Virus record (IMG/VR): IMGVR_UViG_3300049217_000071
Location: 62,001-126,000 of that record
Reading direction: 5' to 3' (one strand)
Length of the DNA stretch: 64,000 nt
The notes under the pieces are model-generated. The model saw only the letters and a program-made list of their open reading frames with translations, made no database searches and was not told the DNA's origin. The translations under genes and the position numbers were made by a program. Positions 1-64,000 of this stretch are shown here, one piece after another (position 1 is the stretch's first letter; the number at the start of each line of letters is the position of its first letter).

Positions 1-70
1 CAAACACAAACTGGGCGGCCTCACCAGGGGACCGACAGAAAATCATTTCGAGTGGCCGATTGGTCATTTC

Positions 71-397
71 GTGGTCAAGATCTATCCTAAGGAGATACAA
101 GACCCAAGTAGTTCACCTTATCTATACTTGCCACCTCCTACAGGCAGGACGGCTAAGCGGCCGGATTGTATCCTCCGATACGAACAGGTAGATGTTCACG
201 TGGAGGAATCTTCTCCCAATTCGCCACCATACTACGTCAACCTAAACACTGACAAACGTTTCAAGGACTTCACGCCTATCCAATATCATGTGGTTGGCGG
301 AATCAACCTCAGTGATGGCACTAAGATGCCTATCATTCATTTGTGTGAACTCATCCGATATCTTTATCGCCTATCTAACCTAACCGCGTTTCTGTAA
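71..397 (+). CDS. hypothetical protein
   Basis: 108-aa ORF in the dominant orientation; ends ...LSNLTAFL. Confidence 0.5.
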   Translation: MVKIYPKEIQDPSSSPYLYLPPPTGRTAKRPDCILRYEQVDVHVEESSPNSPPYYVNLNTDKRFKDFTPIQYHVVGGINLSDGTKMPIIHLCELIRYLYRLSNLTAFL

Positions 398-407
398 GAG
401 GTGTCCA

Positions 408-599
408 ATGAACAGCCAAGATAAACTGGCACTCGCACTTATAGTGAAGGACTATCCTATCATTGAGGTGCTTGATGCTTTGCAAGAAGCAATTGAAAAC
501 CAGATCGATGAGTTGGTGGATTTGGAATCTGGTCATTCGGGTATGACCAAGGAAATGTCGTTGGTAGCTCACCACTTGGGAATTTTTCCGAGGCAGTAA
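408..599 (+). CDS. hypothetical protein
   Basis: GAGGTG RBS upstream; TAATG overlap with next gene. Confidence 0.6.
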   Translation: MNSQDKLALALIVKDYPIIEVLDALQEAIENQIDELVDLESGHSGMTKEMSLVAHHLGIFPRQ

Positions 600-1120
600 T
601 GATTCAGCATACTAGTATGCTGTCTATTTTTCTTACCGCCTTTATTTCCTTCTTCATTTCCGGGTTTTTCGGCTACTCAATTCACCGTATGCTGCATCAG
701 CCTTGGTCTGGGCGCTTCAACAAATCCCATATGACTCATCACCTGATTCTGTATCCGCCCTCTGATTACCAGTCGGACACCTATAGGGAGCCGGGCAAAG
801 ACAACACCGTCAAGATCTTTTTCCTCTTTGCCCTGCCCCTTATCATCCTGCCCATCCTCTTGTGTTTGCTAAAGATTATCTCGGTGGCTATGATGATTAC
901 CGCCTTTCTGGTTATGGGGGTCATGAGCTACCTGCACGACTACCTGCACGATGCTTTTCACATCAAGAACCATTTCCTCACACGTATCCCAGGCTTTAGC
1001 GTTATATTCGCATACTGGGTGCACCTACATTATCTACATCACGTAGATATGAATACCAACTTTGGCATTTTCTTATTTCATTGGGATCGCATATTGAAAA
1101 CATTTTGGTCAGGTCCCTAA
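599..1120 (+). CDS. fatty-acid hydroxylase/sterol desaturase family membrane protein
   Basis: His boxes HRMLH, HMTHH, HDAFH, HYLHH plus NFGI..WDR motif and hydrophobic segments. Confidence 0.85.
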   Translation: MIQHTSMLSIFLTAFISFFISGFFGYSIHRMLHQPWSGRFNKSHMTHHLILYPPSDYQSDTYREPGKDNTVKIFFLFALPLIILPILLCLLKIISVAMMITAFLVMGVMSYLHDYLHDAFHIKNHFLTRIPGFSVIFAYWVHLHYLHHVDMNTNFGIFLFHWDRILKTFWSGP

Positions 1121-1150
1121 CCTCCGATCCTTTATCAAGGTAAGTTTATC

Positions 1151-1345
1151 ATGGAACACGTAAGCATTGAGAGATATCGAAACATTGGAATCATGGCGCA
1201 TATTGACGCTGGCAAGACCACTGTGTCCGAGAACATCCTCTATTACTCCGGTCGTATCCACATCATGGGCAAAGTCCACGATGGAGATACTGTCATGGAC
1301 CATGATCCCAGAGAGCGTGCCAGAGGCATTACTATCCTTGAATAA
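1151..1345 (+). pseudogene. fusA: elongation factor G N-terminal fragment
   Basis: [15 protein letters not shown] (G1) and ERARGITI (switch I); homology stops at ~1336 where the antisense HNH remnant begins. Confidence 0.9.
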
Positions 1346-1492
1346 AAAATATGATAGTCTGTGGGCACCATACTGCGTTTTGCCAATGCTGATAATTCCG
1401 TAGCCTGACTGATCTAAATTGCTTGACCACAGCCAGCATCCCGTGTTTGGCTCGGGCACATAAGAACTTTCGAGTCGATCAATGAGCCGCAT
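1337..1492 (-). pseudogene. HNH homing endonuclease N-terminal fragment
   Basis: PNTGCWLW...GYG.I.....AHRLSY typical of the region before the HNH motif; catalytic part missing; CGCGGTATATA motif just upstream of ATG. Confidence 0.8.
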
Positions 1493-1510
1493 ACTACTTA
1501 TATACCGCGT

Positions 1511-1858
1511 TCACTTCTCCTTTTTCTTCTTTCGTTTCTTAGACTTACCCCCCATTTTTTGATATACATCCATAACGACCGCCCATGGTTCGCTGTATTT
1601 TTTCCAATAAGGCTTGACAGCTTTCTTAGCGCGGTTCCAAGTTTTTTCACTAGCGACTGCACCCGGAGGATTATGGGACTTGTCGAAGGGGATGTATTCT
1701 TGGCTAGTTCCGTTTTCCTTGATCTCTTGGAATGTTTGTTCATCGATCCAACTAAGGTCTTCAGCCTTAACATCTTCAGGTTCTTTTCCTGCATAATGGG
1801 CCTCCGCTATTTTGATAGCAAATTCCTCTGCTAATTCGGCTAGTTTCTGTAAACTCAT
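1511..1858 (-). CDS. hypothetical basic phage protein (possible virion/internal protein)
   Basis: 115-aa ORF, Lys-rich tail, N-terminal KLAELAEEFAIKIA. Confidence 0.7.
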   Translation of the reverse strand: MSLQKLAELAEEFAIKIAEAHYAGKEPEDVKAEDLSWIDEQTFQEIKENGTSQEYIPFDKSHNPPGAVASEKTWNRAKKAVKPYWKKYSEPWAVVMDVYQKMGGKSKKRKKKKEK

Positions 1859-1880
1859 ACCCTAATACAAAGATAGTAAT

Positions 1881-2141
1881 ATGCAATTAGATTTCCAATT
1901 CCGAGGCGTCAGGTATATGCTCAACTTTGAGGATTATCTCTGTAAAGAATATGCGGAAAAGGGTGTCAAATCGGTAGAATTAAGAGTGTATTACACTCTA
2001 GCTCCCGAAAGTTTATATGCTTCTTCTATGAAGCTTATCAAGGATAATAAGATTGTCTGGGGTCAGTGGGACAATATGCATCTTCCTAAAGAAGCTCAAG
2101 ATCATTGTGATCGTATAATCAAACTGGCGGTTTTTGCATGA
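1881..2141 (+). CDS. hypothetical protein
   Basis: ATGA overlap with rnhB; ends IIKLAVFA. Confidence 0.6.
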   Translation: MQLDFQFRGVRYMLNFEDYLCKEYAEKGVKSVELRVYYTLAPESLYASSMKLIKDNKIVWGQWDNMHLPKEAQDHCDRIIKLAVFA

Positions 2142-2767
2142 TCGACAAACCATTTACTATTGGCTGTGATGATGTGGGTCACGGCAGTTTGGCTGGCCCC
2201 TTGGTTCTCGTGGGCGTCAGGGCGCCCAAGGATTGGGCCCTGGAGGGTCTCAACGATTCCAAGAAATTGTCCGCCAAGAAGCGTGAGGTCATGCGAGCTA
2301 AGCTGGGAAAACTGATCGAGGACAAGGTTATAACTTGGCACCTGGCCGAGCGCACCAATAACTTCATTGATCGATTTGGGGTAGGGGTAGCAATGAAAGA
2401 CGCCCTGGTGGAATGCTTTCACGCACTTTACCAGCCGGATTCATTGATAATTAGCGACGGAATTCTAAAATTTGACAACCTGGGAGTGGATGCTTACGAT
2501 ATAGAATCCGTTATCAAAGCGGATACTAAATTCCCAACCGTAATGGCGGCTAGCATTTTGGCCAAAACCTATCGTGATGAAAAGATGAAGACTTTTCATT
2601 TGCTTCATCCGATGTATGGCTGGGATCACAATGTGGGTTATGGATCCAAAGATCACCTGGAGGCTATTGCTAAGTATGGCCCTTGCCCTCTTCACCGATA
2701 CTCTTATGCTCCTATGAGACATATGACGATAGTGGATTCTAGCCAAACTTCATTCAAGGATTTCTAA
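2138..2767 (+). CDS. rnhB: ribonuclease HII
   Basis: GCDDVGHGSLAGP, LNDSKKLS, KAD...AASILAK..RD, GYG..H..A...G....HR. Confidence 0.95.
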   Translation: MIDKPFTIGCDDVGHGSLAGPLVLVGVRAPKDWALEGLNDSKKLSAKKREVMRAKLGKLIEDKVITWHLAERTNNFIDRFGVGVAMKDALVECFHALYQPDSLIISDGILKFDNLGVDAYDIESVIKADTKFPTVMAASILAKTYRDEKMKTFHLLHPMYGWDHNVGYGSKDHLEAIAKYGPCPLHRYSYAPMRHMTIVDSSQTSFKDF

Positions 2768-3013
2768 ATGTCAGAAGATAGTACCGAAACTAAAGACTCC
2801 GATAATTTACGCAGAATCAGAATGCTGGCCCGCAAAGTTTCTTTTTTGATGCAGCACCAGCATATTTTGCCGGATTTACAACATATGTTGGAGGAGATAT
2901 ATCCATCAGGCGTTGATGCTAGCGTCATCAACCGAGAGTCCCCAGAGTATTTATTGGGCGCTTATGAGGCCCTACTCAATCTAATTACAGACTTAGAAGA
3001 AAAAGGTCATTGA
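2768..3013 (+). CDS. hypothetical protein
   Basis: tightly packed ORF. Confidence 0.55.
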   Translation: MSEDSTETKDSDNLRRIRMLARKVSFLMQHQHILPDLQHMLEEIYPSGVDASVINRESPEYLLGAYEALLNLITDLEEKGH

Positions 3014-3303
3014 TGAAAACGGAATTTCCCAAGCTCCTCAAGGATATGCGTATCGCCCTGAACCCAGAGTTCAAGACTATTGTAAGCGACTCTACTCTGA
3101 CTGCCGATCAGTTTGACAAAGCCCTAATGGAAATTGAGGCCAAACAAGAGCAGATGGTCAAAGACCACGGATATACTCAGGAAGAGTTCTCTCAACTCAT
3201 CAAGGAACACTTCATTGATTTCTCCTCAACTAATCCTGACGAGTGGGTCATTAAGCTTGATACCGAGAATCCTCAGATCATTATTGGTTCCAAGACCAGC
3301 TAA
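3010..3303 (+). CDS. hypothetical protein
   Basis: tightly packed ORF. Confidence 0.6.
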   Translation: MMKTEFPKLLKDMRIALNPEFKTIVSDSTLTADQFDKALMEIEAKQEQMVKDHGYTQEEFSQLIKEHFIDFSSTNPDEWVIKLDTENPQIIIGSKTS

Positions 3304-3330
3304 TATCGTGATATATAGACTCAGCACCAT

Positions 3331-3405
3331 CGTGGTGTAGCATATTGGATGTGCGGCCGTCTCATAAGCGGTTATGAGTGGGTTCGATTCCCACCATCAC
3401 GACCA
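3331..3405 (+). tRNA. tRNA-Met/Ile2 (CAT)
   Basis: CGTGGTG/CATCACG acceptor, gccgt-ctCATaa-gcggt, GTTCGA T-loop, CCA; paired 1-72 so not an initiator. Confidence 0.9.
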
Positions 3406-3410
3406 TCTCT

Positions 3411-3851
3411 TTATTGTTTAGCAATTCCTGTGCCTGGTGTTGGTTGTTGTTGAGTACCTGGCTCATACTTCAACGACAAGGTAAGGTTGCTGTAGCTAAT
3501 GGTTTCGCCATTCTTTTGAGATGGAAATAGCTCAATATATTTTTCCAGGTAAGCCTTGACTTGTTCAGACAGTGGGGCGTATTTGCCCGTCAATTCAGGT
3601 GGATCTACACCCGGAGGAGAGACGGAAATAGTACTACCATCTCTTGTCACGTTGATAGCTAAGGCTGCTTGGTCAGTTGCCAGCATCTGCATAAACGGCA
3701 TAATCCCTAGTGATTTGACGCCAGAAGCGTGGGCCACTGAATCCTGAATATGCTGTTGAATCTCATCTTTGAGCGTGTTAGCATCAATACTGGCGTATTT
3801 CTTACGGAATTGCGAGGCAAGCTTGAAGAGGCGTAGTTCAGACTTTTTCAT
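3411..3851 (-). CDS. hypothetical protein
   Basis: 146-aa ORF; N-terminal LFKLASQFRKKYA. Confidence 0.7.
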   Translation of the reverse strand: MKKSELRLFKLASQFRKKYASIDANTLKDEIQQHIQDSVAHASGVKSLGIMPFMQMLATDQAALAINVTRDGSTISVSPPGVDPPELTGKYAPLSEQVKAYLEKYIELFPSQKNGETISYSNLTLSLKYEPGTQQQPTPGTGIAKQ

Positions 3852-3891
3852 ACTCGTATATCATTTTAGTGGTATATAGGATACCGACAAT

Positions 3892-3966
3892 GGGCGATTA
3901 ACTCAGCGGTAGAGTGCAACCCTTACAAGGTTGAAGTCGGGGGTTCGAATCCCTCATCGCCTACCA
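3892..3966 (+). tRNA. tRNA-Val (TAC)
   Basis: cloverleaf, caacc-ctTACaa-ggttg, CCA. Confidence 0.95.
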
Positions 3967-4072
3967 GATTTAGTGATAGTTAGGGGAGCCCCCTGTTGAT
4001 AGTTGCGATTCGACTAAGCTATCTGAACACGAAATCCTGTTGCCATGTCGAATAGGCGCAGGTCACTAGATT
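3967..4072 (+). ncRNA. candidate structured RNA (closing stem, two hairpins, 7-bp kissing loops)
   Basis: 3968-3977 pairs with 4062-4071; loop ATTCGAC (4008-4014) complementary to loop GTCGAAT (4047-4053). Confidence 0.55.
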
Positions 4073-4074
4073 AC

Positions 4075-4148
4075 GGGCGATTAGTTCAATGGCAGAATGC
4101 TTGCATGACTCGCAAGATACAGGGGTTCGATTCCCTTATTGCCTACCA
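4075..4148 (+). tRNA. tRNA-Val (GAC)
   Basis: cloverleaf, cttgc-atGACtc-gcaag, CCA; atypical anticodon loop. Confidence 0.9.
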
Positions 4149-4162
4149 CCAGGAGAAAGTAT

Positions 4163-4363
4163 ATGAGCGGCTCTGTGGAAGATTTTGATGGGTTGTGTGG
4201 TATCATCTACCTTCACGCTTGTTCGGATCAGCAAATTCGTTGCAAGTATGAATTTGGGCACGAAGGCCCTCACTCTTATGAGGGAACCTTAGCCACAGAT
4301 TGGTGTTTCCTGGGAGGTGTTGCCACTCATCCTGTTGAGAAATATACTCAGACAAAGAAGTAA
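4163..4363 (+). CDS. small protein with C-x4-GHxGxH possible metal-binding motif
   Basis: AGGAG RBS; CKYEFGHEGPH. Confidence 0.55.
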   Translation: MSGSVEDFDGLCGIIYLHACSDQQIRCKYEFGHEGPHSYEGTLATDWCFLGGVATHPVEKYTQTKK

Positions 4364-4368
4364 GACAT

Positions 4369-4443
4369 GCCCTGTTGGCGCAATGGTAGCGCGCTAGTTT
4401 CACACTCTAGAGGTTGTTGGTTCGATTCCAACACGGGGTACCA
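4369..4443 (+). tRNA. tRNA-Val (CAC)
   Basis: cloverleaf, ctagt-ttCACac-tctag, CCA. Confidence 0.9.
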
Positions 4444-4481
4444 GATTCGCAATTAACCATTTACATATCAAGGAAAGTCAA

Positions 4482-4706
4482 ATGAAGAAGTTCGTATCTG
4501 CCTTGTTTGCAGCTTTTGCTATCGTAGTTTTTACCGCTTCCACCTCTAACGCTGCTCCTCAGGTTCCTACCGAGAATGCCTGGTGTGGTGCCTGTTGCGG
4601 TATGATCAATGGAGCCCCGGTCGTTGGTTGCGGCTTGGTGAGTCCTTTGGTTTGTGGTTCATCCTGTTGGTGCACCAATGTGCCAGGCGTAGGCTTTGCT
4701 TGCTAA
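4482..4706 (+). CDS. small secreted Cys-rich protein
   Basis: signal-peptide-like N-terminus (MKK-hydrophobic-SNA) and 8 Cys in the last 40 aa. Confidence 0.75.
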   Translation: MKKFVSALFAAFAIVVFTASTSNAAPQVPTENAWCGACCGMINGAPVVGCGLVSPLVCGSSCWCTNVPGVGFAC

Positions 4707-5047
4707 TGACGCAAGAAGAATTCATAGAGCTGGTCAAACAATACTCTAGGGAGACGGGGATGCTGTCTTTCCTCAAACAGGATCACCCGGCTTACCTCAA
4801 GCTGATTCAAGCTGCACCTGAGATAATTCCTTGGGCTATGGAGAGGTTGAGGGCTACCATTGGCCGTGATCAAGGAGAGAGCTACGATCATGAAAATGAT
4901 CCCTGGCTTTTGATTCGCGTCATTGACCTTCAGGCTAAGGGTAGAGCTTTAGCGAACTATCCATACGAAGATTCAGGAAAGCTAGGCAAGTTGAGAGCTT
5001 ACTGTCTCAAGTGGGGCGAATCACAAGGACTGATCAAGCTCGATTAG
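4706..5047 (+). CDS. hypothetical protein
   Basis: TAATG coupling at 4706 (MTQEEF...). Confidence 0.6.
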   Translation: MTQEEFIELVKQYSRETGMLSFLKQDHPAYLKLIQAAPEIIPWAMERLRATIGRDQGESYDHENDPWLLIRVIDLQAKGRALANYPYEDSGKLGKLRAYCLKWGESQGLIKLD

Positions 5048-6027
5048 AGCTGGGTCCAGGTCTTGGTAGATCCGTTGAAGGACCAGGTGTCGTTAGCTGG
5101 GTAGTTAGCAGTAGCATAGACCCCACCGAACATAATGGTAGTGCCGCTCTGAGGATCAAAGGTCATTTGAGCATTGATACGACCGGCTGGGCCAGCGCCA
5201 TTAGCGACAGATGCTTGAGTCCAGGTAGTACCATCAAAGGTCCAAGTTTCTACCAAGTAGTTGTATTCGTTCTTACCGCCGAACATAACCCACAGGCTGT
5301 TGACAGTGTCATAAGCCATGCAGTGTCCGCTTCTGACAGAAGGGGAGGTAGCTGTGGAAAGTTGAGTCCAAGTGCCACCTGCCACAGCGGTGAACTTCCA
5401 AGTGTCATTGAACTGACTGTTGGTTCCTTGACCACCGAATAGAACGACTGATTGAACACCACCGATAGCGCCAGATCCTGCCATAGCGGCACCGATTCTT
5501 GCGGCTGGGCCTGCACCGTTAGCGACAGTAACCTGAGTCCAAGTGCTTGCAGTTCCGTCCCAAAGCCAAGTTTCGACTAGTTGAGAAAGAGTGGTTTCTC
5601 CACTGAACATTACCACACCACCAGCGGCCCCAACAGAAGCTAGGTAGCCGTCTACGGCATTGTATCGTCCAAATGGAACAGTAGCTGGGGCAGCTTGACT
5701 CCAGGTTTGACCAGAAGTGCTCCATACCCAGGTGTCTTCTAAGACGCCGGCAGCAGCAGAGGCTCCTTGACCACCATACAACATAACATTGACCCCGTCA
5801 AATTGCATGACGAAATTGACACGACCTGGAAGAGGTCCGTTAGCATTGACTAGGGTAGCACTGGTGTTAGACCAGTCGGTACCAGTGAACTCCCAAGTTT
5901 CATTGAGGAAATTTGAGAAGGATGGATAATTGCCAGTATCCATCAAAACAACTTTCTTGCCAGAAGCCGCAGTAGGATCGGTGGCCATAGCAGAGTTTGC
6001 GCAACGAAGTGGGGTGTGAGTGGTCAT
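5044..6027 (-). CDS. Kelch-repeat beta-propeller protein
   Basis: repeated (L/M)FGG...(D/E)TW...W...P.AR units. Confidence 0.9.
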   Translation of the reverse strand: MTTHTPLRCANSAMATDPTAASGKKVVLMDTGNYPSFSNFLNETWEFTGTDWSNTSATLVNANGPLPGRVNFVMQFDGVNVMLYGGQGASAAAGVLEDTWVWSTSGQTWSQAAPATVPFGRYNAVDGYLASVGAAGGVVMFSGETTLSQLVETWLWDGTASTWTQVTVANGAGPAARIGAAMAGSGAIGGVQSVVLFGGQGTNSQFNDTWKFTAVAGGTWTQLSTATSPSVRSGHCMAYDTVNSLWVMFGGKNEYNYLVETWTFDGTTWTQASVANGAGPAGRINAQMTFDPQSGTTIMFGGVYATANYPANDTWSFNGSTKTWTQL

Positions 6028-6163
6028 ATTATCCTCTTAGTAAGAATCAAAACTTTCAATATAGCTAAACATTATGGCAGAAAAGTCATAGAATATTTCG
6101 TGGGATTTTGCCCTATTATTTTCCTTTCAATATCAACGCATAAGGTGATATAAATAGTAGCAC

Positions 6164-6238
6164 GCGGGTATGGTATAGGGGTTGTGCCCAAGCCTTCCAA
6201 GCTTGAGAGGACCGGTTCGATTCCGGCTACCCGCTCCA
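6164..6238 (+). tRNA. tRNA-Gly (TCC)
   Basis: caagc-ctTCCaa-gcttg; U73; CCA. Confidence 0.95.
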
Positions 6239-6252
6239 AGTAGTTTCAGTAA

Positions 6253-6327
6253 GCGGATATAATTCAGTGGTAGAATGTATGCTTGCCAAGCATAATGTCG
6301 TCGGTTCGAGCCCGACTATCCGCTCCA
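6253..6327 (+). tRNA. tRNA-Gly (GCC)
   Basis: tatgc-ttGCCaa-gcata; U73; CCA. Confidence 0.95.
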
Positions 6328-6339
6328 CGAGAAAGATAC

Positions 6340-6446
6340 ATGTCAGACTATTCTCTAATTCTAGATACGCTTAATGGCGATCCCAATATTGCTTATTATA
6401 TTCTTGGAGTGTTTATAACTGACGGATCAGTTAGACATAAAATTGA
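6340..6446 (+). pseudogene. LAGLIDADG endonuclease N-terminal remnant
   Basis: IAYYILGVFITDGSV resembles a LAGLIDADG helix; AT-rich, directly after tRNA-Gly; rest absent. Confidence 0.55.
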
Positions 6447-6475
6447 AACGTATTCTCGGAATCTGGTGAGTTGCT

Positions 6476-6731
6476 ATGAAAATAGAAATCGAAGCGGTAG
6501 AGCTAATGGACTTGTTGGCCCAGCAAGAGCGTCAGGTGCGAGCTAACATTCAGCTCGTCCAATCACAAGAGGCTATTCCTGAGGGGGCGTGAGTTGGCTA
6601 TCAAGATGAGCGAGATTGTTCGCTTCATTAGGTTTGGTGATAGGGTAGGGGCCATCAAAATGGTTCGCGATCTAACAGGCATCGGCCTGAAAGAGGCTTA
6701 CGATTTGGTTGATGGCAACCTTCTCTTCTGA
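6476..6731 (+). pseudogene. ribosomal protein L7/L12 C-terminal-domain-like gene, frameshifted at a G5 run (6583-6587)
   Basis: 6606-6731 reads ...RVGAIKMVRDLTGIGLKEAYDLVDG; the upstream part 6476-6592 is in another frame. Confidence 0.75.
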
Positions 6732-7496
6732 TTAGTGTTTGGTTACGACTGTAGTGTAGACACCTGGCAGAGATAGGGCCATTCTTCGACCGCCTCTGGC
6801 GAATTGAGCCTGCTTCATATCTCTTCTCCACTGTGGCATAGCTTCACCGAAGATTTGTTTCTCAGTGCCTGGTCCACCCGTTCTGACGATAGCATACCCG
6901 CCAGATAGAATAGTGTAGGGAGCTTGCACAGACTTGAGATAATTGAAGGGACCATTCTTACCAACAGTGGCTTGTGGGTTGAAGAAGTTAGGAAAGACGA
7001 AGTCACTGACAGAGACATTGACGCCATTGGCTACTACGCCATATCCGATTTGTTCTACGGGATCACATAGCTCTGCACACCAAGAGGTGTTGCCGTTATC
7101 ACAGTAGCAGTTGGTGAATCGATCGCCTACCGTCTCGATAACTTCGTGAGACAGTGTGCCAGAGACGGTGTATTGTCCTGGGTTGGAGGGGTCAAACTTC
7201 ATCACAGTTCCGCCGTTGGACAAGATAGGATCACACATAATATAGCCGGTAATCTTGTCGCCCTCTTCTTGATGGAAGCCTAGGGCACCTGGGACTTGGG
7301 CATCGTTGTCAATGACAAAGATGGTCCAGGCGTGGCCGGGGACATTAGCTGGGTTGGCGTAGAACTTGATAGCCCCGCCTTTGAGGTTCCAAGCTGGGAA
7401 AACGTGTAGATTGAGTTGAGTTTGAATAGCCTGGCACATGGTGTTGACATCCGCGTTCGCCACCTTAGCGCTCTGATTTACGACAGCAATTTGCAT
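6732..7496 (-). CDS. putative zinc metallopeptidase (HExxE)
   Basis: GALGFH, TLSHEVIETVGD, ELCDPVE, VSDFV.P.FF. Confidence 0.7.
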   Translation of the reverse strand: MQIAVVNQSAKVANADVNTMCQAIQTQLNLHVFPAWNLKGGAIKFYANPANVPGHAWTIFVIDNDAQVPGALGFHQEEGDKITGYIMCDPILSNGGTVMKFDPSNPGQYTVSGTLSHEVIETVGDRFTNCYCDNGNTSWCAELCDPVEQIGYGVVANGVNVSVSDFVFPNFFNPQATVGKNGPFNYLKSVQAPYTILSGGYAIVRTGGPGTEKQIFGEAMPQWRRDMKQAQFARGGRRMALSLPGVYTTVVTKH

Positions 7497-7557
7497 ATAG
7501 CCTCCATATTATTGTCTCACCCCTATGGTAGATTATTACTCATATAGGGGAGGTCAT

Positions 7558-7734
7558 ATGGAAACGGTCATAGAGATTTTGCTTATGATGTTGTGGGATT
7601 TAGGGAAGACCGTATTGATCCAATGGTTATGGGTCAAGATCAAAGAAATGTATTCATCTCACAAGATGGGTAATCCCGCAATCGGCTTGAGACAATTATA
7701 TGGATTTGGGATCGACTTATTAGGGGCTAATTGA
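7558..7734 (+). CDS. small hypothetical protein
   Basis: GGAGG RBS before ATG 7558. Confidence 0.45.
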   Translation: METVIEILLMMLWDLGKTVLIQWLWVKIKEMYSSHKMGNPAIGLRQLYGFGIDLLGAN

Positions 7735-7752
7735 AAAAATAGCGCCGGCCCC

Positions 7753-7780
7753 TTGACTTGCATTTCGTAAGATATACATT
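7753..7780 (+). promoter_or_regulatory. sigma70-type promoter of tsf
   Basis: TTGACT-16nt-TACATT. Confidence 0.7.
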
Positions 7781-7799
7781 GACGGAAGAGGAAGATATT

Positions 7800-8699
7800 A
7801 TGAACAACGCTGAACTAATTAGGGAGCTTCGTGCTTTGACATCTGCTGGTATGAAAGACTGCCGTGATGCCTTGGAAGAGTCCGCCTGGGACTTGCAGAA
7901 AGCCGTCGACATTGTCAAGATCAAAGGCCTCAATATTGCTGATGGTCGCACTGGTCGTGTGGCCTCAGAAGGCAAAGTCGGCATTCTGTTCACATCCCCG
8001 ACTGAACCGGCTCACATTGTCGAGATCAATTGCCAGACTGACTTCGTAGCCAACAGCGATGGTTTCAAGAAGTTTGCTGCCATTACTCTAACTAAGTTGG
8101 GCGAGGTAGGACCTACCTTCACTGCTGCTATGGTAGAGGGTGACCGTAAAGAACTTGTCTCTACAACCAAGGAGAACATTGTGGTTCGTAGGTGGCAGAC
8201 CATTACTCCGGCCGCCTTCTCTCCTCTTACCAGAGTGTTCGGATATCAGCACTCCAATGCCAAGCTGGGCGTTTTGATGGTGCTACAAGCTTCCAATGAA
8301 GCTGTGGCCAATAGCCCCGAGCTACAGATTCTGGGCGAAGACCTGGCTATGCAAGCCTGTGCTATGAACCCTATAGCCGTCTCCCCGGAAAGCGTTCCCC
8401 AAGAAGAGAAGGATCGTCAAAAGGTTATCTTTGAAACTCAACTTCAAGAAGAGAAGAAGCCAGAGAAGATGTGGACCAAGATTTTGGAAGGTAAGTTCCG
8501 TAAGTGGAACTCCGAAGTCTGTCTGCTGGAGCAGGATTCGGTGGTTGTCGAGAAGACAGCCGTGAAGCAAGTAGTCAAGAATGTAGGAACCAAATTGGGC
8601 GGAGAGATTCAAGTGTTGAGTTTCGTTCGCTATCAAGCTGGTGAAGGAATCGAAAAGAAACAAGACAACCTCGCTGAGGAAGTCGCTAAAATGATGTAA
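7800..8699 (+). CDS. tsf: elongation factor Ts
   Basis: ELR..T.AGM.DC..AL, R.ASEG, EINCQTDFVA, AMQ..AM.P, CLLEQ. Confidence 0.95.
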   Translation: MNNAELIRELRALTSAGMKDCRDALEESAWDLQKAVDIVKIKGLNIADGRTGRVASEGKVGILFTSPTEPAHIVEINCQTDFVANSDGFKKFAAITLTKLGEVGPTFTAAMVEGDRKELVSTTKENIVVRRWQTITPAAFSPLTRVFGYQHSNAKLGVLMVLQASNEAVANSPELQILGEDLAMQACAMNPIAVSPESVPQEEKDRQKVIFETQLQEEKKPEKMWTKILEGKFRKWNSEVCLLEQDSVVVEKTAVKQVVKNVGTKLGGEIQVLSFVRYQAGEGIEKKQDNLAEEVAKMM

Positions 8700-8707
8700 G
8701 GTGTAAG

Positions 8708-9007
8708 ATGACCGATAATACGCAAGAATTGATCAACAAGTTGACGAACGCTATCTCCTTCAAGTTCAAGGAAGATGGCACCTCCCCAGGTCTAACTATC
8801 TCTCGCCTGAGAAATAGCTACTACTGTTCTGTGGTCCGCTACCCTAAGGGTTCGGCGCTCTCCACCAAGAACAAGGTCGTAGTGTGCAAGGCCGAAGCTG
8901 ATACTTTGGACTCGGCTCTCAAGACCGTGGCTAAGGAGTTTGTCAATTTGGCCAAGGTGCAACGCGATCCTCTGCAAGAGCTGAGCGATATCGTTCAGGG
9001 GGCCTAA
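8708..9007 (+). CDS. hypothetical protein
   Basis: operon packing. Confidence 0.65.
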   Translation: MTDNTQELINKLTNAISFKFKEDGTSPGLTISRLRNSYYCSVVRYPKGSALSTKNKVVVCKAEADTLDSALKTVAKEFVNLAKVQRDPLQELSDIVQGA

Positions 9008-9369
9008 TGAAGCGAGAAGAGCTATTAGCTGAGATGAAGGGGTGCATTGGCACTCAAGAACCCGTTGTCTTCTTTGAGAAGATGGTGGACGTTTTTGATA
9101 TGCTGTTTGATCGTATTGATGAGTTAGATGCCGAAGTGCATCGAGTCAAACTGCAATCGGCGTTGGCCATTCAATGGGAGCCCAAGATGGCCTCCGCCAT
9201 GTTGGCTGGCCAAATCAATTTTCTTCGTCAAGACAAAGACACTTACTTCAATGAGATTACAGAATTGAAGAAGGCTTTTGTGGAAGATTCGATCACGCAA
9301 AACTACAACGACTTCTGTGAGTTTTGGACAAGAACTCTTGGTTGGCACCCTTTCTTGGAATACAAATGA
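9007..9369 (+). CDS. hypothetical protein
   Basis: TAATG coupling. Confidence 0.65.
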   Translation: MKREELLAEMKGCIGTQEPVVFFEKMVDVFDMLFDRIDELDAEVHRVKLQSALAIQWEPKMASAMLAGQINFLRQDKDTYFNEITELKKAFVEDSITQNYNDFCEFWTRTLGWHPFLEYK

Positions 9370-9644
9370 CACCTCTCGAAGCCTTAGAACGAGCTATGTT
9401 TTTTATTTCGGGAGTCTGTTCCCAAAAGACATTGAATGTGCCAGGCGCGGTAGTGAGTCGTCTTTCTAAAGAAGCACGAGAAGCTTTGTGTGAATTAAAG
9501 TCGTCTGATGTAGACGGTAAGACTGCGCCAGTGGAACATATCCGTTATTGGATAGCCCCTCATCAGTATGAGCCTATGTATCGAAAGCCCGAGTATGTCC
9601 AAGATCGTTTGGACTTTGACAAGAAGATCCTCAAAAATGCTTGA
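9366..9644 (+). CDS. hypothetical protein
   Basis: ATGA coupling. Confidence 0.55.
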   Translation: MTPLEALERAMFFISGVCSQKTLNVPGAVVSRLSKEAREALCELKSSDVDGKTAPVEHIRYWIAPHQYEPMYRKPEYVQDRLDFDKKILKNA

Positions 9645-9864
9645 TAAGGATTTAGACGGGTTAAGTGCAGAGGAGTTAAAAATCGAGGTCAAAAAGCTTC
9701 GTGCCGGCATCAGGCAGCACCGCGATGCCACTGGTCATAATCTTTGCTGGTTTGTTCCTGAACTTTGGGACCTATTGCCAGAGAAGATTACGCCTGTTCC
9801 CCAGGTGCCATCCGAGGAGGAGTTCTTGTATAACTGTCGTCTGTATCGTCAAACCCTGAAATAA
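9637..9864 (+). CDS. hypothetical protein
   Basis: LRAGIRQHRDATGHNLCW..PELW.LLPE. Confidence 0.65.
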   Translation: MLDKDLDGLSAEELKIEVKKLRAGIRQHRDATGHNLCWFVPELWDLLPEKITPVPQVPSEEEFLYNCRLYRQTLK

Positions 9865-9899
9865 GGCTCTGGTAATACCGCGTTATATACGGTAGGTAT

Positions 9900-9974
9900 T
9901 CAGGGTTCGACTAATGGTCGGTCGCAAGCCTCCGAAGCTTTGAAATATGGGTTCGAATCCCATACCCTGAACCA
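9900..9974 (+). tRNA. tRNA-Arg (CCG)
   Basis: TCAGGGT/ACCCTGA acceptor, aagc-ctCCGaa-gctt, CCA. Confidence 0.9.
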
Positions 9975-10153
9975 TGAAAACTTTAGAACACAACCTTTAT
10001 ATTGAAGTGCAAGACACTCCTGATGGTCAAAAGATCCTGGATGAGCTAGTGGTTTGGCTCTGTGGATTGAAACACGAATATCCTAAAGCATATCTCAATG
10101 GTTGGATCGGCCCAGTCAAAGAGACTAAGAAGAAGTCCAAAAAATCAAAATGA
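9974..10153 (+). CDS. hypothetical protein (59 aa, below the ORF-track cutoff)
   Basis: MKTLEQHLY...KKSK*; stop overlaps the stub ATG at 10150. Confidence 0.6.
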   Translation: MKTLEHNLYIEVQDTPDGQKILDELVVWLCGLKHEYPKAYLNGWIGPVKETKKKSKKSK

Positions 10154-10194
10154 AATCCTTGGGCAAGCTGGTTTACTCACCACGCACCCACCTC
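10150..10194 (+). pseudogene. orphaned N-terminal stub of the 10939 gene
   Basis: MKSLGKLVYSPRTHL vs MKSIGKLVYNPRSHL at 10939. Confidence 0.9.
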
Positions 10195-10891
10195 AAGACA
10201 GATTCTGCAATGCAGAAATCTGTCCAACCTTCGCAAGAAAATTCTCTTGGGAGAGTGTTCCCTTCATTTTATTGCACGTGAAACAGCAGGATACGCAGTT
10301 GTCCAACTCATATCCTCGATCGTTATCGATTCGATCAATGCCGTTTCTAACCTCCCTGCCGACTTGTGTTTTGGTATGCGGCAGATCACCGCAATAAAAG
10401 CATCGAGCCGTGCATAGTTGTTTGAACTCATCAACAGTCATATCGAAATGAAGACTAGATTTTCTGTGCAGATCTGCCCTTCTAACGATGACCCTGGCGA
10501 CATAGGATCTGTATTCTGTGGGCCATGGGTCTTTTGAAATGGACTTTACCTTGTTATAGCAGCCACAAGATACCGTAGGAGATTTACCAGGTCCACTCTG
10601 TACTCTCAAGTTGCTAATCAATACCGTAGTGGTATTGCCACATTCACACCGGCACAATACAGTTGGGCATCCGTTTTTCCAAGTCCCTACTCTCGCTAAC
10701 ACCGTAAGCTTTCCAAACGTCTGTCCAACATACCTGTAAGGTCTTTCTGATAGGTGTGCACTCTCGATCAATCGTCTGACTGCATGTTCCGAAAGCTTCA
10801 ATCGTTTGGAAATGCTTTTTCGGCTATGACCGGCCGCCCACAGTTTGAATATCTCGTCCGTTTGAACCTGGCTAAAAACGATCCTTTTCAT
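10193..10891 (-). mobile_element. free-standing HNH endonuclease gene
   Basis: HTH, G.TFGKLTV, CRCECG, SCGC, CFYCG, NGIDRIDN..GY...NCVSCC..CN..K; GAGGTG RBS before ATG 10891. Confidence 0.9.
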
Positions 10892-10938
10892 CTTGCACCT
10901 CTCACCCATTATGCCCATATATAGCGAACAGATGCCAA

Positions 10939-11343
10939 ATGAAATCCATAGGGAAGCTAGTGTACAATCCTCGTAGTCATCTAGGATCGAGTGAAAAGTG
11001 GGCCATTTTGGCATGTGATGATGAGATTTCCAAATACTACAGGCATCTCTTCACCAAGGACTACCCGTATTTGAACGGAGAGCGAGTGGGCAAGCTGACC
11101 CGTCCGGTGTGGGGAACTCACATTTCTATCATTCGAGGGGAATATATTCCGAACTTCAAGCTATGGGGTCTGGACGCCAACAAGGTGATCGAGTTCACTT
11201 ACGAAGGTGGCGTTATAGACAACGGTGAATACTACTGGTTGAAAGTCAACTGTCCTTATATTGGAGATTTGCGCGAGAAGTATGGGTTGAAGAGGGAGCC
11301 GAAATTTGGTTTCCATTTGACTATCGGGAGAACCACAGAATGA
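10939..11343 (+). CDS. putative 2H phosphoesterase
   Basis: two Hx[ST] motifs: THISII and FHLTIG. Confidence 0.65.
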   Translation: MKSIGKLVYNPRSHLGSSEKWAILACDDEISKYYRHLFTKDYPYLNGERVGKLTRPVWGTHISIIRGEYIPNFKLWGLDANKVIEFTYEGGVIDNGEYYWLKVNCPYIGDLREKYGLKREPKFGFHLTIGRTTE

Positions 11344-11443
11344 ATAAGAACGAAATCAAGAAGATGGAAATCAAGAACGCAGAAATTGTCGCTTTGGTTC
11401 TTCTATTCGGCATCCTGATTTGGCTGATTTTCAGGAGATAATT

Positions 11444-11770
11444 ATGAGCCAAGTAACATCTACCTTCTATATGATGTGTTGGGGTTGCAATAGAACTTTG
11501 CCACGTCCCTATCTTGGTGAAGAAGATTATGCTCGTCAAATGCAAGAGCTAATGACAATGGGTTGGCAGCGAAGGGTTTTTGGACCAGGCGCTGATCCTT
11601 GGTTCTGTAGTGATGACTGCGCCCACAACTCAGCCAATGCCAAACGAGCGGAAGCTTGGTGGGCCAATAAAAAGAACAAAGAAGAAGTCTCCCTTTACCT
11701 AACCATTGCGGGAAGCGGAATGCTTCTCCTCGTTGGTTTGGCAGCTTTACTGGTGGCGGTGTTTCGATGA
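11444..11770 (+). CDS. Zn-finger protein with C-terminal TM helix
   Basis: CWGC...FCSDDC; hydrophobic C-terminus. Confidence 0.6.
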   Translation: MSQVTSTFYMMCWGCNRTLPRPYLGEEDYARQMQELMTMGWQRRVFGPGADPWFCSDDCAHNSANAKRAEAWWANKKNKEEVSLYLTIAGSGMLLLVGLAALLVAVFR

Positions 11771-12432
11771 TTCATCACAATGAGTTCTATCTCAGCCTAA
11801 TTAGGCACGGTCAGTCGGCCGTCAATATCCAACCGGATATGATGGGCCAAGCACCAGATACTCCCTTGACTGATAAGGGTATTTCTCAAGCAGCACTGCT
11901 GGGACAGCGTCTCAAGGGAGAGGATAAGAAGTTCGACTACGTCTTTACCTCTGACTATATTAGGGCCTACAACACCGCTAAGATTGCGATGGGAGAAGAT
12001 TATCCAATGATAGTCAGCTCCGCTCTCCGAGAATATAGTGCAGGCGATTGGGATGGGGCCTCCCGTAAAGAGATTCAGACAGAACGTCTGAAGCTAAGAA
12101 TGGCCGCTATGACCAATGCCTTCTGTCCGCCTAATGGCGAATCATTGCATATGGTGGAGCGCCGAGCCTCCCAATGGTTGGAGGATACCGTCCTCTACAA
12201 CGAAGGATTTATCAACGAAACGGCCGCTCGTCATGAGCTTGGCCTCAAGCCGATGGAGATAGCAGTTTTCTCCCACGGTATGACTATCAAGTGTCTACTA
12301 CATTACATTATGGGGTTTGATCAGAGCTTTACTTGGAAGCTCACCCTGGAAAACACATCTATCTCAAAACTACATTTTGGAATGGAAGGATGGCGATTGC
12401 TTACGATCAATGATCACGCACATTTACTATGA
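11767..12432 (+). CDS. histidine phosphatase family protein
   Basis: LIRHGQS, LRE..AG.W, P..GES, FSHG, N.SIS, ND.AHL. Confidence 0.93.
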   Translation: MIHHNEFYLSLIRHGQSAVNIQPDMMGQAPDTPLTDKGISQAALLGQRLKGEDKKFDYVFTSDYIRAYNTAKIAMGEDYPMIVSSALREYSAGDWDGASRKEIQTERLKLRMAAMTNAFCPPNGESLHMVERRASQWLEDTVLYNEGFINETAARHELGLKPMEIAVFSHGMTIKCLLHYIMGFDQSFTWKLTLENTSISKLHFGMEGWRLLTINDHAHLL

Positions 12433-12962
12433 ATGAGGTCTCCATGGGAGTCCAAGAACGAAAACGACAAAAACGAATACGAGACTATGTTATTGACCGA
12501 GATGGAATGTTGTGCTGCTACTGCGACAAGGTGTTAGAGCCAGAGACTGTCACGATGGAACATATTGTTCCAGACAGTCGAAGAGGAACTTTCAATACGA
12601 CGAACCTGACCGTCTCCTGTGCAGAATGCAACAACAGACGAGGCAACAAGCCCTTCTTTGATTACTGTAAGAAGTTCAACTTCCCGGAAGATAAACTGAA
12701 TAAGTATAAGCAACTATACTTCAACAACTTACGAATCAAGGTATTGAATATCTCCAAAGAGGAATGTCTCAAAGATGATGAGGATATTCCGGCTGCGCTT
12801 ATCAAACGAGCTTGTCAGATTCTCAAGATCAAAAGCATGGACTTTGATGATTACGAGAAGGCTTATCCCTTTGAGATAAAATTCAGTGAGCCTTGCGACC
12901 GCAGAAAGATCAAGTTTTGTTTCGAGCAATTGATCAGGATTATCGAAGAAGACAGCAAGTGA
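12429..12962 (+). CDS. HNH nuclease
   Basis: RDG..CCYC, TMEHIVP.S..G, NL..SC..CN..RG. Confidence 0.9.
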   Translation: MNEVSMGVQERKRQKRIRDYVIDRDGMLCCYCDKVLEPETVTMEHIVPDSRRGTFNTTNLTVSCAECNNRRGNKPFFDYCKKFNFPEDKLNKYKQLYFNNLRIKVLNISKEECLKDDEDIPAALIKRACQILKIKSMDFDDYEKAYPFEIKFSEPCDRRKIKFCFEQLIRIIEEDSK

Positions 12963-12991
12963 GGCGATATATTTGGCATAGGAGATAAACT

Positions 12992-13282
12992 ATGCTAAAG
13001 CCACTCAGAGATTTCATCGTTGTATCGGTTGCCAAGAAGACGGAAGAGAAGACCCCCAGCGGATTACTGCATCTTCCCGGCAACATTGAAGAGAAGGTCG
13101 TCACTGGCCAAGTTGTTGCTGTAGGTTCCGGCTACTTGACAGACAGCGGAACCGTGGTTCCCTTGGAAGTCAAAGCCGGCGACAGTATCTTGTTCAACAA
13201 GCAGATGTCGGTAGAAGTCAAGCACGCAGGGGAAACAATGTTCCTTCTTCGTGAAGAGCACATTCTCAGCGTCATCAGCTAA
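12992..13282 (+). CDS. groES: co-chaperonin GroES
   Basis: LKPL.D, T.SGL.LP, G.VVAVG.G, PL.VK.GD, LRE..IL. Confidence 0.95.
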   Translation: MLKPLRDFIVVSVAKKTEEKTPSGLLHLPGNIEEKVVTGQVVAVGSGYLTDSGTVVPLEVKAGDSILFNKQMSVEVKHAGETMFLLREEHILSVIS

Positions 13283-13341
13283 TCAAATCATTTTCCAACT
13301 TTTGCCAAAGCCATTCTTGTTAGGATGGCTTTTGTGTTCCT

Positions 13342-13965
13342 ATGAAGACCAAACACAACTACGTTGAATGCCATAATTGCAAGTGGAGACTTGAGCACCA
13401 GCCAGATTTTGACTGGGCCAAAAATCCTTGCCGTAGATGTAATAACGTTCGAGAGATCATTGATCCCAAAGAAGTTCTCTGCAATATGTGTGGAGAGGGG
13501 ATGTGCCACAACATAGAAGTTCCATCTGGACTCTGTAGCACTGACGATCCGCACGGCCTGTATGACGCTAAAGTTCAGGGCGGATATGATTCGTATCACT
13601 TGTTGGATATGAATGAATACACTTTCAGCTTCTGTGAGAAATGTTTGAGGCAATTGTTCATTCAGTGCAAGATCAAACCAGATGTAGTCTATATTGCTGG
13701 CGGTCATGACGAATATGGTTGGAAGCAAGATCAAGAAGGTTATGAATATCGTGTCTGGTGTGATGCGGGCTACCATCATCAAGCCTATCTCGATCGCAAG
13801 TGTAATATCGTCAAGGACTGTCCCAACCGAGCGGAGTATACGCGATTGTGCAACGATCACTTCGATGAAGACTGCTGTTGTGAAGAGCACAAACCAGATT
13901 ATAGTGGGCGTGGTAGCTATTCACTCACCAAGTTTATCCCCAACGTATTGAAACCCTTCCTGTGA
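13342..13965 (+). CDS. Cys-rich hypothetical protein
   Basis: multiple CxxC. Confidence 0.7.
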   Translation: MKTKHNYVECHNCKWRLEHQPDFDWAKNPCRRCNNVREIIDPKEVLCNMCGEGMCHNIEVPSGLCSTDDPHGLYDAKVQGGYDSYHLLDMNEYTFSFCEKCLRQLFIQCKIKPDVVYIAGGHDEYGWKQDQEGYEYRVWCDAGYHHQAYLDRKCNIVKDCPNRAEYTRLCNDHFDEDCCCEEHKPDYSGRGSYSLTKFIPNVLKPFL

Positions 13966-13971
13966 TTTTCT

Positions 13972-14283
13972 ATGGAACAGCCTGAGATATGTCCGCGTTG
14001 CCATTTAGAATGGAGCTTTCAAGATAGGTGGACTATCTGCCTCCCGTGTAATGTTGTTCTTTTCAAACACATAAAAGAAGTGTGTTGGTATAGTCCGTTG
14101 AATTCCGATTATGTTATCATGTCCAACATAGAAAACACCGCGGGCCACCCATTTTTAGCTTGGCATTACTCCCACAATATTTGTTCCTATGGATTAGATG
14201 GTGGGGGCGATCCTATTACTTTGCCCTGGCTTCCCTTCGACATAACGTCAGATCGTTTGAAACTTTTGCTACTGTTCTCGTAA
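13972..14283 (+). CDS. CxxC protein with C-terminal RLKLLLLFS
   Basis: see finding on shared C-terminus. Confidence 0.65.
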   Translation: MEQPEICPRCHLEWSFQDRWTICLPCNVVLFKHIKEVCWYSPLNSDYVIMSNIENTAGHPFLAWHYSHNICSYGLDGGGDPITLPWLPFDITSDRLKLLLLFS

Positions 14284-14287
14284 ACCT

Positions 14288-14359
14288 ATGAAACACTATC
14301 CTACTATCACCAAAGAGATTAGGCACGACCTATCAATACTTCCCTATAGTAGTATCTAA
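14288..14359 (+). pseudogene. orphaned N-terminal stub of the RNA-ligase-like gene
   Basis: MKHYPTITKEIRHDLSI vs MKLYPSIPRMQRNDIPSI at 15409. Confidence 0.75.
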
Positions 14360-14378
14360 CCAACATGGGGGTGTAGTC

Positions 14379-15449
14379 ATGGGCAAAATAGTGGGAAAGT
14401 GTATCGAATGTGGCAGAGAAAACAGACTAACACGAGGGTACTGTTCAACCTCTTGTTATTCGAGGTTGTTGCGATCTGGAAAACTGGATAGACTTCCTAT
14501 CATCCCACTTCCAAACGTTATGACTGGTCGTCAATCCGAAATGCTTACTGGACTAATGTTGGGAGATGGATGTCTATTCAAGTTCTCCGACAATGCTTTT
14601 CCGGTTCTATCGGTTGTCCGACAAAGAGGAGATGTAGGCTATTTGGATGATCGGTATCAAGAGTTCAAGTCGTTTTGTTTGAGTGGCATTCGTTTATATG
14701 AGGTCTTTGATGATCGAACGAACAAGACATATGAGGGGTGTAAGTTTACCACCAGAGGTTGCTCCGTTTTCACCCCCTTTTACGATGCGTGGTACGGTGG
14801 TGGAACAAAAACAGTACCAAGAGAGGTACGACTCTCGCCATTTGTGTGCTCTATATGGTTCTGTGATGATGGATGCGTTTTTGCAGACGATAGAAAGCGT
14901 CTCCATTTGAAACTGGCTACTCACGGTTTTCCGAATGAAGATACGGTATGGTTAGCTAAACGGCTGTCATCAAAGTTAGGAGAGCATTTCTATGTTGGAC
15001 ACGATCAGGGCCATGCATTCATTATGGCATCTGATGCGGCCACCAAGTCTTTCATTGGGTACATACAGGACATCATTCCATCCAGTATGGCTCGAAAGAT
15101 TACGTGGACAGACGAGCATTTTTTGATGGCCCGCTCTCGCCCACAGCTCAAAAACAGGCGCGTAGAGGATCTAAACGACAAGGAGTTTTCGTTGATGTCG
15201 TTTTTGTCCAGGTGCAAGTTGCCCCAATCATCCCTTGAGATGTGTACCAAAGTAGGTTGGATGGGCAAAACCGGTAGGACGCCATCAGCCTACAATAGGT
15301 ACCTGAAAAGGTTCTTGAGTGCGGGATGGATGAAGCCGACCAAGCTGGTCATACATGGTAAGAGCAACACCAAATACATGATCACTAACAAGGGAAGAGG
15401 AGTCTTACGTGAAGCTGTATCCTTCAATACCAAGAATGCAAAGGAATGA
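14379..15449 (+). mobile_element. free-standing double-motif LAGLIDADG endonuclease gene
   Basis: LTGLMLGDGC and SIWFCDDGC; C-terminal winged-helix-like tail. Confidence 0.9.
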
Positions 15450-16026
15450 TATTCCAAGCATCTACTTGTACTTGTTTGCGAAGGTCGACGGATCTAATAT
15501 CCGTGCGGAATGGAATAACAAACGAGGCTTCTACAAGTTTGGCACCCGCAATCAATTGACGGATGAGAAGACGATGCCTTTTGGCCGCTCTATCCCTTTG
15601 CTGCGAGATAAGTATGAAGCTGACCTGGCCAAGGTGTTCAAGGAGCAGGGTTGGAAGGACGCTATCTGTTTCTTCGAGTATTGGGGTGCCGAGTCTTTTG
15701 CCGGCAACCATAACTTTGAGGCCACGATGGATATTACCCTGATTGATGTCAACCCTTATAAAAAAGGAATACTGGTGCCGGTCGATTTCATCGAACTCTT
15801 CGGGCACCTTGATATACCAAGAGTTTGCTACCAAGGCCACGTCTCGACCGAGCTGTTTGACGGAGTCAAGCAATCCACTTTTCCTGGAATGACTTTCGAG
15901 GGTGTGGTGTGTAAGGGTGAGGAAGATGGTCGCATTGTGATGTTCAAGATCAAATCGCAGGCTTGGTTGGATAAATTGAGAACCTTTTGTAAAGGTGATG
16001 AAGGTTTGTTTGAGAGACTATCGTAA
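15409..16026 (+). CDS. RNA-ligase-like nucleotidyltransferase
   Basis: KVDGSN (motif I), FFEYWG, LIDV, FEGVVCK, FKIK. Confidence 0.75.
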   Translation: MKLYPSIPRMQRNDIPSIYLYLFAKVDGSNIRAEWNNKRGFYKFGTRNQLTDEKTMPFGRSIPLLRDKYEADLAKVFKEQGWKDAICFFEYWGAESFAGNHNFEATMDITLIDVNPYKKGILVPVDFIELFGHLDIPRVCYQGHVSTELFDGVKQSTFPGMTFEGVVCKGEEDGRIVMFKIKSQAWLDKLRTFCKGDEGLFERLS

Positions 16027-16034
16027 GGAATAAG

Positions 16035-17231
16035 ATGAGTAAACATAGCCCGGAAACTTGGAACGACTCCCATTTGTGGGACAGAATGACGCTCGCTCCT
16101 TCTATGGACAGCAAGAGTGAGATTAGCGCCAATTCAATCGGTATTATGCCGCTGATGAAGAAAATGTTGGAGTCTAAGGTAGGCCACCTAACTGAGTTTT
16201 ACGCAGAGGGCCATGTCAAAAAAGAAGAGCTTCAGCTGCCACAAGACAAAGAATTGCTGGCCAAACAAGACCACGGTAAGAAGTATTTGGACTGGCTTCA
16301 TGAATTGGGTGGCCGCTTGATCTACAAACACATCAGTGATGGTCAAGGCAGTACAGTCGCCATCTTTCTGTGGCAAGATTCCATAGTAGAATTCAATGTT
16401 GCTGGCACTTGGATGAGCTTCAGCGGCTTTTCTCATCAAGAAAGCTTTGTTCGAGGGATGTTGAAATCCCTCGAATCGCAATGGAAACCAACCACTGTAG
16501 CGGGTACTGTCTATGCCATCATGAGCCAGAACAGCCGTCTGAGTATGGGTTCCATAGGAAATGCCGGCATCCCGGTAGTAGAGGGCAACTACCATCCTGA
16601 GGTGATGAAAGGCTATAAATTCATTGTCAAAGACCTACAATCCTCGGCACCCTCCGGTCGCATTGTGGTAATGAAGGGTAAGCCGGGCACTGGCAAGACC
16701 CATTTGATCCGAGCTATGACTTTGGAAGTGCCAGACGCTATGTTCGTCTTGGTGTCTCCTGAGATGGTTCCCAGCCTGAGTGGTCCAGAACTATTGCCTC
16801 TCTTGTTGCAATATAAGAGTGGCGAAGGTCCTATCGTTTTGCTCTTGGAAGATGCTGACAAGTGTTTGGTAGCCAGAGACACAGACAACATCAATTCTAT
16901 CCAAGCTCTGCTGAACTTGAGCGATGGTATCTTGGGTTCCCTTTTGGACTTGCGTATTGTGGCCACTACTAATGCCGATGAGTTGGAGATGGAGCCGGCT
17001 ATGATGCGTCCAGGTCGTTTGAGTAAGATGCTAGATGTGGGGCCACTAGATGCTGAAACGGCTTGGAATATTTTCAAGCGATTGCTGCCAGATAATGATC
17101 CACCAGGTGAGTTGGCTCAAGAAGTCGCAATAACTTTGGCGGAAGTATACGCTTTGGCTCGCAAATATGGTTGGGAGCCCGAGGTTAGAAAAGTTGAAGA
17201 GAAAACCCCTGATCCGAACGAAGACTATTGA
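16035..17231 (+). CDS. AAA+ ATPase
   Basis: GKPGTGKT, LLLEDAD, LLN.SDG, TTN, RPGR. Confidence 0.92.
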   Translation: MSKHSPETWNDSHLWDRMTLAPSMDSKSEISANSIGIMPLMKKMLESKVGHLTEFYAEGHVKKEELQLPQDKELLAKQDHGKKYLDWLHELGGRLIYKHISDGQGSTVAIFLWQDSIVEFNVAGTWMSFSGFSHQESFVRGMLKSLESQWKPTTVAGTVYAIMSQNSRLSMGSIGNAGIPVVEGNYHPEVMKGYKFIVKDLQSSAPSGRIVVMKGKPGTGKTHLIRAMTLEVPDAMFVLVSPEMVPSLSGPELLPLLLQYKSGEGPIVLLLEDADKCLVARDTDNINSIQALLNLSDGILGSLLDLRIVATTNADELEMEPAMMRPGRLSKMLDVGPLDAETAWNIFKRLLPDNDPPGELAQEVAITLAEVYALARKYGWEPEVRKVEEKTPDPNEDY

Positions 17232-17286
17232 TCAGATTTGGGCATAAAATGGCCTTGATGTAGGACATCGTCCACAAGGAGATTTT

Positions 17287-17529
17287 ATGCAACAAGGCGA
17301 ACTTATCATAACGGGGAAGAGCAGAATTAGCATTCCGCTACACGGTTTCCCTAGCGAAGTCCGTGCCCACTTCAAGGATGAATTGGAATTGAACCCTTGC
17401 AACCCTCATCATTTTGATGAGTTAGAATACGAAGTTCAGGTCAGTAATACTGTTAGAGGTGGATTCATCTTGCTTATTACTTGGAACGTTTCGAGTGTCC
17501 GCGAAATCAAGTGGCACGTAGCTTACTGA
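17287..17529 (+). CDS. hypothetical protein
   Basis: AAGGAG RBS. Confidence 0.65.
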   Translation: MQQGELIITGKSRISIPLHGFPSEVRAHFKDELELNPCNPHHFDELEYEVQVSNTVRGGFILLITWNVSSVREIKWHVAY

Positions 17530-17538
17530 GAAAACACA

Positions 17539-18516
17539 ATGAAAGTTCTCGTCTATGGTTGGTATTACAAGGGTAATATCGGGGATAACTTGTTTGTTCA
17601 CGCTTTCAAACGACTGTTTCCTAATCTTCAGTTAGTTTTTACTGATACCATTAGCGAGAAGAGATTAGAGGATGTAGGTGCCGTTTTCTTCGGAGGCGGC
17701 TCTTTTCTTTTGGATCCTCCCTCTATCACGGGGCCTTTTGATAAGACGTGGGGCCTATTGAAGGCCAAGAAAATATTCTATCTGGGCGTAGGAGTGGAAT
17801 TAGAAATCCATCCTTTGCATCAAGAGCTGATGGCTCAAGCCGGTCTCATTGCCATCCGCTCTGCTGATCAAGTGGAACGTGTCAAGGCTATCAACCCGAA
17901 CACACGTTTCGTGCCGGATTTAGTATACGCTTTACAGGCAGATGTCAAGTCTGCTTATCGTAAAGAAGAGAAGTCTATCTTTGTGATGCCGAATATCACT
18001 GTAGTTCCGCAAGCTACCGATCCTTATTGGAAACATGCGGCCTGGTCTTATTTCAAGTCGGAGTTCGCTCAGTTCTTGGACTGGACAGTAGAGGAGGGCT
18101 ACAAACCACAGCTTTTCTCTATGTGTCGTAATCGAGATATGAGCGATGAGTGGGCAGCCACCGAAATCCTCAGTCATATGAAGAATCGCAATAGTGGGTT
18201 CATTCAGGAAGATCGTCCCCTGGAAATAGGTTTTATGTCCGAGGTGATGTCTAAACACGATTTGGTTATCACGCAGAGGTTTCACGGAATTGTTTTGGCC
18301 GAGATGACCAGGCTCCCGTATATTGCTATTCACCATCACGATAAGCTAAAGTTTTCTTCTCCTAATGATGGTGCTTTTCTTTCCTATTATAATTGTTCCA
18401 AACGACTGTTGATGGATACATTTGTGAGTGCTTTACAGATGAATTATCCTACTCTCCTACCAATAGAATCAAATATCTTTGAGACGCTCACTTCAGATGT
18501 GATGAGCCTCCTATGA
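17539..18516 (+). CDS. polysaccharide pyruvyl transferase family
   Basis: GWY..GNIGD, GGGS, PDLVY, RFHG. Confidence 0.88.
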   Translation: MKVLVYGWYYKGNIGDNLFVHAFKRLFPNLQLVFTDTISEKRLEDVGAVFFGGGSFLLDPPSITGPFDKTWGLLKAKKIFYLGVGVELEIHPLHQELMAQAGLIAIRSADQVERVKAINPNTRFVPDLVYALQADVKSAYRKEEKSIFVMPNITVVPQATDPYWKHAAWSYFKSEFAQFLDWTVEEGYKPQLFSMCRNRDMSDEWAATEILSHMKNRNSGFIQEDRPLEIGFMSEVMSKHDLVITQRFHGIVLAEMTRLPYIAIHHHDKLKFSSPNDGAFLSYYNCSKRLLMDTFVSALQMNYPTLLPIESNIFETLTSDVMSLL

Positions 18517-18528
18517 TATGGGTGATGG

Positions 18529-19830
18529 ATGGTGCGATTTGTCGGAGTCAAAGACAACTACATTTGTGTAGTCTCAGATAGTTCATTTACTGACGAAACT
18601 CTACAAGTGATAGAGGTTCCGGCCGAATTGTCGCACATTTCTCCTACTGACCTGATTACTAACTGTATTATAAAAAATGGTCAGATTAGATGTAAAAGCT
18701 CCCATAAGCCAACTAATCAACTAAAGGTAGCATTAGTAGGCAATTGGAAAATGAGATGTGGTATCGCTACCTATTCAGAACACCTCTGGCCCCAAGTCGT
18801 CAAGTATATTGGTGATTACAAACTCTTCATAGAGAAAAACGATTTGCCGACCGGCGACATTCACCAAATAGGTGATCAGATGATCCCTGATTCACAAGTA
18901 GTGGCTTGTTGGAAACGTGGCGAATCTCTCCGACCTTTGATCAAAGAGTTGAAAGAATATCACCCAGACATCGTTTGGATTCAGCACGAGTTTGGTTTGT
19001 GGCCCAACGCCAGTTATTGGTTGGCTATGATGAACCAGCTCTCTGATTATCGAGTCATCGTCACGATGCACTCCGTTTTCCATCACCGAGACAAGACCAT
19101 CATCGAGGCCTCAATGCCAGAGATTGTGGTGCACCTGGAGGGCGCCAAGAAACTTCTGCAAGAAGAAAAGGGCTTGAGTGCCAAGGTGTCTGTTATTCCT
19201 CACGGCTGCTACGATTATAACGGAGAGCGCCTGTGGAATACCTACAAGTCTCAAAAGACTTTCTTGCAGTTTGGGTTTGGGTTTCGCTACAAAGGATGGG
19301 AAAACGCCATTCGAGCTACTGCCCTTCTCAAAGAGAAGTATCCTGACATCTTTTTCACTGGTTTGTTTTCCGAATCTCCTTATGCCAAAACAGAGCACCA
19401 AATGTATTACAATGAGCTAATGCGTTTGGTAGACGAGTTGGGAGTGCGGGAAAATGTCTCCATCTTGCGAGGTTATCAGTCGGATGCCGCTTTGGACAGC
19501 TTCTTACGCACCAATCAGGCCACTATTTTCCCTTACATCTCTCATCCAGAACATGAAGTCTTTGGGGCTTCGGGAGCGGCTCGTATGGCTATGTCCAAAG
19601 GGCTGCCTGTCATCACCTCTTCCGTCAATCATTTCTCGGATTTACCTACTATCAAGGCCGATTCGCCAGAAGAGATTGCTCAAGCTTTGGAAAACCTTTT
19701 CACTGTCTCGGGTGCTAAGGAAAAGCAGATCCAAGCCCAAATAAGCTATATACAGGAAAACACTTGGGAAAAAGTTGGTTTACGCTACATCTCTCTCCTT
19801 GAAGATGAAATTGTTGATAAAAAACGATAA
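18529..19830 (+). CDS. GT4-like glycosyltransferase
   Basis: CGIATYS, IQHEFG, IPHG, FGF...YKG.E, GASGA...AM..G.PVI. Confidence 0.9.
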   Translation: MVRFVGVKDNYICVVSDSSFTDETLQVIEVPAELSHISPTDLITNCIIKNGQIRCKSSHKPTNQLKVALVGNWKMRCGIATYSEHLWPQVVKYIGDYKLFIEKNDLPTGDIHQIGDQMIPDSQVVACWKRGESLRPLIKELKEYHPDIVWIQHEFGLWPNASYWLAMMNQLSDYRVIVTMHSVFHHRDKTIIEASMPEIVVHLEGAKKLLQEEKGLSAKVSVIPHGCYDYNGERLWNTYKSQKTFLQFGFGFRYKGWENAIRATALLKEKYPDIFFTGLFSESPYAKTEHQMYYNELMRLVDELGVRENVSILRGYQSDAALDSFLRTNQATIFPYISHPEHEVFGASGAARMAMSKGLPVITSSVNHFSDLPTIKADSPEEIAQALENLFTVSGAKEKQIQAQISYIQENTWEKVGLRYISLLEDEIVDKKR

Positions 19831-19835
19831 GATCT

Positions 19836-20036
19836 ATGAAATTGTCGCTTGACGGCACTGACATCCTAACTGGTAAGCCAGCTGATACTCAAGTTTCCAA
19901 GGATATGTGGGTAGTCGATGGAATGAAATCCATTTCTCTCAAGGCTTGGCCTGAAGATAACAATGGTGGGGCCGCCTTCATCTTTACCAGCGCTAACAAT
20001 AGCGTAGCTGTTCATACTCACGGCGATTTGTCTTAA
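19836..20036 (+). pseudogene. probable fragment of a longer phage gene
   Basis: ends abruptly at the start of the HNH remnant. Confidence 0.4.
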
Positions 20037-20208
20037 CGGAATTGATAGAGTTGACAACGAGACGGGTTATATATTGGATAACTGTATTACGTGTTGTAAG
20101 ATATGCAATTACGCCAAATCTACGATGCCTTACGAAGATTTCATTACGTGGATCGATAATCTTGTCAAATATCGAGTATCACTAAATAATACGGAGAATG
20201 TCCTATGA
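20035..20208 (+). pseudogene. HNH endonuclease C-terminal remnant
   Basis: no start; NGIDRVDNETGYILDNCITCCKICNYAK, same family as the 10193 and 24278 HNHs; stop overlaps NAMPT ATG. Confidence 0.88.
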
Positions 20209-21602
20209 ATGAGAATTACCTGTTTGATACTGACAGCTATAAAGCAAGCCATTATCTTCAGTATCCCGAAAAAACCACGAGTATGTTTTCTTACGTCGAA
20301 AGCAGGGGCGGAGATTACAATGCAACCGTTTTCTTTGGGCTACAATACTTCCTCAAGGCTTATCTTACTTATCGCGTTACGCCCAAGGATGTGGAAGAAG
20401 CTAAAGAGTTCTATACTGCTCATGGCGTGCCATTCAATTATGATGGTTGGATGTATGTTGCTAAAGACCTAAAAGGTAGGTTGCCTGTCAGGATTAGGGC
20501 AGTGCCAGAGGGAACTATCGTTCCAACCCACAATATCTTGGTAAGCATCGAATCGACCGATCCTAAGGCCTTTTGGGTTGTTTCCTGGTTGGAGACAATG
20601 TTGCTACGATACGTGTGGTATGGAACTACCGTAGCCACCAGAAGTCGTAGAATTAGGCAGACAATCTTGGAAGCTTTGCGAAAGACTGCCGATGCTCCTG
20701 ATACAGAAATCAGCTTCAAACTTCATGACTTTGGTTCTCGTGGGGTGAGCAGCCAGGAAAGTGCTATGCTTGGAGGCGCAGCTCATCTCATCAATTTTAT
20801 GGGCAGCGATACCATCGCGGGCATCAGATGCGCTAACAAATACTACGACTGCCCGATGGCAGGTTTTAGTATTCCTGCTGCGGAACACTCTTCTATCACT
20901 TCGTGGGGTAAAGAACACGAGGTAGATGCGTATGCCAACATGCTAACACAGTTTGCCAAACCAGGAGCTTTGGTAGTTGTGGTAAGCGATAGCTATGATT
21001 TGTGGAATGCCTGTGAGCATCTCTGGGGCGAACAGCTCAAGCAGAAAGTTATAGATTCCGGTGCGACGGTTGTAATTCGTCCTGATAGTGGCCATCCTCC
21101 GGCCGTAGTGCTCAAGACCCTACAGATATTGGATAGTAAGTTTGGACACACAATCAATACTAAGGGGTATAAAGTCTTGAACAATGTTAGGGTTATCCAA
21201 GGTGATGGCATCAATGAGCACTCGATAAGAGACATTCTGAATGAGTTTATGTGGGATAAATACAGTGCCACCAATGTTGCCTTTGGTATGGGTGGTCAGC
21301 TATTGCAAGGTCTCAACCGAGACACTCTCAAGTTTGCTATGAAGTGTTCTTCCATTACTGTCAATGGTGAAGTGCGAGATGTCTTCAAGGATCCGATCAC
21401 CGATCACGGTAAAGTAAGCAAGGCAGGACGCTTGGATCTGGTCAAACGAGATGGTCATTTTGAGACGATTGAGATTAGCCGAGGAGACCAGGCTTCTCAC
21501 GACAACTTCAGTGAGATGCAAACTGTCTATGAGAACGGTCAGATTTTGATTGACGATACGTTCGAGAATATCCGTGCTCGTGCTAAAGGAGAAATGGTAT
21601 AA
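20205..21602 (+). CDS. nadV: nicotinamide phosphoribosyltransferase (NAMPT)
   Basis: TDSYKASH, HDFGSRG, SIPAAEHS, VSDSYD, IRPDSG, IQGDG, FGMGG.LLQ, RDT..FA.K. Confidence 0.95.
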   Translation: MNENYLFDTDSYKASHYLQYPEKTTSMFSYVESRGGDYNATVFFGLQYFLKAYLTYRVTPKDVEEAKEFYTAHGVPFNYDGWMYVAKDLKGRLPVRIRAVPEGTIVPTHNILVSIESTDPKAFWVVSWLETMLLRYVWYGTTVATRSRRIRQTILEALRKTADAPDTEISFKLHDFGSRGVSSQESAMLGGAAHLINFMGSDTIAGIRCANKYYDCPMAGFSIPAAEHSSITSWGKEHEVDAYANMLTQFAKPGALVVVVSDSYDLWNACEHLWGEQLKQKVIDSGATVVIRPDSGHPPAVVLKTLQILDSKFGHTINTKGYKVLNNVRVIQGDGINEHSIRDILNEFMWDKYSATNVAFGMGGQLLQGLNRDTLKFAMKCSSITVNGEVRDVFKDPITDHGKVSKAGRLDLVKRDGHFETIEISRGDQASHDNFSEMQTVYENGQILIDDTFENIRARAKGEMV

Positions 21603-21622
21603 ATTGTTTGAGATATTAAAAA

Positions 21623-22189
21623 ATGATATACGCCATCAGTTTCAAGCATAAGATTCCTGAGGGCGTCCTGTCTATGGATGTGACGTCCAGGTCAGGCACC
21701 TGGGGTAGGCACTTTAGCCCTTTCAATCTGGGGCCGGTCGATCTATATGACGGCTATGTGTCCCGCAACATCGAGAATGCCTTTCAGTATTCCAAGGTGT
21801 ATGCGGAATATTCTACCGTCTATGAACTGCCGGCTCCCCATTATTGGGAGTGGGCCAAAGCTGGTTGGGATAATCCTAAACCCAACAAGTATCCTATGGG
21901 TGCTTGGAACAAACACTTGTATCATTGGTGGGATAATAAGAAGCTGACCAACCTGGAAGCTCAAAACCAAATCTTCTTACCTCTCTACAAGAAGGCGGTG
22001 ATTGATACGCCAGCTTTCAAGAAACTGAAGGACAATTATCTGCATTCCGACAAGGATATTTATTTGATTGACTTCGAGGGGTATAATCATCGATTTTTGG
22101 AAAAGACCTGGGATCAGGTTATAAATGATCCCGACCGACCTGTGGGGCAAGCTTTTGCCCTGTGTATGTTGTTAGAAGGATACTTATGA
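21623..22189 (+). CDS. uncharacterised protein, paralog 1 (DUF6939-like, possibly NADAR-related)
   Basis: DVTSRS, FSPF, IENAFQYSKVY, YPMG, DFEGY. Confidence 0.7.
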   Translation: MIYAISFKHKIPEGVLSMDVTSRSGTWGRHFSPFNLGPVDLYDGYVSRNIENAFQYSKVYAEYSTVYELPAPHYWEWAKAGWDNPKPNKYPMGAWNKHLYHWWDNKKLTNLEAQNQIFLPLYKKAVIDTPAFKKLKDNYLHSDKDIYLIDFEGYNHRFLEKTWDQVINDPDRPVGQAFALCMLLEGYL

Positions 22190-22749
22190 TTCATGTCATT
22201 GGGCCTAATGATAAAGCTCCTGAAGGGGCTGCCATCATCAATACTACTTCCAGATCGAATACCTGGAGTCATTCACTGAGCCACTTTTTCTGTGGCCCCG
22301 TGGATTTATATGGTGGCTACAAATCTCTCAATGTGGAGAATGCTTGGCAGTTTTCCAAAGTGTATGAATACTACTTGGAAGCGGATGGTTCTGTAGGAGA
22401 ACGATACTTCAAGTGGGCCCAAGACGGATGGAACGATAAGTATGCTCATCGATATCCAATGGGTAAAGGAGTGGCCCCTCTGTTTTCCTATTGGGACGGA
22501 TATAGCCTGACATATGTAGAGGCTCGTAAAAAGATTTACATTCCTCTGTATTCTAAGGCGGTGCAAGAAACTTTCGCCTTTGAGAAATTGAAAAAGATGC
22601 ATCAGGAAGGCGCCGACCTTTACTTGTGGGATTTCGATGGTTATGATCATAAGATGTGCAATTTGTCTTATGAGCAGGTCATCAATAATCCTGACAGGAA
22701 GATGGGACACGCTTTTGTCATTGCAATGTTGTTAGAAGGCCACTTATGA
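22186..22749 (+). CDS. uncharacterised protein, paralog 2
   Basis: TTSRS, VENAWQFSKVY, YPMG, ARKKIYIPLY, DFDGY, GHAF. Confidence 0.75.
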   Translation: MIHVIGPNDKAPEGAAIINTTSRSNTWSHSLSHFFCGPVDLYGGYKSLNVENAWQFSKVYEYYLEADGSVGERYFKWAQDGWNDKYAHRYPMGKGVAPLFSYWDGYSLTYVEARKKIYIPLYSKAVQETFAFEKLKKMHQEGADLYLWDFDGYDHKMCNLSYEQVINNPDRKMGHAFVIAMLLEGHL

Positions 22750-23042
22750 TGACTATCGAAGAAGAGATTCAACATCTCATTACGTTTTTACGACACCCTG
22801 GTGGATTCGATGTAGATATGAGTGGGATCTTATGTATTCGTCCTATTGATGAGGGCTCTCCTCCTACTTCCTGGGAAGTTGATTGGGAAGAGATAGATGA
22901 CGGTATCATCCTCAATTTCTCAAAAGAATTTCCCAACCTTGAAGAGGCGGCTCAGTTCTTCGTGGAGAAAAGGCACTACCTGTGTGAAGGTGCGGATTTT
23001 CAATTGATAAGAATGAAAGAAGCGGGATTGATCAATGAGTAA
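22746..23042 (+). CDS. hypothetical protein
   Basis: ATGA coupling. Confidence 0.6.
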   Translation: MMTIEEEIQHLITFLRHPGGFDVDMSGILCIRPIDEGSPPTSWEVDWEEIDDGIILNFSKEFPNLEEAAQFFVEKRHYLCEGADFQLIRMKEAGLINE

Positions 23043-23949
23043 TGTCATACTGGGAACGGCAGTAGCGGATGCTTTGGGAATGCCCTTCGAGAAGAAGCTG
23101 TCTAACGACCCGCTTTTGTTGGCTTGGGACGGTAAGACCTTTTTAGGCAGCGAGCATCATAAGCTGAAGCCGGGTCAATGGACAGACGATTCGCAATTCT
23201 CTCAGGCGGTTGCCCAATCTCTGATTCAGAATAATGGATTCAATCCACAGGATTTGGCCGATCGTTATGTGGATCTGTTTACTTCGGAAACCATTCGAGG
23301 TTATGGAAGAACTACTTTGTTGGCCGTGACCAACCTCTTGGAAGGGAAGCACTGGAGTGAATCTGGCGTAGCCGGTTCCTATGGTAATGGCACGGCAATG
23401 AGAGCCGCCCCCTTCGGTATTTACTTCCGCAATGACTTGAAGATGTTGGTAGAGGCTTGCAAGATTGATAGCGCCATCACTCATGCTTCCGAAGAAGCCG
23501 AGGCCGGTTCTATCGCCATTGCTTTGGCCACAGCCTATGCGGTCAATAATGATCTGGAAGATGTATTGGAGCGCCTGCATGAGAAACTGCCTGACAGTAA
23601 GGTCAAGACACTGGTGTATAGTTTGAGTGCCTTGCTGGATACCAAGCACATTGCTCCTTCAACGGCTCTGCGTGTTCTGGGCACCAAGGCTGATGTGAGA
23701 GAGACAGTGCCTTCTGCCCTATATTGCTTCCTCAAGTTCAAGAAGTATGGGGACGCTGTTATTGCGGCTATTCGAGCCGGGGGAGATACTGATACTACAG
23801 GCGCCATTGTTGGCGCGATGTTTGGAGCTAAGCTGGGGATGAACGGAATGGATCGTGCCATCTATCAGCAGGTAGAAGATTTCGATAAGCTGGTGGAATT
23901 AGATAGCCAGCTTTACAATCGATCCAACGACAACTTTCTAAGGAACTAA
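23035..23949 (+). CDS. ADP-ribosylglycohydrolase (DraG/ARH family)
   Basis: G.AVADALG, WTDD, GNG.AMR, ITH, GGDTDT.GA. Confidence 0.95.
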   Translation: MSNVILGTAVADALGMPFEKKLSNDPLLLAWDGKTFLGSEHHKLKPGQWTDDSQFSQAVAQSLIQNNGFNPQDLADRYVDLFTSETIRGYGRTTLLAVTNLLEGKHWSESGVAGSYGNGTAMRAAPFGIYFRNDLKMLVEACKIDSAITHASEEAEAGSIAIALATAYAVNNDLEDVLERLHEKLPDSKVKTLVYSLSALLDTKHIAPSTALRVLGTKADVRETVPSALYCFLKFKKYGDAVIAAIRAGGDTDTTGAIVGAMFGAKLGMNGMDRAIYQQVEDFDKLVELDSQLYNRSNDNFLRN

Positions 23950-23953
23950 GATC

Positions 23954-24223
23954 GTGAAAAAGAAAAATGTCAAACCCAAAGAAACTACTATTCAGATAAA
24001 GTTCGCCAATGAAGCTGCTGCGCATCATTTTGCACTCTGGCTGTGTGAGGGCGGTGAGCAAGATTATTGGAATTGGATGGAGTATCGTGAACGAGAAGAA
24101 AAGGGCGATATTACTGTTGTCATTTTTGATTATCACGGCCCCGAAGATAAGCCAGAACTTTGTGGTGAGTTTATGCACGATAACACAATTAGAACCACTG
24201 TAGGTCGATTAGATAAAGATTAG
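23954..24223 (+). CDS. hypothetical protein
   Basis: WLCEGGEQDY..WM. Confidence 0.65.
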   Translation: MKKKNVKPKETTIQIKFANEAAAHHFALWLCEGGEQDYWNWMEYREREEKGDITVVIFDYHGPEDKPELCGEFMHDNTIRTTVGRLDKD

Positions 24224-24228
24224 CTCTC

Positions 24229-24273
24229 TGCTCCTACTATGTCAATATCGCGGTATATATGATAGTAGGAGCA
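24229..24273 (+). promoter_or_regulatory. 12-bp hairpin occluding the HNH RBS, with promoter motif in the loop
   Basis: TGCTCCTACTAT / ATAGTAGGAGCA; loop contains CGCGGTATATA. Confidence 0.75.
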
Positions 24274-24277
24274 AACG

Positions 24278-24853
24278 ATGAAAAACGCTGATTATGTGGG
24301 CATCGAGATCAATGGGCTGAAAATTGTAGGATATCGATGCACCAAAGGTGCCAGTCGCCGAACATATTTTACCTGCATTTGTCTTTGTGGTAAAGAGTTT
24401 GAGTCGCGTGCTGAAGCTATTAAAAATGGTATGGCCAGAAGCTGTGGGTGTAAGACTTCTGAATTGATGTCTGCGGCCCATACTTTAGATGGTGATTTTG
24501 CCGCCATAAATATAGTCTATAGACGTTACAAATACACGGCAAAAAGAAAAAGCATACCGTTTTTACTATCATCAGATCAATTCAAGCAATTTATTTTTCA
24601 GGATTGCAGTTATTGTGGAGCTAAACCAAAATTGTCTATTATGAAAATTGGTGGTAATGCAGGCCGAAAAACTGTCAAACAACTGACATATAACGGAATT
24701 GATCGTGTAGATAATAACATTGGCTATACAGTTAGTAATTGTATTACGTGTTGCTCATTTTGTAATGGTGCCAAGTCTGATTTTTCGTTGGAAGAATTTC
24801 GGATTTGGATCAAACAACTCGTCTCATTTATGAATGGTAGGAATAATGCCTGA
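24278..24853 (+). mobile_element. free-standing HNH endonuclease gene
   Basis: CICLCG, SCGC, CSYCG, NGIDRVDN..GY...NCITCC..CN.AK. Confidence 0.9.
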
Positions 24854-26354
24854 TAAAAAATGGAGTAAGTTCCCGCCCAAGAAGCCGGATAATTCGCACA
24901 TTATTTTGCCGCGATTGAAGCTAAATTGGTCGGAGTTTCAGAAAGATGTGTTTCGCAATATTGCTAAAGCTGATGAAGGGCACTTGATCGTAGAGGCTTA
25001 TGCTGGAGCGTCCAAGACCACTACTATCATTGAAAGTTTCCGATACATACCAAAAGGTAAAAAATCTATCGCTTTGGCTTTCAACAAAAAGATACAAGAG
25101 GAATTGCAGGCGCGTGCACCGTCCTATATTGAAACCTTTACTTTTCACTCTTTAGGTTATCGTGCTATCAGGCAAAGATTTGGTAATGTAGAGCTGGATG
25201 ATAACAAGGTTTTTACTCTAATCAAAAACCAGTTAGATAAAGACACGGATTACGAATTGATTATCGCTCTTTGCGAAACTGTGGCGTTTTGTAAATATGG
25301 ATTGCTGGACACTTTCAATCAAATCTCTAATTTGATCGATCATTTCGGTATCGATTTATGTGAGATGGATCGTAAAGTATTTATTGGTATAGTTACCAAA
25401 ACTCTTGGTTATGATAAGGCACAGACAGACAAGATCGACTTCAACGATATGTGTTGGCTCCCGTTTGTCTATAACTTACCGTTAGGTCAATATGACTATG
25501 TCTATATAGACGAGCGACAAGATCTCAATAAATCTCAGTTAGTTATGGTCAAGAAAGCGTGTCGTGCCAATACTGGACGTATAATTGCAGTTGGTGATGA
25601 AAATCAGGCATTATACTCTTGGCGTCTTGCTGACACCTCAATCATTGATGAGATCAAAAGTTTGCCCACTACAAAAACACTACCACTCCCAATCTCTTAT
25701 CGTTGTCCTAAAGTGATTATTGACCTGGCGAAGAACTGGGTATCAGATATTAGTTGCCCGCCAACCGCCATTGACGGGGAGATTAGAGACATTTCTCTGA
25801 ACGAACTTTATAAGTTGGTGAAGCCGGGGTGCTTCATCCTGTCGCGCACCAACGCGCCAATGGTTAAAATTTGTATGGCCCTCATAAGAAATGGCACCAA
25901 GGCCAACATCCGAGGCCGTGATGTCGGCCGACAGCTTCAGTCCCTGATCAAGAAGTCCAAGAAGAAGAGCATCGCTCTCTTTCTCAAATGGTTGGAGGAC
26001 TGGAAAAAGGAAGAAGTGGCCAGATTGAGGGAAAAGAATCTCAATCCGGAGAACGTTTTGGATCGAGTGGAATGTCTGACCAATCTCTGTGATGAATGCA
26101 CTACCCTATCAGAAGTTTCCGATAAGATAGGTGAGTTGTTCGATGATTCCGATGAGAACAACATTGTCATCCTGAGCACGGTGCATAGGGCCAAAGGCTT
26201 GGAAAGGGATGACGTTTTCCTACTCCGCTGGACCTTCCGAGTTTGGTTCGACCAGATGGAAGACATTGAAAAGCCCAATGAAGAAGCCAACATTGCTTAT
26301 GTAGCGGCCACTCGTGCCAAAAAGCGTTTGTTTATCGTGCAAAGAGCTATCTGA
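24846..26354 (+). CDS. UvrD/Rep-family SF1 helicase
   Basis: AYAGASKTT, TFHSLG, IDERQD, VGD..QALY, SYRCP, LSRTN, STVHRAKGLE, YVA.TRAK. Confidence 0.93.
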   Translation: MPDKKWSKFPPKKPDNSHIILPRLKLNWSEFQKDVFRNIAKADEGHLIVEAYAGASKTTTIIESFRYIPKGKKSIALAFNKKIQEELQARAPSYIETFTFHSLGYRAIRQRFGNVELDDNKVFTLIKNQLDKDTDYELIIALCETVAFCKYGLLDTFNQISNLIDHFGIDLCEMDRKVFIGIVTKTLGYDKAQTDKIDFNDMCWLPFVYNLPLGQYDYVYIDERQDLNKSQLVMVKKACRANTGRIIAVGDENQALYSWRLADTSIIDEIKSLPTTKTLPLPISYRCPKVIIDLAKNWVSDISCPPTAIDGEIRDISLNELYKLVKPGCFILSRTNAPMVKICMALIRNGTKANIRGRDVGRQLQSLIKKSKKKSIALFLKWLEDWKKEEVARLREKNLNPENVLDRVECLTNLCDECTTLSEVSDKIGELFDDSDENNIVILSTVHRAKGLERDDVFLLRWTFRVWFDQMEDIEKPNEEANIAYVAATRAKKRLFIVQRAI

Positions 26355-26369
26355 ATAACTCAGCATTTA

Positions 26370-27608
26370 GTGGAGATGCTCCGCTTTAGAATGCTTGCCA
26401 GGGATGTCAATTCCATTCCCACACAATACCGAACTTGGGTTGTTCCCAATACACCAGATTATACGGGTCAGTTCTATACTGGTCTCAAATCTGGACCGGC
26501 CCCTTTTGTGGATGTTTTAGCTTTCGCTATCACTGACGATTCGGTCATTGCGGATTTCAACCTACCCTTACCAGCAGATTGGAATGCCGGCGCCCCAATT
26601 GTGCCTGTCGCTTTTCCTATCCAACTGAACCTACCTTTTCCGGTAGAAGATTCCCAACTGGCCATCATTGACGGTTATGCCTATATGTTTGGTGGCAAGC
26701 TGACTGACAAGATTTTTAGAGCTGACATCAATAATCCGGCCAATTGGTTTGATACTGGCGCCACTTTACCTACACCACTGTATGGTAGCTCCTTGGCCAT
26801 TGTCAGTGATACTATCTATCTATTTGGTGGGGATGATGGTTATGGAGCAGGCGAGGGGCCTCTGGGTGCTATTTACTCTGCACCTGTCAGCAATCCATTA
26901 GATTGGACTAATACCGGGCACACTTTACCAGAGCCTCTACTTTATTCCAGCTTGGGAATGTTTAGTGGAAAGCTGTATCTATTTGGTGGATTGACTCCTG
27001 CCGGAGCCACCGATGTTATCTATAGTGCTGCTACATCCAGTCCATTGAATTGGATTGCTGATGGCTATATACCGGTGCCAGTTTATGGTTCCAGTGTGGC
27101 GCAGTTGGATGGATATTGGTTCTTATATGGTGGGCAGCTAACCCCCGATGCAGCTACCGGCGCTATTTGGACGGCCTCGACTTCCGATCCTACTTTCTGG
27201 TATCCAGATGGATATTTGCCTTGGCCATGTTCTTTCGGACAGTTTGTTACGGCCGGCAATGATGGCTACTTGTTTGGACCGATGCCAGGTTCCGCACCTA
27301 TGGGATATACGCACATTGTGCAATCCCATATATCTGCTCCTGAAACTTGGATAGACATCAAGCGATTCATTCCGGCTAATATTTCTCACTCACAAGTGGC
27401 TATCATCTATGATCGAATATGGTTCTTTGGAGGTAGTGGGGAGACTGGTATTTTTGCTTGCAACCAGAATGTCAAGTATCCGCTGTATAGTCCGGTAGTA
27501 GAAGGTTATGGTCAGGCTACCCGCGTTCTTTTTCCAATGACGAACAATGTGGCTAATCCGTTCTTGGCATTAGGTTTTCCATATTGGAAAACCGATTATT
27601 CGATGTAA
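26370..27608 (+). CDS. Kelch-like repeat protein (possible virion protein)
   Basis: repeated YLFGG...IY.A....P..W...G.LP. Confidence 0.8.
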   Translation: MEMLRFRMLARDVNSIPTQYRTWVVPNTPDYTGQFYTGLKSGPAPFVDVLAFAITDDSVIADFNLPLPADWNAGAPIVPVAFPIQLNLPFPVEDSQLAIIDGYAYMFGGKLTDKIFRADINNPANWFDTGATLPTPLYGSSLAIVSDTIYLFGGDDGYGAGEGPLGAIYSAPVSNPLDWTNTGHTLPEPLLYSSLGMFSGKLYLFGGLTPAGATDVIYSAATSSPLNWIADGYIPVPVYGSSVAQLDGYWFLYGGQLTPDAATGAIWTASTSDPTFWYPDGYLPWPCSFGQFVTAGNDGYLFGPMPGSAPMGYTHIVQSHISAPETWIDIKRFIPANISHSQVAIIYDRIWFFGGSGETGIFACNQNVKYPLYSPVVEGYGQATRVLFPMTNNVANPFLALGFPYWKTDYSM

Positions 27609-27627
27609 TTTTTCACGATGGCGGGGC

Positions 27628-27655
27628 TTGACAGCTCTTCCTCAATGATTAGGTT
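27628..27655 (+). promoter_or_regulatory. sigma70-type promoter
   Basis: TTGACA-16nt-TAGGTT. Confidence 0.6.
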
Positions 27656-27661
27656 TTTGCT

Positions 27662-28156
27662 ATGGAAGACTATAATTCTCCCGAGGCCGTCAAAGCACGA
27701 GCCGACCAAGAAGATCCTATTGTGATGTATCTCATCTACCACGAAGGTATTGGGATGGGTACGGGTAAGGCTTGAGCTCAATCAGGGCATGCGGCCGTGA
27801 TGGTGACGCTGGATTACTTCAAGCTGAAAGAAGAGTCCGTCAAACTACAGAGAGTGATACGAGATAATATGTCGTATCACGGTGAGTCCCCCGCTCCCGA
27901 ACTCTTGAAGTATAAAGAGATGGCCCCTTTACTTTCTATCTTTGGCGAGTGGCTCAATACTTCCTACCGCAAAGTGACATTGACCGCCAATGATAAAGAG
28001 TGGGCCAAGATCAAAGCTGAACCGATGTATAAAGCTATGGTGATAGATGCCGGTCTGACGCAGATACCGGCCGGTAGCGAAACGTTCATCGGTCTCTGGC
28101 CGATGCGTAAGAGTCAGCGTCCCAAGTGTATCAAACGTTTGCAAGCCTTGGAATAA
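27662..28156 (+). pseudogene. peptidyl-tRNA hydrolase Pth2-type gene with one in-frame TGA (27773-27775)
   Basis: MYLI...MGTGKA*AQSGHA, RKVTL, DAGLTQI..GS.T..GLWP. Confidence 0.85.
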
Positions 28157-28160
28157 AACG

Positions 28161-28814
28161 ATGAAGCTTGATTTCAAGATCAAAGAAGTTAGACCGAAGG
28201 TCTTCTTGTTCGAGTTCAAGGACACATACGATATGTGTATGCACTTCTTGCGTTATCAGGAATACTACGAGTCCGCCTCTTCTAAATACAGGGGCCATAA
28301 GTTTACCATCTTCGACTTTATGCGATGGTATTCCAAAACCTACGGCCACGGTGCTTTTACCTATTGCACTGATTGGGATGGTTTCAATATTCCTGGCTCT
28401 GTTATTAGGGAGATAGCAACCCGGGGCATTTTAGATTACAACAAGTATGATCGAGCTATGTGGGAAGGTTATTGCCACGGTGTCAATAAAGCTGGCAACA
28501 AAATCTATATCATTGGCGCTGTCAATGGTAGCAACGCCCTCAAGCACGAAGTGGCTCACGCCTTCTTTTACCTGCATCCAAAGTATAAGAAGGAGATGAC
28601 CAAGCTGGTCAAAGCTTTACCGGCTACTATCACAGATAAGATGAAGCATCATCTCAAAAGAGTAGGTTATACACCCAAGGTTTATGTAGATGAAATGCAA
28701 GCATACTTATCTACTGGACTAACGGAATTGTTTGGACACGATACTACTAAGTGGAAAACAGAACGTGAGCCATTTGAGAAAGCGTTCAACGAGTTTTACG
28801 GAGAATCAAAATGA
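28161..28814 (+). CDS. HExxH putative metallopeptidase
   Basis: FLRYQEYYES; LKHEVAHA; DEMQAY. Confidence 0.7.
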   Translation: MKLDFKIKEVRPKVFLFEFKDTYDMCMHFLRYQEYYESASSKYRGHKFTIFDFMRWYSKTYGHGAFTYCTDWDGFNIPGSVIREIATRGILDYNKYDRAMWEGYCHGVNKAGNKIYIIGAVNGSNALKHEVAHAFFYLHPKYKKEMTKLVKALPATITDKMKHHLKRVGYTPKVYVDEMQAYLSTGLTELFGHDTTKWKTEREPFEKAFNEFYGESK

Positions 28815-29641
28815 GTAGCAAGGATAGTTTAGGCGATCGTATGAAGTCTTATGAGGACTCTTATCGATTTAGTTTGCCAGTCAGATTGCCAGTGATTGTA
28901 AGGGTTGACGGGAAAGCCTTTCATACTTACACCAAGAATTGTAAGCGTCCCGTAGATCCGGGCCTGGTGGAATGTATGAACTTGACCGCTATGGAGCTGT
29001 GCAAGACGATGCAGGGCTGTCAATTGGCCTACGTGCAGTCAGATGAGATCTCTCTCTTGCTAACCAATTTCCAAACGGTGGATACTCAGTCGTGGTTTGA
29101 GAACAACCTACAAAAGATGGTCAGCGTAGCTGCCTCTATTGCGGGCGTCACCTTCACTACCAACTCAGAGGAGATTTGGGGATATGGCGGTGATATGGGA
29201 GACTTCCCTATTCAGAAGCCCGCTTACTTCGATGCTCGTGCTTTCGTCCTTCCCAAGGAGGAAGTATGCAACTACTTCTTGTGGAGACAGTTAGATGCTA
29301 CCCGCAACTCGGTGCAGATGTTGGCTCGTAGTATCTATTCTCACAAGCAACTGGAGGGAAAGAACAACTACGAATTGCAAGAGATGATTTTCAATGCCGG
29401 TACCAACTGGGATAAATGCCCTATCCCTCAGAAGAGGGGTCGCTGTATTGTCAAGACCAAGATAGAGAAAGAAGCTTTCAACCCCAAGACCAAGCAGACT
29501 GTCAAGGCTTTGCGTTCTGAGTGGATAGTGGATAATGAAATCCCTATTTTCTCTCAAGACCGCCGATACATCGATAAGTTCTTGTTTCCCAAGGAAGTCT
29601 TGGAATCTTGGGACTTGACTGCGAATGAGTTGACCCCGTAA
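28811..29641 (+). CDS. tRNA(His) guanylyltransferase-like protein (Thg1/TLP)
   Basis: RMK.YE, RVDGKAFH, YVQSDEISL, FDAR, YFLWRQ.DA.RNS. Confidence 0.95.
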   Translation: MSSKDSLGDRMKSYEDSYRFSLPVRLPVIVRVDGKAFHTYTKNCKRPVDPGLVECMNLTAMELCKTMQGCQLAYVQSDEISLLLTNFQTVDTQSWFENNLQKMVSVAASIAGVTFTTNSEEIWGYGGDMGDFPIQKPAYFDARAFVLPKEEVCNYFLWRQLDATRNSVQMLARSIYSHKQLEGKNNYELQEMIFNAGTNWDKCPIPQKRGRCIVKTKIEKEAFNPKTKQTVKALRSEWIVDNEIPIFSQDRRYIDKFLFPKEVLESWDLTANELTP

Positions 29642-29651
29642 AGGAAATACT

Positions 29652-30719
29652 ATGAGCAATATTACTCCCAGCATCGAGAGCAAAATCGGGCGCGGTCTCT
29701 ACAAGATTGCGGAGCACCCGTTGTGCATTGTCAAGGAGAAAGTGTTTGAGTATTTCGATGATATGGCCCGTATCGAGATAGATACCCCATATGTTTCTGT
29801 GATCGATAATTTCGATAGACTACGTGTGCCTCCCGATCATCCTTCCAGGCAAGCGACCGATACCTACTACAAAGATGATAGCACCTGTCTCCGCACTCAC
29901 ATGACTTGCTACCTATATCCATTAGGACAGTCTAAAAGTGGAGAGAGTCAGCTTCGCTACATCACTTGTGGAGATGTGTATCGTAAAGATGCCATTGATG
30001 CCACTCACTATCCCGTCTTCCATCAAATGGATGCCTTCTATATTGTGGATGATGAGGTGGATGTCAAGAAGCACTTGCGAAAGAAGTTGACCGGCTTGGT
30101 CAAGCATCTCTTCGGCACCAAAGTAGACTTCCAATTCCTGGAAGACTCAGAACACAAAGATGTCTACTTCCCCTTCACGGTAGATTCTTTGGAAGTTAGT
30201 GTCTCGCTCAAGGATGAAAACGGTCAGATTCAGCAGTTGGAAATTTTGGGGGCAGGCACCGTCCATCCTGAAATTATGACCGCTTTGGGCCTGCCTAATA
30301 AAAGAGCTTGGGCCTTCGGTTTGGGTCTGGAACGTCTGGCTATGGTGATGTTTGACATTCCTGACATTCGATTGTTCTGGTCTACCGATAAGCGTTTCAC
30401 CAGCCAGTTCACATCAGGTCAGATTACCAAGTTCGTCCCCTTCTCTAAGTATGAAGTTTGCTACAAGGACATATCTTTCTACTTGAGCAACGGGTTCTCT
30501 TACAACGATTTGTGTTCTATTGCCCGAGATGAGGATGCCGACAACTTGATCGAATCTATTGCGTTAGTGGATGCTTTCGAGCACAAAGGGCGAGCCTCGC
30601 ATTGTTATAGGATCACATACCGTTCGATGGATAGCACGCTCCGTAATGCAGACGTCAACAAAATCCAAAAGGGTATTCGAGAAAGAGTAGCTTCGGAATT
30701 AGGAGTAGAGATTAGATGA
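29652..30719 (+). CDS. single-chain (mitochondrial-type) phenylalanyl-tRNA synthetase
   Basis: HP.R...DTYY, LRTHMT, YRKD.IDATHYPVFHQM, YFPFT, LEILGAG, WAFGLGLERLAM, DIR.FW, C-terminal FDX-ACB (KDISF...CYRITYRS). Confidence 0.93.
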   Translation: MSNITPSIESKIGRGLYKIAEHPLCIVKEKVFEYFDDMARIEIDTPYVSVIDNFDRLRVPPDHPSRQATDTYYKDDSTCLRTHMTCYLYPLGQSKSGESQLRYITCGDVYRKDAIDATHYPVFHQMDAFYIVDDEVDVKKHLRKKLTGLVKHLFGTKVDFQFLEDSEHKDVYFPFTVDSLEVSVSLKDENGQIQQLEILGAGTVHPEIMTALGLPNKRAWAFGLGLERLAMVMFDIPDIRLFWSTDKRFTSQFTSGQITKFVPFSKYEVCYKDISFYLSNGFSYNDLCSIARDEDADNLIESIALVDAFEHKGRASHCYRITYRSMDSTLRNADVNKIQKGIRERVASELGVEIR

Positions 30720-31039
30720 GCTGTTTTCTGTGTTCCAAAGATTTCGTTAGGCCTCCTAATGGGGACTGGTCTAGTGATCGCGAGATATGCGATCTATGTG
30801 AGCGAGAGTTCTGTTTTGATTGTGGCGAATTGGAAGCTTACGAATTCACTTTTCCAAATTGTTGTCCTGGTGTTTATTGGTGTGTTATCTGTAAAACCAG
30901 GTATTTAGAAGAGGCCAAGGGACATTTATTCGTTATAGCTAATCACGACAACCACCCCGACCTATTGACGTATTGCAGCATTGATACCACTAATGGCGCT
31001 TTTGCCGACCGATGCAACAAATGTGGTATGTGGGCTTAG
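30716..31039 (+). CDS. Cys-rich Zn-finger protein
   Basis: five CxxC. Confidence 0.6.
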   Translation: MSCFLCSKDFVRPPNGDWSSDREICDLCEREFCFDCGELEAYEFTFPNCCPGVYWCVICKTRYLEEAKGHLFVIANHDNHPDLLTYCSIDTTNGAFADRCNKCGMWA

Positions 31040-31352
31040 CAAGGTTCCCAAAGAGGGATATACTGAGCGTCTGCAAAACTGTCCCAATTGGAAAGTTGGG
31101 GCTATCAAAATGTGCGACCGATTGGATAATTTGCGCTCTTTGATGATACCGGGTAATACTTTGGAGTTTCAGAAAAAGCAGATCAAAGAAACAAAAGAAA
31201 AATACTTCCCAATTTTTGATAAAACGGCCGACACTCTCTGTCCTCCTGAATATGCTCATCATGTCAGGGCGGTTCGAGATGAAATAAAAAGATTAGTTGA
31301 GCGTTATAGTACCATTATCGAGTTGCAGCAAAACGCGACAACTAACTGTTAG
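31032..31352 (+). pseudogene. C-terminal half of a Mesh1/SpoT-type HD (p)ppGpp hydrolase
   Basis: LSK....Y..RL......IK.CDRLDNLRS; N-terminal HD motif absent. Confidence 0.65.
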
Positions 31353-31361
31353 GAGGTCAAT

Positions 31362-31946
31362 TTGACCTGTATAGTCGGATTAGTAGATAAGGGCGATGTA
31401 TACATTGGTGGTGATAGTGCTGGAGTAGCTGGATTATCTCTCTCTATTAGGGCAGATGAGAAGGTCTTTGGTAATGGTCCGTTTTTGATGGGCTTCACAA
31501 CTTCTTTTCGTATGGGTCAGTTGCTCCGATATAAGTTTGATCCTCCCGCCCAAACAGTGGGACAAGAGGATATGCGGTATATGGTGACCAGCTTTATCGA
31601 TGCTGCCCGCCAATGTTTTTCCCAGAATGGTTTCGGTGATAAAGAGGCCACTCAGGGAGGTTCTTTCTTGGTAGGGTATAAGAGCAAGCTCTACTCTATT
31701 GAATCTGACTACCAGGTAGGTATTCCCGCCACCCCGTTTGATGCAGTGGGTTGTGGTTCTGATTTGGCTCTGGGAGCCTTATATGCCACTGCCGGCCTCA
31801 AACCAGAATTGCGTGTTCGCACCGCTTTGGAAGCTGCCAGTTCTTTTAGTGCCGGAGTAGCTCCTCCATTTACTATTCTCAAGTTGTCTGGGGCCCCACC
31901 CAAGAAGGTCAAGCCTAAGAAGAATGCCGCTAAGCCAGTCAAGTAA
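31362..31946 (+). CDS. Ntn-hydrolase, HslV/proteasome-beta-like peptidase
   Basis: MTCIVGL..GGDS, KVF, AVGCGSDLALGAL. Confidence 0.8.
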   Translation: MTCIVGLVDKGDVYIGGDSAGVAGLSLSIRADEKVFGNGPFLMGFTTSFRMGQLLRYKFDPPAQTVGQEDMRYMVTSFIDAARQCFSQNGFGDKEATQGGSFLVGYKSKLYSIESDYQVGIPATPFDAVGCGSDLALGALYATAGLKPELRVRTALEAASSFSAGVAPPFTILKLSGAPPKKVKPKKNAAKPVK

Positions 31947-31964
31947 TCATTTGGAGATAATGCG

Positions 31965-32984
31965 ATGTCAAAGTTAGAGTATGTTTGGTTAGATGGCTGT
32001 AAACCTATGCAGAGTTTACGTAGTAAAACCAAAATCTTCAATAGGGTAAACTTACTAGACAGTTTTCGATTAGATCAATGCCCCATGTGGGGGTTTGACG
32101 GCAGCTCTACGGAACAGGCTACCGGAGACAAATCAGATTGTGTATTACAGCCAGTCTTTATGACCAGAGATCCTCAACGTAAAGGTGATTGTTATTTGGT
32201 AATGTGTGAGGTGCTCAATGCAGATGGCACACCTCATGCCTCTAATACCCGAGCCACCATTGAAGACGATAGTGAGGATTATTGGTTTGGTTTTGAGCAG
32301 GAGTATTTCCTATGGAATCCTGAGACCAATAAACCATTAGGTTTTCACGAAGTGCATACCACTCGTCCTCAAGGCCCTTATTATTGTTCAGTAGGTGCCA
32401 GCAATGCCTTTGGTCGAGAAATTGTGGAAGAGCACCTGGATGTATGTCTCGAAGCTGGCCTCAAGATCGAGGGCATCAATGCTGAGGTGGCCCCGGGCCA
32501 ATGGGAGTTTCAGGTTTTCGCCAAGGGAGCTAAGTTAGCAGGAGACCAATTATGGTTGGCCCGCTATCTATTGGAACGAATTGGCGAGAAACACGGAGTA
32601 GCTATCAATTGGCATTGTAAGCCCCTTGGTGATACAGACTGGAATGGCAGTGGAATGCATACCAACTTCTCTAATTCTCTATTGAGAACCTGTGGTAAAT
32701 CAGAAGTCTATGCCAAGGTATGTCAGGCTTTCAAGCCCGTGGTCAAAGAACATATGGATGTCTATGGCCCCCATAATGAAATGCGCTTGACAGGTAAACA
32801 CGAAACGGCTGCCATTGACCAGTTCTCCTACGGGATATCTGACCGAGGAGCCTCTATTCGTATCCCGATGGCTACCGTCAATAACGATTGGAAGGGCTGG
32901 TTAGAGGATAGGCGACCAAACAGTGCCGCTGACCCTTATCTGGTAGCTTCTAGAATTATCAAGACTCTCAAGACCGTTGGCTGA
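31965..32984 (+). CDS. glnII: glutamine synthetase type II
   Basis: EYVWLDG, LRSKT, FDGSST.QA, GFEQEY, QGPYYC, NAEV..GQWEFQ, WNGSGMH.NFS, RLTG.HET, RGASIRIP, EDRRP. Confidence 0.95.
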   Translation: MSKLEYVWLDGCKPMQSLRSKTKIFNRVNLLDSFRLDQCPMWGFDGSSTEQATGDKSDCVLQPVFMTRDPQRKGDCYLVMCEVLNADGTPHASNTRATIEDDSEDYWFGFEQEYFLWNPETNKPLGFHEVHTTRPQGPYYCSVGASNAFGREIVEEHLDVCLEAGLKIEGINAEVAPGQWEFQVFAKGAKLAGDQLWLARYLLERIGEKHGVAINWHCKPLGDTDWNGSGMHTNFSNSLLRTCGKSEVYAKVCQAFKPVVKEHMDVYGPHNEMRLTGKHETAAIDQFSYGISDRGASIRIPMATVNNDWKGWLEDRRPNSAADPYLVASRIIKTLKTVG

Positions 32985-33021
32985 GCAAAAGAGCCAGGCA
33001 AAGTAATAAATTGCCCTGCGC

Positions 33022-33049
33022 TTGACACGCCCCGTCTAAGCCTTACATT
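33022..33049 (+). promoter_or_regulatory. sigma70-type promoter of ligA
   Basis: TTGACA-16nt-TACATT. Confidence 0.7.
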
Positions 33050-33130
33050 GAGGGTGGCTGTTGGGAGAGGTGTATCCGCCCTCCGATTTTTAACTGGCCC
33101 GCACTTACCCAACCCTAAAAAGGTGAAAGA

Positions 33131-35002
33131 ATGTCATCAAATCGCATTACCGAGCTGGCTGATAAGATTACCCAGGCTCGATTGGACTATTACAATGGTC
33201 AGCCAACCGTTTCTGACAAGATTTTCGATGCTTGGGCCGATGAGCTTCGCACCCTGGACGCTAATCACATAGCTTTGACGGCTGTAGGTGCTCCTGTCGG
33301 CCCTTCCGAATGGAAGAAAGCTAAGCACCAGATCCCGATGGGATCTCTCAACAAAGTCAATCAACCTGCCGAAATGTTGGACTGGGCCAGTGATAAGAAC
33401 TGCAAGTCCTGGTTTATGACGGAAAAGCTGGACGGACTCTCTATAGAAGTGATCTATGAGGGTGGTAAGGTGGTACAAGCCATTACCCGAGGTGATGGTG
33501 AGACGGGCGAAGACATTACGGTCAACGTGATTCGTATGGGTGGAGTCAATCCCGATTTGAAAACTGACTTCAATGGTTCCCTTCGTGGTGAAATCATTAT
33601 GAAGAAGAGCATTCATCAGAAGTTCTTCGCTGATAAAGCCAATCCTCGCAATGCAGCTTCTGGTGTTTCCAAGCGTTTGGATGGTGTGGATGTGGATAAG
33701 CTCGACATTCTCTTCTACCAAGTTTTGGGTGATGTAGATTTCAAAACGGAAGAAGACCAGTTCAAGTGGTTGCAGAAGCATAAAGTCGGCACTCCCAACT
33801 ATTGGATCTGGAGTTCGGCTCTTGCCATCAATGTTATGTGGCGTGAATACCAAGACAAAGAGCGCGATAAGCTGGATTATGATATCGACGGACTGGTGGT
33901 TCGTATCAATGACATGGCCGATCAAATGGCTTGTGGTGATAAAGACCTCCGCCCCTTGGGTGCTATGGCCTTCAAGTTTGACAATGAGACCCGTGAGAGC
34001 ACTATCAAAGACATCATCTGGCAGGTGGGCAACAGTGGACGCCTAACTCCGGTGGCTGTGGTGGAGCCCGTTCTCCTGGTGGGAGCTATGGTTTCCCGAG
34101 CCAGCTTGTATAACATTGCCTACATTGAGGAATTGGGTTTGGATATCGGGGCCCGCGTCCTGGTGGCCCGAGCTAATGACGTGATTCCTCGCATTGAGGA
34201 GTTGGTCAAGGGTACCAAGACGGTAGCCAAGATGCCCAAGAAGTGTCCTGATTGTGGTGGAATAGTGGATATGCAGGGTGAGAACCTGATTTGCACCAAC
34301 ACGGAGAACTGCCGATCCCAGATCATTGGTCGCATCAAGAACTGGATCAAAGAACTCAACCTGTTGGAGTGGGGGGATTCTTTGGTGGAGAAGTTGGTGG
34401 ATGCTAAGAAGGTCAAGAACATTGCTGACCTCTATACTCTTCAAGTGGATGACATTTCCAAGTTGGATCGCTTGGGAGATAAGACGGCCAAGAAGTGTTT
34501 GGATATCTTGAACGCTAATAAGAATGTAGCTTTGGAAGTCTTTTTAGGCGCTTTATCCATTCCAACTATTGGGCAATCGACGATTAAATTAATAATGAAA
34601 GATGGTTGTGATACTTTAGAAAAGTTTGGTCAGTTAAGTAGCGTTCAATTTGAGCAGGTATCGGGAGTAGGTCCGGTCAAAGCGCGATTTTTAGCTGATG
34701 GACTCAAACATAATCAGCAACTAATCCTTGATTTGTTAAAAAATGGAGTGGAGATCAAAGAAATTGTTGATGGCAAATTGACTGGTAAAAGTTTTGCTAT
34801 TACTGGAACGCTCTCTATCAAGCGCGCTGAGGTTGAAAAATTGATTCAAGACAATGGCGGTGAAGTGAAAAGTAGCGTTGGAAAAGGATTGAACTACCTA
34901 ATTATTTCTGATCCACAATCTACCAGCAGTAAAGCACAAGCCGCCCGAAAGTTGGGTACCGTTCTTATTAACGAGGCACAATTTTTAGACTTGATTAGCT
35001 AA
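33131..35002 (+). CDS. ligA: NAD+-dependent DNA ligase
   Basis: EKLDG, TRGDG..GEDIT, NPRNAA, DGLVV, Zn finger, HhH, BRCT. Confidence 0.97.
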   Translation: MSSNRITELADKITQARLDYYNGQPTVSDKIFDAWADELRTLDANHIALTAVGAPVGPSEWKKAKHQIPMGSLNKVNQPAEMLDWASDKNCKSWFMTEKLDGLSIEVIYEGGKVVQAITRGDGETGEDITVNVIRMGGVNPDLKTDFNGSLRGEIIMKKSIHQKFFADKANPRNAASGVSKRLDGVDVDKLDILFYQVLGDVDFKTEEDQFKWLQKHKVGTPNYWIWSSALAINVMWREYQDKERDKLDYDIDGLVVRINDMADQMACGDKDLRPLGAMAFKFDNETRESTIKDIIWQVGNSGRLTPVAVVEPVLLVGAMVSRASLYNIAYIEELGLDIGARVLVARANDVIPRIEELVKGTKTVAKMPKKCPDCGGIVDMQGENLICTNTENCRSQIIGRIKNWIKELNLLEWGDSLVEKLVDAKKVKNIADLYTLQVDDISKLDRLGDKTAKKCLDILNANKNVALEVFLGALSIPTIGQSTIKLIMKDGCDTLEKFGQLSSVQFEQVSGVGPVKARFLADGLKHNQQLILDLLKNGVEIKEIVDGKLTGKSFAITGTLSIKRAEVEKLIQDNGGEVKSSVGKGLNYLIISDPQSTSSKAQAARKLGTVLINEAQFLDLIS

Positions 35003-35078
35003 AATCTATGCATATTATCACCTATCATTGGGATATTTATAGGATATATACGCCTATGAAGACTTAATGTGAGGAACG

Positions 35079-35669
35079 ATGAGGAAACGCAAAGTATATT
35101 TAGCTGATTCACCAGGACGCCCATCATCACGAGCAGTGTATTTCAATGGGGCTGTGTGGAAACCTGTCGATGACAAGACAAACTATTCGGTGGCTGATGT
35201 AGTTGAATGTTCGACTAATGGTAATCTTCTTTTGGTTGGTAATGAAACTTGGGAAGAAGTTTTTAGGAATAAAGGCGCTGTTAAGTGTAAAATACAAGAG
35301 TGTGAGAATGGGCCCCCTTTCATTAGGGGATTATGTAATACTCATTATCAACGAGCGCAGAGATGTGGTGATGAAAATTACATACCATATATGGCTCCCA
35401 AAGGAACTGGATTCACTCATAAATCAGGATATCGTATAGTTTCTGATGGCAATGGTGGTAAAATTAAAGAGCACCGTTTGGTAATGGAAAAGCATTTAGG
35501 TCGCAAACTTTTACCAGAAGAAAATGTTCACCACAAAAATGGAAACCGCTCTGATAATAGATTAGAAAATCTTGAATTGTGGAGTACAAAACAACCACAA
35601 GGTAAAAGAATAGAAGATTTAGTGGTGTATGCCAAGGAAATATTGAAGCTTTATGGAGATGAATTATGA
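35079..35669 (+). mobile_element. free-standing HNH endonuclease gene
   Basis: EHRLVME.HLGR.L...E.VHHKNG.R.DNR.ENLELW. Confidence 0.92.
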
Positions 35670-35830
35670 CTGTTTATAAAAAAGGTATATTAGATTGGTG
35701 TTCATCCGTGGAAGAAACTTTTCAGCCACGCGAGAATTTAACACGTGCAGAAGATGCTAAACAAATTCCAGAGCAATTTTTAGCAACAGCCATCCGATAT
35801 CTACGTGCTGTATGCAAGTAGCTTCCCGAT

Positions 35831-35866
35831 ATTTCTAAAGATGAGTTCTTGGAGTTGGTGAAATGA
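35831..35866 (+). pseudogene. probable orphaned C-terminus of ligA
   Basis: ISKDEFLELVK* vs INEAQFLDLIS*; stop overlaps the next ATG. Confidence 0.6.
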
Positions 35867-36264
35867 GTATCTTTGTAAGAATGGCTGACGCAATAATCAA
35901 TATCATTGGCCCGCCCGATGATATCAAGGCCGTCTATGTGCCTGCCAAGCGTGTAAGAGAAGATTTGGATGTCCCCAATATCTTTGTGGGCAAAATTATG
36001 GACGATGGAAACATCAAGTGTGAAGTTGTTGCCCATAATAACAAGAACAATATGCACGTCAAGATACTGGAGATCAAATGGGAACGTCTGGGAACCTATT
36101 TTGATGTAGGTAAAATCTATCCCGTGTTTATGCACTCTAACGGAATCTTGGGCGAAGGAATGCAGATTTGGGAGATTTCTTCCAAACGTATGAAGCGAGA
36201 TACTTCTCAGGTATTGTTGTGCTGGGAAAAAGATATTGGTTGGAGTTGGGACTTAGATTTTTGA
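35863..36264 (+). CDS. hypothetical protein
   Basis: 133-aa ORF. Confidence 0.65.
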   Translation: MSIFVRMADAIINIIGPPDDIKAVYVPAKRVREDLDVPNIFVGKIMDDGNIKCEVVAHNNKNNMHVKILEIKWERLGTYFDVGKIYPVFMHSNGILGEGMQIWEISSKRMKRDTSQVLLCWEKDIGWSWDLDF

Positions 36265-36273
36265 GGTGAGACG

Positions 36274-36495
36274 ATGAAGAAGGTCAAGATTGATAATGTG
36301 TGGCCACATGACATAATCAAAACAGAAAATGGTATCGGCCAAGTAGCCAGTGTTGAACAGGTATCGGATGGCGGGGCTCCCGCTAAGATTGAGTTTGCCT
36401 GGCATCAGGCCGGTTATCCATACACGGCTTATTTTTACTGGTCAACAGAAGTTGTTGTTCTTTCAGATGAAGATCTGCTACATCTTCGGAATTGA
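36274..36495 (+). CDS. hypothetical protein
   Basis: GAGGTG RBS. Confidence 0.6.
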   Translation: MKKVKIDNVWPHDIIKTENGIGQVASVEQVSDGGAPAKIEFAWHQAGYPYTAYFYWSTEVVVLSDEDLLHLRN

Positions 36496-36510
36496 GATAT
36501 AGGAGGTTCT

Positions 36511-36813
36511 ATGAAGAAGTTATTTACTGCCTTGGTTTTTTGTTTGGGTCTGATGGGTCTGACAAGCTGCACCGAGAGTGTGGCTTATGCTCAGCCAGTG
36601 GTTGTCAATCAACCTGTCCAAATCTGTGACCAATATGGTTGCCGTTATGTGGTAGCCCCATACTACTACAATACGCCTCGTGTATGGGTGACCTATCGTA
36701 GGCCCTATGGCGGTTATTACTACAACGCTCCTCGCTACTATTACCGTAGTGGTGTACGTTATTACTACCGTGGCGGATATCGCGGTGGATACCGTGGAGG
36801 CTGGCGTAGGTAA
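36511..36813 (+). CDS. putative lipoprotein with Tyr/Arg/Gly-rich tail
   Basis: lipobox LTSC; YYY and RGGY repeats. Confidence 0.75.
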   Translation: MKKLFTALVFCLGLMGLTSCTESVAYAQPVVVNQPVQICDQYGCRYVVAPYYYNTPRVWVTYRRPYGGYYYNAPRYYYRSGVRYYYRGGYRGGYRGGWRR

Positions 36814-37013
36814 TGTGCACCTGTGAGAATAGAATGTGCCCCAAATGTGATCCGGGCATTGAAGCTTTCTATCAGCAAAAGCTAAAAGAAGCTGGTTCGT
36901 TTGCAGACTATATTGATGCTAAGGATGTTTGGTATGAGTATTGCGCTCTCAAAGCCGAAGAAGCGGCTGATGATGCTGTGCAACCTAAAGATGAATCGGA
37001 ATGCACTTACTAA
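36813..37013 (+). CDS. hypothetical protein
   Basis: TAATG coupling. Confidence 0.5.
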   Translation: MCTCENRMCPKCDPGIEAFYQQKLKEAGSFADYIDAKDVWYEYCALKAEEAADDAVQPKDESECTY

Positions 37014-37297
37014 TTGCTCTCCTTGCCATTTTCGGTTTAGCCTTTGCTATCAAAGAGACCTCCGGTCCTTTTGATGTCTTGGATAAGCTGCGTGGTTTAC
37101 TGATGCGAAACAAATACGTGGGAGTTTTCTTCTACGGTTTGCTTTCCTGCTATTTCTGCGTGGGTTTCCACTGCGGGTGGATCGTTTATCTATTGAGCGA
37201 GGAAAATTACACGTGGCAATTTTTTATGCTTTATGGTTTGGCTGGCGGAACGGTTTGTTTAATCATTGATGCCTTGCTCTCGAAGCTCCATCAATAA
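37001..37297 (+). CDS. membrane protein (DUF1360-like)
   Basis: GPF....LR, LLSCYFCVGFH, TM helices. Confidence 0.7.
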   Translation: MHLLIALLAIFGLAFAIKETSGPFDVLDKLRGLLMRNKYVGVFFYGLLSCYFCVGFHCGWIVYLLSEENYTWQFFMLYGLAGGTVCLIIDALLSKLHQ

Positions 37298-37964
37298 CAT
37301 TTTGTTTGGCTGATAACGGTCGCAAATTATCTAATGCCCAACATTTTTGGAAGTTAGCATCATTCATAGAAGAATAAAGCAGAGTTGATTGAGGGACAAT
37401 ATGATCAATCTGCCAAGTCCAAGTGGATGAATCATTATCATCCCAAATTTTATGATTGTACGAGCCATGATTTTGCCAGGTCATCCACGGCTCAAAATGC
37501 TTTTCGAGATGCGATTTTAATTCTTGGAAAGAATACGGAAGATATTTAGTTATCGATCCGTTTTTGGATATGGCTTTCTGAACGCTTCTACTAATAATTT
37601 TTCTCAATCGAAAAGCGATATCGTTTTGTCTTCTCTTTCTATCTTGCTCTCTTCGTATTGCCTTATGTTCTGCACGATAATTTCTGTTGTACTCTGAGAT
37701 TTTATCTTTATTCTTTTTCTTGTATGCAGATTTTCTCTTCTTCACCACTTCTGCGTGGTTCAGTCGATATCTTTTTTCGTTTTCTCTACACCGTTCTTTG
37801 TTGTTTTGGTGCCACTCAGTAGTTTTGTTATTTTGACATTCTATACAATAGGGGGCCCAATAAATAGAGATGACACCCGATTTTTTTATGTATTTTCTTT
37901 GCTTAAAGTTGTCTACTGTTAGTTCCAAACTACGATTACAGCTAATACAAATCTTGTGTTTCAT
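37263..37964 (-). mobile_element. free-standing HNH-type endonuclease gene
   Basis: CISC, YCIEC, HLEKHF..WMTW.N.G, WQIDHIVP, CWAL.NLRPL....N. Confidence 0.88.
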
Positions 37965-37988
37965 ATATAGTTATATATCGGACCGAAT

Positions 37989-38069
37989 TTTTTTATTTTG
38001 TGGGGACTTGCGCTGCTCGTTATGAGCCTTATTATAGATGGAGTCTTGACACGTCTCCACCGTGAATAA
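37989..38069 (+). pseudogene. orphaned C-terminus of the 37001 membrane gene
   Basis: FFILWGLALLVMSLIIDGVLTRLHRE* vs FFMLYGLAGGTVCLIIDALLSKLHQ*. Confidence 0.85.
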
Positions 38070-38416
38070 TCCCGTATCGGATTTATGAGATACTGGTTGA
38101 TTATCACGACGTTGTTGCTGTCTGGATGTGGCGGTGAGTTATGGTTTACTCCTAACGGGCATCAATAGAAATACATAATATTCCTCTGTATCTTCCAAAG
38201 AATGATACTATTTTTGTTTTTACTACTGGTAATGAAATGACCGCAGCATTACAAAATGTGAATAAAAATAAAGTAAGACTAATTGATCGAAAGATTATTT
38301 CTGGTCTTGTTGATAATAATGAAAATTTTTGGTTGCAGGTTAATGCATTGCTATATGATACTTTTACTGATTAAATAAATGGATATATTATGGCTAAAGT
38401 AATTAAATAAGCAGAC

Positions 38417-39880
38417 ATGGGAAGCGTCAAAGTTGAAGAATCTATTAAACAATGGACTCTTAACTATACTGACATAATTTTGAATAGTAATAAATTCTAT
38501 TCACTTGAGGTAGTTAAAACTAATAAAGGCTATTTCTTATACACCCAATATGGCAGGGTCGGAGGCACCAAAGCCAAGGAATATCGCCAATGCTCCGATC
38601 AAGCTGATGCCGAATCTGAAGCTACCAAAATCGTCAAAGCTAAAACCAAGAAAGGATATGTAGAAGTATCTTTGGTCAAGTCGGATGTCGGAAGTGATGC
38701 TGCCCAAGCTAAAATAGAAAAAGTCTCAGCTACCACTGAACAACTAAAGAAAGCTGGTATTACCGTTAAAGAAGAGCCTGCCGTTGCCAGCAAACTTCAT
38801 ACAGAGGTTCAGGATTTAGTCAGAACATGGTTCGGCGTAACTCAAGAGTTCGTCGATCTTAACCTTGACACATCCAAATGTTCTTTAGGACAACTTTCAA
38901 TTCTACAGATTACCAAAGGCAAAGACCTATTGGATGAAGCTCGCAAAATTGTTCATATGACAAAACCAGATGAACAAGAGCTTAATAAGTTGACTAATTC
39001 TTACTATAGCAATATTCCTCACAATTTTGGTTATACCAGAATTGATGCCAACGCTTTGCGTTTGGACTCAGACGTTAAGATTGATAAGGCTTTTGATATG
39101 CTTGACGTTCTAAATCAAGCTAAAGATGTCGAAGCAGTTATCTCCAAGAAGAGTGCAGTCGATGCACAGTATGCTACTCTCAATGCCGACCTTGAGTTCA
39201 TTGAGCAGGGTACTCCCACGTTCAAGTGGATTGAGAAGATGGTTCTGGAAACCCGAGCCAGCAACCACAGCGGCTTAGGTAAACTGAAGGTTCACAAGGT
39301 CTTCCGTGTCACTCGTCACGATGAGGACAAGCGATTCATTGAGAATTGCCAAGTCATCGCCAAGGAGTGCGGTAAGTTCGTGCCCTCTGATGTGTATGCT
39401 GGTTTGGTCAAGAACCGTCCTGATGTTCCCAAGGCATTGGAAGACCTCTACCACAAAGCAAATGTCCTTCCTGGTTGGCACGGAACTCGTAGAGCCAATA
39501 TGATTGGTATTACCACCAAGGGACTTCTTATTCGTCCTTCTGGTGTTATTCACGCTGGTAGTATGTTTGGAGATGGCTGTTATTTTGCTTCATCTTCGTC
39601 AAAATCAATTAATTATTGTGATGTTAAGGGATCATATTGGGCACAAGGAAATAATAAAACAGGATATCTATTTCTGTGTGATGTAGCTTTTGGAAATCAA
39701 AAAATGGCTACTGGCTCACATTATTATAATTCAAATAACATCAAGCCATATCACAGCGTATGGGCTAAAGCTGGTCAAGGCGGAGTTATTAATGATGAAA
39801 TGATTACTTACCATGCTACGGGACCAAATCAGCAGCATGCTATAAAATATATAATCGAGTTTGAGACGCAGGTGAAGTAA
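38417..39880 (+). CDS. PARP-family ADP-ribosyltransferase (WGR + regulatory + catalytic)
   Basis: NKFY..E, QYGRVG, K.KKGY; LGQLS..QI; YYS.IPH; WHGT, G.MFG.G.YFA..SSKS.NY, NDE (H-Y-E). Confidence 0.93.
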   Translation: MGSVKVEESIKQWTLNYTDIILNSNKFYSLEVVKTNKGYFLYTQYGRVGGTKAKEYRQCSDQADAESEATKIVKAKTKKGYVEVSLVKSDVGSDAAQAKIEKVSATTEQLKKAGITVKEEPAVASKLHTEVQDLVRTWFGVTQEFVDLNLDTSKCSLGQLSILQITKGKDLLDEARKIVHMTKPDEQELNKLTNSYYSNIPHNFGYTRIDANALRLDSDVKIDKAFDMLDVLNQAKDVEAVISKKSAVDAQYATLNADLEFIEQGTPTFKWIEKMVLETRASNHSGLGKLKVHKVFRVTRHDEDKRFIENCQVIAKECGKFVPSDVYAGLVKNRPDVPKALEDLYHKANVLPGWHGTRRANMIGITTKGLLIRPSGVIHAGSMFGDGCYFASSSSKSINYCDVKGSYWAQGNNKTGYLFLCDVAFGNQKMATGSHYYNSNNIKPYHSVWAKAGQGGVINDEMITYHATGPNQQHAIKYIIEFETQVK

Positions 39881-40140
39881 TGAAAACAGATGACGCTCTC
39901 TATAAAGAGATACAAAAAGATATAGCTAATGGTGTAGCGGTAGTTCTTCGAGAAACTATCACATTCGATGGTATAATCAAACAGCAATATATCGTAAGAA
40001 TGTTTTTAGATGGAATCAATATTATGCTTTGGAAATACTCAGACATCACATCTAGGTGGGAATCCAAGTCAATGAGTTGGCTACAGTTGGACGCGCAAGA
40101 AATAAAGACGCTACAAACATTTCTACTCAAGTTCAACTAA
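39880..40140 (+). CDS. hypothetical protein
   Basis: TAATG coupling to PARP. Confidence 0.55.
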   Translation: MKTDDALYKEIQKDIANGVAVVLRETITFDGIIKQQYIVRMFLDGINIMLWKYSDITSRWESKSMSWLQLDAQEIKTLQTFLLKFN

Positions 40141-40806
40141 GTGGGGCCAAGTAATTCCTCTAATAGCTCGTGAGATAGCTGATTCACTAACATTTAACAT
40201 TTTGCTCAGTTGAACGAATGTCATCCCTTCTCGATGTAATTTTCGTGCTTGAAGAACGATTTCGTCGGTAAGTTTGGCAAAGCTATTGGCACTACCTAAG
40301 ATTTTTTTACCATAGAATGGATTATCGGCCCCAAAGAACTTTCTATTTGGATTTTGGCTCATTAGCTGTTTAGATTGTTGGCTGTGTTGTTTTCCGAAGA
40401 AACTGTTTCCGGCACCCTGTCTTTGTTCTGACATTGATTGTTTGGTTTCTTCTGAATGATGTTTTCCGAGCATACTTGGTGTTCGAGGTTTTATCACTAC
40501 CGTTTTGGTAGCTAACTGTCCGCCTCCCGTTAGGTTATAGCCAAACTCTTTTTTGTTAGACCGGAAAAATTGAACCCAAAATTGTTCAGCCTCATCTATT
40601 GTTTCTTTTGTGTGTTGCTCAATTTCTATAAACTCAAAATTATCTAAACCATATTTTCTGATGCTTCGATATATTGGCTTGTTGTTGAGCTTCGTGAAAG
40701 CTTCGTATTTATGGCGGCCCTGGCGCCTTTTCATATTGTTAGTTTGCCCTACATAAAGTTTTGAGTTTGTTTTGTTGCGGATAATATAGATAGAATACAT
40801 AGTCAT
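40123..40806 (-). mobile_element. GIY-YIG endonuclease gene (NUMOD3-like repeats)
   Basis: SIY.I.N..N.KLYVGQT, GYNLT.GG, GKHHSEETK, FFGKQHS. Confidence 0.92.
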
Positions 40807-40867
40807 ATTCCTATATCATCATATTGATAGGATGTGGCGGTGCAGGCCGAAATAAGTCGAGGAAATA

Positions 40868-41350
40868 TTGATCGAAATAATTACTGGCGACCTCTTGGCG
40901 TCTAAAGAAAAGTATCTGTTGCATCAGACTAACTGTATCTCTACCAAAGGTGCAGCCGGAGTTGCCAAATCTATTTTTGATAAGTATCCTTATGCTGATT
41001 GCTATGCTGATCGTATCGAAACGTCCAAGCCCGGAACAATCGATATTCGGGGTAATGATCAAGATCAGAGGTTGATAATCAATCTTCACGGTCAGTATTA
41101 TCCTGGTCGCTCCCGATATCCTCTTTCAAGTTTAGATGGTCTAGCTCCTCGTCAGAAATACTTTTACAATGGTTTATTGCGTGTAGCCAAGATCGAGAAC
41201 CTGAAAAGTATAGCATTGCCTTGGAGGGTTGGTTGTGGTCTTGGTGGCGGAGACTGGGAATGGTATTTGGGAACGCTGACTAACTTCGCTAACTATGTAG
41301 GTGAAAAGGGCGTCAGAGTTTGTGTTTACCGTAGAGAAGGAGACGAGTAA
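40868..41350 (+). CDS. macrodomain ADP-ribose hydrolase
   Basis: I.GDLL, HQTNC, GAAGVAK.I, SIALP..VGCGLGGG.W. Confidence 0.92.
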   Translation: MIEIITGDLLASKEKYLLHQTNCISTKGAAGVAKSIFDKYPYADCYADRIETSKPGTIDIRGNDQDQRLIINLHGQYYPGRSRYPLSSLDGLAPRQKYFYNGLLRVAKIENLKSIALPWRVGCGLGGGDWEWYLGTLTNFANYVGEKGVRVCVYRREGDE

Positions 41351-41781
41351 TGGCTATCAAATTCTATCGCACTAAAGATCCGCACGGGTATATGGGCAAC
41401 TTCTATCGAGCTAGAATGTTCATCTATGGCCGTTGGTGGAACTGGGTGGAGTCTCCTTATCAGGCAGAGAAGAGTTTAGATCGAGCGGAACAGGATATGA
41501 TCTGGCAGGCACAGAAGCCAATGGAGGCCAGAGACCTGGGACAGAAGGTCAAGATGCGAGAGGGCTGGGATCTCGTCAAGGATATGGTGATGTATGATTG
41601 CGTCATGGCCAAGTTCTTGCAACACAAGAACATCCGCGACCAATTGATCGCTACCGGAGACGAAGAGCTAATCGAAGATTCACCCGTCGATTGGTATTGG
41701 GGTTGCGGCAAAGATGGAACTGGACAGAATCATCTGGGCCAGATTCTTATGCGAGTTAGAAAAGAGTTGCAGGGCGAGTAA
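41350..41781 (+). CDS. NADAR (YbiA) family protein
   Basis: FY, NF, VE..YQA.K, W..VK..VM, AKF.QH, L..TG...L.E.SP.D.YWG, GQN.LG.ILM.VR. Confidence 0.95.
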   Translation: MAIKFYRTKDPHGYMGNFYRARMFIYGRWWNWVESPYQAEKSLDRAEQDMIWQAQKPMEARDLGQKVKMREGWDLVKDMVMYDCVMAKFLQHKNIRDQLIATGDEELIEDSPVDWYWGCGKDGTGQNHLGQILMRVRKELQGE

Positions 41782-41795
41782 ATTATCGCTGGCCC

Positions 41796-41823
41796 TTGAC
41801 ACGGTATTTACAGGATTTAGGTT
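41796..41823 (+). promoter_or_regulatory. sigma70-type promoter
   Basis: TTGACA-16nt-TAGGTT. Confidence 0.6.
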
Positions 41824-41849
41824 CATCAAACATTTCAGGAGAAAACAAA

Positions 41850-42344
41850 ATGGCTACTTTAGAAGATACGGTTCGTTCGGTTGTGCAGGATTTCATCAAC
41901 AATGCCACGCTCTTTACAGCGTTGGATGTCAGCAATGCGGTCAAGCAGTCGCTCCCCAATGCTCGCCACCGTGAGGTGAGGGACGTGGTGCGCAATATGT
42001 TCTGCTCTGACATCGAGTCGCAGGGTTGGGCTCGTAAGGGTATTACGGTCAATCTGGAGGACGGCACTACGGCCGAGGCTCTTCTGTATCATCCCGCCAG
42101 CGATGCCTGGGACTTGGATACCAAGTATGATGATCAGAAGCGTGCTCAAACTTCCTTCCGCCCCGTGGTGGCAGCACAAGCCGCTTTGGCTCAGGCAGTT
42201 GCTTTGGCTCCGGTTGTTGCTACGTCCGGTCCCGCTTCAACCCCAGCTCCTGCTGCTATGGCTTCGACTCCTATGCCGAATGCCAGAACCATGTGGGACG
42301 ATATGTTCAAGACGCAGCCCTCTCTTTTCCCGGTGAAGTCGTGA
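41850..42344 (+). CDS. hypothetical protein
   Basis: AGGAG RBS; Ala/Pro-rich tail. Confidence 0.7.
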   Translation: MATLEDTVRSVVQDFINNATLFTALDVSNAVKQSLPNARHREVRDVVRNMFCSDIESQGWARKGITVNLEDGTTAEALLYHPASDAWDLDTKYDDQKRAQTSFRPVVAAQAALAQAVALAPVVATSGPASTPAPAAMASTPMPNARTMWDDMFKTQPSLFPVKS

Positions 42345-42571
42345 AAGTCAAGTTGCAAGGCCGCGCCACCAACATCAAACGTGGTGATGAGTTTACGGAG
42401 GTAACCTTGGCTTTTCAAGGCAAGGTGCTGAACACCAGGTTCATCGTAGCCAAAGAAACTACGATGCAAGTGGAGTTGAAGATCAAGTCAGTCATTGCTG
42501 ATGAAATCAAGTTCGGCTCTCTCTTCACGGTTACCTTGGATGACGAGACGCACGAAGAACGCCTGGACTAA
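42341..42571 (+). CDS. hypothetical protein
   Basis: GTGA coupling. Confidence 0.6.
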   Translation: MKVKLQGRATNIKRGDEFTEVTLAFQGKVLNTRFIVAKETTMQVELKIKSVIADEIKFGSLFTVTLDDETHEERLD

Positions 42572-42573
42572 CG

Positions 42574-43383
42574 ATGTATCGGCAAACCAATGTCATCTAC
42601 TATCGTGGAATAGAGTTTGAGCGAGAAGAGTTAGTTCACGCCCAAAAACTTTTTACCTGCACTAACCGATTGCCAGAGATCCATAAAGGAGATTTGGTGA
42701 TCGGTAGGTATTCTCTGTATCCATTCTATGCGGATCAAGAGAAAGATATCGAGTATCTGGGCGCTACACTCATCAATTCTTATCAGCAGCACCGCTACAT
42801 TGCGGACTTGCAAAACTATGTGTATGACTTGCAAGATCTAACTCCCAAGACTTGGGATGATCTGCAAAGCATTCCTGAGGTAGGTCCTTTTGTCATCAAG
42901 GGAGAAACCAACTCTCGTAAGTCTAACTGGCTACGAGATATGTATGCTCCCGACAAGAAGGCGGCCATTGATATCTGTAATCGATTGGGTAATGATGGGC
43001 TGATGCAACAGCAGAAGCTTTACATCCGACAGTATGTGCCTTTGGCCAAGTTGTTGGACGGTGTCAATGGCATGCCTGTCACGATGGAGTTTCGCTTCTT
43101 TGTCGCCTGTCAAAAACTATTGTGCGGCGGCTACTATTGGCAAAACTATGTGGATGATTTACCGGCCAAACCCAGTGAGACGCAAGTTCCACTTGATTTC
43201 CTCAACAAAGTCATTACTCGTGTGGGAGATAAGTCTAACTTCTACGTCATTGACGTGGGGCTGACACAAAGTGGTGAGTGGATTGTTATTGAGCTGAATG
43301 ATGGCCAGCAATCTGGTCTCTCTTGTATTGATCCGGCCGAACTATACCAGAAGTTGGGTTTGGTCATTGAGGGATTGATCTAA
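42574..43383 (+). CDS. ATP-grasp protein (R2K/DUF4343-like)
   Basis: FVIKG, EFRFF, FYVIDVG, WIVIELNDGQ.SGL. Confidence 0.85.
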   Translation: MYRQTNVIYYRGIEFEREELVHAQKLFTCTNRLPEIHKGDLVIGRYSLYPFYADQEKDIEYLGATLINSYQQHRYIADLQNYVYDLQDLTPKTWDDLQSIPEVGPFVIKGETNSRKSNWLRDMYAPDKKAAIDICNRLGNDGLMQQQKLYIRQYVPLAKLLDGVNGMPVTMEFRFFVACQKLLCGGYYWQNYVDDLPAKPSETQVPLDFLNKVITRVGDKSNFYVIDVGLTQSGEWIVIELNDGQQSGLSCIDPAELYQKLGLVIEGLI

Positions 43384-44043
43384 TCAGCGATTCTTAGCGG
43401 ATGGAACGGCCGGGTAAGTAATTGGTTCATTACCAGCCGAAGGTAATGTATCATCAAATGATTCTGGTGGAATGATGCTGGTTCCCTGAGGGCTCGTCGG
43501 TTGCCGTTGTGCCGGTGGTGGTGCTGGTGGTCTCACAGTATCACGCAATTGAATCAGTGGGTTGTCTTTCAGATAAGATTGAAGAACGTTGCCCAAAGAC
43601 TTTAGCTTACGAATCCCTAAGTTTTTAGGATGCACCACACGTGCACCCGTTTGGAAATCTTCGTTGGTACCTTGCAGGTGTTTACTAGTAGTTTCGATGA
43701 GATGGTCAATGACTTCTTTATCGGGGCTGGTTGAAGTAAACTGCACCACTTTTTCTGCCACTTTCTGAGCCTCACGAGGATGAATTTTTACCTCGTTATA
43801 TAGGCGCATAAGCTCTCGGTGCACCTTCATAATGTGTCGCAAAATTTGAGGGTCCATCTTGCGTTCCCACAAGACTCGGAGATCGCCTTCAATTTCATTT
43901 GCAATACCAAAGAGTTTGGACTCCAGGGTTCGGCCCAAACGCTCTAATCTGGCTTGTTCAGCCTCAAAAGGAGTCTGTGCCACTAAATCAGCGATTTTGG
44001 CAAGCATTTGATTGGCGAGTTGGATAACTTCTTGATGAGACAT
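43384..44043 (-). CDS. hypothetical protein
   Basis: 219-aa ORF; N-terminal QLANQMLAKIA. Confidence 0.7.
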   Translation of the reverse strand: MSHQEVIQLANQMLAKIADLVAQTPFEAEQARLERLGRTLESKLFGIANEIEGDLRVLWERKMDPQILRHIMKVHRELMRLYNEVKIHPREAQKVAEKVVQFTSTSPDKEVIDHLIETTSKHLQGTNEDFQTGARVVHPKNLGIRKLKSLGNVLQSYLKDNPLIQLRDTVRPPAPPPAQRQPTSPQGTSIIPPESFDDTLPSAGNEPITYPAVPSAKNR

Positions 44044-44051
44044 ATAGGTAT

Positions 44052-44678
44052 ATGAAATTATTCAATACTGTTCAAGAGCTATGGTCGTATTGCGCCTTTT
44101 GTCCCCTCTGCGAGGATATTTGCCGTGACGTCATTGTAGATGTAGCGATGGACTCCGATTTCAATATTGAGACCTCTTTCGAGAAGAAGGATCAATTCCT
44201 TCACATAACTTGTGAGAGGCGTTTGTGGAGAAGCCGCCCCATCGATAAGAAAAAGAACAGGACGCACGAAACTGTTTGTAAGTATGTGATTGATTGCACG
44301 AAAAACACTTTCACGCTGTTATCTCAACCCGATACGCCAGAACAGGCATCCTGTTATATACAGAGTATGTGTGAGTCATGCGCTAACACTTTTACTTACG
44401 GTGCAGATATGGAACTGTATGCACATAGTCAAAAGGTTTTCAATATTGGGTTGGAGCGGGAGTCAATTGAATTGTCTGATGACACCCACAGATATGAACT
44501 CAACTACTATTACAGCAATGACACGCCACCAGGCGTAGGTATGTTTGTTTACCGCAGTCTTTTAGATGCGGAAGGCGATCCCGACAATTTGGGCATCAAA
44601 CTTCCTCTCATGGAATTAGATTTCTACGACCCTAAGAAAGTCATCAACAAACTCAAGACACTTATTCTTTTCAGCTAA
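44052..44678 (+). CDS. CxxC protein with C-terminal KLKTLILFS
   Basis: shared C-terminus. Confidence 0.7.
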   Translation: MKLFNTVQELWSYCAFCPLCEDICRDVIVDVAMDSDFNIETSFEKKDQFLHITCERRLWRSRPIDKKKNRTHETVCKYVIDCTKNTFTLLSQPDTPEQASCYIQSMCESCANTFTYGADMELYAHSQKVFNIGLERESIELSDDTHRYELNYYYSNDTPPGVGMFVYRSLLDAEGDPDNLGIKLPLMELDFYDPKKVINKLKTLILFS

Positions 44679-44687
44679 GGAGTTCCT

Positions 44688-44891
44688 ATGTCTACCTTCC
44701 ACGAAGCCAATCAAGTCCGTCTGGCACTCAAGATGAAACTTTCTCAACACGCTTGGTATAACAGCAGCGTTGTCCTGTCTTCCGAAGATGGATATAGCAT
44801 TCTGGTCCGGGTCAAGCAGGTCGACAATAAAGTCCGTAAGATTATCGCACCCGTCATAGACGGTGTTAGTATAAAGGTAGAAGGCGAATGA
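44688..44891 (+). CDS. hypothetical protein
   Basis: AAGGAG RBS. Confidence 0.65.
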   Translation: MSTFHEANQVRLALKMKLSQHAWYNSSVVLSSEDGYSILVRVKQVDNKVRKIIAPVIDGVSIKVEGE

Positions 44892-45541
44892 CACTCAAGA
44901 TAGTAGCAATAAGTGATACGCACTCTCATCACCGCAAGCTGAGCTTGCCCGATGGGGATGTTCTCATTCATGCCGGAGATATCTCCTGGCGTGGCGAGCT
45001 TCCTATCATCGAGGACTTTGCTGCCTGGTTGAAAGAGCAGCCGCACAAGAAGAAGATTGTTATCTTCGGTAATCACGAGATCGGTTTTCAGCACGGCTAT
45101 AAGAGGCCGATGGCTATCAAATTGATCCAAGACGCCGGTGCCATCTATTTGGAGAACAGTGGCGTGGAGATTGACGGCGTCAATTTCTATGGTTCCCCAG
45201 TGCAGCCGTGGTTCCACGATTGGGAGTGGAACTATCAGCGAGGTCCCGAGATTGCAGCAATTTGGGCCCAGATTCCTACAAATACCAACGTGCTCATCAC
45301 CCACGGCCCGCCCTATCTAATTATGGACGAAGCTCCTCGGGGAGTCTTTGATCACGAGAATGTAGGTTGTAAAGACTTGATGAACAGACTGGGAGATTTG
45401 CCCGATCTGAAAGCTCATGTCTTTGGTCATATCCACGCAGGCTATGGCACCCGACAGATCGGTCCTTGCCTCTTTGTCAATGCCGCTTCCTGCACGGAAC
45501 AATATGCGGCCACTAACCCACCCATTGTATTCGAGGTGTAA
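44888..45541 (+). CDS. calcineurin-like metallophosphoesterase
   Basis: SDTH, HAGD, GNHE, THGPP, FGHIH. Confidence 0.93.
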   Translation: MTLKIVAISDTHSHHRKLSLPDGDVLIHAGDISWRGELPIIEDFAAWLKEQPHKKKIVIFGNHEIGFQHGYKRPMAIKLIQDAGAIYLENSGVEIDGVNFYGSPVQPWFHDWEWNYQRGPEIAAIWAQIPTNTNVLITHGPPYLIMDEAPRGVFDHENVGCKDLMNRLGDLPDLKAHVFGHIHAGYGTRQIGPCLFVNAASCTEQYAATNPPIVFEV

Positions 45542-45542
45542 G

Positions 45543-45974
45543 ATGAAAGTCAAGCCTAAAGAAATTATGGTAGTGCTACCGGCTGCTCATCTCTTCCAGT
45601 CCGAGGATGAGATGGCCAGCTTTGCTTCCGCTATCAATACCATCATTCACGGCAAGGTCAAGATCAAATACGAAGTGCTGGGCCAATTGGGCGGCCAGTA
45701 TGTCGGGCTCTTCTACATTCAGAGGAACAACGAGTCGCAGGAAATTCACGATGAGTTTGTTCGTCTGATTGAACAGGAAGAGATTAGAGATCATTTTTCG
45801 GGGGAAGAATTGCCGGAAGATGATGAGATGCAAGTTTCAGATGCCGGCGCCACCATATTTCATCGAATCTGTCCTGACTGTGATGCATTGAGTATGCTAC
45901 ACCAAAAAGGTCTTCAGCACTGTGAGTGTGGTGAAGATTGGGTGAATGGCCGATGTGAATCTCGAAGGGAATAA
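45543..45974 (+). CDS. hypothetical protein with C-terminal Zn ribbon
   Basis: CPDC...CECG. Confidence 0.6.
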   Translation: MKVKPKEIMVVLPAAHLFQSEDEMASFASAINTIIHGKVKIKYEVLGQLGGQYVGLFYIQRNNESQEIHDEFVRLIEQEEIRDHFSGEELPEDDEMQVSDAGATIFHRICPDCDALSMLHQKGLQHCECGEDWVNGRCESRRE

Positions 45975-45980
45975 ATCAAA

Positions 45981-46025
45981 ATGATTGTTGCATTCACGGG
46001 TCATCGACCTGACAAGCTGGCGTAA
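45981..46025 (+). pseudogene. orphaned N-terminal stub of the SLOG/YspA gene
   Basis: MIVAFTGHRPDKLA* vs MIVAFTGHRPEKIGG. Confidence 0.93.
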
Positions 46026-46045
46026 GCCGCGATATATACCTTTGT

Positions 46046-46750
46046 ATGAAGGCAACCGTAGAAAAAGTCATCCAAACTTATCTTGAAGTAAAAAGTATCC
46101 GTAAAGCCGCCGAATTGACAGGCTATTCAAAATCTGGTGTTCAGCATTTGTTGACGACCAATAATGTCGCCTTGTTTCCACGCAGCAGGGGTGGGGCCGA
46201 AAATTCTTCTCGCAAAGCCATTTTGGATTTGGACGCTTCTAATCCAAGAAGGTTAGTTCGTAATACCGGCTATATGACGGATTTATACATTGACAAGAAG
46301 ATGTCAGTCCCTGAAATTGCTCTCCAATTAGGAATAAGTACCGCAACAGTTTTTACTGGTTTAGAACGGTGTGGCATTGCATCAAGAACAATAGAAGAAG
46401 CATTGACCGGTAAGCCAAGGCCAGCCTCACAAGGATCCAAAAACCATAACTGGAAAGGTGGACTATCTGGCTGGAGGAAACTGGCCCGTGGTAGGCTCAA
46501 CGAACATTTTGTTCGCCCAATAATGAAACGAGATAACTTCTCCTGTCAGTGGTGTGGCTCGAAGAAGAATATCGTAGTTCATCACCACAAACGCTCGTTT
46601 ATGGAGATTGTCAATCTAGTCAGACAACAGTGTGATGAAAAAGATATAGACCAGTTTGTCAAACTCATAATTAGCGAACATTCATTAGATGACGGAATTA
46701 CGCTTTGCAAGAAGTGCCACGACAATCACCATAAGGAACACGGGAAATGA
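46046..46750 (+). mobile_element. free-standing HNH endonuclease gene
   Basis: two HTH, NHNWKGG, RDNF.CQWCG, VHH, GITLCKKCH...H. Confidence 0.9.
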
Positions 46751-47220
46751 TAGTAGCTTTTACGGGTCATAGGCCAGAAAAAATCGGAGGATACAGACTC
46801 CCTAACCCCACTTACATTCACGTCTGTCAAGAGATCGAAAAGACTCTGACGGAACTCCGGCCCTATATGGTCATCACGGGAATGGCTTTGGGTGTCGACC
46901 AATGGGCAGCTAACATAGCCCGTAAGATGAAGATTCCTTATATCGCTGCCATTCCTTTCGAGGGCCAAGAGTCCAAATGGCCTAAGCGGAGTCAGCGGAC
47001 TTATCGCGCTCTCCGTAAGCTGGCTATGGGTGAAACCATTGTCAGCCCTGGAGAGTACTCGGTAGAGAAGATGCAGATCCGTAATCAGTGGATGGTAGAT
47101 AACGCGGATGCCGTCATTGCCGTGTGGGATGGAACTCGGGGTGGAACCAAGAACTGTATTGAGTATGCTAAATCTCAGAACAAGCAAATTTATTACATTG
47201 ACCCGCGCCTTGACAAGTGA
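46747..47220 (+). CDS. SLOG superfamily YspA/DUF1273 protein
   Basis: FTGHRP, GMALGVDQWAA, PF.GQ...W, RN.WMVD, VWDG..GGT.NC..YA. Confidence 0.9.
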   Translation: MIVAFTGHRPEKIGGYRLPNPTYIHVCQEIEKTLTELRPYMVITGMALGVDQWAANIARKMKIPYIAAIPFEGQESKWPKRSQRTYRALRKLAMGETIVSPGEYSVEKMQIRNQWMVDNADAVIAVWDGTRGGTKNCIEYAKSQNKQIYYIDPRLDK

Positions 47221-47429
47221 ATTGGTGGTAATTATGCTCTTACAACCGTGCCACGAATTATCCGACTTTCCAGTGAAGCTTTGGTGGCCTGATACTGTTG
47301 TAGGTGCACTGATATGCACTGTGATATGTCTGGTGATTATTACGGTGATTTGGGCACTGGCCGCTCTCTATATAAAGATTTTCGATCTCTAAGGTTGGCA
47401 ATATCGAGATATATTAGAGACACAGGAAT

Positions 47430-47513
47430 GCCTATGTGGCGGAATGGCAGACGCGCTCGTCTCAAACACGAGTCCCGAAAGGGGTGTGGGTTCGACTCCC
47501 ACCATCGGTACCA
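47430..47513 (+). tRNA. tRNA-Leu (CAA)
   Basis: ctcgt-ctCAAac-acgag, long variable arm, CCA. Confidence 0.93.
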
Positions 47514-47514
47514 A

Positions 47515-47775
47515 TCATTTCAGGTTCTTGTAAGTCTTGATTCCCCTTCGTAGCAGTATTCTTCCCAATGTAGAATTGGTGATTTCGTTCTCAAAGAACT
47601 CTTCGTTGATATTATTGATGTCTTCTAAATCTGAAGCACTTACTCTAATGTTGAGCTGATAGGTATAAGTGTATCCATCATTGGCGGGAAAGCCAGGATG
47701 TCCTGGAAATCGTTTTCCATAACCATCACTGTAGCCGTCATTATCAACATTGTATATGTGTTTGTTTTTAGGCAT
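47515..47775 (-). CDS. possible ribbon-helix-helix DNA-binding protein
   Basis: AAGGAGG RBS; LNIRVS..D...I.......STLGR.LL..G. Confidence 0.5.
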   Translation of the reverse strand: MPKNKHIYNVDNDGYSDGYGKRFPGHPGFPANDGYTYTYQLNIRVSASDLEDINNINEEFFENEITNSTLGRILLRRGIKTYKNLK

Positions 47776-47850
47776 TTAGCCTCCTTGTTAGTTTCGTTAG
47801 GCTCGTTAGCTTTCCTACTCATAACTCTTTATTGATAGATCCGGTGCAAA

Positions 47851-48238
47851 ATGGGTGATGTGCAAGTTTATAAGCTGGTGCTCCAGGTGAGCCCAAGTTC
47901 TCGGATGACTTCGAGGTGGTCAAGAAAGCTGTTCTGCAAGTAACGGATATCAAGACTAACCGCAACAAATACTACGCTATTGAGCTGCACTCCAACAAAG
48001 ACAAGTACCGTGTCTTCACTCATTATGGCCGCACGGATGATTTGGATAGCAATCCTAATGCAGGTGCCCGAGAGGGAAGATGAAAAACTACTCCAATATT
48101 ACTTATGGGCTGAAAGAGCCGCCGGCCGGATATGATAGTTGCCACGGAGTTAGAGGAACGCAGTTCGCAGATGATGAGTTTGTTATCTATTCTCATGACC
48201 AGCAAAAGCTGGAATATTTGGCGGAATGCACTTATTGA
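47851..48238 (+). pseudogene. second PARP gene, frameshifted and internally deleted
   Basis: WGR part: TDIKTNRNKYYAIELH...VFTHYGRT; 48080-48238: GYDSCHG...DDEFVIY...QQKLEYLAE (PARP catalytic end). Confidence 0.8.
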
Positions 48239-48254
48239 GGAAAATTAGCTGGGC

Positions 48255-48283
48255 TTGACCATTCAACCGCCCATCGTTATATT
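48255..48283 (+). promoter_or_regulatory. sigma70-type promoter
   Basis: TTGACC-17nt-TATATT. Confidence 0.65.
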
Positions 48284-48299
48284 AGGTCGAGAGGTTATA

Positions 48300-48911
48300 A
48301 TGTTCAAGAAAATTGCTTTGGTTTGTGCTTTAGTATTGGCTGGTTGTGCTTCGCCTACTGCGGTTGCAGTGCAGCCGGTTGTTCCAGTCAAAGCAGAACC
48401 CCCAGCTTGGGTAGTTCTCAAGACCGCTAATTACTCTATCTCAGTCCCACCTGATTTCATCAATGTCAAGGACTCTAAAGAAAACCTTTTGGACTTTGTC
48501 TATAAGTCTCCCGACAGTATGTTGGTGCTAACTTTGACAACCGATCAAACTACGGATGATCTGGATACTTATGCCAGCGCTTTCGTGCAAGCAATGATCA
48601 ATGATGGGGCCGACCTCTTGCAAGCTAAAGAGGGAATGATGGGTGGGCTCCGAACCGCACTTCTTGTGATGGGGATGAACCGTAGATTTATTACTCTGCA
48701 CTTCTTGGCCCAAGACAACAGGATAATGGCCGGTGGGGCAGCCAGAGGCCCGAACTCTCCTAAAGTTGCTACCAAGGTGTATTACGTCAGTTGTGCCATC
48801 AATCCCTTGATGCTCAAAGATAAAGCCGCTACTTGCTTGGAAATCACCAAGAGTTTTACTCCTGCACCGATAGGAGACGATGCCGTTCACATCAGGAAGC
48901 TCCCTGAATGA
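48300..48911 (+). CDS. putative lipoprotein
   Basis: lipobox LAGC; YSISVPPDF (PsbP/DcrB-like). Confidence 0.75.
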   Translation: MFKKIALVCALVLAGCASPTAVAVQPVVPVKAEPPAWVVLKTANYSISVPPDFINVKDSKENLLDFVYKSPDSMLVLTLTTDQTTDDLDTYASAFVQAMINDGADLLQAKEGMMGGLRTALLVMGMNRRFITLHFLAQDNRIMAGGAARGPNSPKVATKVYYVSCAINPLMLKDKAATCLEITKSFTPAPIGDDAVHIRKLPE

Positions 48912-49026
48912 GTTTTTGGATGCACCTGTTGCTGGCGGTGAGTTTGACGCTGACTTTTAGCCTCTTGGCTTATCAGTTATTTTTCGATGAATAACATAGC
49001 AATAACGAGATATATACATACCAAAT

Positions 49027-49112
49027 GTCACTGTGGTGTAATGGTAGCCACGAAAGTTTTAGAAGCTTTTGCTCGAAAGGGCGTGTAGGTTCGAGTCCTA
49101 TCAGTGACACCA
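49027..49112 (+). tRNA. tRNA-Leu (TAG)
   Basis: aaagt-ttTAGaa-gcttt, long arm, CCA. Confidence 0.93.
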
Positions 49113-49115
49113 AAT

Positions 49116-49201
49116 GCGGTTGTGTTGTAATGGTAGCCAAGGCAGAATGAGAGTCTGTTGGGGGAAACCCCGTGTAGGTTCAAGTCCTATCAACCGCACC
49201 A
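49116..49201 (+). tRNA. tRNA-Leu (GAG)
   Basis: gcaga-atGAGag-tctgt, long arm, CCA. Confidence 0.9.
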
Positions 49202-49207
49202 AATAAT

Positions 49208-49293
49208 GCTCACGTGGCGGAATGGTATACGCGAATGTCTCAGAAGCATTTGGGAGAAATCCCTTGGAGGTTCAAGTCCTCTCGTGAGCACCA
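49208..49293 (+). tRNA. tRNA-Leu (CAG)
   Basis: aatgt-ctCAGaa-gcatt, long arm, CCA. Confidence 0.93.
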
Positions 49294-49301
49294 ATTATTG
49301 A

Positions 49302-49667
49302 TTAGCTATACTTTTTGACTAACCTATCGACAATCGTAGCGATATTAGTTGAAGCAACAGGTGGGGTTGGCTTATTGATTTCTTTGATCCACCACATCAG
49401 TCTGTTGTAAGTTTCCAAACTTTGCTTGGCTAAAATCTTGCCTTGAGTGCTGACATCGGATTGAATGGTAGGTAGCACTTGACTTTGCAAGTCAAAAGCC
49501 ATCTGACTCAACTGTGTATAGAGTGGTCGTTTATCAGCAGGTAATGTGTTGGAATGCTGTTGTTGTTGAAGTTAGGTGATAAAAGCTTCAGCCTGTTCAA
49601 TAGCTTCACCAGCGGCTTCTAAATTAGCAGCCTGTCCATACCTCTTGAAGAGTTGTTCTAAAGACAT
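49302..49667 (-). pseudogene. paralog of the C-terminal domain of the upstream gene, with in-frame TAA (49572-49574)
   Basis: MSLEQLFKRYGQAANLEAAGEAIEQAEAFIT*LQQ...LYTQLSQM vs MNAAGDVISKATAFLQAL...IYLQLQQM. Confidence 0.7.
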
Positions 49668-50782
49668 TAGGATTGTCCATACTTAGCAATTAGCTTATCA
49701 AGTGCGGAATCGGTAGCTGGAGCAGCCGGTCTTCTTTGTTGTGGTCTTCTGTTATGTTGTCCGGCTGTACGAGCTTGACCCGCTATTTGGGTGAGCCACT
49801 GTCCAATTTGCTGAGATACTTGTTGAGCTTGTCCCAACTGTTGTGGATTGAATTGTAAAGATGGTAAAGCGGCAGCAAGTTGTCCACCCATCTGTTGTAG
49901 TTGCAAATAAATCTGATTGAGGTTCTTAGGACGACCCATCTGGAATTGAGCTGGTAGTGCTTGTAGAAAAGCAGTAGCCTTGCTAATAACATCACCCGCC
50001 GCATTCATCTCAGGACTTTGACCACTGGATGCAGCAGGAGCATCACCCGCATATCCGCCAGGCGCTCTTCCTTCTGAAGCGGTATCTAAAACACGCTGCA
50101 TAGCGATAGCATCGGTTGCTTGCGGCATTCCGTATTCGGTTTTGTAGGACTGTAAAGCAAATTGAGTATTAGGGCCTATGACACCGTCAACGGCCAATGG
50201 TTTACCATCTTTACCAGTTAGCTTGTAAGTGAATCGTAGAATGGTTTGTAGCTGTCTCACCTTAGGATCGGAAGCGGCTTTTTGAGGTTCTGCCGGTTGT
50301 CTAATACCAGTTCCACTCATATCTGGCTGTCCAGCAGCGGGCTCGCCCCAAAGACCACTTTGGGTTCCAGGAGCACTCCAAGGAGTGGTTTGAGCATACT
50401 TGTTCAATAGCTCTTCACTCACATCTAAAGATGAATTCTTTTTCTTATCAGACTTCCCAATGCTAGGATATTTAGAATGCACCTTGCCACTAACCAAAGA
50501 CTGTAAGCTTTTTAGGGAGCCGCCATACCAAGATGGCACAGAGCTGTATTGATGAACTCTGGCCAGAGCATTTCTGGCTTGGCCCTCATCATTGATTGGG
50601 AAATGATCCTTCTTATCCTTGGCACTGGAAGCTGGGACACAAACAGTTCCACGATTACGAACCTTGGCCTTAGGATCTAGCTTTTTCTTTTCCTTTTTCT
50701 TAGCCTCGATAATTAGAGAGGTGATCCCTATTTTTTCGTAATTACAGGTTATTTTTAGTAATTTGTTTGCATCGCGGGACAT
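49667..50782 (-). CDS. Gln-rich protein with peptidoglycan-binding domain
   Basis: VRQLQTIL...LAVDGVIGPNT..AL..Y; HFPI.....ARNALAR. Confidence 0.8.
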   Translation of the reverse strand: MSRDANKLLKITCNYEKIGITSLIIEAKKKEKKKLDPKAKVRNRGTVCVPASSAKDKKDHFPINDEGQARNALARVHQYSSVPSWYGGSLKSLQSLVSGKVHSKYPSIGKSDKKKNSSLDVSEELLNKYAQTTPWSAPGTQSGLWGEPAAGQPDMSGTGIRQPAEPQKAASDPKVRQLQTILRFTYKLTGKDGKPLAVDGVIGPNTQFALQSYKTEYGMPQATDAIAMQRVLDTASEGRAPGGYAGDAPAASSGQSPEMNAAGDVISKATAFLQALPAQFQMGRPKNLNQIYLQLQQMGGQLAAALPSLQFNPQQLGQAQQVSQQIGQWLTQIAGQARTAGQHNRRPQQRRPAAPATDSALDKLIAKYGQS

Positions 50783-50846
50783 TGAAACCTCTTTCGACAG
50801 GTGGTATAGAAGAGACATACTAATAATTACGGGATTATTGCCATAG

Positions 50847-51323
50847 ATGGTCGAGTTTAGTAATAGGGAAAGTTTGCTGGCTTGGGCGGCAGGTTTGTTC
50901 GATGGTGAAGGAACAATCTATATTTCCAAGGCTAGAATTAGAGCTTCCGTTCATATGACAGATCTGGATATCTTGGAAACTTTTCGCTCTAACTTTGGTG
51001 GTTTCATCCATCCACAGAAGAAGCAAAAAGAACATCATAAAAAGTCGTGGAGATGGTCTTTGCAGGCTTCAGATAAGGCAATGTCTTTCTTGACGGATAT
51101 ATTACCGTTTTTACACGCCAGGAGATCAAAAAGGGTGGCAGAGGCAATTAGCTGCTATTCTCTGGCGATGCAGGAAAGAAAATCCAAGCAAAATAAGGTA
51201 AAGGAAGTAAGGGAGAAGATTAGAGAATTAGGAAAAACTGATATGACGCATAAAGACATATCAATATTATTCCATGTAGATAGAAGCTACGTTTCCCATG
51301 TGCTAAATGGGTCTTACGTATAA
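50847..51323 (+). mobile_element. single-motif LAGLIDADG endonuclease gene in tRNA region
   Basis: LAWAAGLFDGEGTIYI; FL..ILPFL; C-terminal HTH. Confidence 0.88.
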
Positions 51324-51326
51324 TAT

Positions 51327-51402
51327 GGTGTCGTTTGTCATCTAGTGATGATGGCTGACTGTGAATCAGCTAAGGCGAGTGCAATCCTCGTACGACACCC
51401 CA
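51327..51402 (+). tRNA. tRNA-His (GTG) with encoded G-1
   Basis: G-1:C73, gctga-ctGTGaa-tcagc; T-loop TGC rather than TTC. Confidence 0.9.
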
Positions 51403-51410
51403 AGCCAAAT

Positions 51411-51485
51411 GGCTCGTTCGTCTATCGGTTAGGACAAGAGGCTTTCAACCTCTGAAGAGGAGTTCGACTCTCCTACGGGTCACCA
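51411..51485 (+). tRNA. tRNA-Glu (TTC)
   Basis: agagg-ctTTCaa-cctct, CCA. Confidence 0.93.
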
Positions 51486-51503
51486 GCAGCACAAACCAGT
51501 AAT

Positions 51504-51578
51504 GGTCCCATCGTCTAGCGGCTAGGACGCGACCCTCTCAAGGTCAAAACACGGGTTCGATTCCCGTTGGGATCACCA
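51504..51578 (+). tRNA. tRNA-Glu (CTC)
   Basis: gacc-ctCTCaa-ggtc, CCA. Confidence 0.93.
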
Positions 51579-51610
51579 AAGCTATCAATAGCTTGATATA
51601 GTTAGAGTAT

Positions 51611-51685
51611 GCCTCTGTGGTCCAAGGGATGGGCAGCCGCCTTCTAAGTGGCCTTATGTAGGTTCGAATCCTACCAGAGGTGCCA
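51611..51685 (+). tRNA. tRNA-Arg (TCT)
   Basis: gccgc-ctTCTaa-gtggc, CCA. Confidence 0.92.
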
Positions 51686-51696
51686 GATAGTTAGAT

Positions 51697-51771
51697 GCGC
51701 TTATGGTCTAATGGAAGGGCAACAGCCTACGAAGCTGTCCTATGCAGGTTCGAGTCCTGCTAAGCGCGCCA
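51697..51771 (+). tRNA. tRNA-Arg (ACG)
   Basis: acagc-ctACGaa-gctgt, CCA. Confidence 0.93.
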
Positions 51772-51772
51772 A

Positions 51773-52210
51773 ATGAAAGTCTGCACAAAGTGCAAATTCG
51801 ATTATCCTGCACCATTGGAAGATCATTTCAATAGAAGAAGTTCAGCTAAAGACGGATTTCAATACCGTTGTAAAAAGTGTATGGTTGAAGTTCATAAAGA
51901 GCACTACCAAGAGAATGTGTCCTACTATAAAAAGAAGGCGCTAAAACACAACGCTAAATATAGACTAAGAAATCTTCAGTATATGGTTGATTATCTCAAA
52001 CAGCACCCATGCGTTGACTGTCCCGAAATAGATCCGGTAGTACTAGAATTTGATCATCGTGGTAATAAAGATTACAATGTCGGCGAGATGTCGAATTACA
52101 GTTTGAGCACTATAATAAAAGAGATTGCGAAGTGTGATATAAGGTGTGCCAATTGTCATAAACGAAAGACGGCCAAGCAATTCAACTACTATCAAGGTAT
52201 TACTTTGTAA
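51773..52210 (+). mobile_element. HNH endonuclease gene between tRNA-Arg genes
   Basis: CTKC, CKKC, PCVDC, LEFDH, EIAKC.IRCANCH. Confidence 0.88.
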
Positions 52211-52224
52211 GAATATGTCTCTAT

Positions 52225-52299
52225 GTCTCTATGGTCCAATGGAAGGGCAGCGGCCTTCGAAGCCGCCTTATGTAGGTTCGAGTCCTATTAGAGATACCA
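52225..52299 (+). tRNA. tRNA-Arg (TCG)
   Basis: gcggc-ctTCGaa-gccgc, CCA. Confidence 0.92.
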
Positions 52300-52302
52300 C
52301 AT

Positions 52303-52379
52303 ACGCCTGTAGCTCAGTTGGATAGAGCGCAACCCTGCGAAGGTTGAGGTCATCGGTTCGAATCCGATTAGGCGTGCCA
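52303..52379 (+). tRNA. tRNA-Arg (GCG)
   Basis: caacc-ctGCGaa-ggttg, A20, G73, CCA. Confidence 0.92.
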
Positions 52380-52381
52380 AA

Positions 52382-52403
52382 AGCTCCGCAAGGAGCTATT
52401 TTT
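52382..52403 (+). terminator. intrinsic terminator after tRNA cluster
   Basis: AGCTCC-gcaa-GGAGCT then ATTTTT. Confidence 0.7.
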
Positions 52404-52407
52404 ATTT

Positions 52408-52860
52408 GTGGAGCCTGAAATGAAAGCACATGAGCTGGCCACGATTACTCAGCAAGCTATTACCAAGCGAAACAACGAGAGACCTGCCCAACTCTACAAA
52501 GAGTTGATGGCATCGATGGAATCTATAGCTAAAACTGGATATGATCACATTGATTTTCTCTTCAGTGATCCACCTGAGGTGATAGCGGAAGTACTTGACT
52601 GTCTCCGAAAAGATGGTTATAGTCTCGGTAAGTTAGAGAAGGGTGTTGTTAGAATTACTTGGGGCAAGAATGTCCAATGCGAATTCGATATTGCTTGGGT
52701 AGGTCGTTGCAAAGAGCCAGCAGGTAAGACTGGGTTTTGTGTTGAGCACACATCTCGTAGATGCACTTGCGGTAGGCAAGCTGTCCGAGAATGTGAAGCT
52801 ACCATTGGCGCTTTTGTGTGTGGACATCTAACTTGTGGCAAATGCCGCCACCAACACTAA
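52408..52860 (+). CDS. hypothetical protein with Cys-rich C-terminus
   Basis: 150-aa ORF. Confidence 0.65.
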   Translation: MEPEMKAHELATITQQAITKRNNERPAQLYKELMASMESIAKTGYDHIDFLFSDPPEVIAEVLDCLRKDGYSLGKLEKGVVRITWGKNVQCEFDIAWVGRCKEPAGKTGFCVEHTSRRCTCGRQAVRECEATIGAFVCGHLTCGKCRHQH

Positions 52861-52861
52861 A

Positions 52862-53089
52862 ATGGATGACGATGATGATAAGCTGACTCTGCGTGATAAG
52901 TTGGCTGCTGCCGCTTTACCCGCACTGATGCAACGATACAATGATCACGTCTCCTCCAAGTGGACTATGATGAAGAATGGCAACACCATCACCACGGAAG
53001 CCTTTCGAGAAGATGCGGAGATCATTTCCGTTATGGCTTACAAGCTTGCCGATGCAATGCGCAAGGCCCGATTGAAGGCCTTTACCTAA
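52862..53089 (+). CDS. conserved phage protein (LRD..A..A...AY..ADAM..AR)
   Basis: motif common in small phage proteins. Confidence 0.7.
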   Translation: MDDDDDKLTLRDKLAAAALPALMQRYNDHVSSKWTMMKNGNTITTEAFREDAEIISVMAYKLADAMRKARLKAFT

Positions 53090-53103
53090 TAGAATGGAGC
53101 TAC

Positions 53104-53409
53104 ATGCCCCGACCAGAATTCGTAACGAATGAAGACCTACAACGATGGTCAGACAAGATAGATAACGATCCACTGATGTCGCCAGCCTTGGCGCAAAGCC
53201 CTCTAATAAGAGAAGTCTGTTTAGCAGGACGGTGGTTGAACGAGAAACTGATAGAGCTGGATTGTCCCGACCATATCATTGGCTGTATTATGTATACGGC
53301 CGGAGAGATTTGTTTTGGACGTTCCGATCCTTGGAAAGTGCATCAAGATATCCTGGATAGGTATGTCAATAACACGCTCGTGATTGATCCGCCAGATGAA
53401 TCCAACTGA
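53104..53409 (+). CDS. hypothetical protein
   Basis: GGAG RBS. Confidence 0.6.
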   Translation: MPRPEFVTNEDLQRWSDKIDNDPLMSPALAQSPLIREVCLAGRWLNEKLIELDCPDHIIGCIMYTAGEICFGRSDPWKVHQDILDRYVNNTLVIDPPDESN

Positions 53410-53818
53410 AACTAAACTCTCGGCTATGGAGAGCTTCGTCAAACTATTTGATGAAGAGCAGCCCACCTGTATCTATTGCAAAACTCTCTGTGGGATCAGT
53501 TCACGGACAGTAGCTAATGATGGTAAGATTTGGACTACCAATACCTACAGTTGTATAGAGTGTAAAGAAACTGTCAATACCTATGTAGTGGATGGTCTCC
53601 AGACTCTTTTTGATCCGCTTAGGAAGATGCCAGTTTGTTATGACTTCCGATTGTCTTGCAATGAGCTGGTTCTGTGGTATGGTGATAACCCAGAAAACTT
53701 CTTGGTTGGCAATAGGGTGATGAGCGTACATTGTGCGAAAATCCCCACTTTTGTCATGGATTTTTCCGACAAAAACAAACTGTATCGTAAGCTCAAGACT
53801 TACCTACTATTTTCCTGA
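53396..53818 (+). CDS. CxxC protein with C-terminal KLKTYLLFS
   Basis: shared C-terminus. Confidence 0.7.
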   Translation: MNPTETKLSAMESFVKLFDEEQPTCIYCKTLCGISSRTVANDGKIWTTNTYSCIECKETVNTYVVDGLQTLFDPLRKMPVCYDFRLSCNELVLWYGDNPENFLVGNRVMSVHCAKIPTFVMDFSDKNKLYRKLKTYLLFS

Positions 53819-53851
53819 ATAGCTGCTTCAATCTTTTTTCTTTGCATCACA

Positions 53852-53879
53852 TTGACAGTAATTGTATCGTGAGTATATT
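53852..53879 (+). promoter_or_regulatory. sigma70-type promoter
   Basis: TTGACA-16nt-TATATT. Confidence 0.7.
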
Positions 53880-53912
53880 GTAAGGGTATCTTTTGATTAG
53901 GGAAGGAATAAC

Positions 53913-55046
53913 ATGCCGAAGGATCTAACCGCACCGACTATGTCCTCTTCAGACTTCAATCTGGAGAAATTGAATACGAAAGACTTGTCCGAGCATTTGG
54001 GCGCCTCCATTCAGATGGGCGGCAATATTGCCGTCTTCGGTCGCAGAGGCACCGGTAAAACGGAAATCGCCAAATACGAAATCAAGAAAGCAGATTTTAC
54101 GGAAGTCTATATCAACCTCTCCGTTTTGGAACGAGTAGATATGGGCGGTTATCCCAACATTATGGCCGCTGGTCAACGGAAGAAGTTCGTTGACTTTTTG
54201 CTCCCCGAGTTCTATGAACAGATGATGGAAGGCAAGAAGCCAGTCGTTGCTCTGTTAGACGAAGTGGATAAGGCCGACCCCAGTTTATGGGCGCCACTCT
54301 TGGAGTTCACGCAATTCCGCAGCATCAACCATCGTCCCCTTCCTAAGTTGCATGCCATTATTATGACCGGCAACTTGATTTCAGAAGGCGGCTCTCGTCC
54401 CAGCTTGCCGCTGTTGGATAGAGCAGAAAAGTATTTAGTGGAAGCTGACGCCACCTCTTGGTTGGATTGGGCCGGTAAGTCAGGTCGCATTCATCCTTCC
54501 ATTACGGCCTATGTCAACGACCATCCTAAGGATTTGTTCGGGGCTGTTGACCCAGAAGAGCGTTATGCCGATCCTTCCCCTCGTGGTTGGGATAGAGCCT
54601 CTCAAATTCTCTTCAAGGGAGAAGAGCGCGGTTGGAGCACCTACCTGCTCAACAAGAAGGTGGCAGGATGCGTGGGCAAAGATGCCGGCATCAAGTACTC
54701 TAACTACTATGAGCACTATATGGAACTTCTACCGATGGTGGAAGACATCTATCAGGGCCGAGACGTTTCTGGCAAGTACGCCACCTTGGAGCCTACCAAG
54801 AAATTGGTAGCTTGTATGATCACCTGTGCCCGTTTGGCAACTCAGTTGGATCAAGTCAAGGAGTCTGATGAACTGCCGGTTTCTATCAAGCACGTCGGCA
54901 AGTTCCTGCACAAGGTCTCTTACGAAAACGTTTTGGTGGCTGTGAGAAGTCAAGTTCAGATTGAGCGTATGGTCAAATTCAATCTTGACGAACATCCTGA
55001 TTGGGCTAATGTATTGAGCAAGATCAACAAGCAGGTAGATCAATAA
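53913..55046 (+). CDS. MoxR-like AAA+ ATPase
   Basis: GRRGTGKT, LLDEVDKA, TGN, PL.DR, PSPRGW. Confidence 0.9.
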   Translation: MPKDLTAPTMSSSDFNLEKLNTKDLSEHLGASIQMGGNIAVFGRRGTGKTEIAKYEIKKADFTEVYINLSVLERVDMGGYPNIMAAGQRKKFVDFLLPEFYEQMMEGKKPVVALLDEVDKADPSLWAPLLEFTQFRSINHRPLPKLHAIIMTGNLISEGGSRPSLPLLDRAEKYLVEADATSWLDWAGKSGRIHPSITAYVNDHPKDLFGAVDPEERYADPSPRGWDRASQILFKGEERGWSTYLLNKKVAGCVGKDAGIKYSNYYEHYMELLPMVEDIYQGRDVSGKYATLEPTKKLVACMITCARLATQLDQVKESDELPVSIKHVGKFLHKVSYENVLVAVRSQVQIERMVKFNLDEHPDWANVLSKINKQVDQ

Positions 55047-55085
55047 GACCTATCCCCCAATTGATATATACTCAATGGAGTCTCA

Positions 55086-56780
<1,695 letters not shown>

Positions 56781-56782
56781 GA

Positions 56783-57262
56783 ATGAACAACCTCATCAAC
56801 ATTGAGTTCCTGGACAAGAAGGCTTTTCCTAAAGGGCCTTGGATGAGTGAGCCAGATATCTGTGCTTGGGAACATAAGATTCCTTGCTTGGCTCTGCGTG
56901 ATATGAGCTTGGGTATTTGGAGGGGTTTTGCGGCCCTAACAGAAGGTCATCCTTTCTATGGTAGGATTATGGAAGAGTTGATCAAGATTCCTCAAGCCAC
57001 TGAAATCTTCCTATCTACTTATGGCGGAATTAGTGGAGTGGGTCGTTTGCCTACCGAGTATGCCAGGTTTGACAAGAACTATTGGTGGGTTAGTGTCGCC
57101 ACCATTCACGGTGGAGATTTGGTACCACTCCTCAAGATGGAGGACGTGGACGCTAATATGGCCAAGATGATGTCTAACCAAACCTACAAGAACCTCAAGT
57201 TCATTAGAAGAGAAGTCAATAAGCTGGCAGAAAGTTTAGCCAGAATTACTTCAGTGGAGTAA
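56783..57262 (+). CDS. hypothetical phage protein
   Basis: GPW..EPD; HPFYG. Confidence 0.7.
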   Translation: MNNLINIEFLDKKAFPKGPWMSEPDICAWEHKIPCLALRDMSLGIWRGFAALTEGHPFYGRIMEELIKIPQATEIFLSTYGGISGVGRLPTEYARFDKNYWWVSVATIHGGDLVPLLKMEDVDANMAKMMSNQTYKNLKFIRREVNKLAESLARITSVE

Positions 57263-57267
57263 GTCAA

Positions 57268-57795
57268 ATGGTTTTTATGATCGCCTTGATGGGCGGACTC
57301 TTTGCAGTCCTGGCCTTCATTCATTTCTTTGTGGATTGGATCTTCCAAAGCCACGCTGAAGCTATGGTCAAGCACAACAATCCCTACATTCGAGCTAAAC
57401 ATTGCCTCATCTATACGCTGGGTTTTACTCCGCTCTTTTGGTTAGTAGGCTTTGGTCGTTTGGAATGGATGATTGGTCTCAACATTCTTTTCCTGTCTCA
57501 TTTCATTGAAGACACATATTGGCCAGTGTTCCTCTGGGCCAAATACATTCGCAGACCGCCCGAGATGACTCAACCTCGTAAGCAGGTGGGGTTTGATGGA
57601 TACGTTGCTGTTCTACCGCCCGATGCCAAGGCTGGGTTTATGGAGTTTGTGCAGACTCCGCTGGGCAAGATCCTGATGATTGCTATTGACCAAATCATTC
57701 ATCTGTTTTTCCTCTTCCCTATTGCTTGGATGATCCTGAGCCATATTACGGATGACTTTGGGATTACGCTCCTTTCTTTTATCCGCCCAATCTGA
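57268..57795 (+). CDS. DUF3307-like membrane protein
   Basis: HF.VDW.FQ, H..IY, SHFIED, DQI.H. Confidence 0.8.
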   Translation: MVFMIALMGGLFAVLAFIHFFVDWIFQSHAEAMVKHNNPYIRAKHCLIYTLGFTPLFWLVGFGRLEWMIGLNILFLSHFIEDTYWPVFLWAKYIRRPPEMTQPRKQVGFDGYVAVLPPDAKAGFMEFVQTPLGKILMIAIDQIIHLFFLFPIAWMILSHITDDFGITLLSFIRPI

Positions 57796-57811
57796 AAAAT
57801 TCGCGCCACCC

Positions 57812-57839
57812 TTGACGCCGCAATTTACGTGGATACGTT
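57812..57839 (+). promoter_or_regulatory. sigma70-type promoter of rIIA/rIIB
   Basis: TTGACG-16nt-TACGTT. Confidence 0.6.
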
Positions 57840-57884
57840 GGGGTCAGGTGTGCGAAGTGTTTTACCGGAGAGGTATACTGCGAA

Positions 57885-59996
57885 ATGAAACTGGATGGCG
57901 CTAAACCGTTTTTTGAGTCATCAGGAGATATGGAGGAGCAATTCTTCTCCGTAGAAGATCAGGGAATGATCTTCGACATCTTGCGCAACAAGATGTATTC
58001 CAATCCTATTCTGGCAATCTGTCGTGAGATTGCTTGCAACGCCCGAGATGCCCATCGTGAAGTGGGCAAGCCAGACGAGCCCATCCATATTCAGTTGCCA
58101 GTTGGCTTGCAGCCCGAATATCGAATCAAAGACTTTGGCCCCGGCATCAGCACAGATCGTATGCTCAATGTTTTCATCAAGTATACGGCCAGCACTAAAC
58201 GCCAAGACAATATGCAGACGGGTGGTTTTGGCCTGGGTGCTAAGACGCCTTTCTCCTATAGTGATCAGTTCCACATTACTACGGTAGTAGATGGTATCAA
58301 ATACAGCTATACTTGCGGTATCGACGAAACCAAGGTAGGTAAGCTGGTGCTCTTGGGCAAAGAACCGTCCGAGGAACCCAATAGCACGGAAATTGCCGTA
58401 CCTGTTAAGCCACAAGACTACAATTCCTTCCGTCAGTATACGGAACAAGCCTGTCGTCGTTGGACGGTTAGACCCAGTATTACTGGATCCAATATTGTCT
58501 GGTCAGAACACAAGAAGCTTCTGGAGGGCGCCAACTGGGTTATGGAAGAGTCAGATGGCGGCTATTATGGAGGTCAACATCCCAAGTTAGTGATTGATGG
58601 CATTGAGTATCCTTTGGAGTTAGAAGCCCTCAGAAAGTATGCAGATGCTAAACTGATCGCCTCTATCAAAGGTGATCTGGTTATGTATTTCGGAGTGGGC
58701 GAGCTAAGCTTGTCAGCTAACCGTGAGCAAGTTTATTTGGATAAGCCGACTCAGGATAAAATCGGCACTCGTTTAGAAGAGATCCAAAAAGAAATCAAGA
58801 TACGAGTGGAAACCAAGATTGAGACCTTCCTCAATTATTGGGATGCCAATCTTTACTACCGTAAAGAGATGAATGCATACTTCAACAACATAGACTTTTT
58901 GTTGCCTCTGTCCTGGCACGGTCATCAACTGACTAACAGGCAAGGCTCCGTCAACATCGGCTGTAATGTCTATTACTTCGAGCGAGGTAAGTATTCCCGT
59001 AAGTATGGACCTCAGCCCGACAAGCTGAGTCGTAGTATTATGCAGGTTCTTACTTTTGAGAATGATTATGAGTTGTATCTCAATGATCTCTCTATCAAAG
59101 AGCCCACCATCAAGCACGTCAAGAAAGCCTTTGACGATAACCCAGCTCTCAAACGCATCCAAGTTATCTGTCCGACAGATACTGTCACAGAAGACAGCTT
59201 GAACACCAAGTTTCATTTGGATCTGATGTTGCCTAAGAGGCTCTCTTCCATTACCAAGGCAAAGGGCCGTGCTTACACGCCCTCAGCATCCAGGCTGTTC
59301 ATCTTCAAGTTTGACCCCGTCCCTGGAGATTTTCGTCAGGTGAGTTATGATGCGATGGAGGAAGATCCTCACCCCACCAAGGTGCTGTGCCTACTGCATC
59401 GTCGTGATAATGATCGTATTCCGATCCTGATCAATCAGCCTACCCAACCTTTCGATCTTTTCCGAGCCCTCTTGGAAAAGAATTCAGACGTTTCTTTTTA
59501 TGGAGTGGATCAAAACACCGATAAGGATAGGTTGGAAGAAGAGTTCAGTGATTTCACCAAGGCAGATGATTTTATGGACACTGAAGTCTTCAATAACAAA
59601 GCTATCAACTTCTTGGAGATCAAATTCGCACAGGACAAAGATGATTATCGGAATCATCATATGATAGAAATTCTGGATCAGATAGAACCACTAATCCTAG
59701 ACAAGCAGAGTCTTTTTCTTACCAGGCTCTTCTTACTGCAAAAACTGGCGAAGCTCAAGGATACTAACAAAGCGTTGCTGTTCATTTATGAGCAGGTCAA
59801 AGGCGAGATTACTGACGTAGCCTTGGGAGATTTTGCCACGGACAATCCAGAGTGGGATATTGGGAAGATTGACAATCAATATGAGTCGAGATATCCTCTG
59901 CTGACGGCCTACGACATTTACACTAAGGCCTACGCTCGCATTGAAGACATCGCGCACTACGTAAATCTAATAGACAAAGAACTAGCAGGAGTATAA
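57885..59996 (+). CDS. rIIA: RIIA-like protein (GHKL ATPase domain)
   Basis: YSN...AICRE...NA.DAH, D.GPG, STK, GGFGLG.K.PF.Y; adjacent to rIIB. Confidence 0.88.
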   Translation: MKLDGAKPFFESSGDMEEQFFSVEDQGMIFDILRNKMYSNPILAICREIACNARDAHREVGKPDEPIHIQLPVGLQPEYRIKDFGPGISTDRMLNVFIKYTASTKRQDNMQTGGFGLGAKTPFSYSDQFHITTVVDGIKYSYTCGIDETKVGKLVLLGKEPSEEPNSTEIAVPVKPQDYNSFRQYTEQACRRWTVRPSITGSNIVWSEHKKLLEGANWVMEESDGGYYGGQHPKLVIDGIEYPLELEALRKYADAKLIASIKGDLVMYFGVGELSLSANREQVYLDKPTQDKIGTRLEEIQKEIKIRVETKIETFLNYWDANLYYRKEMNAYFNNIDFLLPLSWHGHQLTNRQGSVNIGCNVYYFERGKYSRKYGPQPDKLSRSIMQVLTFENDYELYLNDLSIKEPTIKHVKKAFDDNPALKRIQVICPTDTVTEDSLNTKFHLDLMLPKRLSSITKAKGRAYTPSASRLFIFKFDPVPGDFRQVSYDAMEEDPHPTKVLCLLHRRDNDRIPILINQPTQPFDLFRALLEKNSDVSFYGVDQNTDKDRLEEEFSDFTKADDFMDTEVFNNKAINFLEIKFAQDKDDYRNHHMIEILDQIEPLILDKQSLFLTRLFLLQKLAKLKDTNKALLFIYEQVKGEITDVALGDFATDNPEWDIGKIDNQYESRYPLLTAYDIYTKAYARIEDIAHYVNLIDKELAGV

Positions 59997-60000
59997 GATC

Positions 60001-60933
60001 ATGAGCAAAGAAGTAAGTTGGTTGGTCACGAACGAGAACGTAACCGTTAGGTGGGAAGGTCAGTCGCACATTGTTAGTCGAGGTACGCCCTTGGCAGATG
60101 ATCTGATTGCCGCCCTCAAAGATGGCAGGAAGGACGAGATACCTGAGCTTATCTCGGTGGCCTCCCGAATCAAGACCTTTTCCAAGGGAAATTTCGTGGT
60201 GGACAAAGGCCGTGTGCTCATCAATGGGGTGGAAGCTCCTCGTGTCTTGAGTGATAGAATTGTCCAGTTCTCTAATGAAGGACTACCTTTTCAGCCCTTG
60301 CTCAAGTTTGCCGAGAACTTGCAACAGAACCCGTCCTTCCGAGCGGTCAATGAACTGTTTCAGTTCTTGGAGAAGAACAATCATCCTCTAACGGAGAATG
60401 GCTGTTTCATTGCTTACAAGAAGGTTCGTTCTGACTTCAAGGACGCCTACACCGGCACCTTCGATAACTCGGTAGGTGAAACACCTTCTATGCCGCGCAA
60501 TCAGGTCAATGAAGACCCTACGCAAACTTGTAGCGATGGTTTGCACGTGGCTAACTGGCACTATGCGGCCAACGTCTACTCGGCAGAGACAGACGCTATT
60601 ATGATTGAGGTGGAAGTCAACCCAGCTGATGTGGTAGCCGTTCCAGTCGACTATGACCAGGCCAAGATGAGGTGCTGTAAGTATAAGGTTCTTTCGGTGG
60701 TAACTCAGCCCCACAATGACAACGTGGCTCTTCGAGTAACCAGTCCAAGTTATACGGAAGAAGAGGAAGAGCCTTGTTATTATTGTGGAGAGACCGATTG
60801 CACCTATTGTGATGAATGTGATAGTGAGTGTGGGAATAACTGTGATTGCGATCGTAGCGAAGCCTCTCTCGATGATGACGATGAGGAAGAGGAAGAAGAG
60901 TATCCTTACGAGGATGAGATTGAGGGCGAATGA
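60001..60933 (+). CDS. rIIB: RIIB-like protein with Cys/acidic tail
   Basis: NPS.RAV.EL..FL, G.F.AYK.V, MPR..V, CS.GLHV, V.P.DVV.VP.D...K.R.C.Y.V. Confidence 0.9.
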   Translation: MSKEVSWLVTNENVTVRWEGQSHIVSRGTPLADDLIAALKDGRKDEIPELISVASRIKTFSKGNFVVDKGRVLINGVEAPRVLSDRIVQFSNEGLPFQPLLKFAENLQQNPSFRAVNELFQFLEKNNHPLTENGCFIAYKKVRSDFKDAYTGTFDNSVGETPSMPRNQVNEDPTQTCSDGLHVANWHYAANVYSAETDAIMIEVEVNPADVVAVPVDYDQAKMRCCKYKVLSVVTQPHNDNVALRVTSPSYTEEEEEPCYYCGETDCTYCDECDSECGNNCDCDRSEASLDDDDEEEEEEYPYEDEIEGE

Positions 60934-61115
60934 TTTTTGAGGTGGGAGCCAGACTATGGATTTGTGATACCTGTGGTATAGAAGTATTATTACAAGTACG
61001 CAATTACTCTGCTGGCCCTCCAGAAGGCTGGACTATGAGAAGAGAGCGGCTTCATTGGTACTCTCTTCCAATCATCAAATGCTATTGTTCTGAATGCTCC
61101 AGCGTTTCCCATTAA
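60930..61115 (+). CDS. small Zn-finger protein
   Basis: CDTCG...PEGW...CSEC. Confidence 0.6.
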   Translation: MIFEVGARLWICDTCGIEVLLQVRNYSAGPPEGWTMRRERLHWYSLPIIKCYCSECSSVSH

Positions 61116-61689
61116 CAATGCGTGAAATTTGTGCGGCAGACAGGCTGAATATTCTACAAAGTTCAGCCTGTTTATATTTGCCTGTGGCAAACAGGTCGCA
61201 TATTTCTTTTACCTGCTCTTTGGTAATTTTTGCTCTTACTTTAAGTAAAGCTTCTTTTACATGAGACTTCATACTATTTCCATAGTTGCCATTAGCCTTA
61301 CCAAACAGTTGAACGCCATGCATTGGATTACCTTCGCCTGAATTCAATCTGCTCATACGCCGTTTACGCTCTTCAGTCCATTTAGTACCAGTCACCCCAT
61401 CGCCACCATCCGTTTCATTGTATACTTGATAAGAGTTTTCTTTTAGAAATTTGATCCATTCAGCTTCTCTATCATTAGCTTGCTCTTTGGTTTCTAATTC
61501 CTCAATTACTTTGAAGGCAAACTTATCGGCACCATATTTGTTTATGGCGCAATGAACCGCGTATCTCTTTTTAGATTTGGCATCTGATTTATGGCGCTTC
61601 CAACGCTCCCTGGGATTATTGGTAATTCCTACGTAAAGCTTGCCATTAATTGTATTGAATATCAGATATAAATAAAACATTACCTTCAT
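61075..61689 (-). mobile_element. GIY-YIG endonuclease gene
   Basis: YLY.I.N.INGKLYVGIT, YNETDGG, C-terminal HTH. Confidence 0.92.
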
Positions 61690-61737
61690 CTCCGTATGTG
61701 AGATATAGTTTTATTGATAGGATTTTACGGAGATATT

Positions 61738-62916
61738 ATGAATATTGCAATACTTGGGGCAGCTTGGGGTGATGAAGGTAAAGGACACATTACTCACCAC
61801 CTTTCCAAAGATTACGATTGGGTAGTTAGGTTTGGTGGTGGTGCCAATGCGGGCCACACTATTTACCGAGATGGTAAGAAGTATGTCCATAACCTGCTTC
61901 CTTCTGTTGACTTCCGAGTTCCTCAGGTCAAAGCCTATTTGGGCTCGGGAATGGTCATTGACATTGAAAAGCTGCGTGATGAAGTGTATGATGCCGATGA
62001 AGCTTTTCCGGGAGTGGGTAAGCGTATCTATGTTGACAAGAACGCCTTCATCGTAACCGACCATCACAAAGCAGAAGATAAAGCTAAGAACGGTCATCTG
62101 GGAACTACCTGTCGTGGTATTGGTCCCGCTTATAGAGATAAGATTGAGCGCACTGGCACACGCGTTGGAGATCTTCTCAAAGGTGGAGATCCATACTGGA
62201 ATGACTTTATGTATCAGTTGGTTGGTAAGGGTGTCCGATTCGTGGATCTCTTGCAAATGCGAGATGAGATGTCTCGTGGCAATATTCTTTACGAGGGAGC
62301 CCAAGGCGTTCTCTTGGACATCAATAACGGCATCTATCCTTACGTGAGTTGCAGTGATTGCACTGTAGGCGGCATCTATTCCAGCGGTTTTCATTTTGCA
62401 CCTCCTCAAAAGGTTTATGGAGTAGCTAAAGCTTACACTACTAAAGTAGGTGAAGGTCCTTTCCCTACCGAGCTATCTGGTGAAGAAGCAGAGGCCCTTC
62501 GTAAGAGAGGTAAAGAATATGGAGCCACTACAGGTCGTCCCAGGCGAGTAGGTTGGTTGGATTTGCCAGCCTTGGATTATGCTTGCAAAGTTTCTGGCAT
62601 TACCGATCTTATCCTGACCAAATTTGATGTCTTGGCTGGAATGGAGAAGGTTCCGGTTTGTGTCTTGTATGAAGAACAGCCTCGTAGTCCAACGGCGTTC
62701 TTTGATGCCAAGCCCCAGTATGTCAATCTAAAAGGTTGGGAGACTGTGGAAAGGCACGAACACGAAATTAGGGGGTCGGGTTTTAGAGGGGTCGATTTTG
62801 CTGGCGAGCTGTATGATTTCATTGACCAGGTCGAAAAGTCTACTGGTCATCGAGTCGGATACGTTTCTCTGGGGACCGAAGACAAAGATATAGTCAAGTG
62901 GCACTACTACGGTTGA
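61738..62916 (+). CDS. purA: adenylosuccinate synthetase
   Basis: G..WGDEGKG, GG.NAGHT, GIGPAY.DK, EGAQG, YPYV, GATTGRPRR.GW.D. Confidence 0.96.
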   Translation: MNIAILGAAWGDEGKGHITHHLSKDYDWVVRFGGGANAGHTIYRDGKKYVHNLLPSVDFRVPQVKAYLGSGMVIDIEKLRDEVYDADEAFPGVGKRIYVDKNAFIVTDHHKAEDKAKNGHLGTTCRGIGPAYRDKIERTGTRVGDLLKGGDPYWNDFMYQLVGKGVRFVDLLQMRDEMSRGNILYEGAQGVLLDINNGIYPYVSCSDCTVGGIYSSGFHFAPPQKVYGVAKAYTTKVGEGPFPTELSGEEAEALRKRGKEYGATTGRPRRVGWLDLPALDYACKVSGITDLILTKFDVLAGMEKVPVCVLYEEQPRSPTAFFDAKPQYVNLKGWETVERHEHEIRGSGFRGVDFAGELYDFIDQVEKSTGHRVGYVSLGTEDKDIVKWHYYG

Positions 62917-62932
62917 TGATATAGAACAGGGT

Positions 62933-63964
62933 ATGTTAGCTCTGGATAAGATTGATCCACAATTTAGAAAGCTGGTCGACCAACTATTTTTCACCGATAG
63001 AACCGATCTGGACACTTCTAATTTCTCAGCATTGCTGGGAAACAAAGACGAACACTTTGCCTACCTACATGATCGCTTTACTCGCAGTTTAGAGATCTTC
63101 TGGGATGAGGCTTTTTGGTTACATCGTTTTGATCTACTATTGTCTTTACATTCCAAAAGGGCCTCTATGGTTTTAGAGCCGCACCTGATTTCTCAGTTCC
63201 GTTCTTTGATCATTAGGAATTCGCAAGCTAATATCAACACTGATAATGCCTATATACAGTTCGTAGCTTGGTCGAAAGCCAAGAGCAGTAGGAAGGAAGA
63301 CGTTTCGGCTATTCGAGATTTCTTGTTGGGCCTTCCTCATATCATTCAGATCAATAGACTAACTGGTATAGTTTCTAACTTTGCCCCTCATATCTTCCAA
63401 AGCTGTGATGAATACATCGAGATTATCTCCAAGAAGATTGGGCAAGTAGCTCGCAACTTTGAGGTCTTGCAGCAATTAGAAAAGCAGGGACTCAAAATTG
63501 ATAAGGGCCCCGTCTTCAAGTTAGCTAAAGACCTGTTTCTCAAAAGAGTGCCTAATCGTAGTAATAAGCGCGCCCTGTTCATTATGATGGAAGATACGGC
63601 AGTGATGGGTCATTTGCAATCGGAATATCGTCCCCCCGTTCATCGATCCCGTTTGACCGATCTAATAGTATCCTGTGATTACAAGGAATTAGAACAGCAT
63701 CACTTGCGCAACATCAAGAACCTGCTTATCTTGGACGCCACCTTAGCGGATGAAATCTTATTCACCTATCTAGACAGTTTATACACATGTAGGGCTGGAT
63801 ATAAACGATCTAACATCAAGCGACTCATCCGTGTTTGCAAGACTTTCTCACAACTCTCTTCCAAAAAAGTATTGGCTTATCTGGCATCTACTAACAGAAT
63901 GTCTGACATCAAATATGTCTTGAAGGCATTCCCAGAGTTGAAACCCCTCGCCCCTTTTATATGA
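62933..63964 (+). CDS. hypothetical protein
   Basis: 343-aa ORF. Confidence 0.7.
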   Translation: MLALDKIDPQFRKLVDQLFFTDRTDLDTSNFSALLGNKDEHFAYLHDRFTRSLEIFWDEAFWLHRFDLLLSLHSKRASMVLEPHLISQFRSLIIRNSQANINTDNAYIQFVAWSKAKSSRKEDVSAIRDFLLGLPHIIQINRLTGIVSNFAPHIFQSCDEYIEIISKKIGQVARNFEVLQQLEKQGLKIDKGPVFKLAKDLFLKRVPNRSNKRALFIMMEDTAVMGHLQSEYRPPVHRSRLTDLIVSCDYKELEQHHLRNIKNLLILDATLADEILFTYLDSLYTCRAGYKRSNIKRLIRVCKTFSQLSSKKVLAYLASTNRMSDIKYVLKAFPELKPLAPFI

Positions 63965-63971
63965 GCCTATT

Positions 63972-64000
63972 ATGATGCACCTAACTGAAAAAGCCGCCAA
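63972..64000 (+). CDS. partial ORF, possibly HesB/IscA-like start
   Basis: MMHLTEKAA only; truncated by window. Confidence 0.3.

What the first reader, a model, noticed from the sequence alone, without database searches (positions are those of the whole stretch)
10150..47220. Recurrent terminus-replacing homing endonucleases: invading coding sequence without splicing
Seen: at five loci a free-standing endonuclease gene lies between two divergent copies of the same protein end. N-termini are duplicated at 10150/10939, 14288/15409 and 45981/46747; C-termini at ~34970/35831 and 37220/37989. One copy is a dead stub and the other is fused to the intact gene. Protein similarity persists while wobble positions differ, so these are not target-site duplications. 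In two cases (10150, 35863) the stub still has the native ATGA overlap with its neighbour, marking it as the ancestral end. Both HNH and LAGLIDADG enzymes, in either orientation, show it. Known: intron- and intein-borne endonucleases are harmless because they splice; free-standing ones usually sit between genes; integrative phages such as e14 and phage 21 restore icd with a recoded end. Inference: these cassettes (endonuclease + promoter + recoded gene end) insert near a gene's end, repair the gene and destroy their own recognition site. I do not know this as a described genome-wide strategy for homing endonucleases, but cannot check the literature.
Basis: partly seen in the sequence, partly recalled or inferred. 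Interest (0 to 1): 0.92.

Follow-up and report, generated by a model that had tools for sequence, protein, structure and literature searches.

The report
Homing endonucleases that replace gene ends
In this uncultivated giant phage, five selfish endonuclease genes each arrived with a foreign copy of the neighbouring gene's end and left the original end behind as a dead stub, a pattern known from fungal mitochondria that I could not find described for phages.

Summary
In each, an HNH or LAGLIDADG gene lies between a short dead copy and a complete, in-frame copy of a neighbouring gene's N- or C-terminus. Endonuclease-free relatives show the stubs are the resident ends at the RNA-ligase-like, DNA-ligase and membrane-protein loci. 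At loci 1 and 5, position favours the stub but sequence does not decide.

The "recoded" ends are natural alleles from other phage lineages. Stub and fused copy differ mostly at third codon positions. At the DNA ligase, the whole 3' ~145 codons form a 100/100 clade with two other phages, against the rest of the gene. One of those phages carries the same HNH with no stub. A passenger gene came in too, and it meets the stub without any extended homology.

Best explanation: intronless homing between diverged phages, homologous on one side and illegitimate on the other.

No intron signal was found. An independent assembly has identical sequence at the two loci checked (2 and 5).

The same architecture (endonuclease ORF, foreign terminus, native duplicate) is published for Allomyces and Glomus mitochondria, so the idea is not new. 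I found no phage description.

Verdict: partly supported, a new variant of a known kind, moderate interest.

The parts
10150..10194 (+). L1 stub: the first 15 codons of the 2H-phosphoesterase-like gene. Its ATG overlaps the stop of ORF 9974-10153 (ATGA).
   Evidence: It is 85% identical over 54 nt to L007, including 9 nt upstream of the ATG.
10193..11014 (-). L1 HNH endonuclease. The likely true start is the ATG at 10891, which has a Shine-Dalgarno-like sequence.
   Evidence: PHROG HNH / endonuclease VII families, E 1e-16. Absent from 23 related loci. Start analysis.
10939..11343 (+). L1 intact gene (134 aa, 2H phosphoesterase-like). Its first ~20 codons are closest to different relatives than the rest of the gene.
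14288..14328 (+). L2 stub: the first ~14 codons of the RNA-ligase-like gene. The short ORF runs on to 14359.
   Evidence: 91% nt identity to the start of the uninterrupted gene in L049. Closer to all 5 relatives than the fused copy is.
14379..15449 (+). L2 LAGLIDADG endonuclease with two motifs. Its last 41 nt overlap the new start of the host gene.
   Evidence: Pfam LAGLIDADG_2, E 6e-19. Absent from the 6 related loci, where the upstream gene overlaps the host gene directly.
15409..16026 (+). L2 intact RNA-ligase-like gene. It has a GTG start, a strong Shine-Dalgarno sequence and a divergent N-terminus with a 3-codon insertion.
34571..35002 (+). L3 imported 3' tract of the NAD-dependent DNA ligase (gene 33131-35002). 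It runs from codon ~481 to the end, covering the HhH tail and the BRCT domain, and includes the fused end.
   Evidence: Sliding identity. Tree: the window, L068 and L087 form a 100/100 clade here only. Domains.
35079..35669 (+). L3 HNH endonuclease.
   Evidence: Pfam HNH_3, E 5e-12. A 73% homolog sits between the ligase and the next gene in L087, with no stub.
35666..35821 (+). L3 passenger ORF. Its ATGA overlaps the HNH stop. It lacks its last 2-3 codons.
   Evidence: A 72% aa homolog directly follows the ligase in L127. It is joined to the stub at GAT|ATTTCT.
35831..35866 (+). L3 stub: the last 11 codons plus stop of the resident ligase. Its stop overlaps the ATG of gene 35863-36264.
   Evidence: Closer than the fused end to 21 of 24 relatives. 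Insertion point mapped at 34968/35830 against L058. L097 shows the empty site, with the ligase followed directly by the same neighbour.
37001..37297 (+). L4 intact 98-aa membrane-protein gene. Its last ~23 codons (37228-37297) are the replacement end.
37263..37964 (-). L4 HNH endonuclease. Its 3' end overlaps the replacement end by 35 nt on the opposite strand.
   Evidence: PHROG endonuclease VII family, E 1e-9. 41-51% homologs sit at other positions in relatives. Overlap.
37989..38069 (+). L4 stub: the last ~26 codons plus stop of the resident gene. It is contiguous with the resident downstream flank.
   Evidence: One 73% alignment to L058 runs from the stub through 94 nt of downstream flank. 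The C-terminus is ...RLHRE*, as in L058, L095, L111 and L127.
45981..46022 (+). L5 stub: the first 13-14 codons of the SLOG/YpsA-family gene, followed by a stop.
   Evidence: 82-86% nt identity to L032, L036 and L045.
46046..46750 (+). L5 HNH endonuclease. Its stop overlaps the ATG of the intact gene (ATGA).
   Evidence: PHROG HNH family, E 5e-19. Absent from 19 related loci.
46747..47220 (+). L5 intact SLOG/YpsA-family gene (157 aa).
   Evidence: Pfam YpsA, E 7e-19, covering residues 3-152.

Best explanation
Each locus is the footprint of intronless homing by a free-standing endonuclease that crossed between diverged giant phages.

Proposed sequence of events:
1. In the donor, the nuclease gene sits next to gene X.
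2. In a recipient that lacks it, the nuclease cuts inside the terminal coding region of X.
3. The break end on the gene-body side is repaired by homologous recombination with the donor. This copies the donor's version of the gene end (up to ~435 nt at the ligase), then the nuclease gene, and sometimes a passenger gene.
4. The other break end finds too little homology and is joined illegitimately.
5. The recipient's own terminal codons beyond the break therefore survive as a short dead stub.

Consequences: gene X stays complete because the donor allele supplies the missing end. The recognition site is lost, because the donor allele differs there and the resident sequence is split. Once formed, the composite has homology on both sides (gene body, and stub plus flank), so it could home precisely into related empty alleles.

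Shown: the anatomy, the foreign origin of the fused end at L2-L4, the co-transferred tract, the absence of extended homology at the right junction at L3, and the absence of introns.

Inferred: the cleavage positions, the immunity of the fused allele, and the order of events.
For: - The nucleases are HNH or LAGLIDADG. They are absent from the same loci in 5-24 relatives.
- The insertion is point-like against endonuclease-free relatives. At L3, homology to L058 stops at window 34968 and resumes at 35830. At L4, it stops at 37227 and resumes at 37989, continuing into the downstream flank.
- The stubs match uninterrupted alleles: L2 91%, L3 86%, L1 85%, L5 82-86%.
- The stub is closer to relatives than the fused end in 5 of 5 (L2) and 21 of 24 (L3) comparisons.
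- Stub and fused copies are 47-72% identical, with most differences at third codon positions (10 of 14 at L1, 9 of 11 at L5). The two copies therefore diverged as working genes in separate lineages.
- In ligase codons 481 to the end, the window, L068 and L087 form a 100/100 clade. In codons 101-480, L087 is sister to L055 (100/99) and the window groups with L058, L068 and L097.
- L087 has the order ligase, the same HNH (73%), next gene, with no stub. This is a donor-like arrangement.
- L097 shows the empty site, with the ligase directly followed by the same neighbour.
- The passenger ORF 35666-35821 is native to the position after the ligase in L127. In the window it lacks its last codons and abuts the stub with at most 2-4 nt of microhomology.
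- No Rfam hit at E<=1 across 10000-47300.
- One-sided homing with illegitimate repair at microhomologies is documented for T4 (Parker et al. 1999, as summarised in PMC2988022).
Against: - At L1 and L5, the stub and the fused copy are equally similar to relatives. Which is resident rests on position only.
- No donor genome was found for four of the five nucleases.
- In four loci the inserted segment is very compact: the nuclease ORF, 25-50 nt, and the gene end. That fits repeated precise homing of a pre-formed unit better than a fresh illegitimate event.
- L068 has the "foreign" ligase end but no nuclease, so that tract can also move, or persist, without it.
- At L2, an unrelated 103-aa ORF (13972-14283) separates the stub from its original upstream neighbour. 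At least one more event is needed there.
- No cleavage data exist.
Confidence: 0.72

Rival explanations
1. Dedicated composite elements. In this view, endonuclease plus replacement terminus (plus its own promoter) is an evolved mobile unit. Its way of life is to insert inside coding sequence near a gene end. It homes as a unit, using the gene body and the stub as its two homology arms.
For: - The inserts are compact, and the nuclease ORF is physically interlocked with the replacement end: a 41-nt overlap at L2, an ATGA overlap at L5, and a 35-nt antisense overlap at L4.
- GATATATA occurs 6 times in the window against 1.8 expected. Three copies lie 7-28 nt upstream of nuclease start codons.
- At L2 and L5, the stub ORF ends ~20 nt before the nuclease ATG, so the nuclease inherits the host gene's expression signals.
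- Five of the seven sporadic nuclease genes in the window have this form.
- Mitochondrial endonuclease ORFs of the same build are reported as mobile (PMC3630166).
Against: - The same HNH in L087 sits cleanly between genes with no stub.
- About 17 nuclease loci in relatives gave no accepted stub in a flank scan.
- The replacement ends are ordinary lineage alleles.
- The L3 insert carries a truncated passenger gene joined without extended homology, which looks accidental.
- No second genome with the same composite was found, other than the same phage re-assembled.
Confidence: 0.2
2. The nuclease genes lie in self-splicing introns or inteins. The stub is a true first or last exon that is joined to the gene body.
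For: Phage endonuclease genes often reside in group I introns. Short terminal exons are easily missed (PMC10448857).
Against: - No group I or II intron or any other Rfam family at E<=1 in 10000-47300.
- The fused genes are already complete and align with relatives from residue 1 or to the last residue. Splicing would duplicate 11-26 residues.
- Two of the nucleases are on the opposite strand.
- All of them have their own start and stop codons, which excludes inteins.
Confidence: 0.02
3. Local tandem duplication of the gene end within this genome, followed by decay of one copy and a chance landing of a nuclease gene between the copies.
For: The two copies are direct repeats at the protein level.
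Against: - The copies are only 47-72% identical in DNA, with differences concentrated at third positions while amino acids are kept. A dead copy could not evolve that way.
- The ligase end tree places the fused end with other phages.
- The same thing would have to happen five times, always with a nuclease gene in the gap.
Confidence: 0.03
4. Metagenome assembly artefact, in which strain variants with and without the nuclease were stitched in series.
For: The window is a metagenomic contig (IMG/VR UViG 3300049217_000071).
Against: - The Logan assembly of run ERR9963781, a different assembler, is 100% identical over 5.7 and 6.1 kb spanning L5 and L2.
- The stubs are 82-91% identical, not 100%, to any sampled relative.
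- Reading frames, overlaps and start signals are coherent at all five loci.
Confidence: 0.02

Closest known systems
Mobile endonuclease ORFs (mORFs) that create gene hybrids in fungal mitochondria: Allomyces macrogynus atp6; Glomus sp. atp6, atp9, cox2 and nad3; Rhizopus atp9; Mortierella cox2 (PMC3630166 and the work it cites)
   Same: - A LAGLIDADG or GIY-YIG ORF is inserted near a gene's 3' end.
- It carries a foreign, in-frame C-terminus.
- The native C-terminus is left downstream as a duplicate that is closer to the sister species.
- The copies are ~64-81% identical in DNA but nearly identical in protein.
- Several genes in one genome are affected.
   Different: - The host here is a dsDNA phage, not an organelle.
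- Four of the five enzymes are HNH.
- Three of the five cases replace the N-terminus.
- Two nucleases are antisense to the host gene.
- Transfer here would occur during co-infection. No expression or cleavage data exist here.
Intronless homing by free-standing Seg and Mob endonucleases of T-even phages: SegF, SegG, SegB, MobE (PMC2988022, PMC2330249, PMC2790892)
   Same: - Free-standing HNH or GIY-YIG genes with sporadic distribution.
- They cleave in a neighbouring gene of the naive phage.
- Flanking markers are co-converted, producing mosaic genes.
- Host expression signals are entangled with the nuclease gene.
   Different: The T-even nucleases are described as sitting between genes or splitting genes. 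In the review searched, the terms for duplication, remnant and truncation did not occur at all. Here, the resident end survives as a stub at five loci.
[quoted passage not shown]
   Same: Homology on one side of the break is enough. The other junction forms at microhomologies. This is exactly what the L3 right junction looks like.
   Different: That work was an engineered laboratory system with an intron. These are natural events with free-standing genes.
Tremella fuciformis mitochondrial introns carrying N-terminal duplications of the host gene (PMC7315562)
   Same: An N-terminal gene fragment is duplicated, and part of the gene is replaced by foreign sequence through a mobile element.
   Different: There, the duplicate lies inside a spliced intron. 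Here there is no intron, and the nuclease gene is free-standing upstream of the new start.
Genes split by endonuclease insertion: Aeh1 nrdA/mobE, T4 genes 39/60 with mobA, phage 25 gene 43 (PMC2988022, PMC3045599)
   Same: A free-standing nuclease gene sits inside a coding region, and the host function is retained without splicing.
   Different: Those genes are cut into two polypeptides that reassemble, and nothing is duplicated. Here the gene remains one polypeptide, and the cut-off piece is replaced.
Integrating elements that rebuild the end of the gene they insert into: e14 and phage 21 in icd (own knowledge, not checked here)
   Same: The incoming DNA carries a diverged copy of the gene's end, so the gene stays intact. 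The old end is displaced.
   Different: Those use a site-specific integrase and att sites in a bacterial chromosome. Here the enzymes are homing endonucleases, and repair is by recombination.

Membership tests
Free-standing homing endonuclease genes (intronless homing) | Nuclease of a homing-endonuclease family, encoded outside any intron or intein | tested here: met
   Pfam LAGLIDADG_2 and HNH_3, and PHROG HNH / endonuclease VII families, for all five. No Rfam intron. Each has its own start and stop codon, and two are antisense.
Free-standing homing endonuclease genes (intronless homing) | Sporadic presence at an otherwise conserved locus among related genomes | tested here: met
   Absent from the same locus in 23 (L1), 6 (L2), >20 (L3, except L087), >30 (L4) and 19 (L5) related loci. 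By contrast, HNH 12429-12962 is conserved in nearly all relatives and has no stub.
Free-standing homing endonuclease genes (intronless homing) | Co-conversion of flanking sequence with the nuclease gene | tested here: met
   L3 only. The ligase 3' 145 codons form a 100/100 clade (window, L068, L087) that is incongruent with codons 101-480. For L1, L2 and L4, sliding identity only hints at mosaicism.
Free-standing homing endonuclease genes (intronless homing) | Site-specific cleavage of the nuclease-free allele, and resistance of the nuclease-carrying allele | not testable with these tools
   Needs purified enzyme and DNA substrates.
mORF-type gene hybrids (mitochondrial endonuclease ORF plus foreign gene terminus) | Endonuclease ORF flanked by two diverged copies of the same gene terminus, one of them in frame with the gene | tested here: met
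   Five loci.
mORF-type gene hybrids (mitochondrial endonuclease ORF plus foreign gene terminus) | The detached copy is the native one: closer to relatives without the insert, and contiguous with the native flank | tested here: met
   Met at L2, L3 and L4.
mORF-type gene hybrids (mitochondrial endonuclease ORF plus foreign gene terminus) | The same native-copy criterion, applied at L1 and L5 | tested here: inconclusive
   The stub and the fused copy are equally similar to relatives (70 vs 70% and 74 vs 75%). Only position and the ATGA overlap favour the stub.
mORF-type gene hybrids (mitochondrial endonuclease ORF plus foreign gene terminus) | The hybrid gene is expressed, the native remnant is not part of the product, and the element is mobilised by its nuclease | not testable with these tools
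   No transcript or biochemical data exist for this uncultivated phage.
Intron-encoded homing endonuclease (group I/II) | Ribozyme core around the nuclease ORF, and exons that must be joined to make a complete gene | tested here: not met
   Zero Rfam matches at E<=1 in 10000-47300. The fused genes are complete without the stub.
Intein | In-frame insertion translated with the host protein | tested here: not met
   The nuclease ORFs are separate cistrons, and two are on the opposite strand.

The most novel reading that the evidence does not exclude
In giant phages, free-standing homing endonucleases have a splicing-free route into coding sequence. The route is a composite of nuclease gene and xenologous gene terminus that homes as a unit, using the displaced stub as one homology arm. 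In its N-terminal form the composite takes over the host gene's promoter and ribosome site for the nuclease and re-starts the host gene by translational coupling. It also drives domain-sized allele swaps, such as the ligase BRCT domain, and moves passenger genes between lineages. If so, this would be a general and so far unrecognised mode of phage gene mosaicism.
Probability: 0.3. Interest if true: 0.68.

Novelty: new variant of a known kind. Interest (0 to 1): 0.5.

Why it matters
- The stubs are natural footprints. They mark roughly where each nuclease cut, which allele is immune, and how much flanking DNA travelled with it. That makes five uncharacterised nucleases of an uncultivated giant phage directly testable with synthetic substrates.
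- The loci show that phage endonucleases can enter coding sequence without introns, inteins or gene splitting. They extend a mechanism known from fungal mitochondria to viruses.
- They document nuclease-driven exchange of a whole protein domain and of a passenger gene between lineages.
- For annotation, such stubs produce spurious small ORFs and chimeric genes that distort phylogenies.

Tried and rejected
- Megablast of both regions against GenBank phages found nothing. Protein searches found only <=42% relatives: Bacillus phage G, RaK2-like phages and an uncultured 595-kb phage.
- IMG/VR scans for relatives of the LAGLIDADG and of HNH 46046 found nothing closer than 40% and 35%, so no donors were found for these.
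- Self-similarity alone cannot detect L2 or L3.
- A sigma-70 promoter and terminator scan of the cassettes gave chance-level hits.
- I guessed that ORF 35666 was an N-terminal fragment of the donor's copy of gene 35863. BLASTP found nothing. L127 then showed it is a separate gene.
- I searched for a macro-domain N-terminal stub beside GIY-YIG 40123. The result was negative.
- A possible N-terminal stub beside a GIY-YIG gene in L058 scored 37-43, but it is hydrophobic low-complexity sequence. I rejected it.
- A flank scan of ~17 nuclease loci in relatives gave no accepted stub. The scan would miss weak cases such as L2 and L3.
- Six of the eight literature searches run were aimed at a phage description of terminal duplications next to endonuclease genes. 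They returned none (papers read). The library holds only open-access papers.

Full report
**Source and setting**

The window is positions 62001-126000 of IMG/VR contig UViG 3300049217_000071, which is 268 kb long. It belongs to a clade of uncultivated giant phages with related contigs of 350-500 kb. These come from metagenomes and share 60-85% protein identity with the window. Nothing close is in GenBank phages. The window carries 17 tRNA genes. It also has an NAD-dependent DNA ligase, a PARP-like protein, GroES and other genes typical of such phages.

- In a six-frame scan of the whole window, the stubs of L1 (10150), L5 (45981) and L4 (37989) are far above every other non-self match.
- L1 and L5 also top an unbiased scan for translated self-matches 180-1800 nt apart. 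Controls at other spacings never exceed 46.
- L2 (14288) and L3 (35831) are not significant by self-similarity. Relatives prove them instead.
- The L2 stub is 91% identical over 44 nt to the start of the uninterrupted gene in L049. The L3 stub is 86% identical over 36 nt to the ligase end of L063.
- The five intervening ORFs are endonucleases: LAGLIDADG_2 and HNH_3 by Pfam, and HNH or endonuclease VII families by PHROGs.
- A separate Logan assembly of run ERR9963781 is 100% identical across L2 and L5, the two loci checked. Misassembly is therefore unlikely.

**Which copy is resident**

Against endonuclease-free relatives the insertions are point-like.
- L3: homology to L058 ends at window 34968 and resumes at 35830. 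Both positions correspond to the same L058 position, 36 nt before the ligase stop.
- L4: homology ends at 37227 and resumes at 37989. It then runs through the stub into 94 nt of downstream flank.
- L097 shows the empty L3 site, with the ligase stop overlapping the start of the same neighbour gene.
- The stub is closer to relatives than the fused end in 21 of 24 (L3) and 5 of 5 (L2) comparisons.
- At L1 and L5 the two copies are equally close to relatives (70 vs 70% and 74 vs 75%). Only position and the ATGA overlap favour the stub as resident.

**The "recoded" ends are alleles from other lineages**

- Stub and fused copies are 47-72% identical in DNA. Most differences fall at third codon positions and the amino acids are kept. 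That pattern can only build up while both copies are working genes, which means in different phages.
- The ligase gives the clearest case. In its last ~145 codons (the HhH tail plus the whole BRCT domain), the window, L068 and L087 form a 100/100 clade on a long branch.
- In codons 101-480, L087 is sister to L055 (100/99), and the window groups with L058, L068 and L097.
- L087 carries a 73% homolog of the same HNH between its ligase and the next gene, with an ATGA overlap and no stub. This looks like the donor arrangement.
- L068 has the same type of ligase end but no nuclease.
- The window's insert also contains ORF 35666-35821. In L127 the homolog of this ORF directly follows the ligase. In the window it lacks its last 2-3 codons and abuts the ligase stub at GAT|ATTTCT, with at most a few bases of microhomology.

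So at L3 the transferred segment was about 435 nt of ligase, the HNH gene and a passenger gene. It was joined homologously on the left and illegitimately on the right.

**Mechanism**

This is what intronless homing should leave behind when donor and recipient are too diverged on one side of the break. The nuclease cuts in the terminal coding region. The gene-body end is repaired from the donor, with co-conversion. The far end is joined without homology. The recipient's own codons beyond the break then survive as a stub.

One-sided homing with illegitimate junctions at microhomologies has been demonstrated for T4 (summarised in PMC2988022). The cleavage positions and the immunity of the fused allele are inferred, not shown.

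**Features that fit a more organised element**

- Four inserts are compact, and the nuclease ORF interlocks with the replacement end. The overlaps are 41 nt at L2, ATGA at L5 and 35 nt antisense at L4.
- At L2 and L5 the stub's short ORF stops about 20 nt before the nuclease ATG. The host gene is then restarted by overlap or coupling.
- GATATATA occurs six times in the window against 1.8 expected. Two copies lie just before tRNA clusters and one lies before an ORF.
- The other three copies lie 7-28 nt before the nuclease ATGs of L3, L4 and L5. A related CATATATAG sits in the divergent spacer at L1.
- This hints at a phage promoter inside the cassettes. The sigma-70 scan was at chance level.

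**Features that fit accident**

- The same HNH has no stub in L087.
- About 17 other nuclease loci in relatives showed no accepted stub. The scan used would miss weak cases.
- HNH 12429-12962 is conserved in nearly all relatives and has no stub.
- The sporadic GIY-YIG gene at 40123-40806 has none either.

**Rivals excluded**

- Introns: there is no Rfam match at E<=1 across 10000-47300. The fused genes are complete on their own.
- Inteins: the nuclease ORFs are separate cistrons, and two are antisense.
- In-genome duplication: ruled out by the substitution pattern and by the ligase end tree.

**Comparison with the literature**

- The architecture is published for fungal mitochondria. Endonuclease ORFs there carry a foreign C-terminus and leave the native one as a downstream duplicate. 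Examples are Allomyces atp6 and four genes of one Glomus genome, with the same identity pattern (PMC3630166).
- C-terminal duplicates of cob and atp6 lie among endonuclease ORFs in Endoconidiophora (PMC6279837).
- N-terminal duplications lie within Tremella introns (PMC7315562).
- T-even work describes co-conversion, entangled promoters and split genes (PMC2988022). The review's text contains no term for duplication, remnant or truncation.
- Six literature searches aimed at a phage case returned none.

The finding is therefore a phage version of a known mechanism. Its differences are HNH enzymes, N-terminal replacements by free-standing genes, antisense arrangements and an unusually high local density.

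**Verdict**

I rate it a new variant of a known kind, with interest 0.5.

Noticed in passing
window 3310, 35043, 37972(-), 46031, 49009, 55063; related motif at 10916-10924: GATATATA occurs 6 times against 1.8 expected. It always lies 7-28 nt upstream of a tRNA gene, an ORF or a nuclease start codon. This makes it a candidate phage promoter. The two HNH genes with the ATG 7-8 nt downstream would be nearly leaderless.
   Followed up: partly
window 13966-14284: A 103-aa ORF with no Pfam or PHROG match and no homolog in any fetched locus sits exactly at the junction where, in relatives, the upstream gene's stop overlaps the RNA-ligase-like gene's start. It is flanked by CCTGTGA and CCTATGA, as if inserted with a 7-nt junction duplication.
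   Followed up: partly
window 35666-35821; L127 477-647: A small conserved ORF travelled with the HNH as a passenger. In L127 it directly follows an endonuclease-free ligase.
   Followed up: yes
window 12429-12962: An HNH_5/HNH protein between a histidine phosphatase and GroES is conserved at 50-80% identity in nearly all relatives. It is a vertically inherited, probably domesticated HNH rather than a mobile one.
   Followed up: yes
window 40123-40806 (-) and 40868; L056 6777-6997: A sporadic GIY-YIG/NUMOD3 endonuclease lies upstream of a 160-aa gene. L056 holds a degenerate copy of it. In both endonuclease-bearing genomes the downstream gene starts with TTG. In relatives without the endonuclease it starts with ATG.
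   Followed up: partly
window 61075-61689 (-): A second GIY-YIG endonuclease lies just upstream of the adenylosuccinate synthetase gene (61714-62916). Its flanks were not compared with relatives.
   Followed up: no
L015 2010-2645 and 3513-4112; L019 4412-5047; L013 2679-3167; L022 6000-6716; L058 3547-3975; L115 5144-5716: Relatives carry other HNH, GIY-YIG and LAGLIDADG genes at different positions in the same neighbourhoods. The whole clade is rich in endonuclease genes.
   Followed up: partly
window 21623-22749 and 5044-6027 (-): Two tandem paralogous ORFs (21623-22189 and 22162-22749) and a Kelch-repeat protein on the minus strand turned up as internal repeats in the self-similarity scan.
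   Followed up: no
window 38417-39880: A WGR, PARP-regulatory and PARP-catalytic protein is highly conserved across the clade. Its C-terminal 120 residues are up to 95% identical to those of L058 and L068.
   Followed up: no

What the first reader, a model, noticed from the sequence alone, without database searches (positions are those of the whole stretch)
10150..10983. Antisense HNH inserted at codon 15 with a recoded N-terminus
MKSLGKLVYSPRTHL (10150) vs MKSIGKLVYNPRSHL (10939): 12 of 15 identical, most codons changed. The HNH stop codon (10193-10195, minus strand) sits exactly at the end of similarity. With the endonuclease antisense and almost no non-coding sequence, there is no room for a self-splicing intron core, which favours replacement over splicing.
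Basis: seen in the sequence. Interest (0 to 1): 0.82.

Follow-up and report, generated by a model that had tools for sequence, protein, structure and literature searches.

The report
Homing endonuclease insertion leaving gene stub
A selfish nuclease gene has jumped into the start of a conserved huge-phage gene and brought a foreign copy of that gene's first 16 codons, so the gene stays intact and the original 15-codon start is left as a dead stub. This kind of event is known, but here the footprint is unusually clear.

Summary

- **Stub.** Window 10150-10194 holds the first 15 codons of a conserved 134-aa 2H-phosphoesterase-like gene. They are still joined by an ATGA overlap to the upstream gene.
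- **Insert.** Next come an intact antisense endonuclease gene (10193-10891; PacI-like HNH domain with an N-terminal HTH), a 47-nt spacer, and a complete copy of the 2H gene (10939-11343).
- **Origin of the stub.** It matches the closest relative (L030) at 42 of 45 nt. The working copy's first 15 codons match at only 31 of 45. Codons 27-134 of the working copy are 85% nt / 96% aa identical to L030.
- **Origin of the working N-terminus.** It carries the S13/G16 haplotype found next to all four related HNH genes. It switches to the other haplotype by residue 18, right where the stub ends.
- **Relatives.** The four closest HNH homologues sit antisense directly upstream of the same gene. One (L028) keeps a 5-codon stub. 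One (L029) differs from an HNH-free sister (L009) almost only in nt 18-99.

The best explanation is one-sided, endonuclease-driven homing with co-conversion. Nuclease activity and the cut site are inferred, not shown. It is a new variant of a known kind: the 5'-end, antisense, phage counterpart of fungal mitochondrial endonuclease "gene hybrids".

The parts
9974..10153 (+). Upstream 59-aa gene ('up59', no family hit). Its stop overlaps the stub's ATG in an ATGA overlap. This is the resident left flank.
   Evidence: ORF list. Homologues lie directly upstream of the 2H gene in L013 (ATGA overlap, no HNH) and L029. A tRNA-Arg(CCG) at 9900-9974 abuts it.
10150..10194 (+). Stub: the resident 2H gene's first 15 codons (T13 haplotype). 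The frame then runs on through antisense HNH sequence to a stop at 10279-10281 (43-aa ORF).
   Evidence: 42/45 nt and 15/15 aa identical to the start of the closest relative's gene (L030 / P0003).
10193..10891 (-). Intact 232-aa free-standing homing-endonuclease-like gene: N-terminal GerE/LuxR-type HTH, a Cys-rich middle part, and a C-terminal PacI-like HNH domain.
   Evidence: PHROGs. Invariant CxxC...GIDRID..GY..N..CC..CN..K motif. PacI profile hit E 1.4e-5. AF2 model and Foldseek: PacI top hit, GerE-type HTH hits for the N-terminus. Absent from 23 IMG/VR relatives. The four closest homologues are at the same site.
10892..10938 (.). 47-nt spacer that belongs to the incoming cassette. It carries the HNH ribosome-binding site on the minus strand. 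No clear Shine-Dalgarno precedes the 2H ATG.
   Evidence: The block CTCTCACC(A/C)AT is shared with the spacers of L026 and L029. The promoter scan is uninformative.
10939..10986 (+). Imported 5' end of the working 2H gene: ATG plus codons 2-16, with the S13/G16 haplotype.
   Evidence: Only 31/45 nt identical to both L030 and the stub. S13 and G16 match every HNH-linked allele. S-G-S is a unique recombinant haplotype among 118 homologues.
10987..11343 (+). Resident body of the 2H-phosphoesterase-like gene (codons 17-134 plus stop). Both HxS/T motifs (H61-x-S63, H126-x-T128) are intact.
   Evidence: Codons 27-134 are 85% nt / 96% aa identical to L030, and codons 16-26 are 85% nt identical to L031. 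In the body tree the window groups with L030 and L031, support 99/99. PF22547 hit 23.8 bits (below the cut-off of 27) and phrog_12204 E 4e-25.

Best explanation
Shown by comparison: the resident gene order was up59, then the 2H gene, joined by an ATGA overlap. A mobile cassette now sits after codon 15 of the 2H gene. The cassette is an antisense HNH endonuclease gene, its 47-nt leader, and the first about 16 codons of a foreign 2H allele. The working gene is therefore a chimera of foreign codons 1-16 and resident codons 17-134, read from the ATG at 10939. The resident codons 1-15 remain as a stub. Inferred: in a mixed infection the endonuclease from a donor phage cut the resident T-type allele at about codon 15/16. 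The right-hand end was repaired by homologous copying from the donor, with the crossover within about 2-6 codons of the break. That copying ran through the donor's 2H start, the spacer and the HNH gene. The imported, largely synonymous 5' patch probably also makes the new allele uncuttable.
For: (1) The stub is resident-like and the working N-terminus is not: 3 versus 14 differences from L030 in 45 nt (p = 0.006). Window versus L030 has 31/78 differences in nt 1-78 against 48/324 afterwards (p = 4e-6). (2) Residues 13/16/18 form two linked haplotypes in the family, T-[A/S]-S and S-G-N. The window alone is S-G-S, which places the crossover next to the stub's end. (3) The HNH is mobile and site-specific. 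It is absent from the 23 IMG/VR relatives. The four closest homologues (47-54% aa) are all antisense and immediately upstream of the 2H gene in syntenic loci. HNH is present beside 4/11 distinct S-G alleles and 0/18 T alleles (p = 0.014, relatedness ignored). (4) There is a second, independent case. L029 (HNH+) and L009 (HNH-free) differ at 24/99 nt in nt 1-99 but at 7/306 nt afterwards (p = 1e-10); of the changed codons, 13 are synonymous and 4 are not. (5) The left junctions vary among HNH+ loci: 45-nt stub in the window, 15-nt stub in L028, 5 nt or less in L026 and L029, none in L027. The right side is always spacer plus 2H. (6) The 5' haplotype is uncoupled from the gene-body tree: 9 changes on 29 tips, at least 3 of them forced by well-supported branches. 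(7) The nuclease ORF is intact with all family-invariant residues. (8) One-sided homing with illegitimate junctions has been shown experimentally in T4 (Parker et al. 1999, as summarised in PMC2988022).
Against: No nuclease activity, cut site or immunity has been measured. The donor is not sampled: the nearest HNH is only 54% identical, and nothing matches the spacer plus 16 codons closely. The S-G-N haplotype is also common in HNH-free genomes (7 of 11 distinct alleles), so it may be an ordinary polymorphism. S18 could be a single-base reversion, and codons 16-26 match L031 rather than L030, so the crossover is placed by parsimony only. L030, the best 'empty' comparator, is a 905-bp contig that carries a different HNH gene directly upstream. 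No ribosome-binding site is evident before the ATG at 10939, and IMG's own gene call starts at codon 8.
Confidence: 0.8

Rival explanations
1. The first 15 codons were duplicated in place (a target-site or slippage duplication made when the HNH inserted), and the two copies then diverged.
For: The two copies are direct repeats that flank the insert exactly.
Against: The unconstrained copy (the stub) is the one that stayed close to the nearest relative: 42/45 nt against 31/45 for the working copy. The working copy's differences reproduce the S13/G16 haplotype of other HNH-linked alleles. 45 nt is far longer than typical target-site duplications (background knowledge).
Confidence: 0.04
2. The gene is split. 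The stub and the body are joined by RNA splicing, protein splicing or ribosomal bypass, and the downstream 15 codons are not used.
For: The stub keeps its start codon and its coupling to the upstream gene. No Shine-Dalgarno precedes 10939.
Against: No Rfam family other than the tRNA is found in 9000-12500 at E <= 1. The intervening 744 nt are an antisense ORF plus 47 nt. The stub frame runs into a stop at 10279-10281. The downstream copy is a complete in-frame N-terminus that matches the family consensus. HNH+ relatives with little or no stub still have the full gene.
Confidence: 0.02
3. Ordinary illegitimate recombination in a hypervariable region made the structure. The HNH gene is a passenger, or is domesticated or inactive, and does not target this site.
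For: The region upstream of the 2H gene varies greatly among relatives and holds several unrelated genes. The HNH homologues are old (47-57% identical), not a recent sweep. S-G-N alleles often lack the HNH.
Against: Five out of five members of this HNH clade sit in the same orientation at the same gene boundary, in genomes whose 2H bodies are not each other's closest relatives. Divergence is sharply localised next to the HNH in the sister pair L009/L029. Catalytic and zinc-binding residues are invariant.
Confidence: 0.12

Closest known systems
Mobile endonuclease ORF (mORF) 'gene hybrids' of fungal mitochondria: Allomyces macrogynus atp6; Glomus sp. atp6, atp9, cox2 and nad3 (PMC3630166). Related partial C-terminal duplications of cob and atp6 beside free-standing HEGs are reported in PMC6279837.
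   Same: An endonuclease ORF travels with a foreign copy of the host gene's terminus, which replaces the native one. The native terminus is left beside the insert as a remnant. The remnant resembles the close relative (91% nt in Glomus atp6; 93% here), while the two copies are far apart (63.5% there; 69% here) with mostly synonymous changes.
   Different: Here the 5' end (N-terminus) is replaced, not the 3' end. The endonuclease is antisense and not fused in frame. It is a PacI-like HNH rather than a LAGLIDADG or GIY-YIG enzyme. The host is a huge bacteriophage, not a mitochondrion.
Intronless homing of free-standing HEGs in T4-like phages (Seg and Mob enzymes) with co-conversion of flanking markers, plus experimentally produced 'one-sided' homing with illegitimate double-strand-break repair (review PMC2988022; mobE in PMC2790892).
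   Same: A free-standing HNH gene lies between or at the edge of conserved genes. Its presence is sporadic at a fixed site. There is a tract of donor sequence next to it. A junction with no homology on one side matches the one-sided events described for T4.
   Different: T4 free-standing enzymes usually cut hundreds of bases or more from their own gene and leave no duplicated gene fragment. Here the inferred cut is inside the neighbouring gene, about 800 bp from the far end of the insert, and a duplicated 15-codon stub remains. The nuclease domain is PacI-like, not the HNH_3 type of the Mob enzymes.
The MobA plus gene 60 bypass cassette of phage T4 (listed; mechanism recalled from background knowledge of Bonocora et al. 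2011).
   Same: The idea that a homing endonuclease moves together with an adjacent sequence change in the target gene that keeps the gene working and protects it from re-cutting.
   Different: There is no untranslated coding gap or ribosome hop here. Protection, if any, comes from substituted codons.
HEGs at boundaries of genetic exchange between phages (ICP1 study, PMC10448857).
   Same: A nuclease gene sits exactly where sequence ancestry changes between related phages.
   Different: That work does not describe a retained stub with a duplicated, replaced gene start.

Membership tests
Free-standing homing endonuclease gene (intronless homing) | Encodes a nuclease domain of a recognised HEG family | tested here: met
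   PHROG HNH / endonuclease VII families, E 7e-17 to 2e-14. Profile hit to the HNH enzyme PacI, E 1.4e-5. Foldseek top hit PacI, prob 0.98. Invariant Cys/Asp-Arg/Asn motif. Pfam's HNH models themselves do not hit at E < 0.01.
Free-standing homing endonuclease gene (intronless homing) | Separate DNA-binding module | tested here: met
   N-terminal HTH: weak Pfam HTH_23 / GerE hits, E about 3e-3. GerE/LuxR-type folds with prob 0.98-0.99 in Foldseek.
Free-standing homing endonuclease gene (intronless homing) | Sporadic presence or absence at one fixed site among otherwise syntenic genomes | tested here: met
   Absent from 23 IMG/VR relatives and 6 further loci. Present at the same boundary in L026-L029.
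Free-standing homing endonuclease gene (intronless homing) | Co-conversion tract of donor sequence next to the element | tested here: met
   Chimeric 2H gene in the window. L009 versus L029: 24/99 against 7/306 differences.
Free-standing homing endonuclease gene (intronless homing) | Site-specific cleavage of the element-free allele, resistance of the element-bearing allele, and over-inheritance in crosses | not testable with these tools
   Needs protein expression, in vitro cleavage assays and mixed infections.
Intron- or intein-borne endonuclease (self-splicing element) | Ribozyme core (group I or II), or an in-frame intein, flanking the endonuclease ORF | tested here: not met
   No Rfam family other than the tRNA in 9000-12500 at E <= 1. 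The ORF is antisense and only 47 nt are non-coding.
Fungal-mitochondrial-type mORF gene hybrid | Endonuclease ORF plus a foreign replacement of the host gene's terminus, with the native terminus left as a remnant that matches close relatives better | tested here: met
   compared with PMC3630166.
Fungal-mitochondrial-type mORF gene hybrid | Replacement of the C-terminus, with the endonuclease ORF in the sense orientation downstream of or fused to the gene; LAGLIDADG or GIY-YIG enzyme | tested here: not met
   Here it is the N-terminus, the ORF is antisense, and the enzyme is a PacI-like HNH.
Transposon-type target-site duplication | Short, initially identical direct repeats made from the target | tested here: not met
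   The repeats are 45 nt long, share only 31/45 nt, and have different ancestry.
2H phosphoesterase superfamily (the interrupted host gene) | Two HxT/S motifs on a 2H fold | tested here: inconclusive
   H61-x-S63 and H126-x-T128 are invariant. PF22547 scores 23.8 bits, below the cut-off of 27, although the family is precomputed for many homologues. No PDB sequence hit. The fold was not modelled.

The most novel reading that the evidence does not exclude
This HNH family moves as a self-contained 'cut, insert and replace' cassette: the nuclease gene plus a cleavage-immune replacement of the target gene's first about 16 codons. Such a cassette could land inside a conserved coding sequence using homology on one side only, with no intron or intein. 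That would be a phage 5'-end counterpart of the fungal mitochondrial mORF strategy. The stub's end and the unique S-G-S recombinant haplotype would then mark the cleavage site to within a few codons.
Probability: 0.3. Interest if true: 0.6.

Novelty: new variant of a known kind. Interest (0 to 1): 0.45.

Why it matters
This is a clean natural footprint of one-sided homing, a route by which free-standing endonuclease genes can reach sites that lack full flanking homology. Until now that route is known mainly from engineered T4 crosses.

The stub, the chimeric gene and the haplotype switch together predict where the enzyme cuts (about nt 45-65 of T-type alleles) and which substitutions confer immunity. 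An uncharacterised PacI-like homing endonuclease thus becomes directly testable.

The finding also shows that the 5' end of a conserved huge-phage gene is exchanged independently of the gene body, which matters for phylogenies and gene calling. The public gene call for this locus starts the 2H protein seven residues too late.

Tried and rejected
- **Megablast of 9500-12500 against GenBank phages:** no match. Only distant protein-level relatives in jumbo phages such as Bacillus phage G gp116.
- **Exact or degenerate DNA pattern of the stub in JGI metagenome contigs:** 0 hits.
- **up59 in IMG/VR:** only the window's own contig.
- **HNH in IMG/VR:** nothing above 36% identity over most of the protein's length apart from the window's own contig; the only higher values are short segments of about 36-70 residues.
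- **NCBIfam:** no meaningful hit for the HNH or the 2H protein.
- **PDB sequence search with a 2H profile:** nothing significant.
- **Promoter and terminator scan:** counts no higher than in shuffled sequence.
- **Similar duplicated gene ends beside the window's other HNH copies (24278-24853 and the remnant near 20035-20190):** none found.
- **Donor for the spacer plus the 16 imported codons:** none among 80 fetched loci.
- **Splicing, bypass, in-place duplication and chance similarity:** considered and rejected for the reasons given under the rival explanations.

Full report
**What is in the sequence.**
The window comes from a huge phage. Its own contig is a 268-kb IMG/VR record (L001), and the window holds 17 tRNA genes. 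Around the finding, almost everything is coded on the plus strand. The order is as follows.
- tRNA-Arg(CCG), 9900-9974.
- A 59-aa gene ('up59'), 9974-10153.
- A 15-codon start, MKSLGKLVYSPRTHL, at 10150-10194. Its ATG overlaps the up59 stop in an ATGA overlap.
- A minus-strand ORF whose stop codon (10193-10195) overlaps stub codon 15 by 2 nt.
- A 47-nt spacer, 10892-10938.
- A complete 134-aa gene, 10939-11343, that starts MKSIGKLVYNPRSHL.

The two 15-codon stretches share 12/15 residues and 31/45 nt. Ten codons differ, 7 of them synonymously.

**What the genes are.**
The 134-aa protein belongs to a family conserved in jumbo and huge phages.
- It matches phrog_12204 at E 4e-25 and gives a sub-threshold Pfam 2H-SAK hit (23.8 bits against a cut-off of 27).
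- It is 41% identical to Bacillus phage G gp116.
- It has 372 homologues in the large protein collection.
- Two invariant HxS/T motifs fit a 2H phosphoesterase, but I did not model the fold.

The minus-strand ORF most likely starts at the ATG at 10891. Homologues begin in the same alignment column, and GAGAGG lies 6 nt upstream. Evidence on its identity:
- It matches PHROG HNH / endonuclease VII families at E 7e-17 to 2e-14.
- A family profile matches the HNH restriction enzyme PacI (3LDY) at E 1.4e-5 across the invariant CxxC...GIDRID..GY..N..CC..CN..K block.
- An AlphaFold model (pLDDT 90.5) has PacI as its best PDB match. GerE/LuxR-type HTH domains match the N-terminal 50 residues.

This is the architecture of a free-standing homing endonuclease.

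**The stub is the resident start; the working start is imported.**
The closest relative of the 134-aa protein is P0003 (90% identical, on the 905-bp contig L030).
- P0003's first 15 residues are identical to the stub.
- At the DNA level the stub matches L030 at 42/45 nt, and at 94.6% over 56 nt when the 12 nt upstream are included.
- The working copy's first 45 nt match L030 at only 31/45 (Fisher p = 0.006).
- From codon 27 onwards the working gene is 85% nt / 96% aa identical to L030. In nt 1-78 it is only 60% identical (p = 4e-6).
- A maximum-likelihood tree of codons 19-134 groups the window with L030 and L031, with support 99/99.

The working gene is therefore a chimera, and the stub is what the chimera's missing resident start looked like. 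In-place duplication followed by divergence would predict the opposite pattern: the unconstrained stub would drift while the working copy stayed close to relatives.

**Where the switch lies.**
Across 118 homologues, residues 13/16/18 fall into two tightly linked haplotypes. About 75 proteins are T-[A/S]-S and about 33 are S-G-N.
- The stub is T-type.
- The working copy is S-G-S, a combination seen in no other sequence.
- Its codons 16-26 resemble T-type L031 at 85% nt.

The most parsimonious reading is that foreign sequence runs from the HNH gene through codon 16 and resident sequence resumes by codon 18, or by codon 22 at the latest. That is immediately beside the point where the stub ends. 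S18 could be a one-base reversion, so this placement is an inference.

**The endonuclease is mobile and tied to this site.**
- None of the 23 IMG/VR relatives has this HNH within 4 kb of the 2H gene. The six further loci fetched later also lack it.
- The only close homologues in 5.8 billion proteins are P0121-P0124, at 47-54% identity.
- All four lie antisense and immediately upstream of the 2H gene in syntenic loci (EF-Ts ... 2H ... His_Phos_1 ... HNH_5 ... Cpn10).
- All four neighbouring 2H genes are S-G-N.
- The HNH is present beside 4/11 distinct S-G alleles and 0/18 T alleles (p = 0.014, ignoring relatedness).
- On the gene-body tree the 5' haplotype is no more clustered than shuffled labels. 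It needs 9 changes on 29 tips, at least 3 of them forced by well-supported branches. The 5' end is therefore exchanged independently of the rest of the gene.

**An independent replicate.**
L029 (HNH+, S-G-N) and L009 (no HNH, T-A-S) have nearly identical 2H bodies, with 7 differences in nt 100-405. They differ at 24 of the first 99 nt, concentrated in nt 18-69 (p = 1e-10). Of the changed codons, 13 are synonymous and 4 are not. This is the signature of a co-conversion tract, an immunity patch, or both, next to a homing endonuclease gene.

**Left junctions vary; the right side does not.**
With the 2H gene on the plus strand, the right side of every HNH+ locus is the HNH start, a spacer that shares the CTCTCACC(A/C)AT block, and the 2H ATG. 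The left side differs from locus to locus.
- L027: the HNH ends in the intergenic gap, with no stub.
- L026 and L029: at most about 5 nt of a possible 2H start remain.
- L028: a clear 5-codon stub (MKSIG, 15 nt) follows the upstream gene's ATGA overlap. It is read antisense as the HNH protein's extended C-terminal tail.
- Window: 45 nt remain.

L013 (no HNH) shows the presumed ancestral up59-ATGA-2H arrangement.

**Mechanism.**
The parts above are shown by comparison. What follows is inferred.

The pattern fits endonuclease-driven double-strand-break repair with homology on one side only.
- The break lies in a T-type 2H allele at about codon 15/16.
- The right end invades the donor's 2H gene with minimal resection. 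Synthesis then copies the donor's 2H start, the spacer and the HNH gene.
- The left end, which lacks matching homology beyond the HNH, is joined illegitimately.

Such one-sided homing, with microhomology junctions and variable degradation, has been shown in T4 (Parker et al. 1999, summarised in PMC2988022). The different stub lengths would reflect different amounts of left-end resection or later deletion.

Two consequences follow. The working gene has lost its translational coupling to up59 and has no obvious Shine-Dalgarno; only 25 of 60 long ORFs in the window have one. Plus-strand transcription also reads antisense through the HNH gene.

**What it is not.**
- No intron: no Rfam family other than the tRNA is found at E <= 1.
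- No intein or in-frame fusion: the ORF is antisense.
- No bypass: the downstream gene has its own complete, consensus N-terminus.
- Not a transposon-style target duplication: the repeats are 69% identical and have different ancestry.

**Comparison with what is known.**
The closest described architecture is the endonuclease 'mORF gene hybrid' of fungal mitochondria (Allomyces atp6; Glomus atp6, atp9, cox2 and nad3). There an inserted foreign C-terminus and an endonuclease ORF displace the native C-terminus, which persists as a remnant. The identity figures are strikingly similar: 91% remnant-to-relative and 63.5% between the copies (PMC3630166), against 93% and 69% here.

The present case is its mirror image. 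It affects the 5' end, the ORF is antisense, the enzyme is a PacI-like HNH, and the host is a huge phage. Mechanistically it belongs with intronless homing of T4-type free-standing endonucleases (PMC2988022, PMC2790892) and with the observation that nuclease genes mark boundaries of exchange between phages (PMC10448857). I found no phage report of a retained stub with a replaced gene start, but the literature search was limited to the held library.

**Limits.**
- Nuclease activity, cut site and immunity are untested.
- The donor is unsampled.
- L030 is short and carries another HNH gene upstream.
- S-G-N alleles are common without the HNH.
- The haplotype statistics ignore shared ancestry.

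**Verdict.**
This is a new variant of a known kind, of moderate interest.

Noticed in passing
L013:2667-3563; L016:2588-3172; L022:3094-4002; L030:1-183; L031:1363-2376: The slot just upstream of the 2H gene is a hot spot for other homing-endonuclease-like genes. L013 has a GIY-YIG + NUMOD3 gene. L016, L022, L030 and L031 have sense-strand HNH / HNH_3 genes; three of them (L022, L030, L031) abut or overlap the 2H start codon.
   Followed up: partly
L028 (reverse orientation), about 4016-4030 in 2H-plus coordinates: A second HNH+ locus keeps a 5-codon 2H stub (MKSIG) after the upstream gene's ATGA overlap. The HNH ORF reads through it antisense, which gives the protein an extended tail, QLISYKCF.
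   Followed up: yes
window 12429-12962 (+): A 177-aa HNH_5 / HNH protein is conserved at 50-80% identity at the same syntenic position in most related loci fetched (no hit in L017, L018 and L020). It behaves like a fixed core gene rather than a mobile endonuclease.
   Followed up: partly
window 24278-24853 (+): A 191-aa paralogue of the PacI-like HNH domain without the HTH. It is on the sense strand and overlaps by 20 nt the start of a 506-aa gene at 24834. No duplicated gene end was found beside it.
   Followed up: partly
window about 19835-20190 (+): A frameshifted remnant of a third PacI-like HNH gene (the GIDRVDN...CC..CN part is intact, the upstream part is in another frame). It lies between a 433-aa gene and the 465-aa gene at 20205.
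   Followed up: partly
window 40123-40806 (-) and 61075-61689 (-): Two more antisense free-standing endonuclease genes (GIY-YIG, one with NUMOD3) lie in an otherwise plus-strand region. Small plus-strand ORFs overlap their 3' ends. They were not examined for stubs in detail.
   Followed up: partly
window 10939-10959: The public gene call for this contig (P0001 / P0002, 127 aa) starts the 2H protein at the GTG of codon 8. It omits seven residues that match the family consensus. The cause is probably the extended minus-strand ORF that runs to 11014.
   Followed up: yes
window 5043-6027 (-): A 327-aa Kelch-repeat beta-propeller protein is encoded on the minus strand between tRNA clusters.
   Followed up: no
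window 7758-8699, 12992-13282, 20205-21602: Translation and metabolism genes typical of huge phages. An EF-Ts-like gene and a Cpn10-like gene are read from the Pfam hits on their syntenic counterparts in related loci. The 465-aa gene at 20205 looks like a nicotinamide phosphoribosyltransferase from its sequence only and was not searched.
   Followed up: no

Follow-up and report, generated by a model that had tools for sequence, protein, structure and literature searches.

We show that an uncultivated jumbo phage ends about 4-6% of its proteins, mostly small, fast-evolving proteins of unknown function, with the same terminal helix motif (basic-x-x-x-L/Y-x-x-F-x-COOH), which looks like a common handle for a still unknown partner. 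The window analysed here is a stretch of 64,000 nucleotides (positions 62,001 to 126,000 of the IMG/VR record IMGVR_UViG_3300049217_000071), and unless stated otherwise the positions below are those of the window. Three dispersed proteins of the window that end in LFS belong to an undescribed multigene family, termed class 1 here, which has 7 firm copies plus 1 doubtful copy in this 268-kb phage genome, about 24 in a complete 480-kb relative (mostly one tandem array), and at least 237 clusters in metagenomes. A second, shorter ending, L-x-[AVP]-F-x-COOH, termed class 2 here, sits on about 36 BLAST-unrelated small ORFans. A shared docking handle is the best reading of these data, with a probability of about 0.5, but no partner was found, and a purely structural role remains a serious rival.

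Results

The features considered are as follows, all being on the + strand.

13972..14283 (+), own103, class-1 member, short form (103 aa, ending LLLLFS), with CPRC at 7-10 and CLPC at 23-26; the tail has a 5-residue deletion.
14221..14280 (+), C-terminal module of own103 (LPWLPFDITSDRLKLLLLFS).
44052..44678 (+), own208, class-1 member, long form (208 aa, ending TLILFS), with putative Zn knuckles C17/C20 and C107/C110.
44595..44675 (+), C-terminal module of own208 (last 27 aa, predicted strand-turn-helix, ..LPLMELDFYDPKKVINKLKTLILFS).
53396..53818 (+), own144, class-1 member (140 aa from the ATG at 53396; 144 aa from the TTG at 53384, where the ORF opens; ending TYLLFS), with invariant C25, C28, C53 and C56.
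53735..53815 (+), C-terminal module of own144 (..IPTFVMDFSDKNKLYRKLKTYLLFS).
13342..13965 (+), class-2 carrier, a 207-aa Cys-rich protein ending NVLKPFL-COOH, 6 nt upstream of own103.
1..397 (+), class-2 carrier, a 148-aa ORF that starts 49 nt before the window and ends YRLSNLTAFL-COOH.
1881..2141 (+), class-2-like ending DRIIKLAVFA-COOH on an 86-aa ORF.
62933..63964 (+), class-2 carrier, a 343-aa ORFan ending ELKPLAPFI-COOH.

The LFS ending is far beyond chance. Of the 414 called genes of the whole genome, 7 end in three hydrophobic residues followed by F-[STQ], against 0.02 expected from the internal rate and 0.09 from shuffled tails. It is noted that the genes were called by a longest-ORF heuristic and that the genome is 62% complete, so the counts are approximate. 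With a tail HMM built only from database proteins, seven genome ORFs rank 1-7 of 2,687, every match ending on the last residue, with 44 bits for own208, 44 bits for own144 and 8.0 bits for own103, the last being still above every non-family ORF. The doubtful copy, own157 (genome 144205-144678, ending KLLVFT), is not recovered by this independent HMM.

The last ~25 residues of the members, LPxFxPD[FL]S[DN]xxKLxxK[IL]KT[YL]xxFS-COOH, are nearly invariant, while the bodies diverge beyond sequence recognition. All 150 best of the 237 database clusters match at the C-terminus, with F at -2 in 161/164, S at -1 in 148/164, T at -6 in 152/164 and K/R at -9 in 164/164, and the tail is exactly terminal in about 98% of members. 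The 13 orthologs of own208, at 31-78% identity, all end KTLILFS. The tail identity is 0.68 versus 0.40 for the body in own208, and 0.65 versus 0.20 in own144. At the fixed syntenic loci the family genes are only 29-36% identical while the neighbouring genes are 60-82% identical. The selection acts at the protein level, with third codon positions being random, Ser using both TCN and AGC, Leu using 6 codons, and the downstream DNA being unconserved. The family expands in tandem arrays and also sits at fixed syntenic loci, with own144 always lying just upstream of MoxR-VWA in relatives. No shared upstream motif was found, and most copies sit inside operons.

The sequence-only reading had taken the three LFS proteins as unrelated CxxC proteins with no other evident similarity, which holds only at the sequence level. 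BLASTP between the three finds only the tail (26 aa, E 0.005). However, the three proteins share N-terminal putative zinc knuckles, and the AF2 models of own208 (pLDDT 84.8) and own144 (pLDDT 86.7) have the same predicted architecture, namely an N-helix, the CxxC, a beta-meander and a C-helix (194-207 in own208 and 126-139 in own144), and hit the same set of BFVD viral structure predictions. Body-only profiles link own208, own156 and, weakly, own103 to one short class (hhalign 38-58% for own103), although high-scoring controls were other zinc-knuckle proteins, so that sequence alone cannot prove or exclude body homology. Thus the condition under which that reading would itself be refuted, that the proteins are full-length paralogs, is largely fulfilled for these three. 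Moreover, the long module occurs only on this one kind of small protein (all 150 best hits are 34-222 aa) and not on the varied payload domains that had been proposed.

The two Cys pairs required for a zinc ribbon or zinc knuckle are present, with C17, C20, C107 and C110 invariant in A1 and C25, C28, C53 and C56 invariant in A4, the sets that share the Cys positions of own208 and own144, respectively, and 137 of 148 database members have at least one CxxC, the first at about residue 13. No described family was matched: Pfam and PHROGs searches of the window proteins gave nothing, and PHROGs on all 35 members of A4 gave no family at E<1e-3. Nor was a known fold found, with Foldseek against PDB and AFDB clusters giving TM<0.3, the wide VIA search giving best Z of 5.3 and 4.6, below the stated noise of 7-8, and the Atlas search returning only generic beta-sheets. 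Only uncharacterised BFVD phage proteins match, aligning over the full length at TM 0.6-0.68, but since cluster look-ups returned only unnamed metagenomic proteins these hits could not be tied to tail-bearing sequences. The deposited phage genomes searched gave no match for own208 or for a consensus-like member, and literature searches found no description of the family or motif.

The looser (A/V/P)-F-x endings that were noted at 397 (LTAFL), 2141 (KLAVFA), 13965 (LKPFL) and 63964 (LAPFI) are also real. They do not match the long tail profile, but belong to the second enriched class. The pattern [AVP]F.$ gives 4 versus 0.68 expected in the window and 9 versus 2.03 outside it, while L.[AVP]F.$ gives 7 versus 0.22 here and 19 versus 0.39 in the relative G001, an enrichment of 30-50-fold. 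Class-2 endings are conserved in orthologs and selected at the protein level. All 5 orthologs (54-60% identity) of the 207-aa protein end N[VI]LKPFL. The G001 ortholog of the 148-aa ORF ends HRLSNLTAFM, with identity over the last 8 residues of 0.88 versus 0.44 for the body, and that of the 343-aa ORFan, which has no Pfam match, ends DLKTLIPFV. The ending at 2141 fits [KR](-9)..L(-5)..F(-2) but has no ortholog in the relatives G001-G005, so this is the weakest case. The class-2 carriers fall into 36 BLAST body clusters and have no Pfam match, although the bodies were compared only by BLAST and could be remote homologues.

The two classes share one core, [KR](-9)-hydrophobic(-8)-[L/Y](-5)-F(-2)-x-COOH, forming one face of a terminal helix, which in class 2 occurs as a short ending (R-x-x-x-L-K-A-F-W/L). 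This is the strongest C-terminal signal in the two related proteomes, with 10/414 versus 0.04 expected in this genome and 32/709 versus 0.12 in the relative. In an unbiased scan L(-5) with F(-2) is the top residue pair, and a control window at -21..-30 shows nothing comparable.

Discussion

Based on these results we infer that in class 1 the helix is part of the fold, packing on the sheet, and that its conserved basic and polar positions, together with the strictly terminal Phe-x-COOH, serve as a common handle read by one shared partner, phage- or host-encoded and not identified. The fast-evolving bodies would supply the different specificities or activities, making a set of adaptors or effectors plugged into one hub. 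The idea of a terminal docking or sorting signal thus survives in a better form than originally proposed, but it remains inference. Searches of the phages for an encoded reader were all negative: no PDZ_2 or S41 protease was detected in G000 or G001, and no gp45-like or beta clamp in G000, G001 or G003, with the gp45-C and Gp23 searches being uninformative because their controls gave no signal. Note also that the class-1 helix is predicted with high confidence (pLDDT 87-94) and has a hydrophobic arc wider than 180 degrees, as expected for a buried core element rather than a free tail.

A bolder and only tentative extension is that a clade of environmental jumbo phages uses the motif as a proteome-wide C-terminal address that plugs dozens of small, rapidly diversifying proteins, including the tandemly expanding zinc-ribbon family, into one hub, with the phage's own ClpP1/P2 protease, the virion or a host machine as candidates. 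This would be a short-linear-motif/hub network of the kind known from eukaryotes and their viruses, not so far described for phages. Most genes of giant phages are ORFans with no handle for study, and here a single short, terminal motif ties together dozens of them. If no hub exists, the family is still a clear example of extreme body divergence around a fixed terminal helix.

Lineage-specific expansions of small zinc-ribbon proteins in jumbo phages are already known, e.g., about 35 copies in Bacillus phage G (Iyer et al. 2021, PMC7824862), where many small paralogs of unknown function in one giant phage genome were suggested to be transcription factors or DNA-binding proteins. No sequence relation to those proteins was shown, and the present family is defined by a nearly invariant terminal 25-aa module and a predicted beta-meander body, and is absent from all deposited phage genomes searched.

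By contrast, it is possible that the ending is a purely structural remnant, with all carriers descending from one rapidly diverging small-protein superfamily in which the C-terminal amphipathic helix is the folding core, a plug on the sheet or bundle, and the only part that cannot change, and with no shared partner existing. This is consistent with the helix being predicted as part of both models, with the full-length alignment of the BFVD relatives, with the wide hydrophobic arc, with the restriction of the long module to one architecture, and with the presence of class-2 endings inside the class-1 tandem array of G001, which suggests common descent. However, the near-invariant polar positions (T-6, K-7, K/R-9, K-13 and S-1) and the rule of exactly one residue after Phe in ~98% of members are more than packing usually demands, and the class-2 carriers range from 56 to 382 aa with different compositions and Cys content.

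It is unlikely, though not excluded, that the ending is a degron or protease handle that targets these proteins, or cargo bound to them, to a Clp-type protease, so timing the removal of early proteins or the destruction of host targets. The phage encodes two tandem cellular-type ClpP genes (ClpP1/ClpP2), scoring 148-168 bits to ClpP subfamily models versus 51-63 bits to the head-maturation model and conserved in G001-G004, the ORFan just downstream ends PFF-COOH in 4 of 5 genomes, and jumbo-phage ClpP has been read as deployed against the host (PMC7824862). However, no ClpX zinc finger or clear Clp unfoldase was found in the phage, the tails end F-S or F-[WLTI] within a predicted helix while ClpX tags are generally unstructured and end in LAA-like residues, and co-occurrence within one clade is uninformative.

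Similarly doubtful is a sorting signal for incorporation into the virion as capsid or ejected proteins, one of the options of the sequence-only reading. Many small proteins share one address, as expected for packaged proteins of jumbo phages, and a MoxR-vWA/peptidase pair, proposed as a virion-assembly chaperone in jumbo phages (PMC7824862), lies directly after own144 in all relatives. However, the carriers are scattered among metabolic and replication genes, not in structural modules, and the motif, at the extreme C-terminus with no sign of processing, does not correspond to the T4 capsid targeting sequence, which is usually described as N-terminal and cleaved off.

Still less probable is a sliding-clamp-binding tail, where L-x-x-F-x at the C-terminus plugs into a clamp pocket. 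The L(-5)-x-x-F(-2)-hydrophobic(-1) core of class 2 may resemble the second half of a PIP box and the T4 gp45-binding tails, but besides the absence of a detected clamp noted above no PolB was found in G000, G001 or G003, position -6 is T in 152/164 and never Q, and the context is a predicted helix rather than disordered. None of the large replication-type proteins carries the ending, and a different, canonical-looking QLSSMF sits near the end of a 1229-aa ORF.

Finally, chance, compositional bias or a DNA-level element (terminator, promoter or recombination site) overlapping the gene ends, for which only the short length of the class-2 motif could be adduced, is refuted by the P values from 1e-9 to 1e-66 against internal rates, by the free variation of synonymous codons with unconserved flanks, and by the replication of the enrichment outside the window and in a second genome.

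Genomic context of the terminal motif

The window lies in a single 268,344-bp virus contig, which CheckV rates as 62% complete and which was assembled from a moss metagenome, with near relatives occurring in lake-water and soil metagenomes, while no deposited phage genome is close. The genes are tightly packed and mostly on the + strand, including NAMPT, UvrD, a Kelch propeller, a NAD-dependent ligase, a WGR-PARP, a MoxR plus vWA/metallopeptidase pair, an HSP90-like ATPase and PurA, as well as 17 tRNAs. Related IMG/VR contigs of 153-481 kb share strong synteny. The 17 tRNA genes lie in clusters within 3331-52379 of the window, with several isoacceptors per amino acid (Val x3, Leu x4, Arg x6, Gly x2, Glu x2, Met). 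It is also noted that an NAD/ADP-ribose gene set (NAMPT, NAD-dependent DNA ligase and a eukaryote-like WGR-PARP_reg-PARP) is present at window 20205-21602, 33131-35002, 38417-39880 and 41350-41781, where the ortholog of 41350-41781 in a relative carries a NADAR domain, and that relative also has a second PARP plus adjacent isocitrate lyase and malate synthase.

The three window proteins with the LFS ending, named here own208, own144 and own103 after their lengths in residues, have ORFs and endings exactly as described in the sequence-only reading. A scan of the whole genome found more copies, all on the + strand, which in genome coordinates are as follows.

27775-28185 (+), copy ending ..TMVVFS
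46635-47105 (+), copy ending ..TILVFQ
164525-164959 (+), copy ending ..NLVIFS
156172-156735 (+), copy ending ..TYLTFM
144205-144678 (+), doubtful copy ending ..KLLVFT

By eye, the DNA right after the copy at 164525-164959, from ~164,985 onward, reads like the start of a tRNA gene (..GTAGCTCAGCGG..). Seven of the 414 called genes end with hydrophobic x3-F-[STQ], against 0.02-0.09 expected, where it should be noted that the gene calls are heuristic. In order to avoid circularity, we built a tail HMM only from database proteins, and this HMM places seven genome ORFs at ranks 1-7 of 2,687, with own208 and own144 scoring 44 bits each, the others scoring 18.5, 12.5, 12.1, 8.2 and 8.0, and the best non-family ORF scoring 6.4. 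Every match ends on the last residue.

The class-1 family and the relatedness of its bodies

The orthologs of own208, at 31-78% identity, all end with KTLILFS. One exhaustive search of 1.84 billion representative proteins with a 36-position tail profile returned 237 clusters at E<=1e-3, where the 150 best hits are all 34-222 aa long and all match at the C-terminus. The consensus is LP-x-F-x-P-D-[FL]-S-[DN]-x-x-K-L-x-x-K-[IL]-K-T-[YL]-x-x-F-S-COOH, with F at -2 occurring in 161/164, S at -1 in 148/164, T at -6 in 152/164, K/R at -9 in 164/164 and D at -19 in 156/164, and most members have one or two CxxC, the first at about residue 13. The copies occur in tandem, with three on a 1.6-kb contig, two fused into one reading frame in another case (P0166), and a ~12-kb array at 405.5-417.2 kb of the complete relative G001, which has about 24 copies. 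This array comprises about 20 consecutive small genes of the tail family, interspersed with genes that carry the short class-2 ending discussed below, two of them on the opposite strand. No Pfam or PHROG family matches, and all database members are unnamed metagenomic proteins.

The sequence-only reading regarded the three proteins as having no evident similarity apart from their CxxC and common ending. With the tails removed, BLAST single-linkage joins own208 to the ~110-aa short class (125 proteins), while own144 falls in a second group of 35. Body-only hhalign gives 88% for the short class versus residues 96-168 of the long class, 67% for the short class versus the family protein own156, 38-58% for the short class versus own103, and only 4% between the own144 group and the rest. 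The controls show a 95th percentile of 8%, but a few unrelated zinc-knuckle proteins reach 69% on short matches, and the sequence evidence is therefore suggestive only. The question is decided by the predicted structures. The AlphaFold2 models of own208 (pLDDT 84.8, pTM 0.81) and own144 (pLDDT 86.7, pTM 0.78) have the same layout, namely an N-terminal helix, CxxC, an antiparallel beta-meander and a C-terminal helix, and both retrieve the same set of uncharacterised 'uncultured Caudovirales phage' models in BFVD, at TM up to 0.68 with only 10-19% identity. By contrast, nothing in PDB, AFDB clusters or the ESM Atlas matches above noise. Thus, the three proteins are best read as divergent paralogs, which is clear for own208 and own144 and probable for own103, and the proposal that they are unrelated payloads is wrong for these three.

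Within ortholog groups, the tail identity to the window protein is 0.65-0.68 whereas the body identity is 0.20-0.40. Moreover, at conserved syntenic positions the family genes are 29-36% identical, while their neighbours (PARP, MoxR, vWA and others) are 60-82% identical. The conservation acts on the protein, as third codon positions are at random level, identical residues share a codon only 35% of the time, the terminal Ser uses both TCN and AGC, and the downstream DNA is unconserved.

The class-2 endings and the unified motif

The looser endings pointed out in the sequence-only reading do not match the long module, but they are not noise either. Once class 1 is removed, [AVP]-F-x-COOH occurs 13 times versus 2.7 expected, with 4 versus 0.68 in the window and 9 versus 2.03 outside it, and in G001 it occurs 27 times versus 4.9 expected. 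The sharper form L-x-[AVP]-F-x-COOH gives 7 versus 0.22 (P 4e-9) here and 19 versus 0.39 (P 8e-26) in G001, and the consensus is ..R-[YLM]-x-x-L-[KT]-A-F-[WLTI]-COOH. The 41 carriers fall into 36 body clusters when the bodies are compared by BLAST only, with five of these clusters being ortholog pairs between the present genome (G000) and G001, and the carriers are mostly ~125 aa long, mostly lack CxxC and have no Pfam match. The orthologs keep the exact end, as seen for the 207-aa protein at window 13342-13965, all five orthologs of which end with N[VI]LKPFL. The last 8 residues are 0.62-0.88 identical versus 0.44-0.56 for the bodies, and the codon usage again shows selection at protein level. 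Some class-2 endings sit inside the class-1 array of G001, so the two classes grade into each other. Note also that the gene pair formed by the LKPFL protein and own103 is flanked, as judged by eye, by the following two genes.

Window 12992-13282, a GroES-like co-chaperonin just upstream of the pair
Window 14379-15449, a 356-aa ORF with a LAGLIDADG-like motif (..LMLGDGCL..) just downstream of the pair, possibly a homing endonuclease

When both classes are aligned on the Phe, they share [KR](-9), hydrophobic(-8), [L/Y](-5), F(-2), x(-1), COOH, which is one face of a terminal helix. This pattern occurs in 10 of 414 genes here (0.04 expected, P 6e-21) and in 32 of 709 genes in G001 (0.12 expected, P 3e-66), although the two genomes belong to one clade and are not independent. 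The looser form [LY]..F.$ covers 15/414 and 45/709 genes. In an unbiased scan of all residue pairs in the last ten positions, L-5&F-2 is the top pair in both genomes, while the same scan at positions -21..-30 finds nothing comparable.

Possible roles of the motif

The data thus show a real family with a shared predicted fold, a strictly terminal motif that is selected at protein level, fast-evolving bodies, tandem expansion, and recurrence of the motif core on apparently unrelated ORFans, and the shared terminal signal across many small proteins is real. What the motif does can only be inferred. The class-1 helix is probably part of the fold, given its high pLDDT and, in our reading of the conservation pattern, a hydrophobic arc of more than half the helix. 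However, two features go beyond what packing needs, i.e., the invariance of polar and basic positions and the rule of exactly one residue after Phe. Together with class 2, these features favour recognition of the free C-terminus by a common partner, although no such partner has been identified, and we put the probability of this docking-handle reading at about 0.5. That the motif is instead a structural remnant is a less likely but serious alternative.

The phages encode no detectable PDZ domain, S41 protease, gp45 clamp, beta clamp or ClpX zinc finger. They do encode a tandem pair of cellular-type ClpP genes, conserved in G001-G004, and in the present genome the locus at 172508-175223, outside the window, comprises these two genes followed by a 478-aa ORFan, with the C-terminus of the ORFan being ..PFF-COOH in 4 of 5 genomes. 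This keeps a protease-linked reading alive but unproven. Window 52960-56780 holds a conserved gene string that consists of a ~100-aa ORFan, own144, a MoxR AAA+ (about 80% identical in relatives) and then a vWA protein with an N-terminal metallopeptidase domain (DUF2201), where the ORFan overlaps the own144 start by 14 nt. The MoxR-vWA pair directly after own144 is conserved and has been proposed as a virion-assembly chaperone in jumbo phages (PMC7824862), but nothing links it to the tail.

The nearest described phenomenon is the lineage-specific expansion of zinc-ribbon proteins in phage G (PMC7824862), and literature searches found no description of the present family or motif. In terms of logic, the nearest cases appear to be a viral multigene family with a constant C-terminal docking element (poxvirus ANK/PRANC), or hub-binding C-terminal motifs such as HbYX, the SspB tail, clamp-binding motifs and the SSB tip. 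The defining features of each were checked, and they are either not fulfilled or left undecided. Concerning the clamp-binding motifs, it is noted that a 1229-aa ORF with no Pfam match, at genome 239149-242838, ends with ..QLSSMFGTKRGVF (..QLSSLFGNKKGVF in G001), which contains a sequence like the bacterial beta-clamp-binding motif QL[SD]LF. Finally, we note that window 26370-27608 encodes a 412-aa Kelch beta-propeller that passes the Pfam KLHDC2/KLHL20/DRC7 Kelch model (57 bits versus the cut-off of 50), and that in eukaryotes KLHDC2 reads C-terminal degrons.
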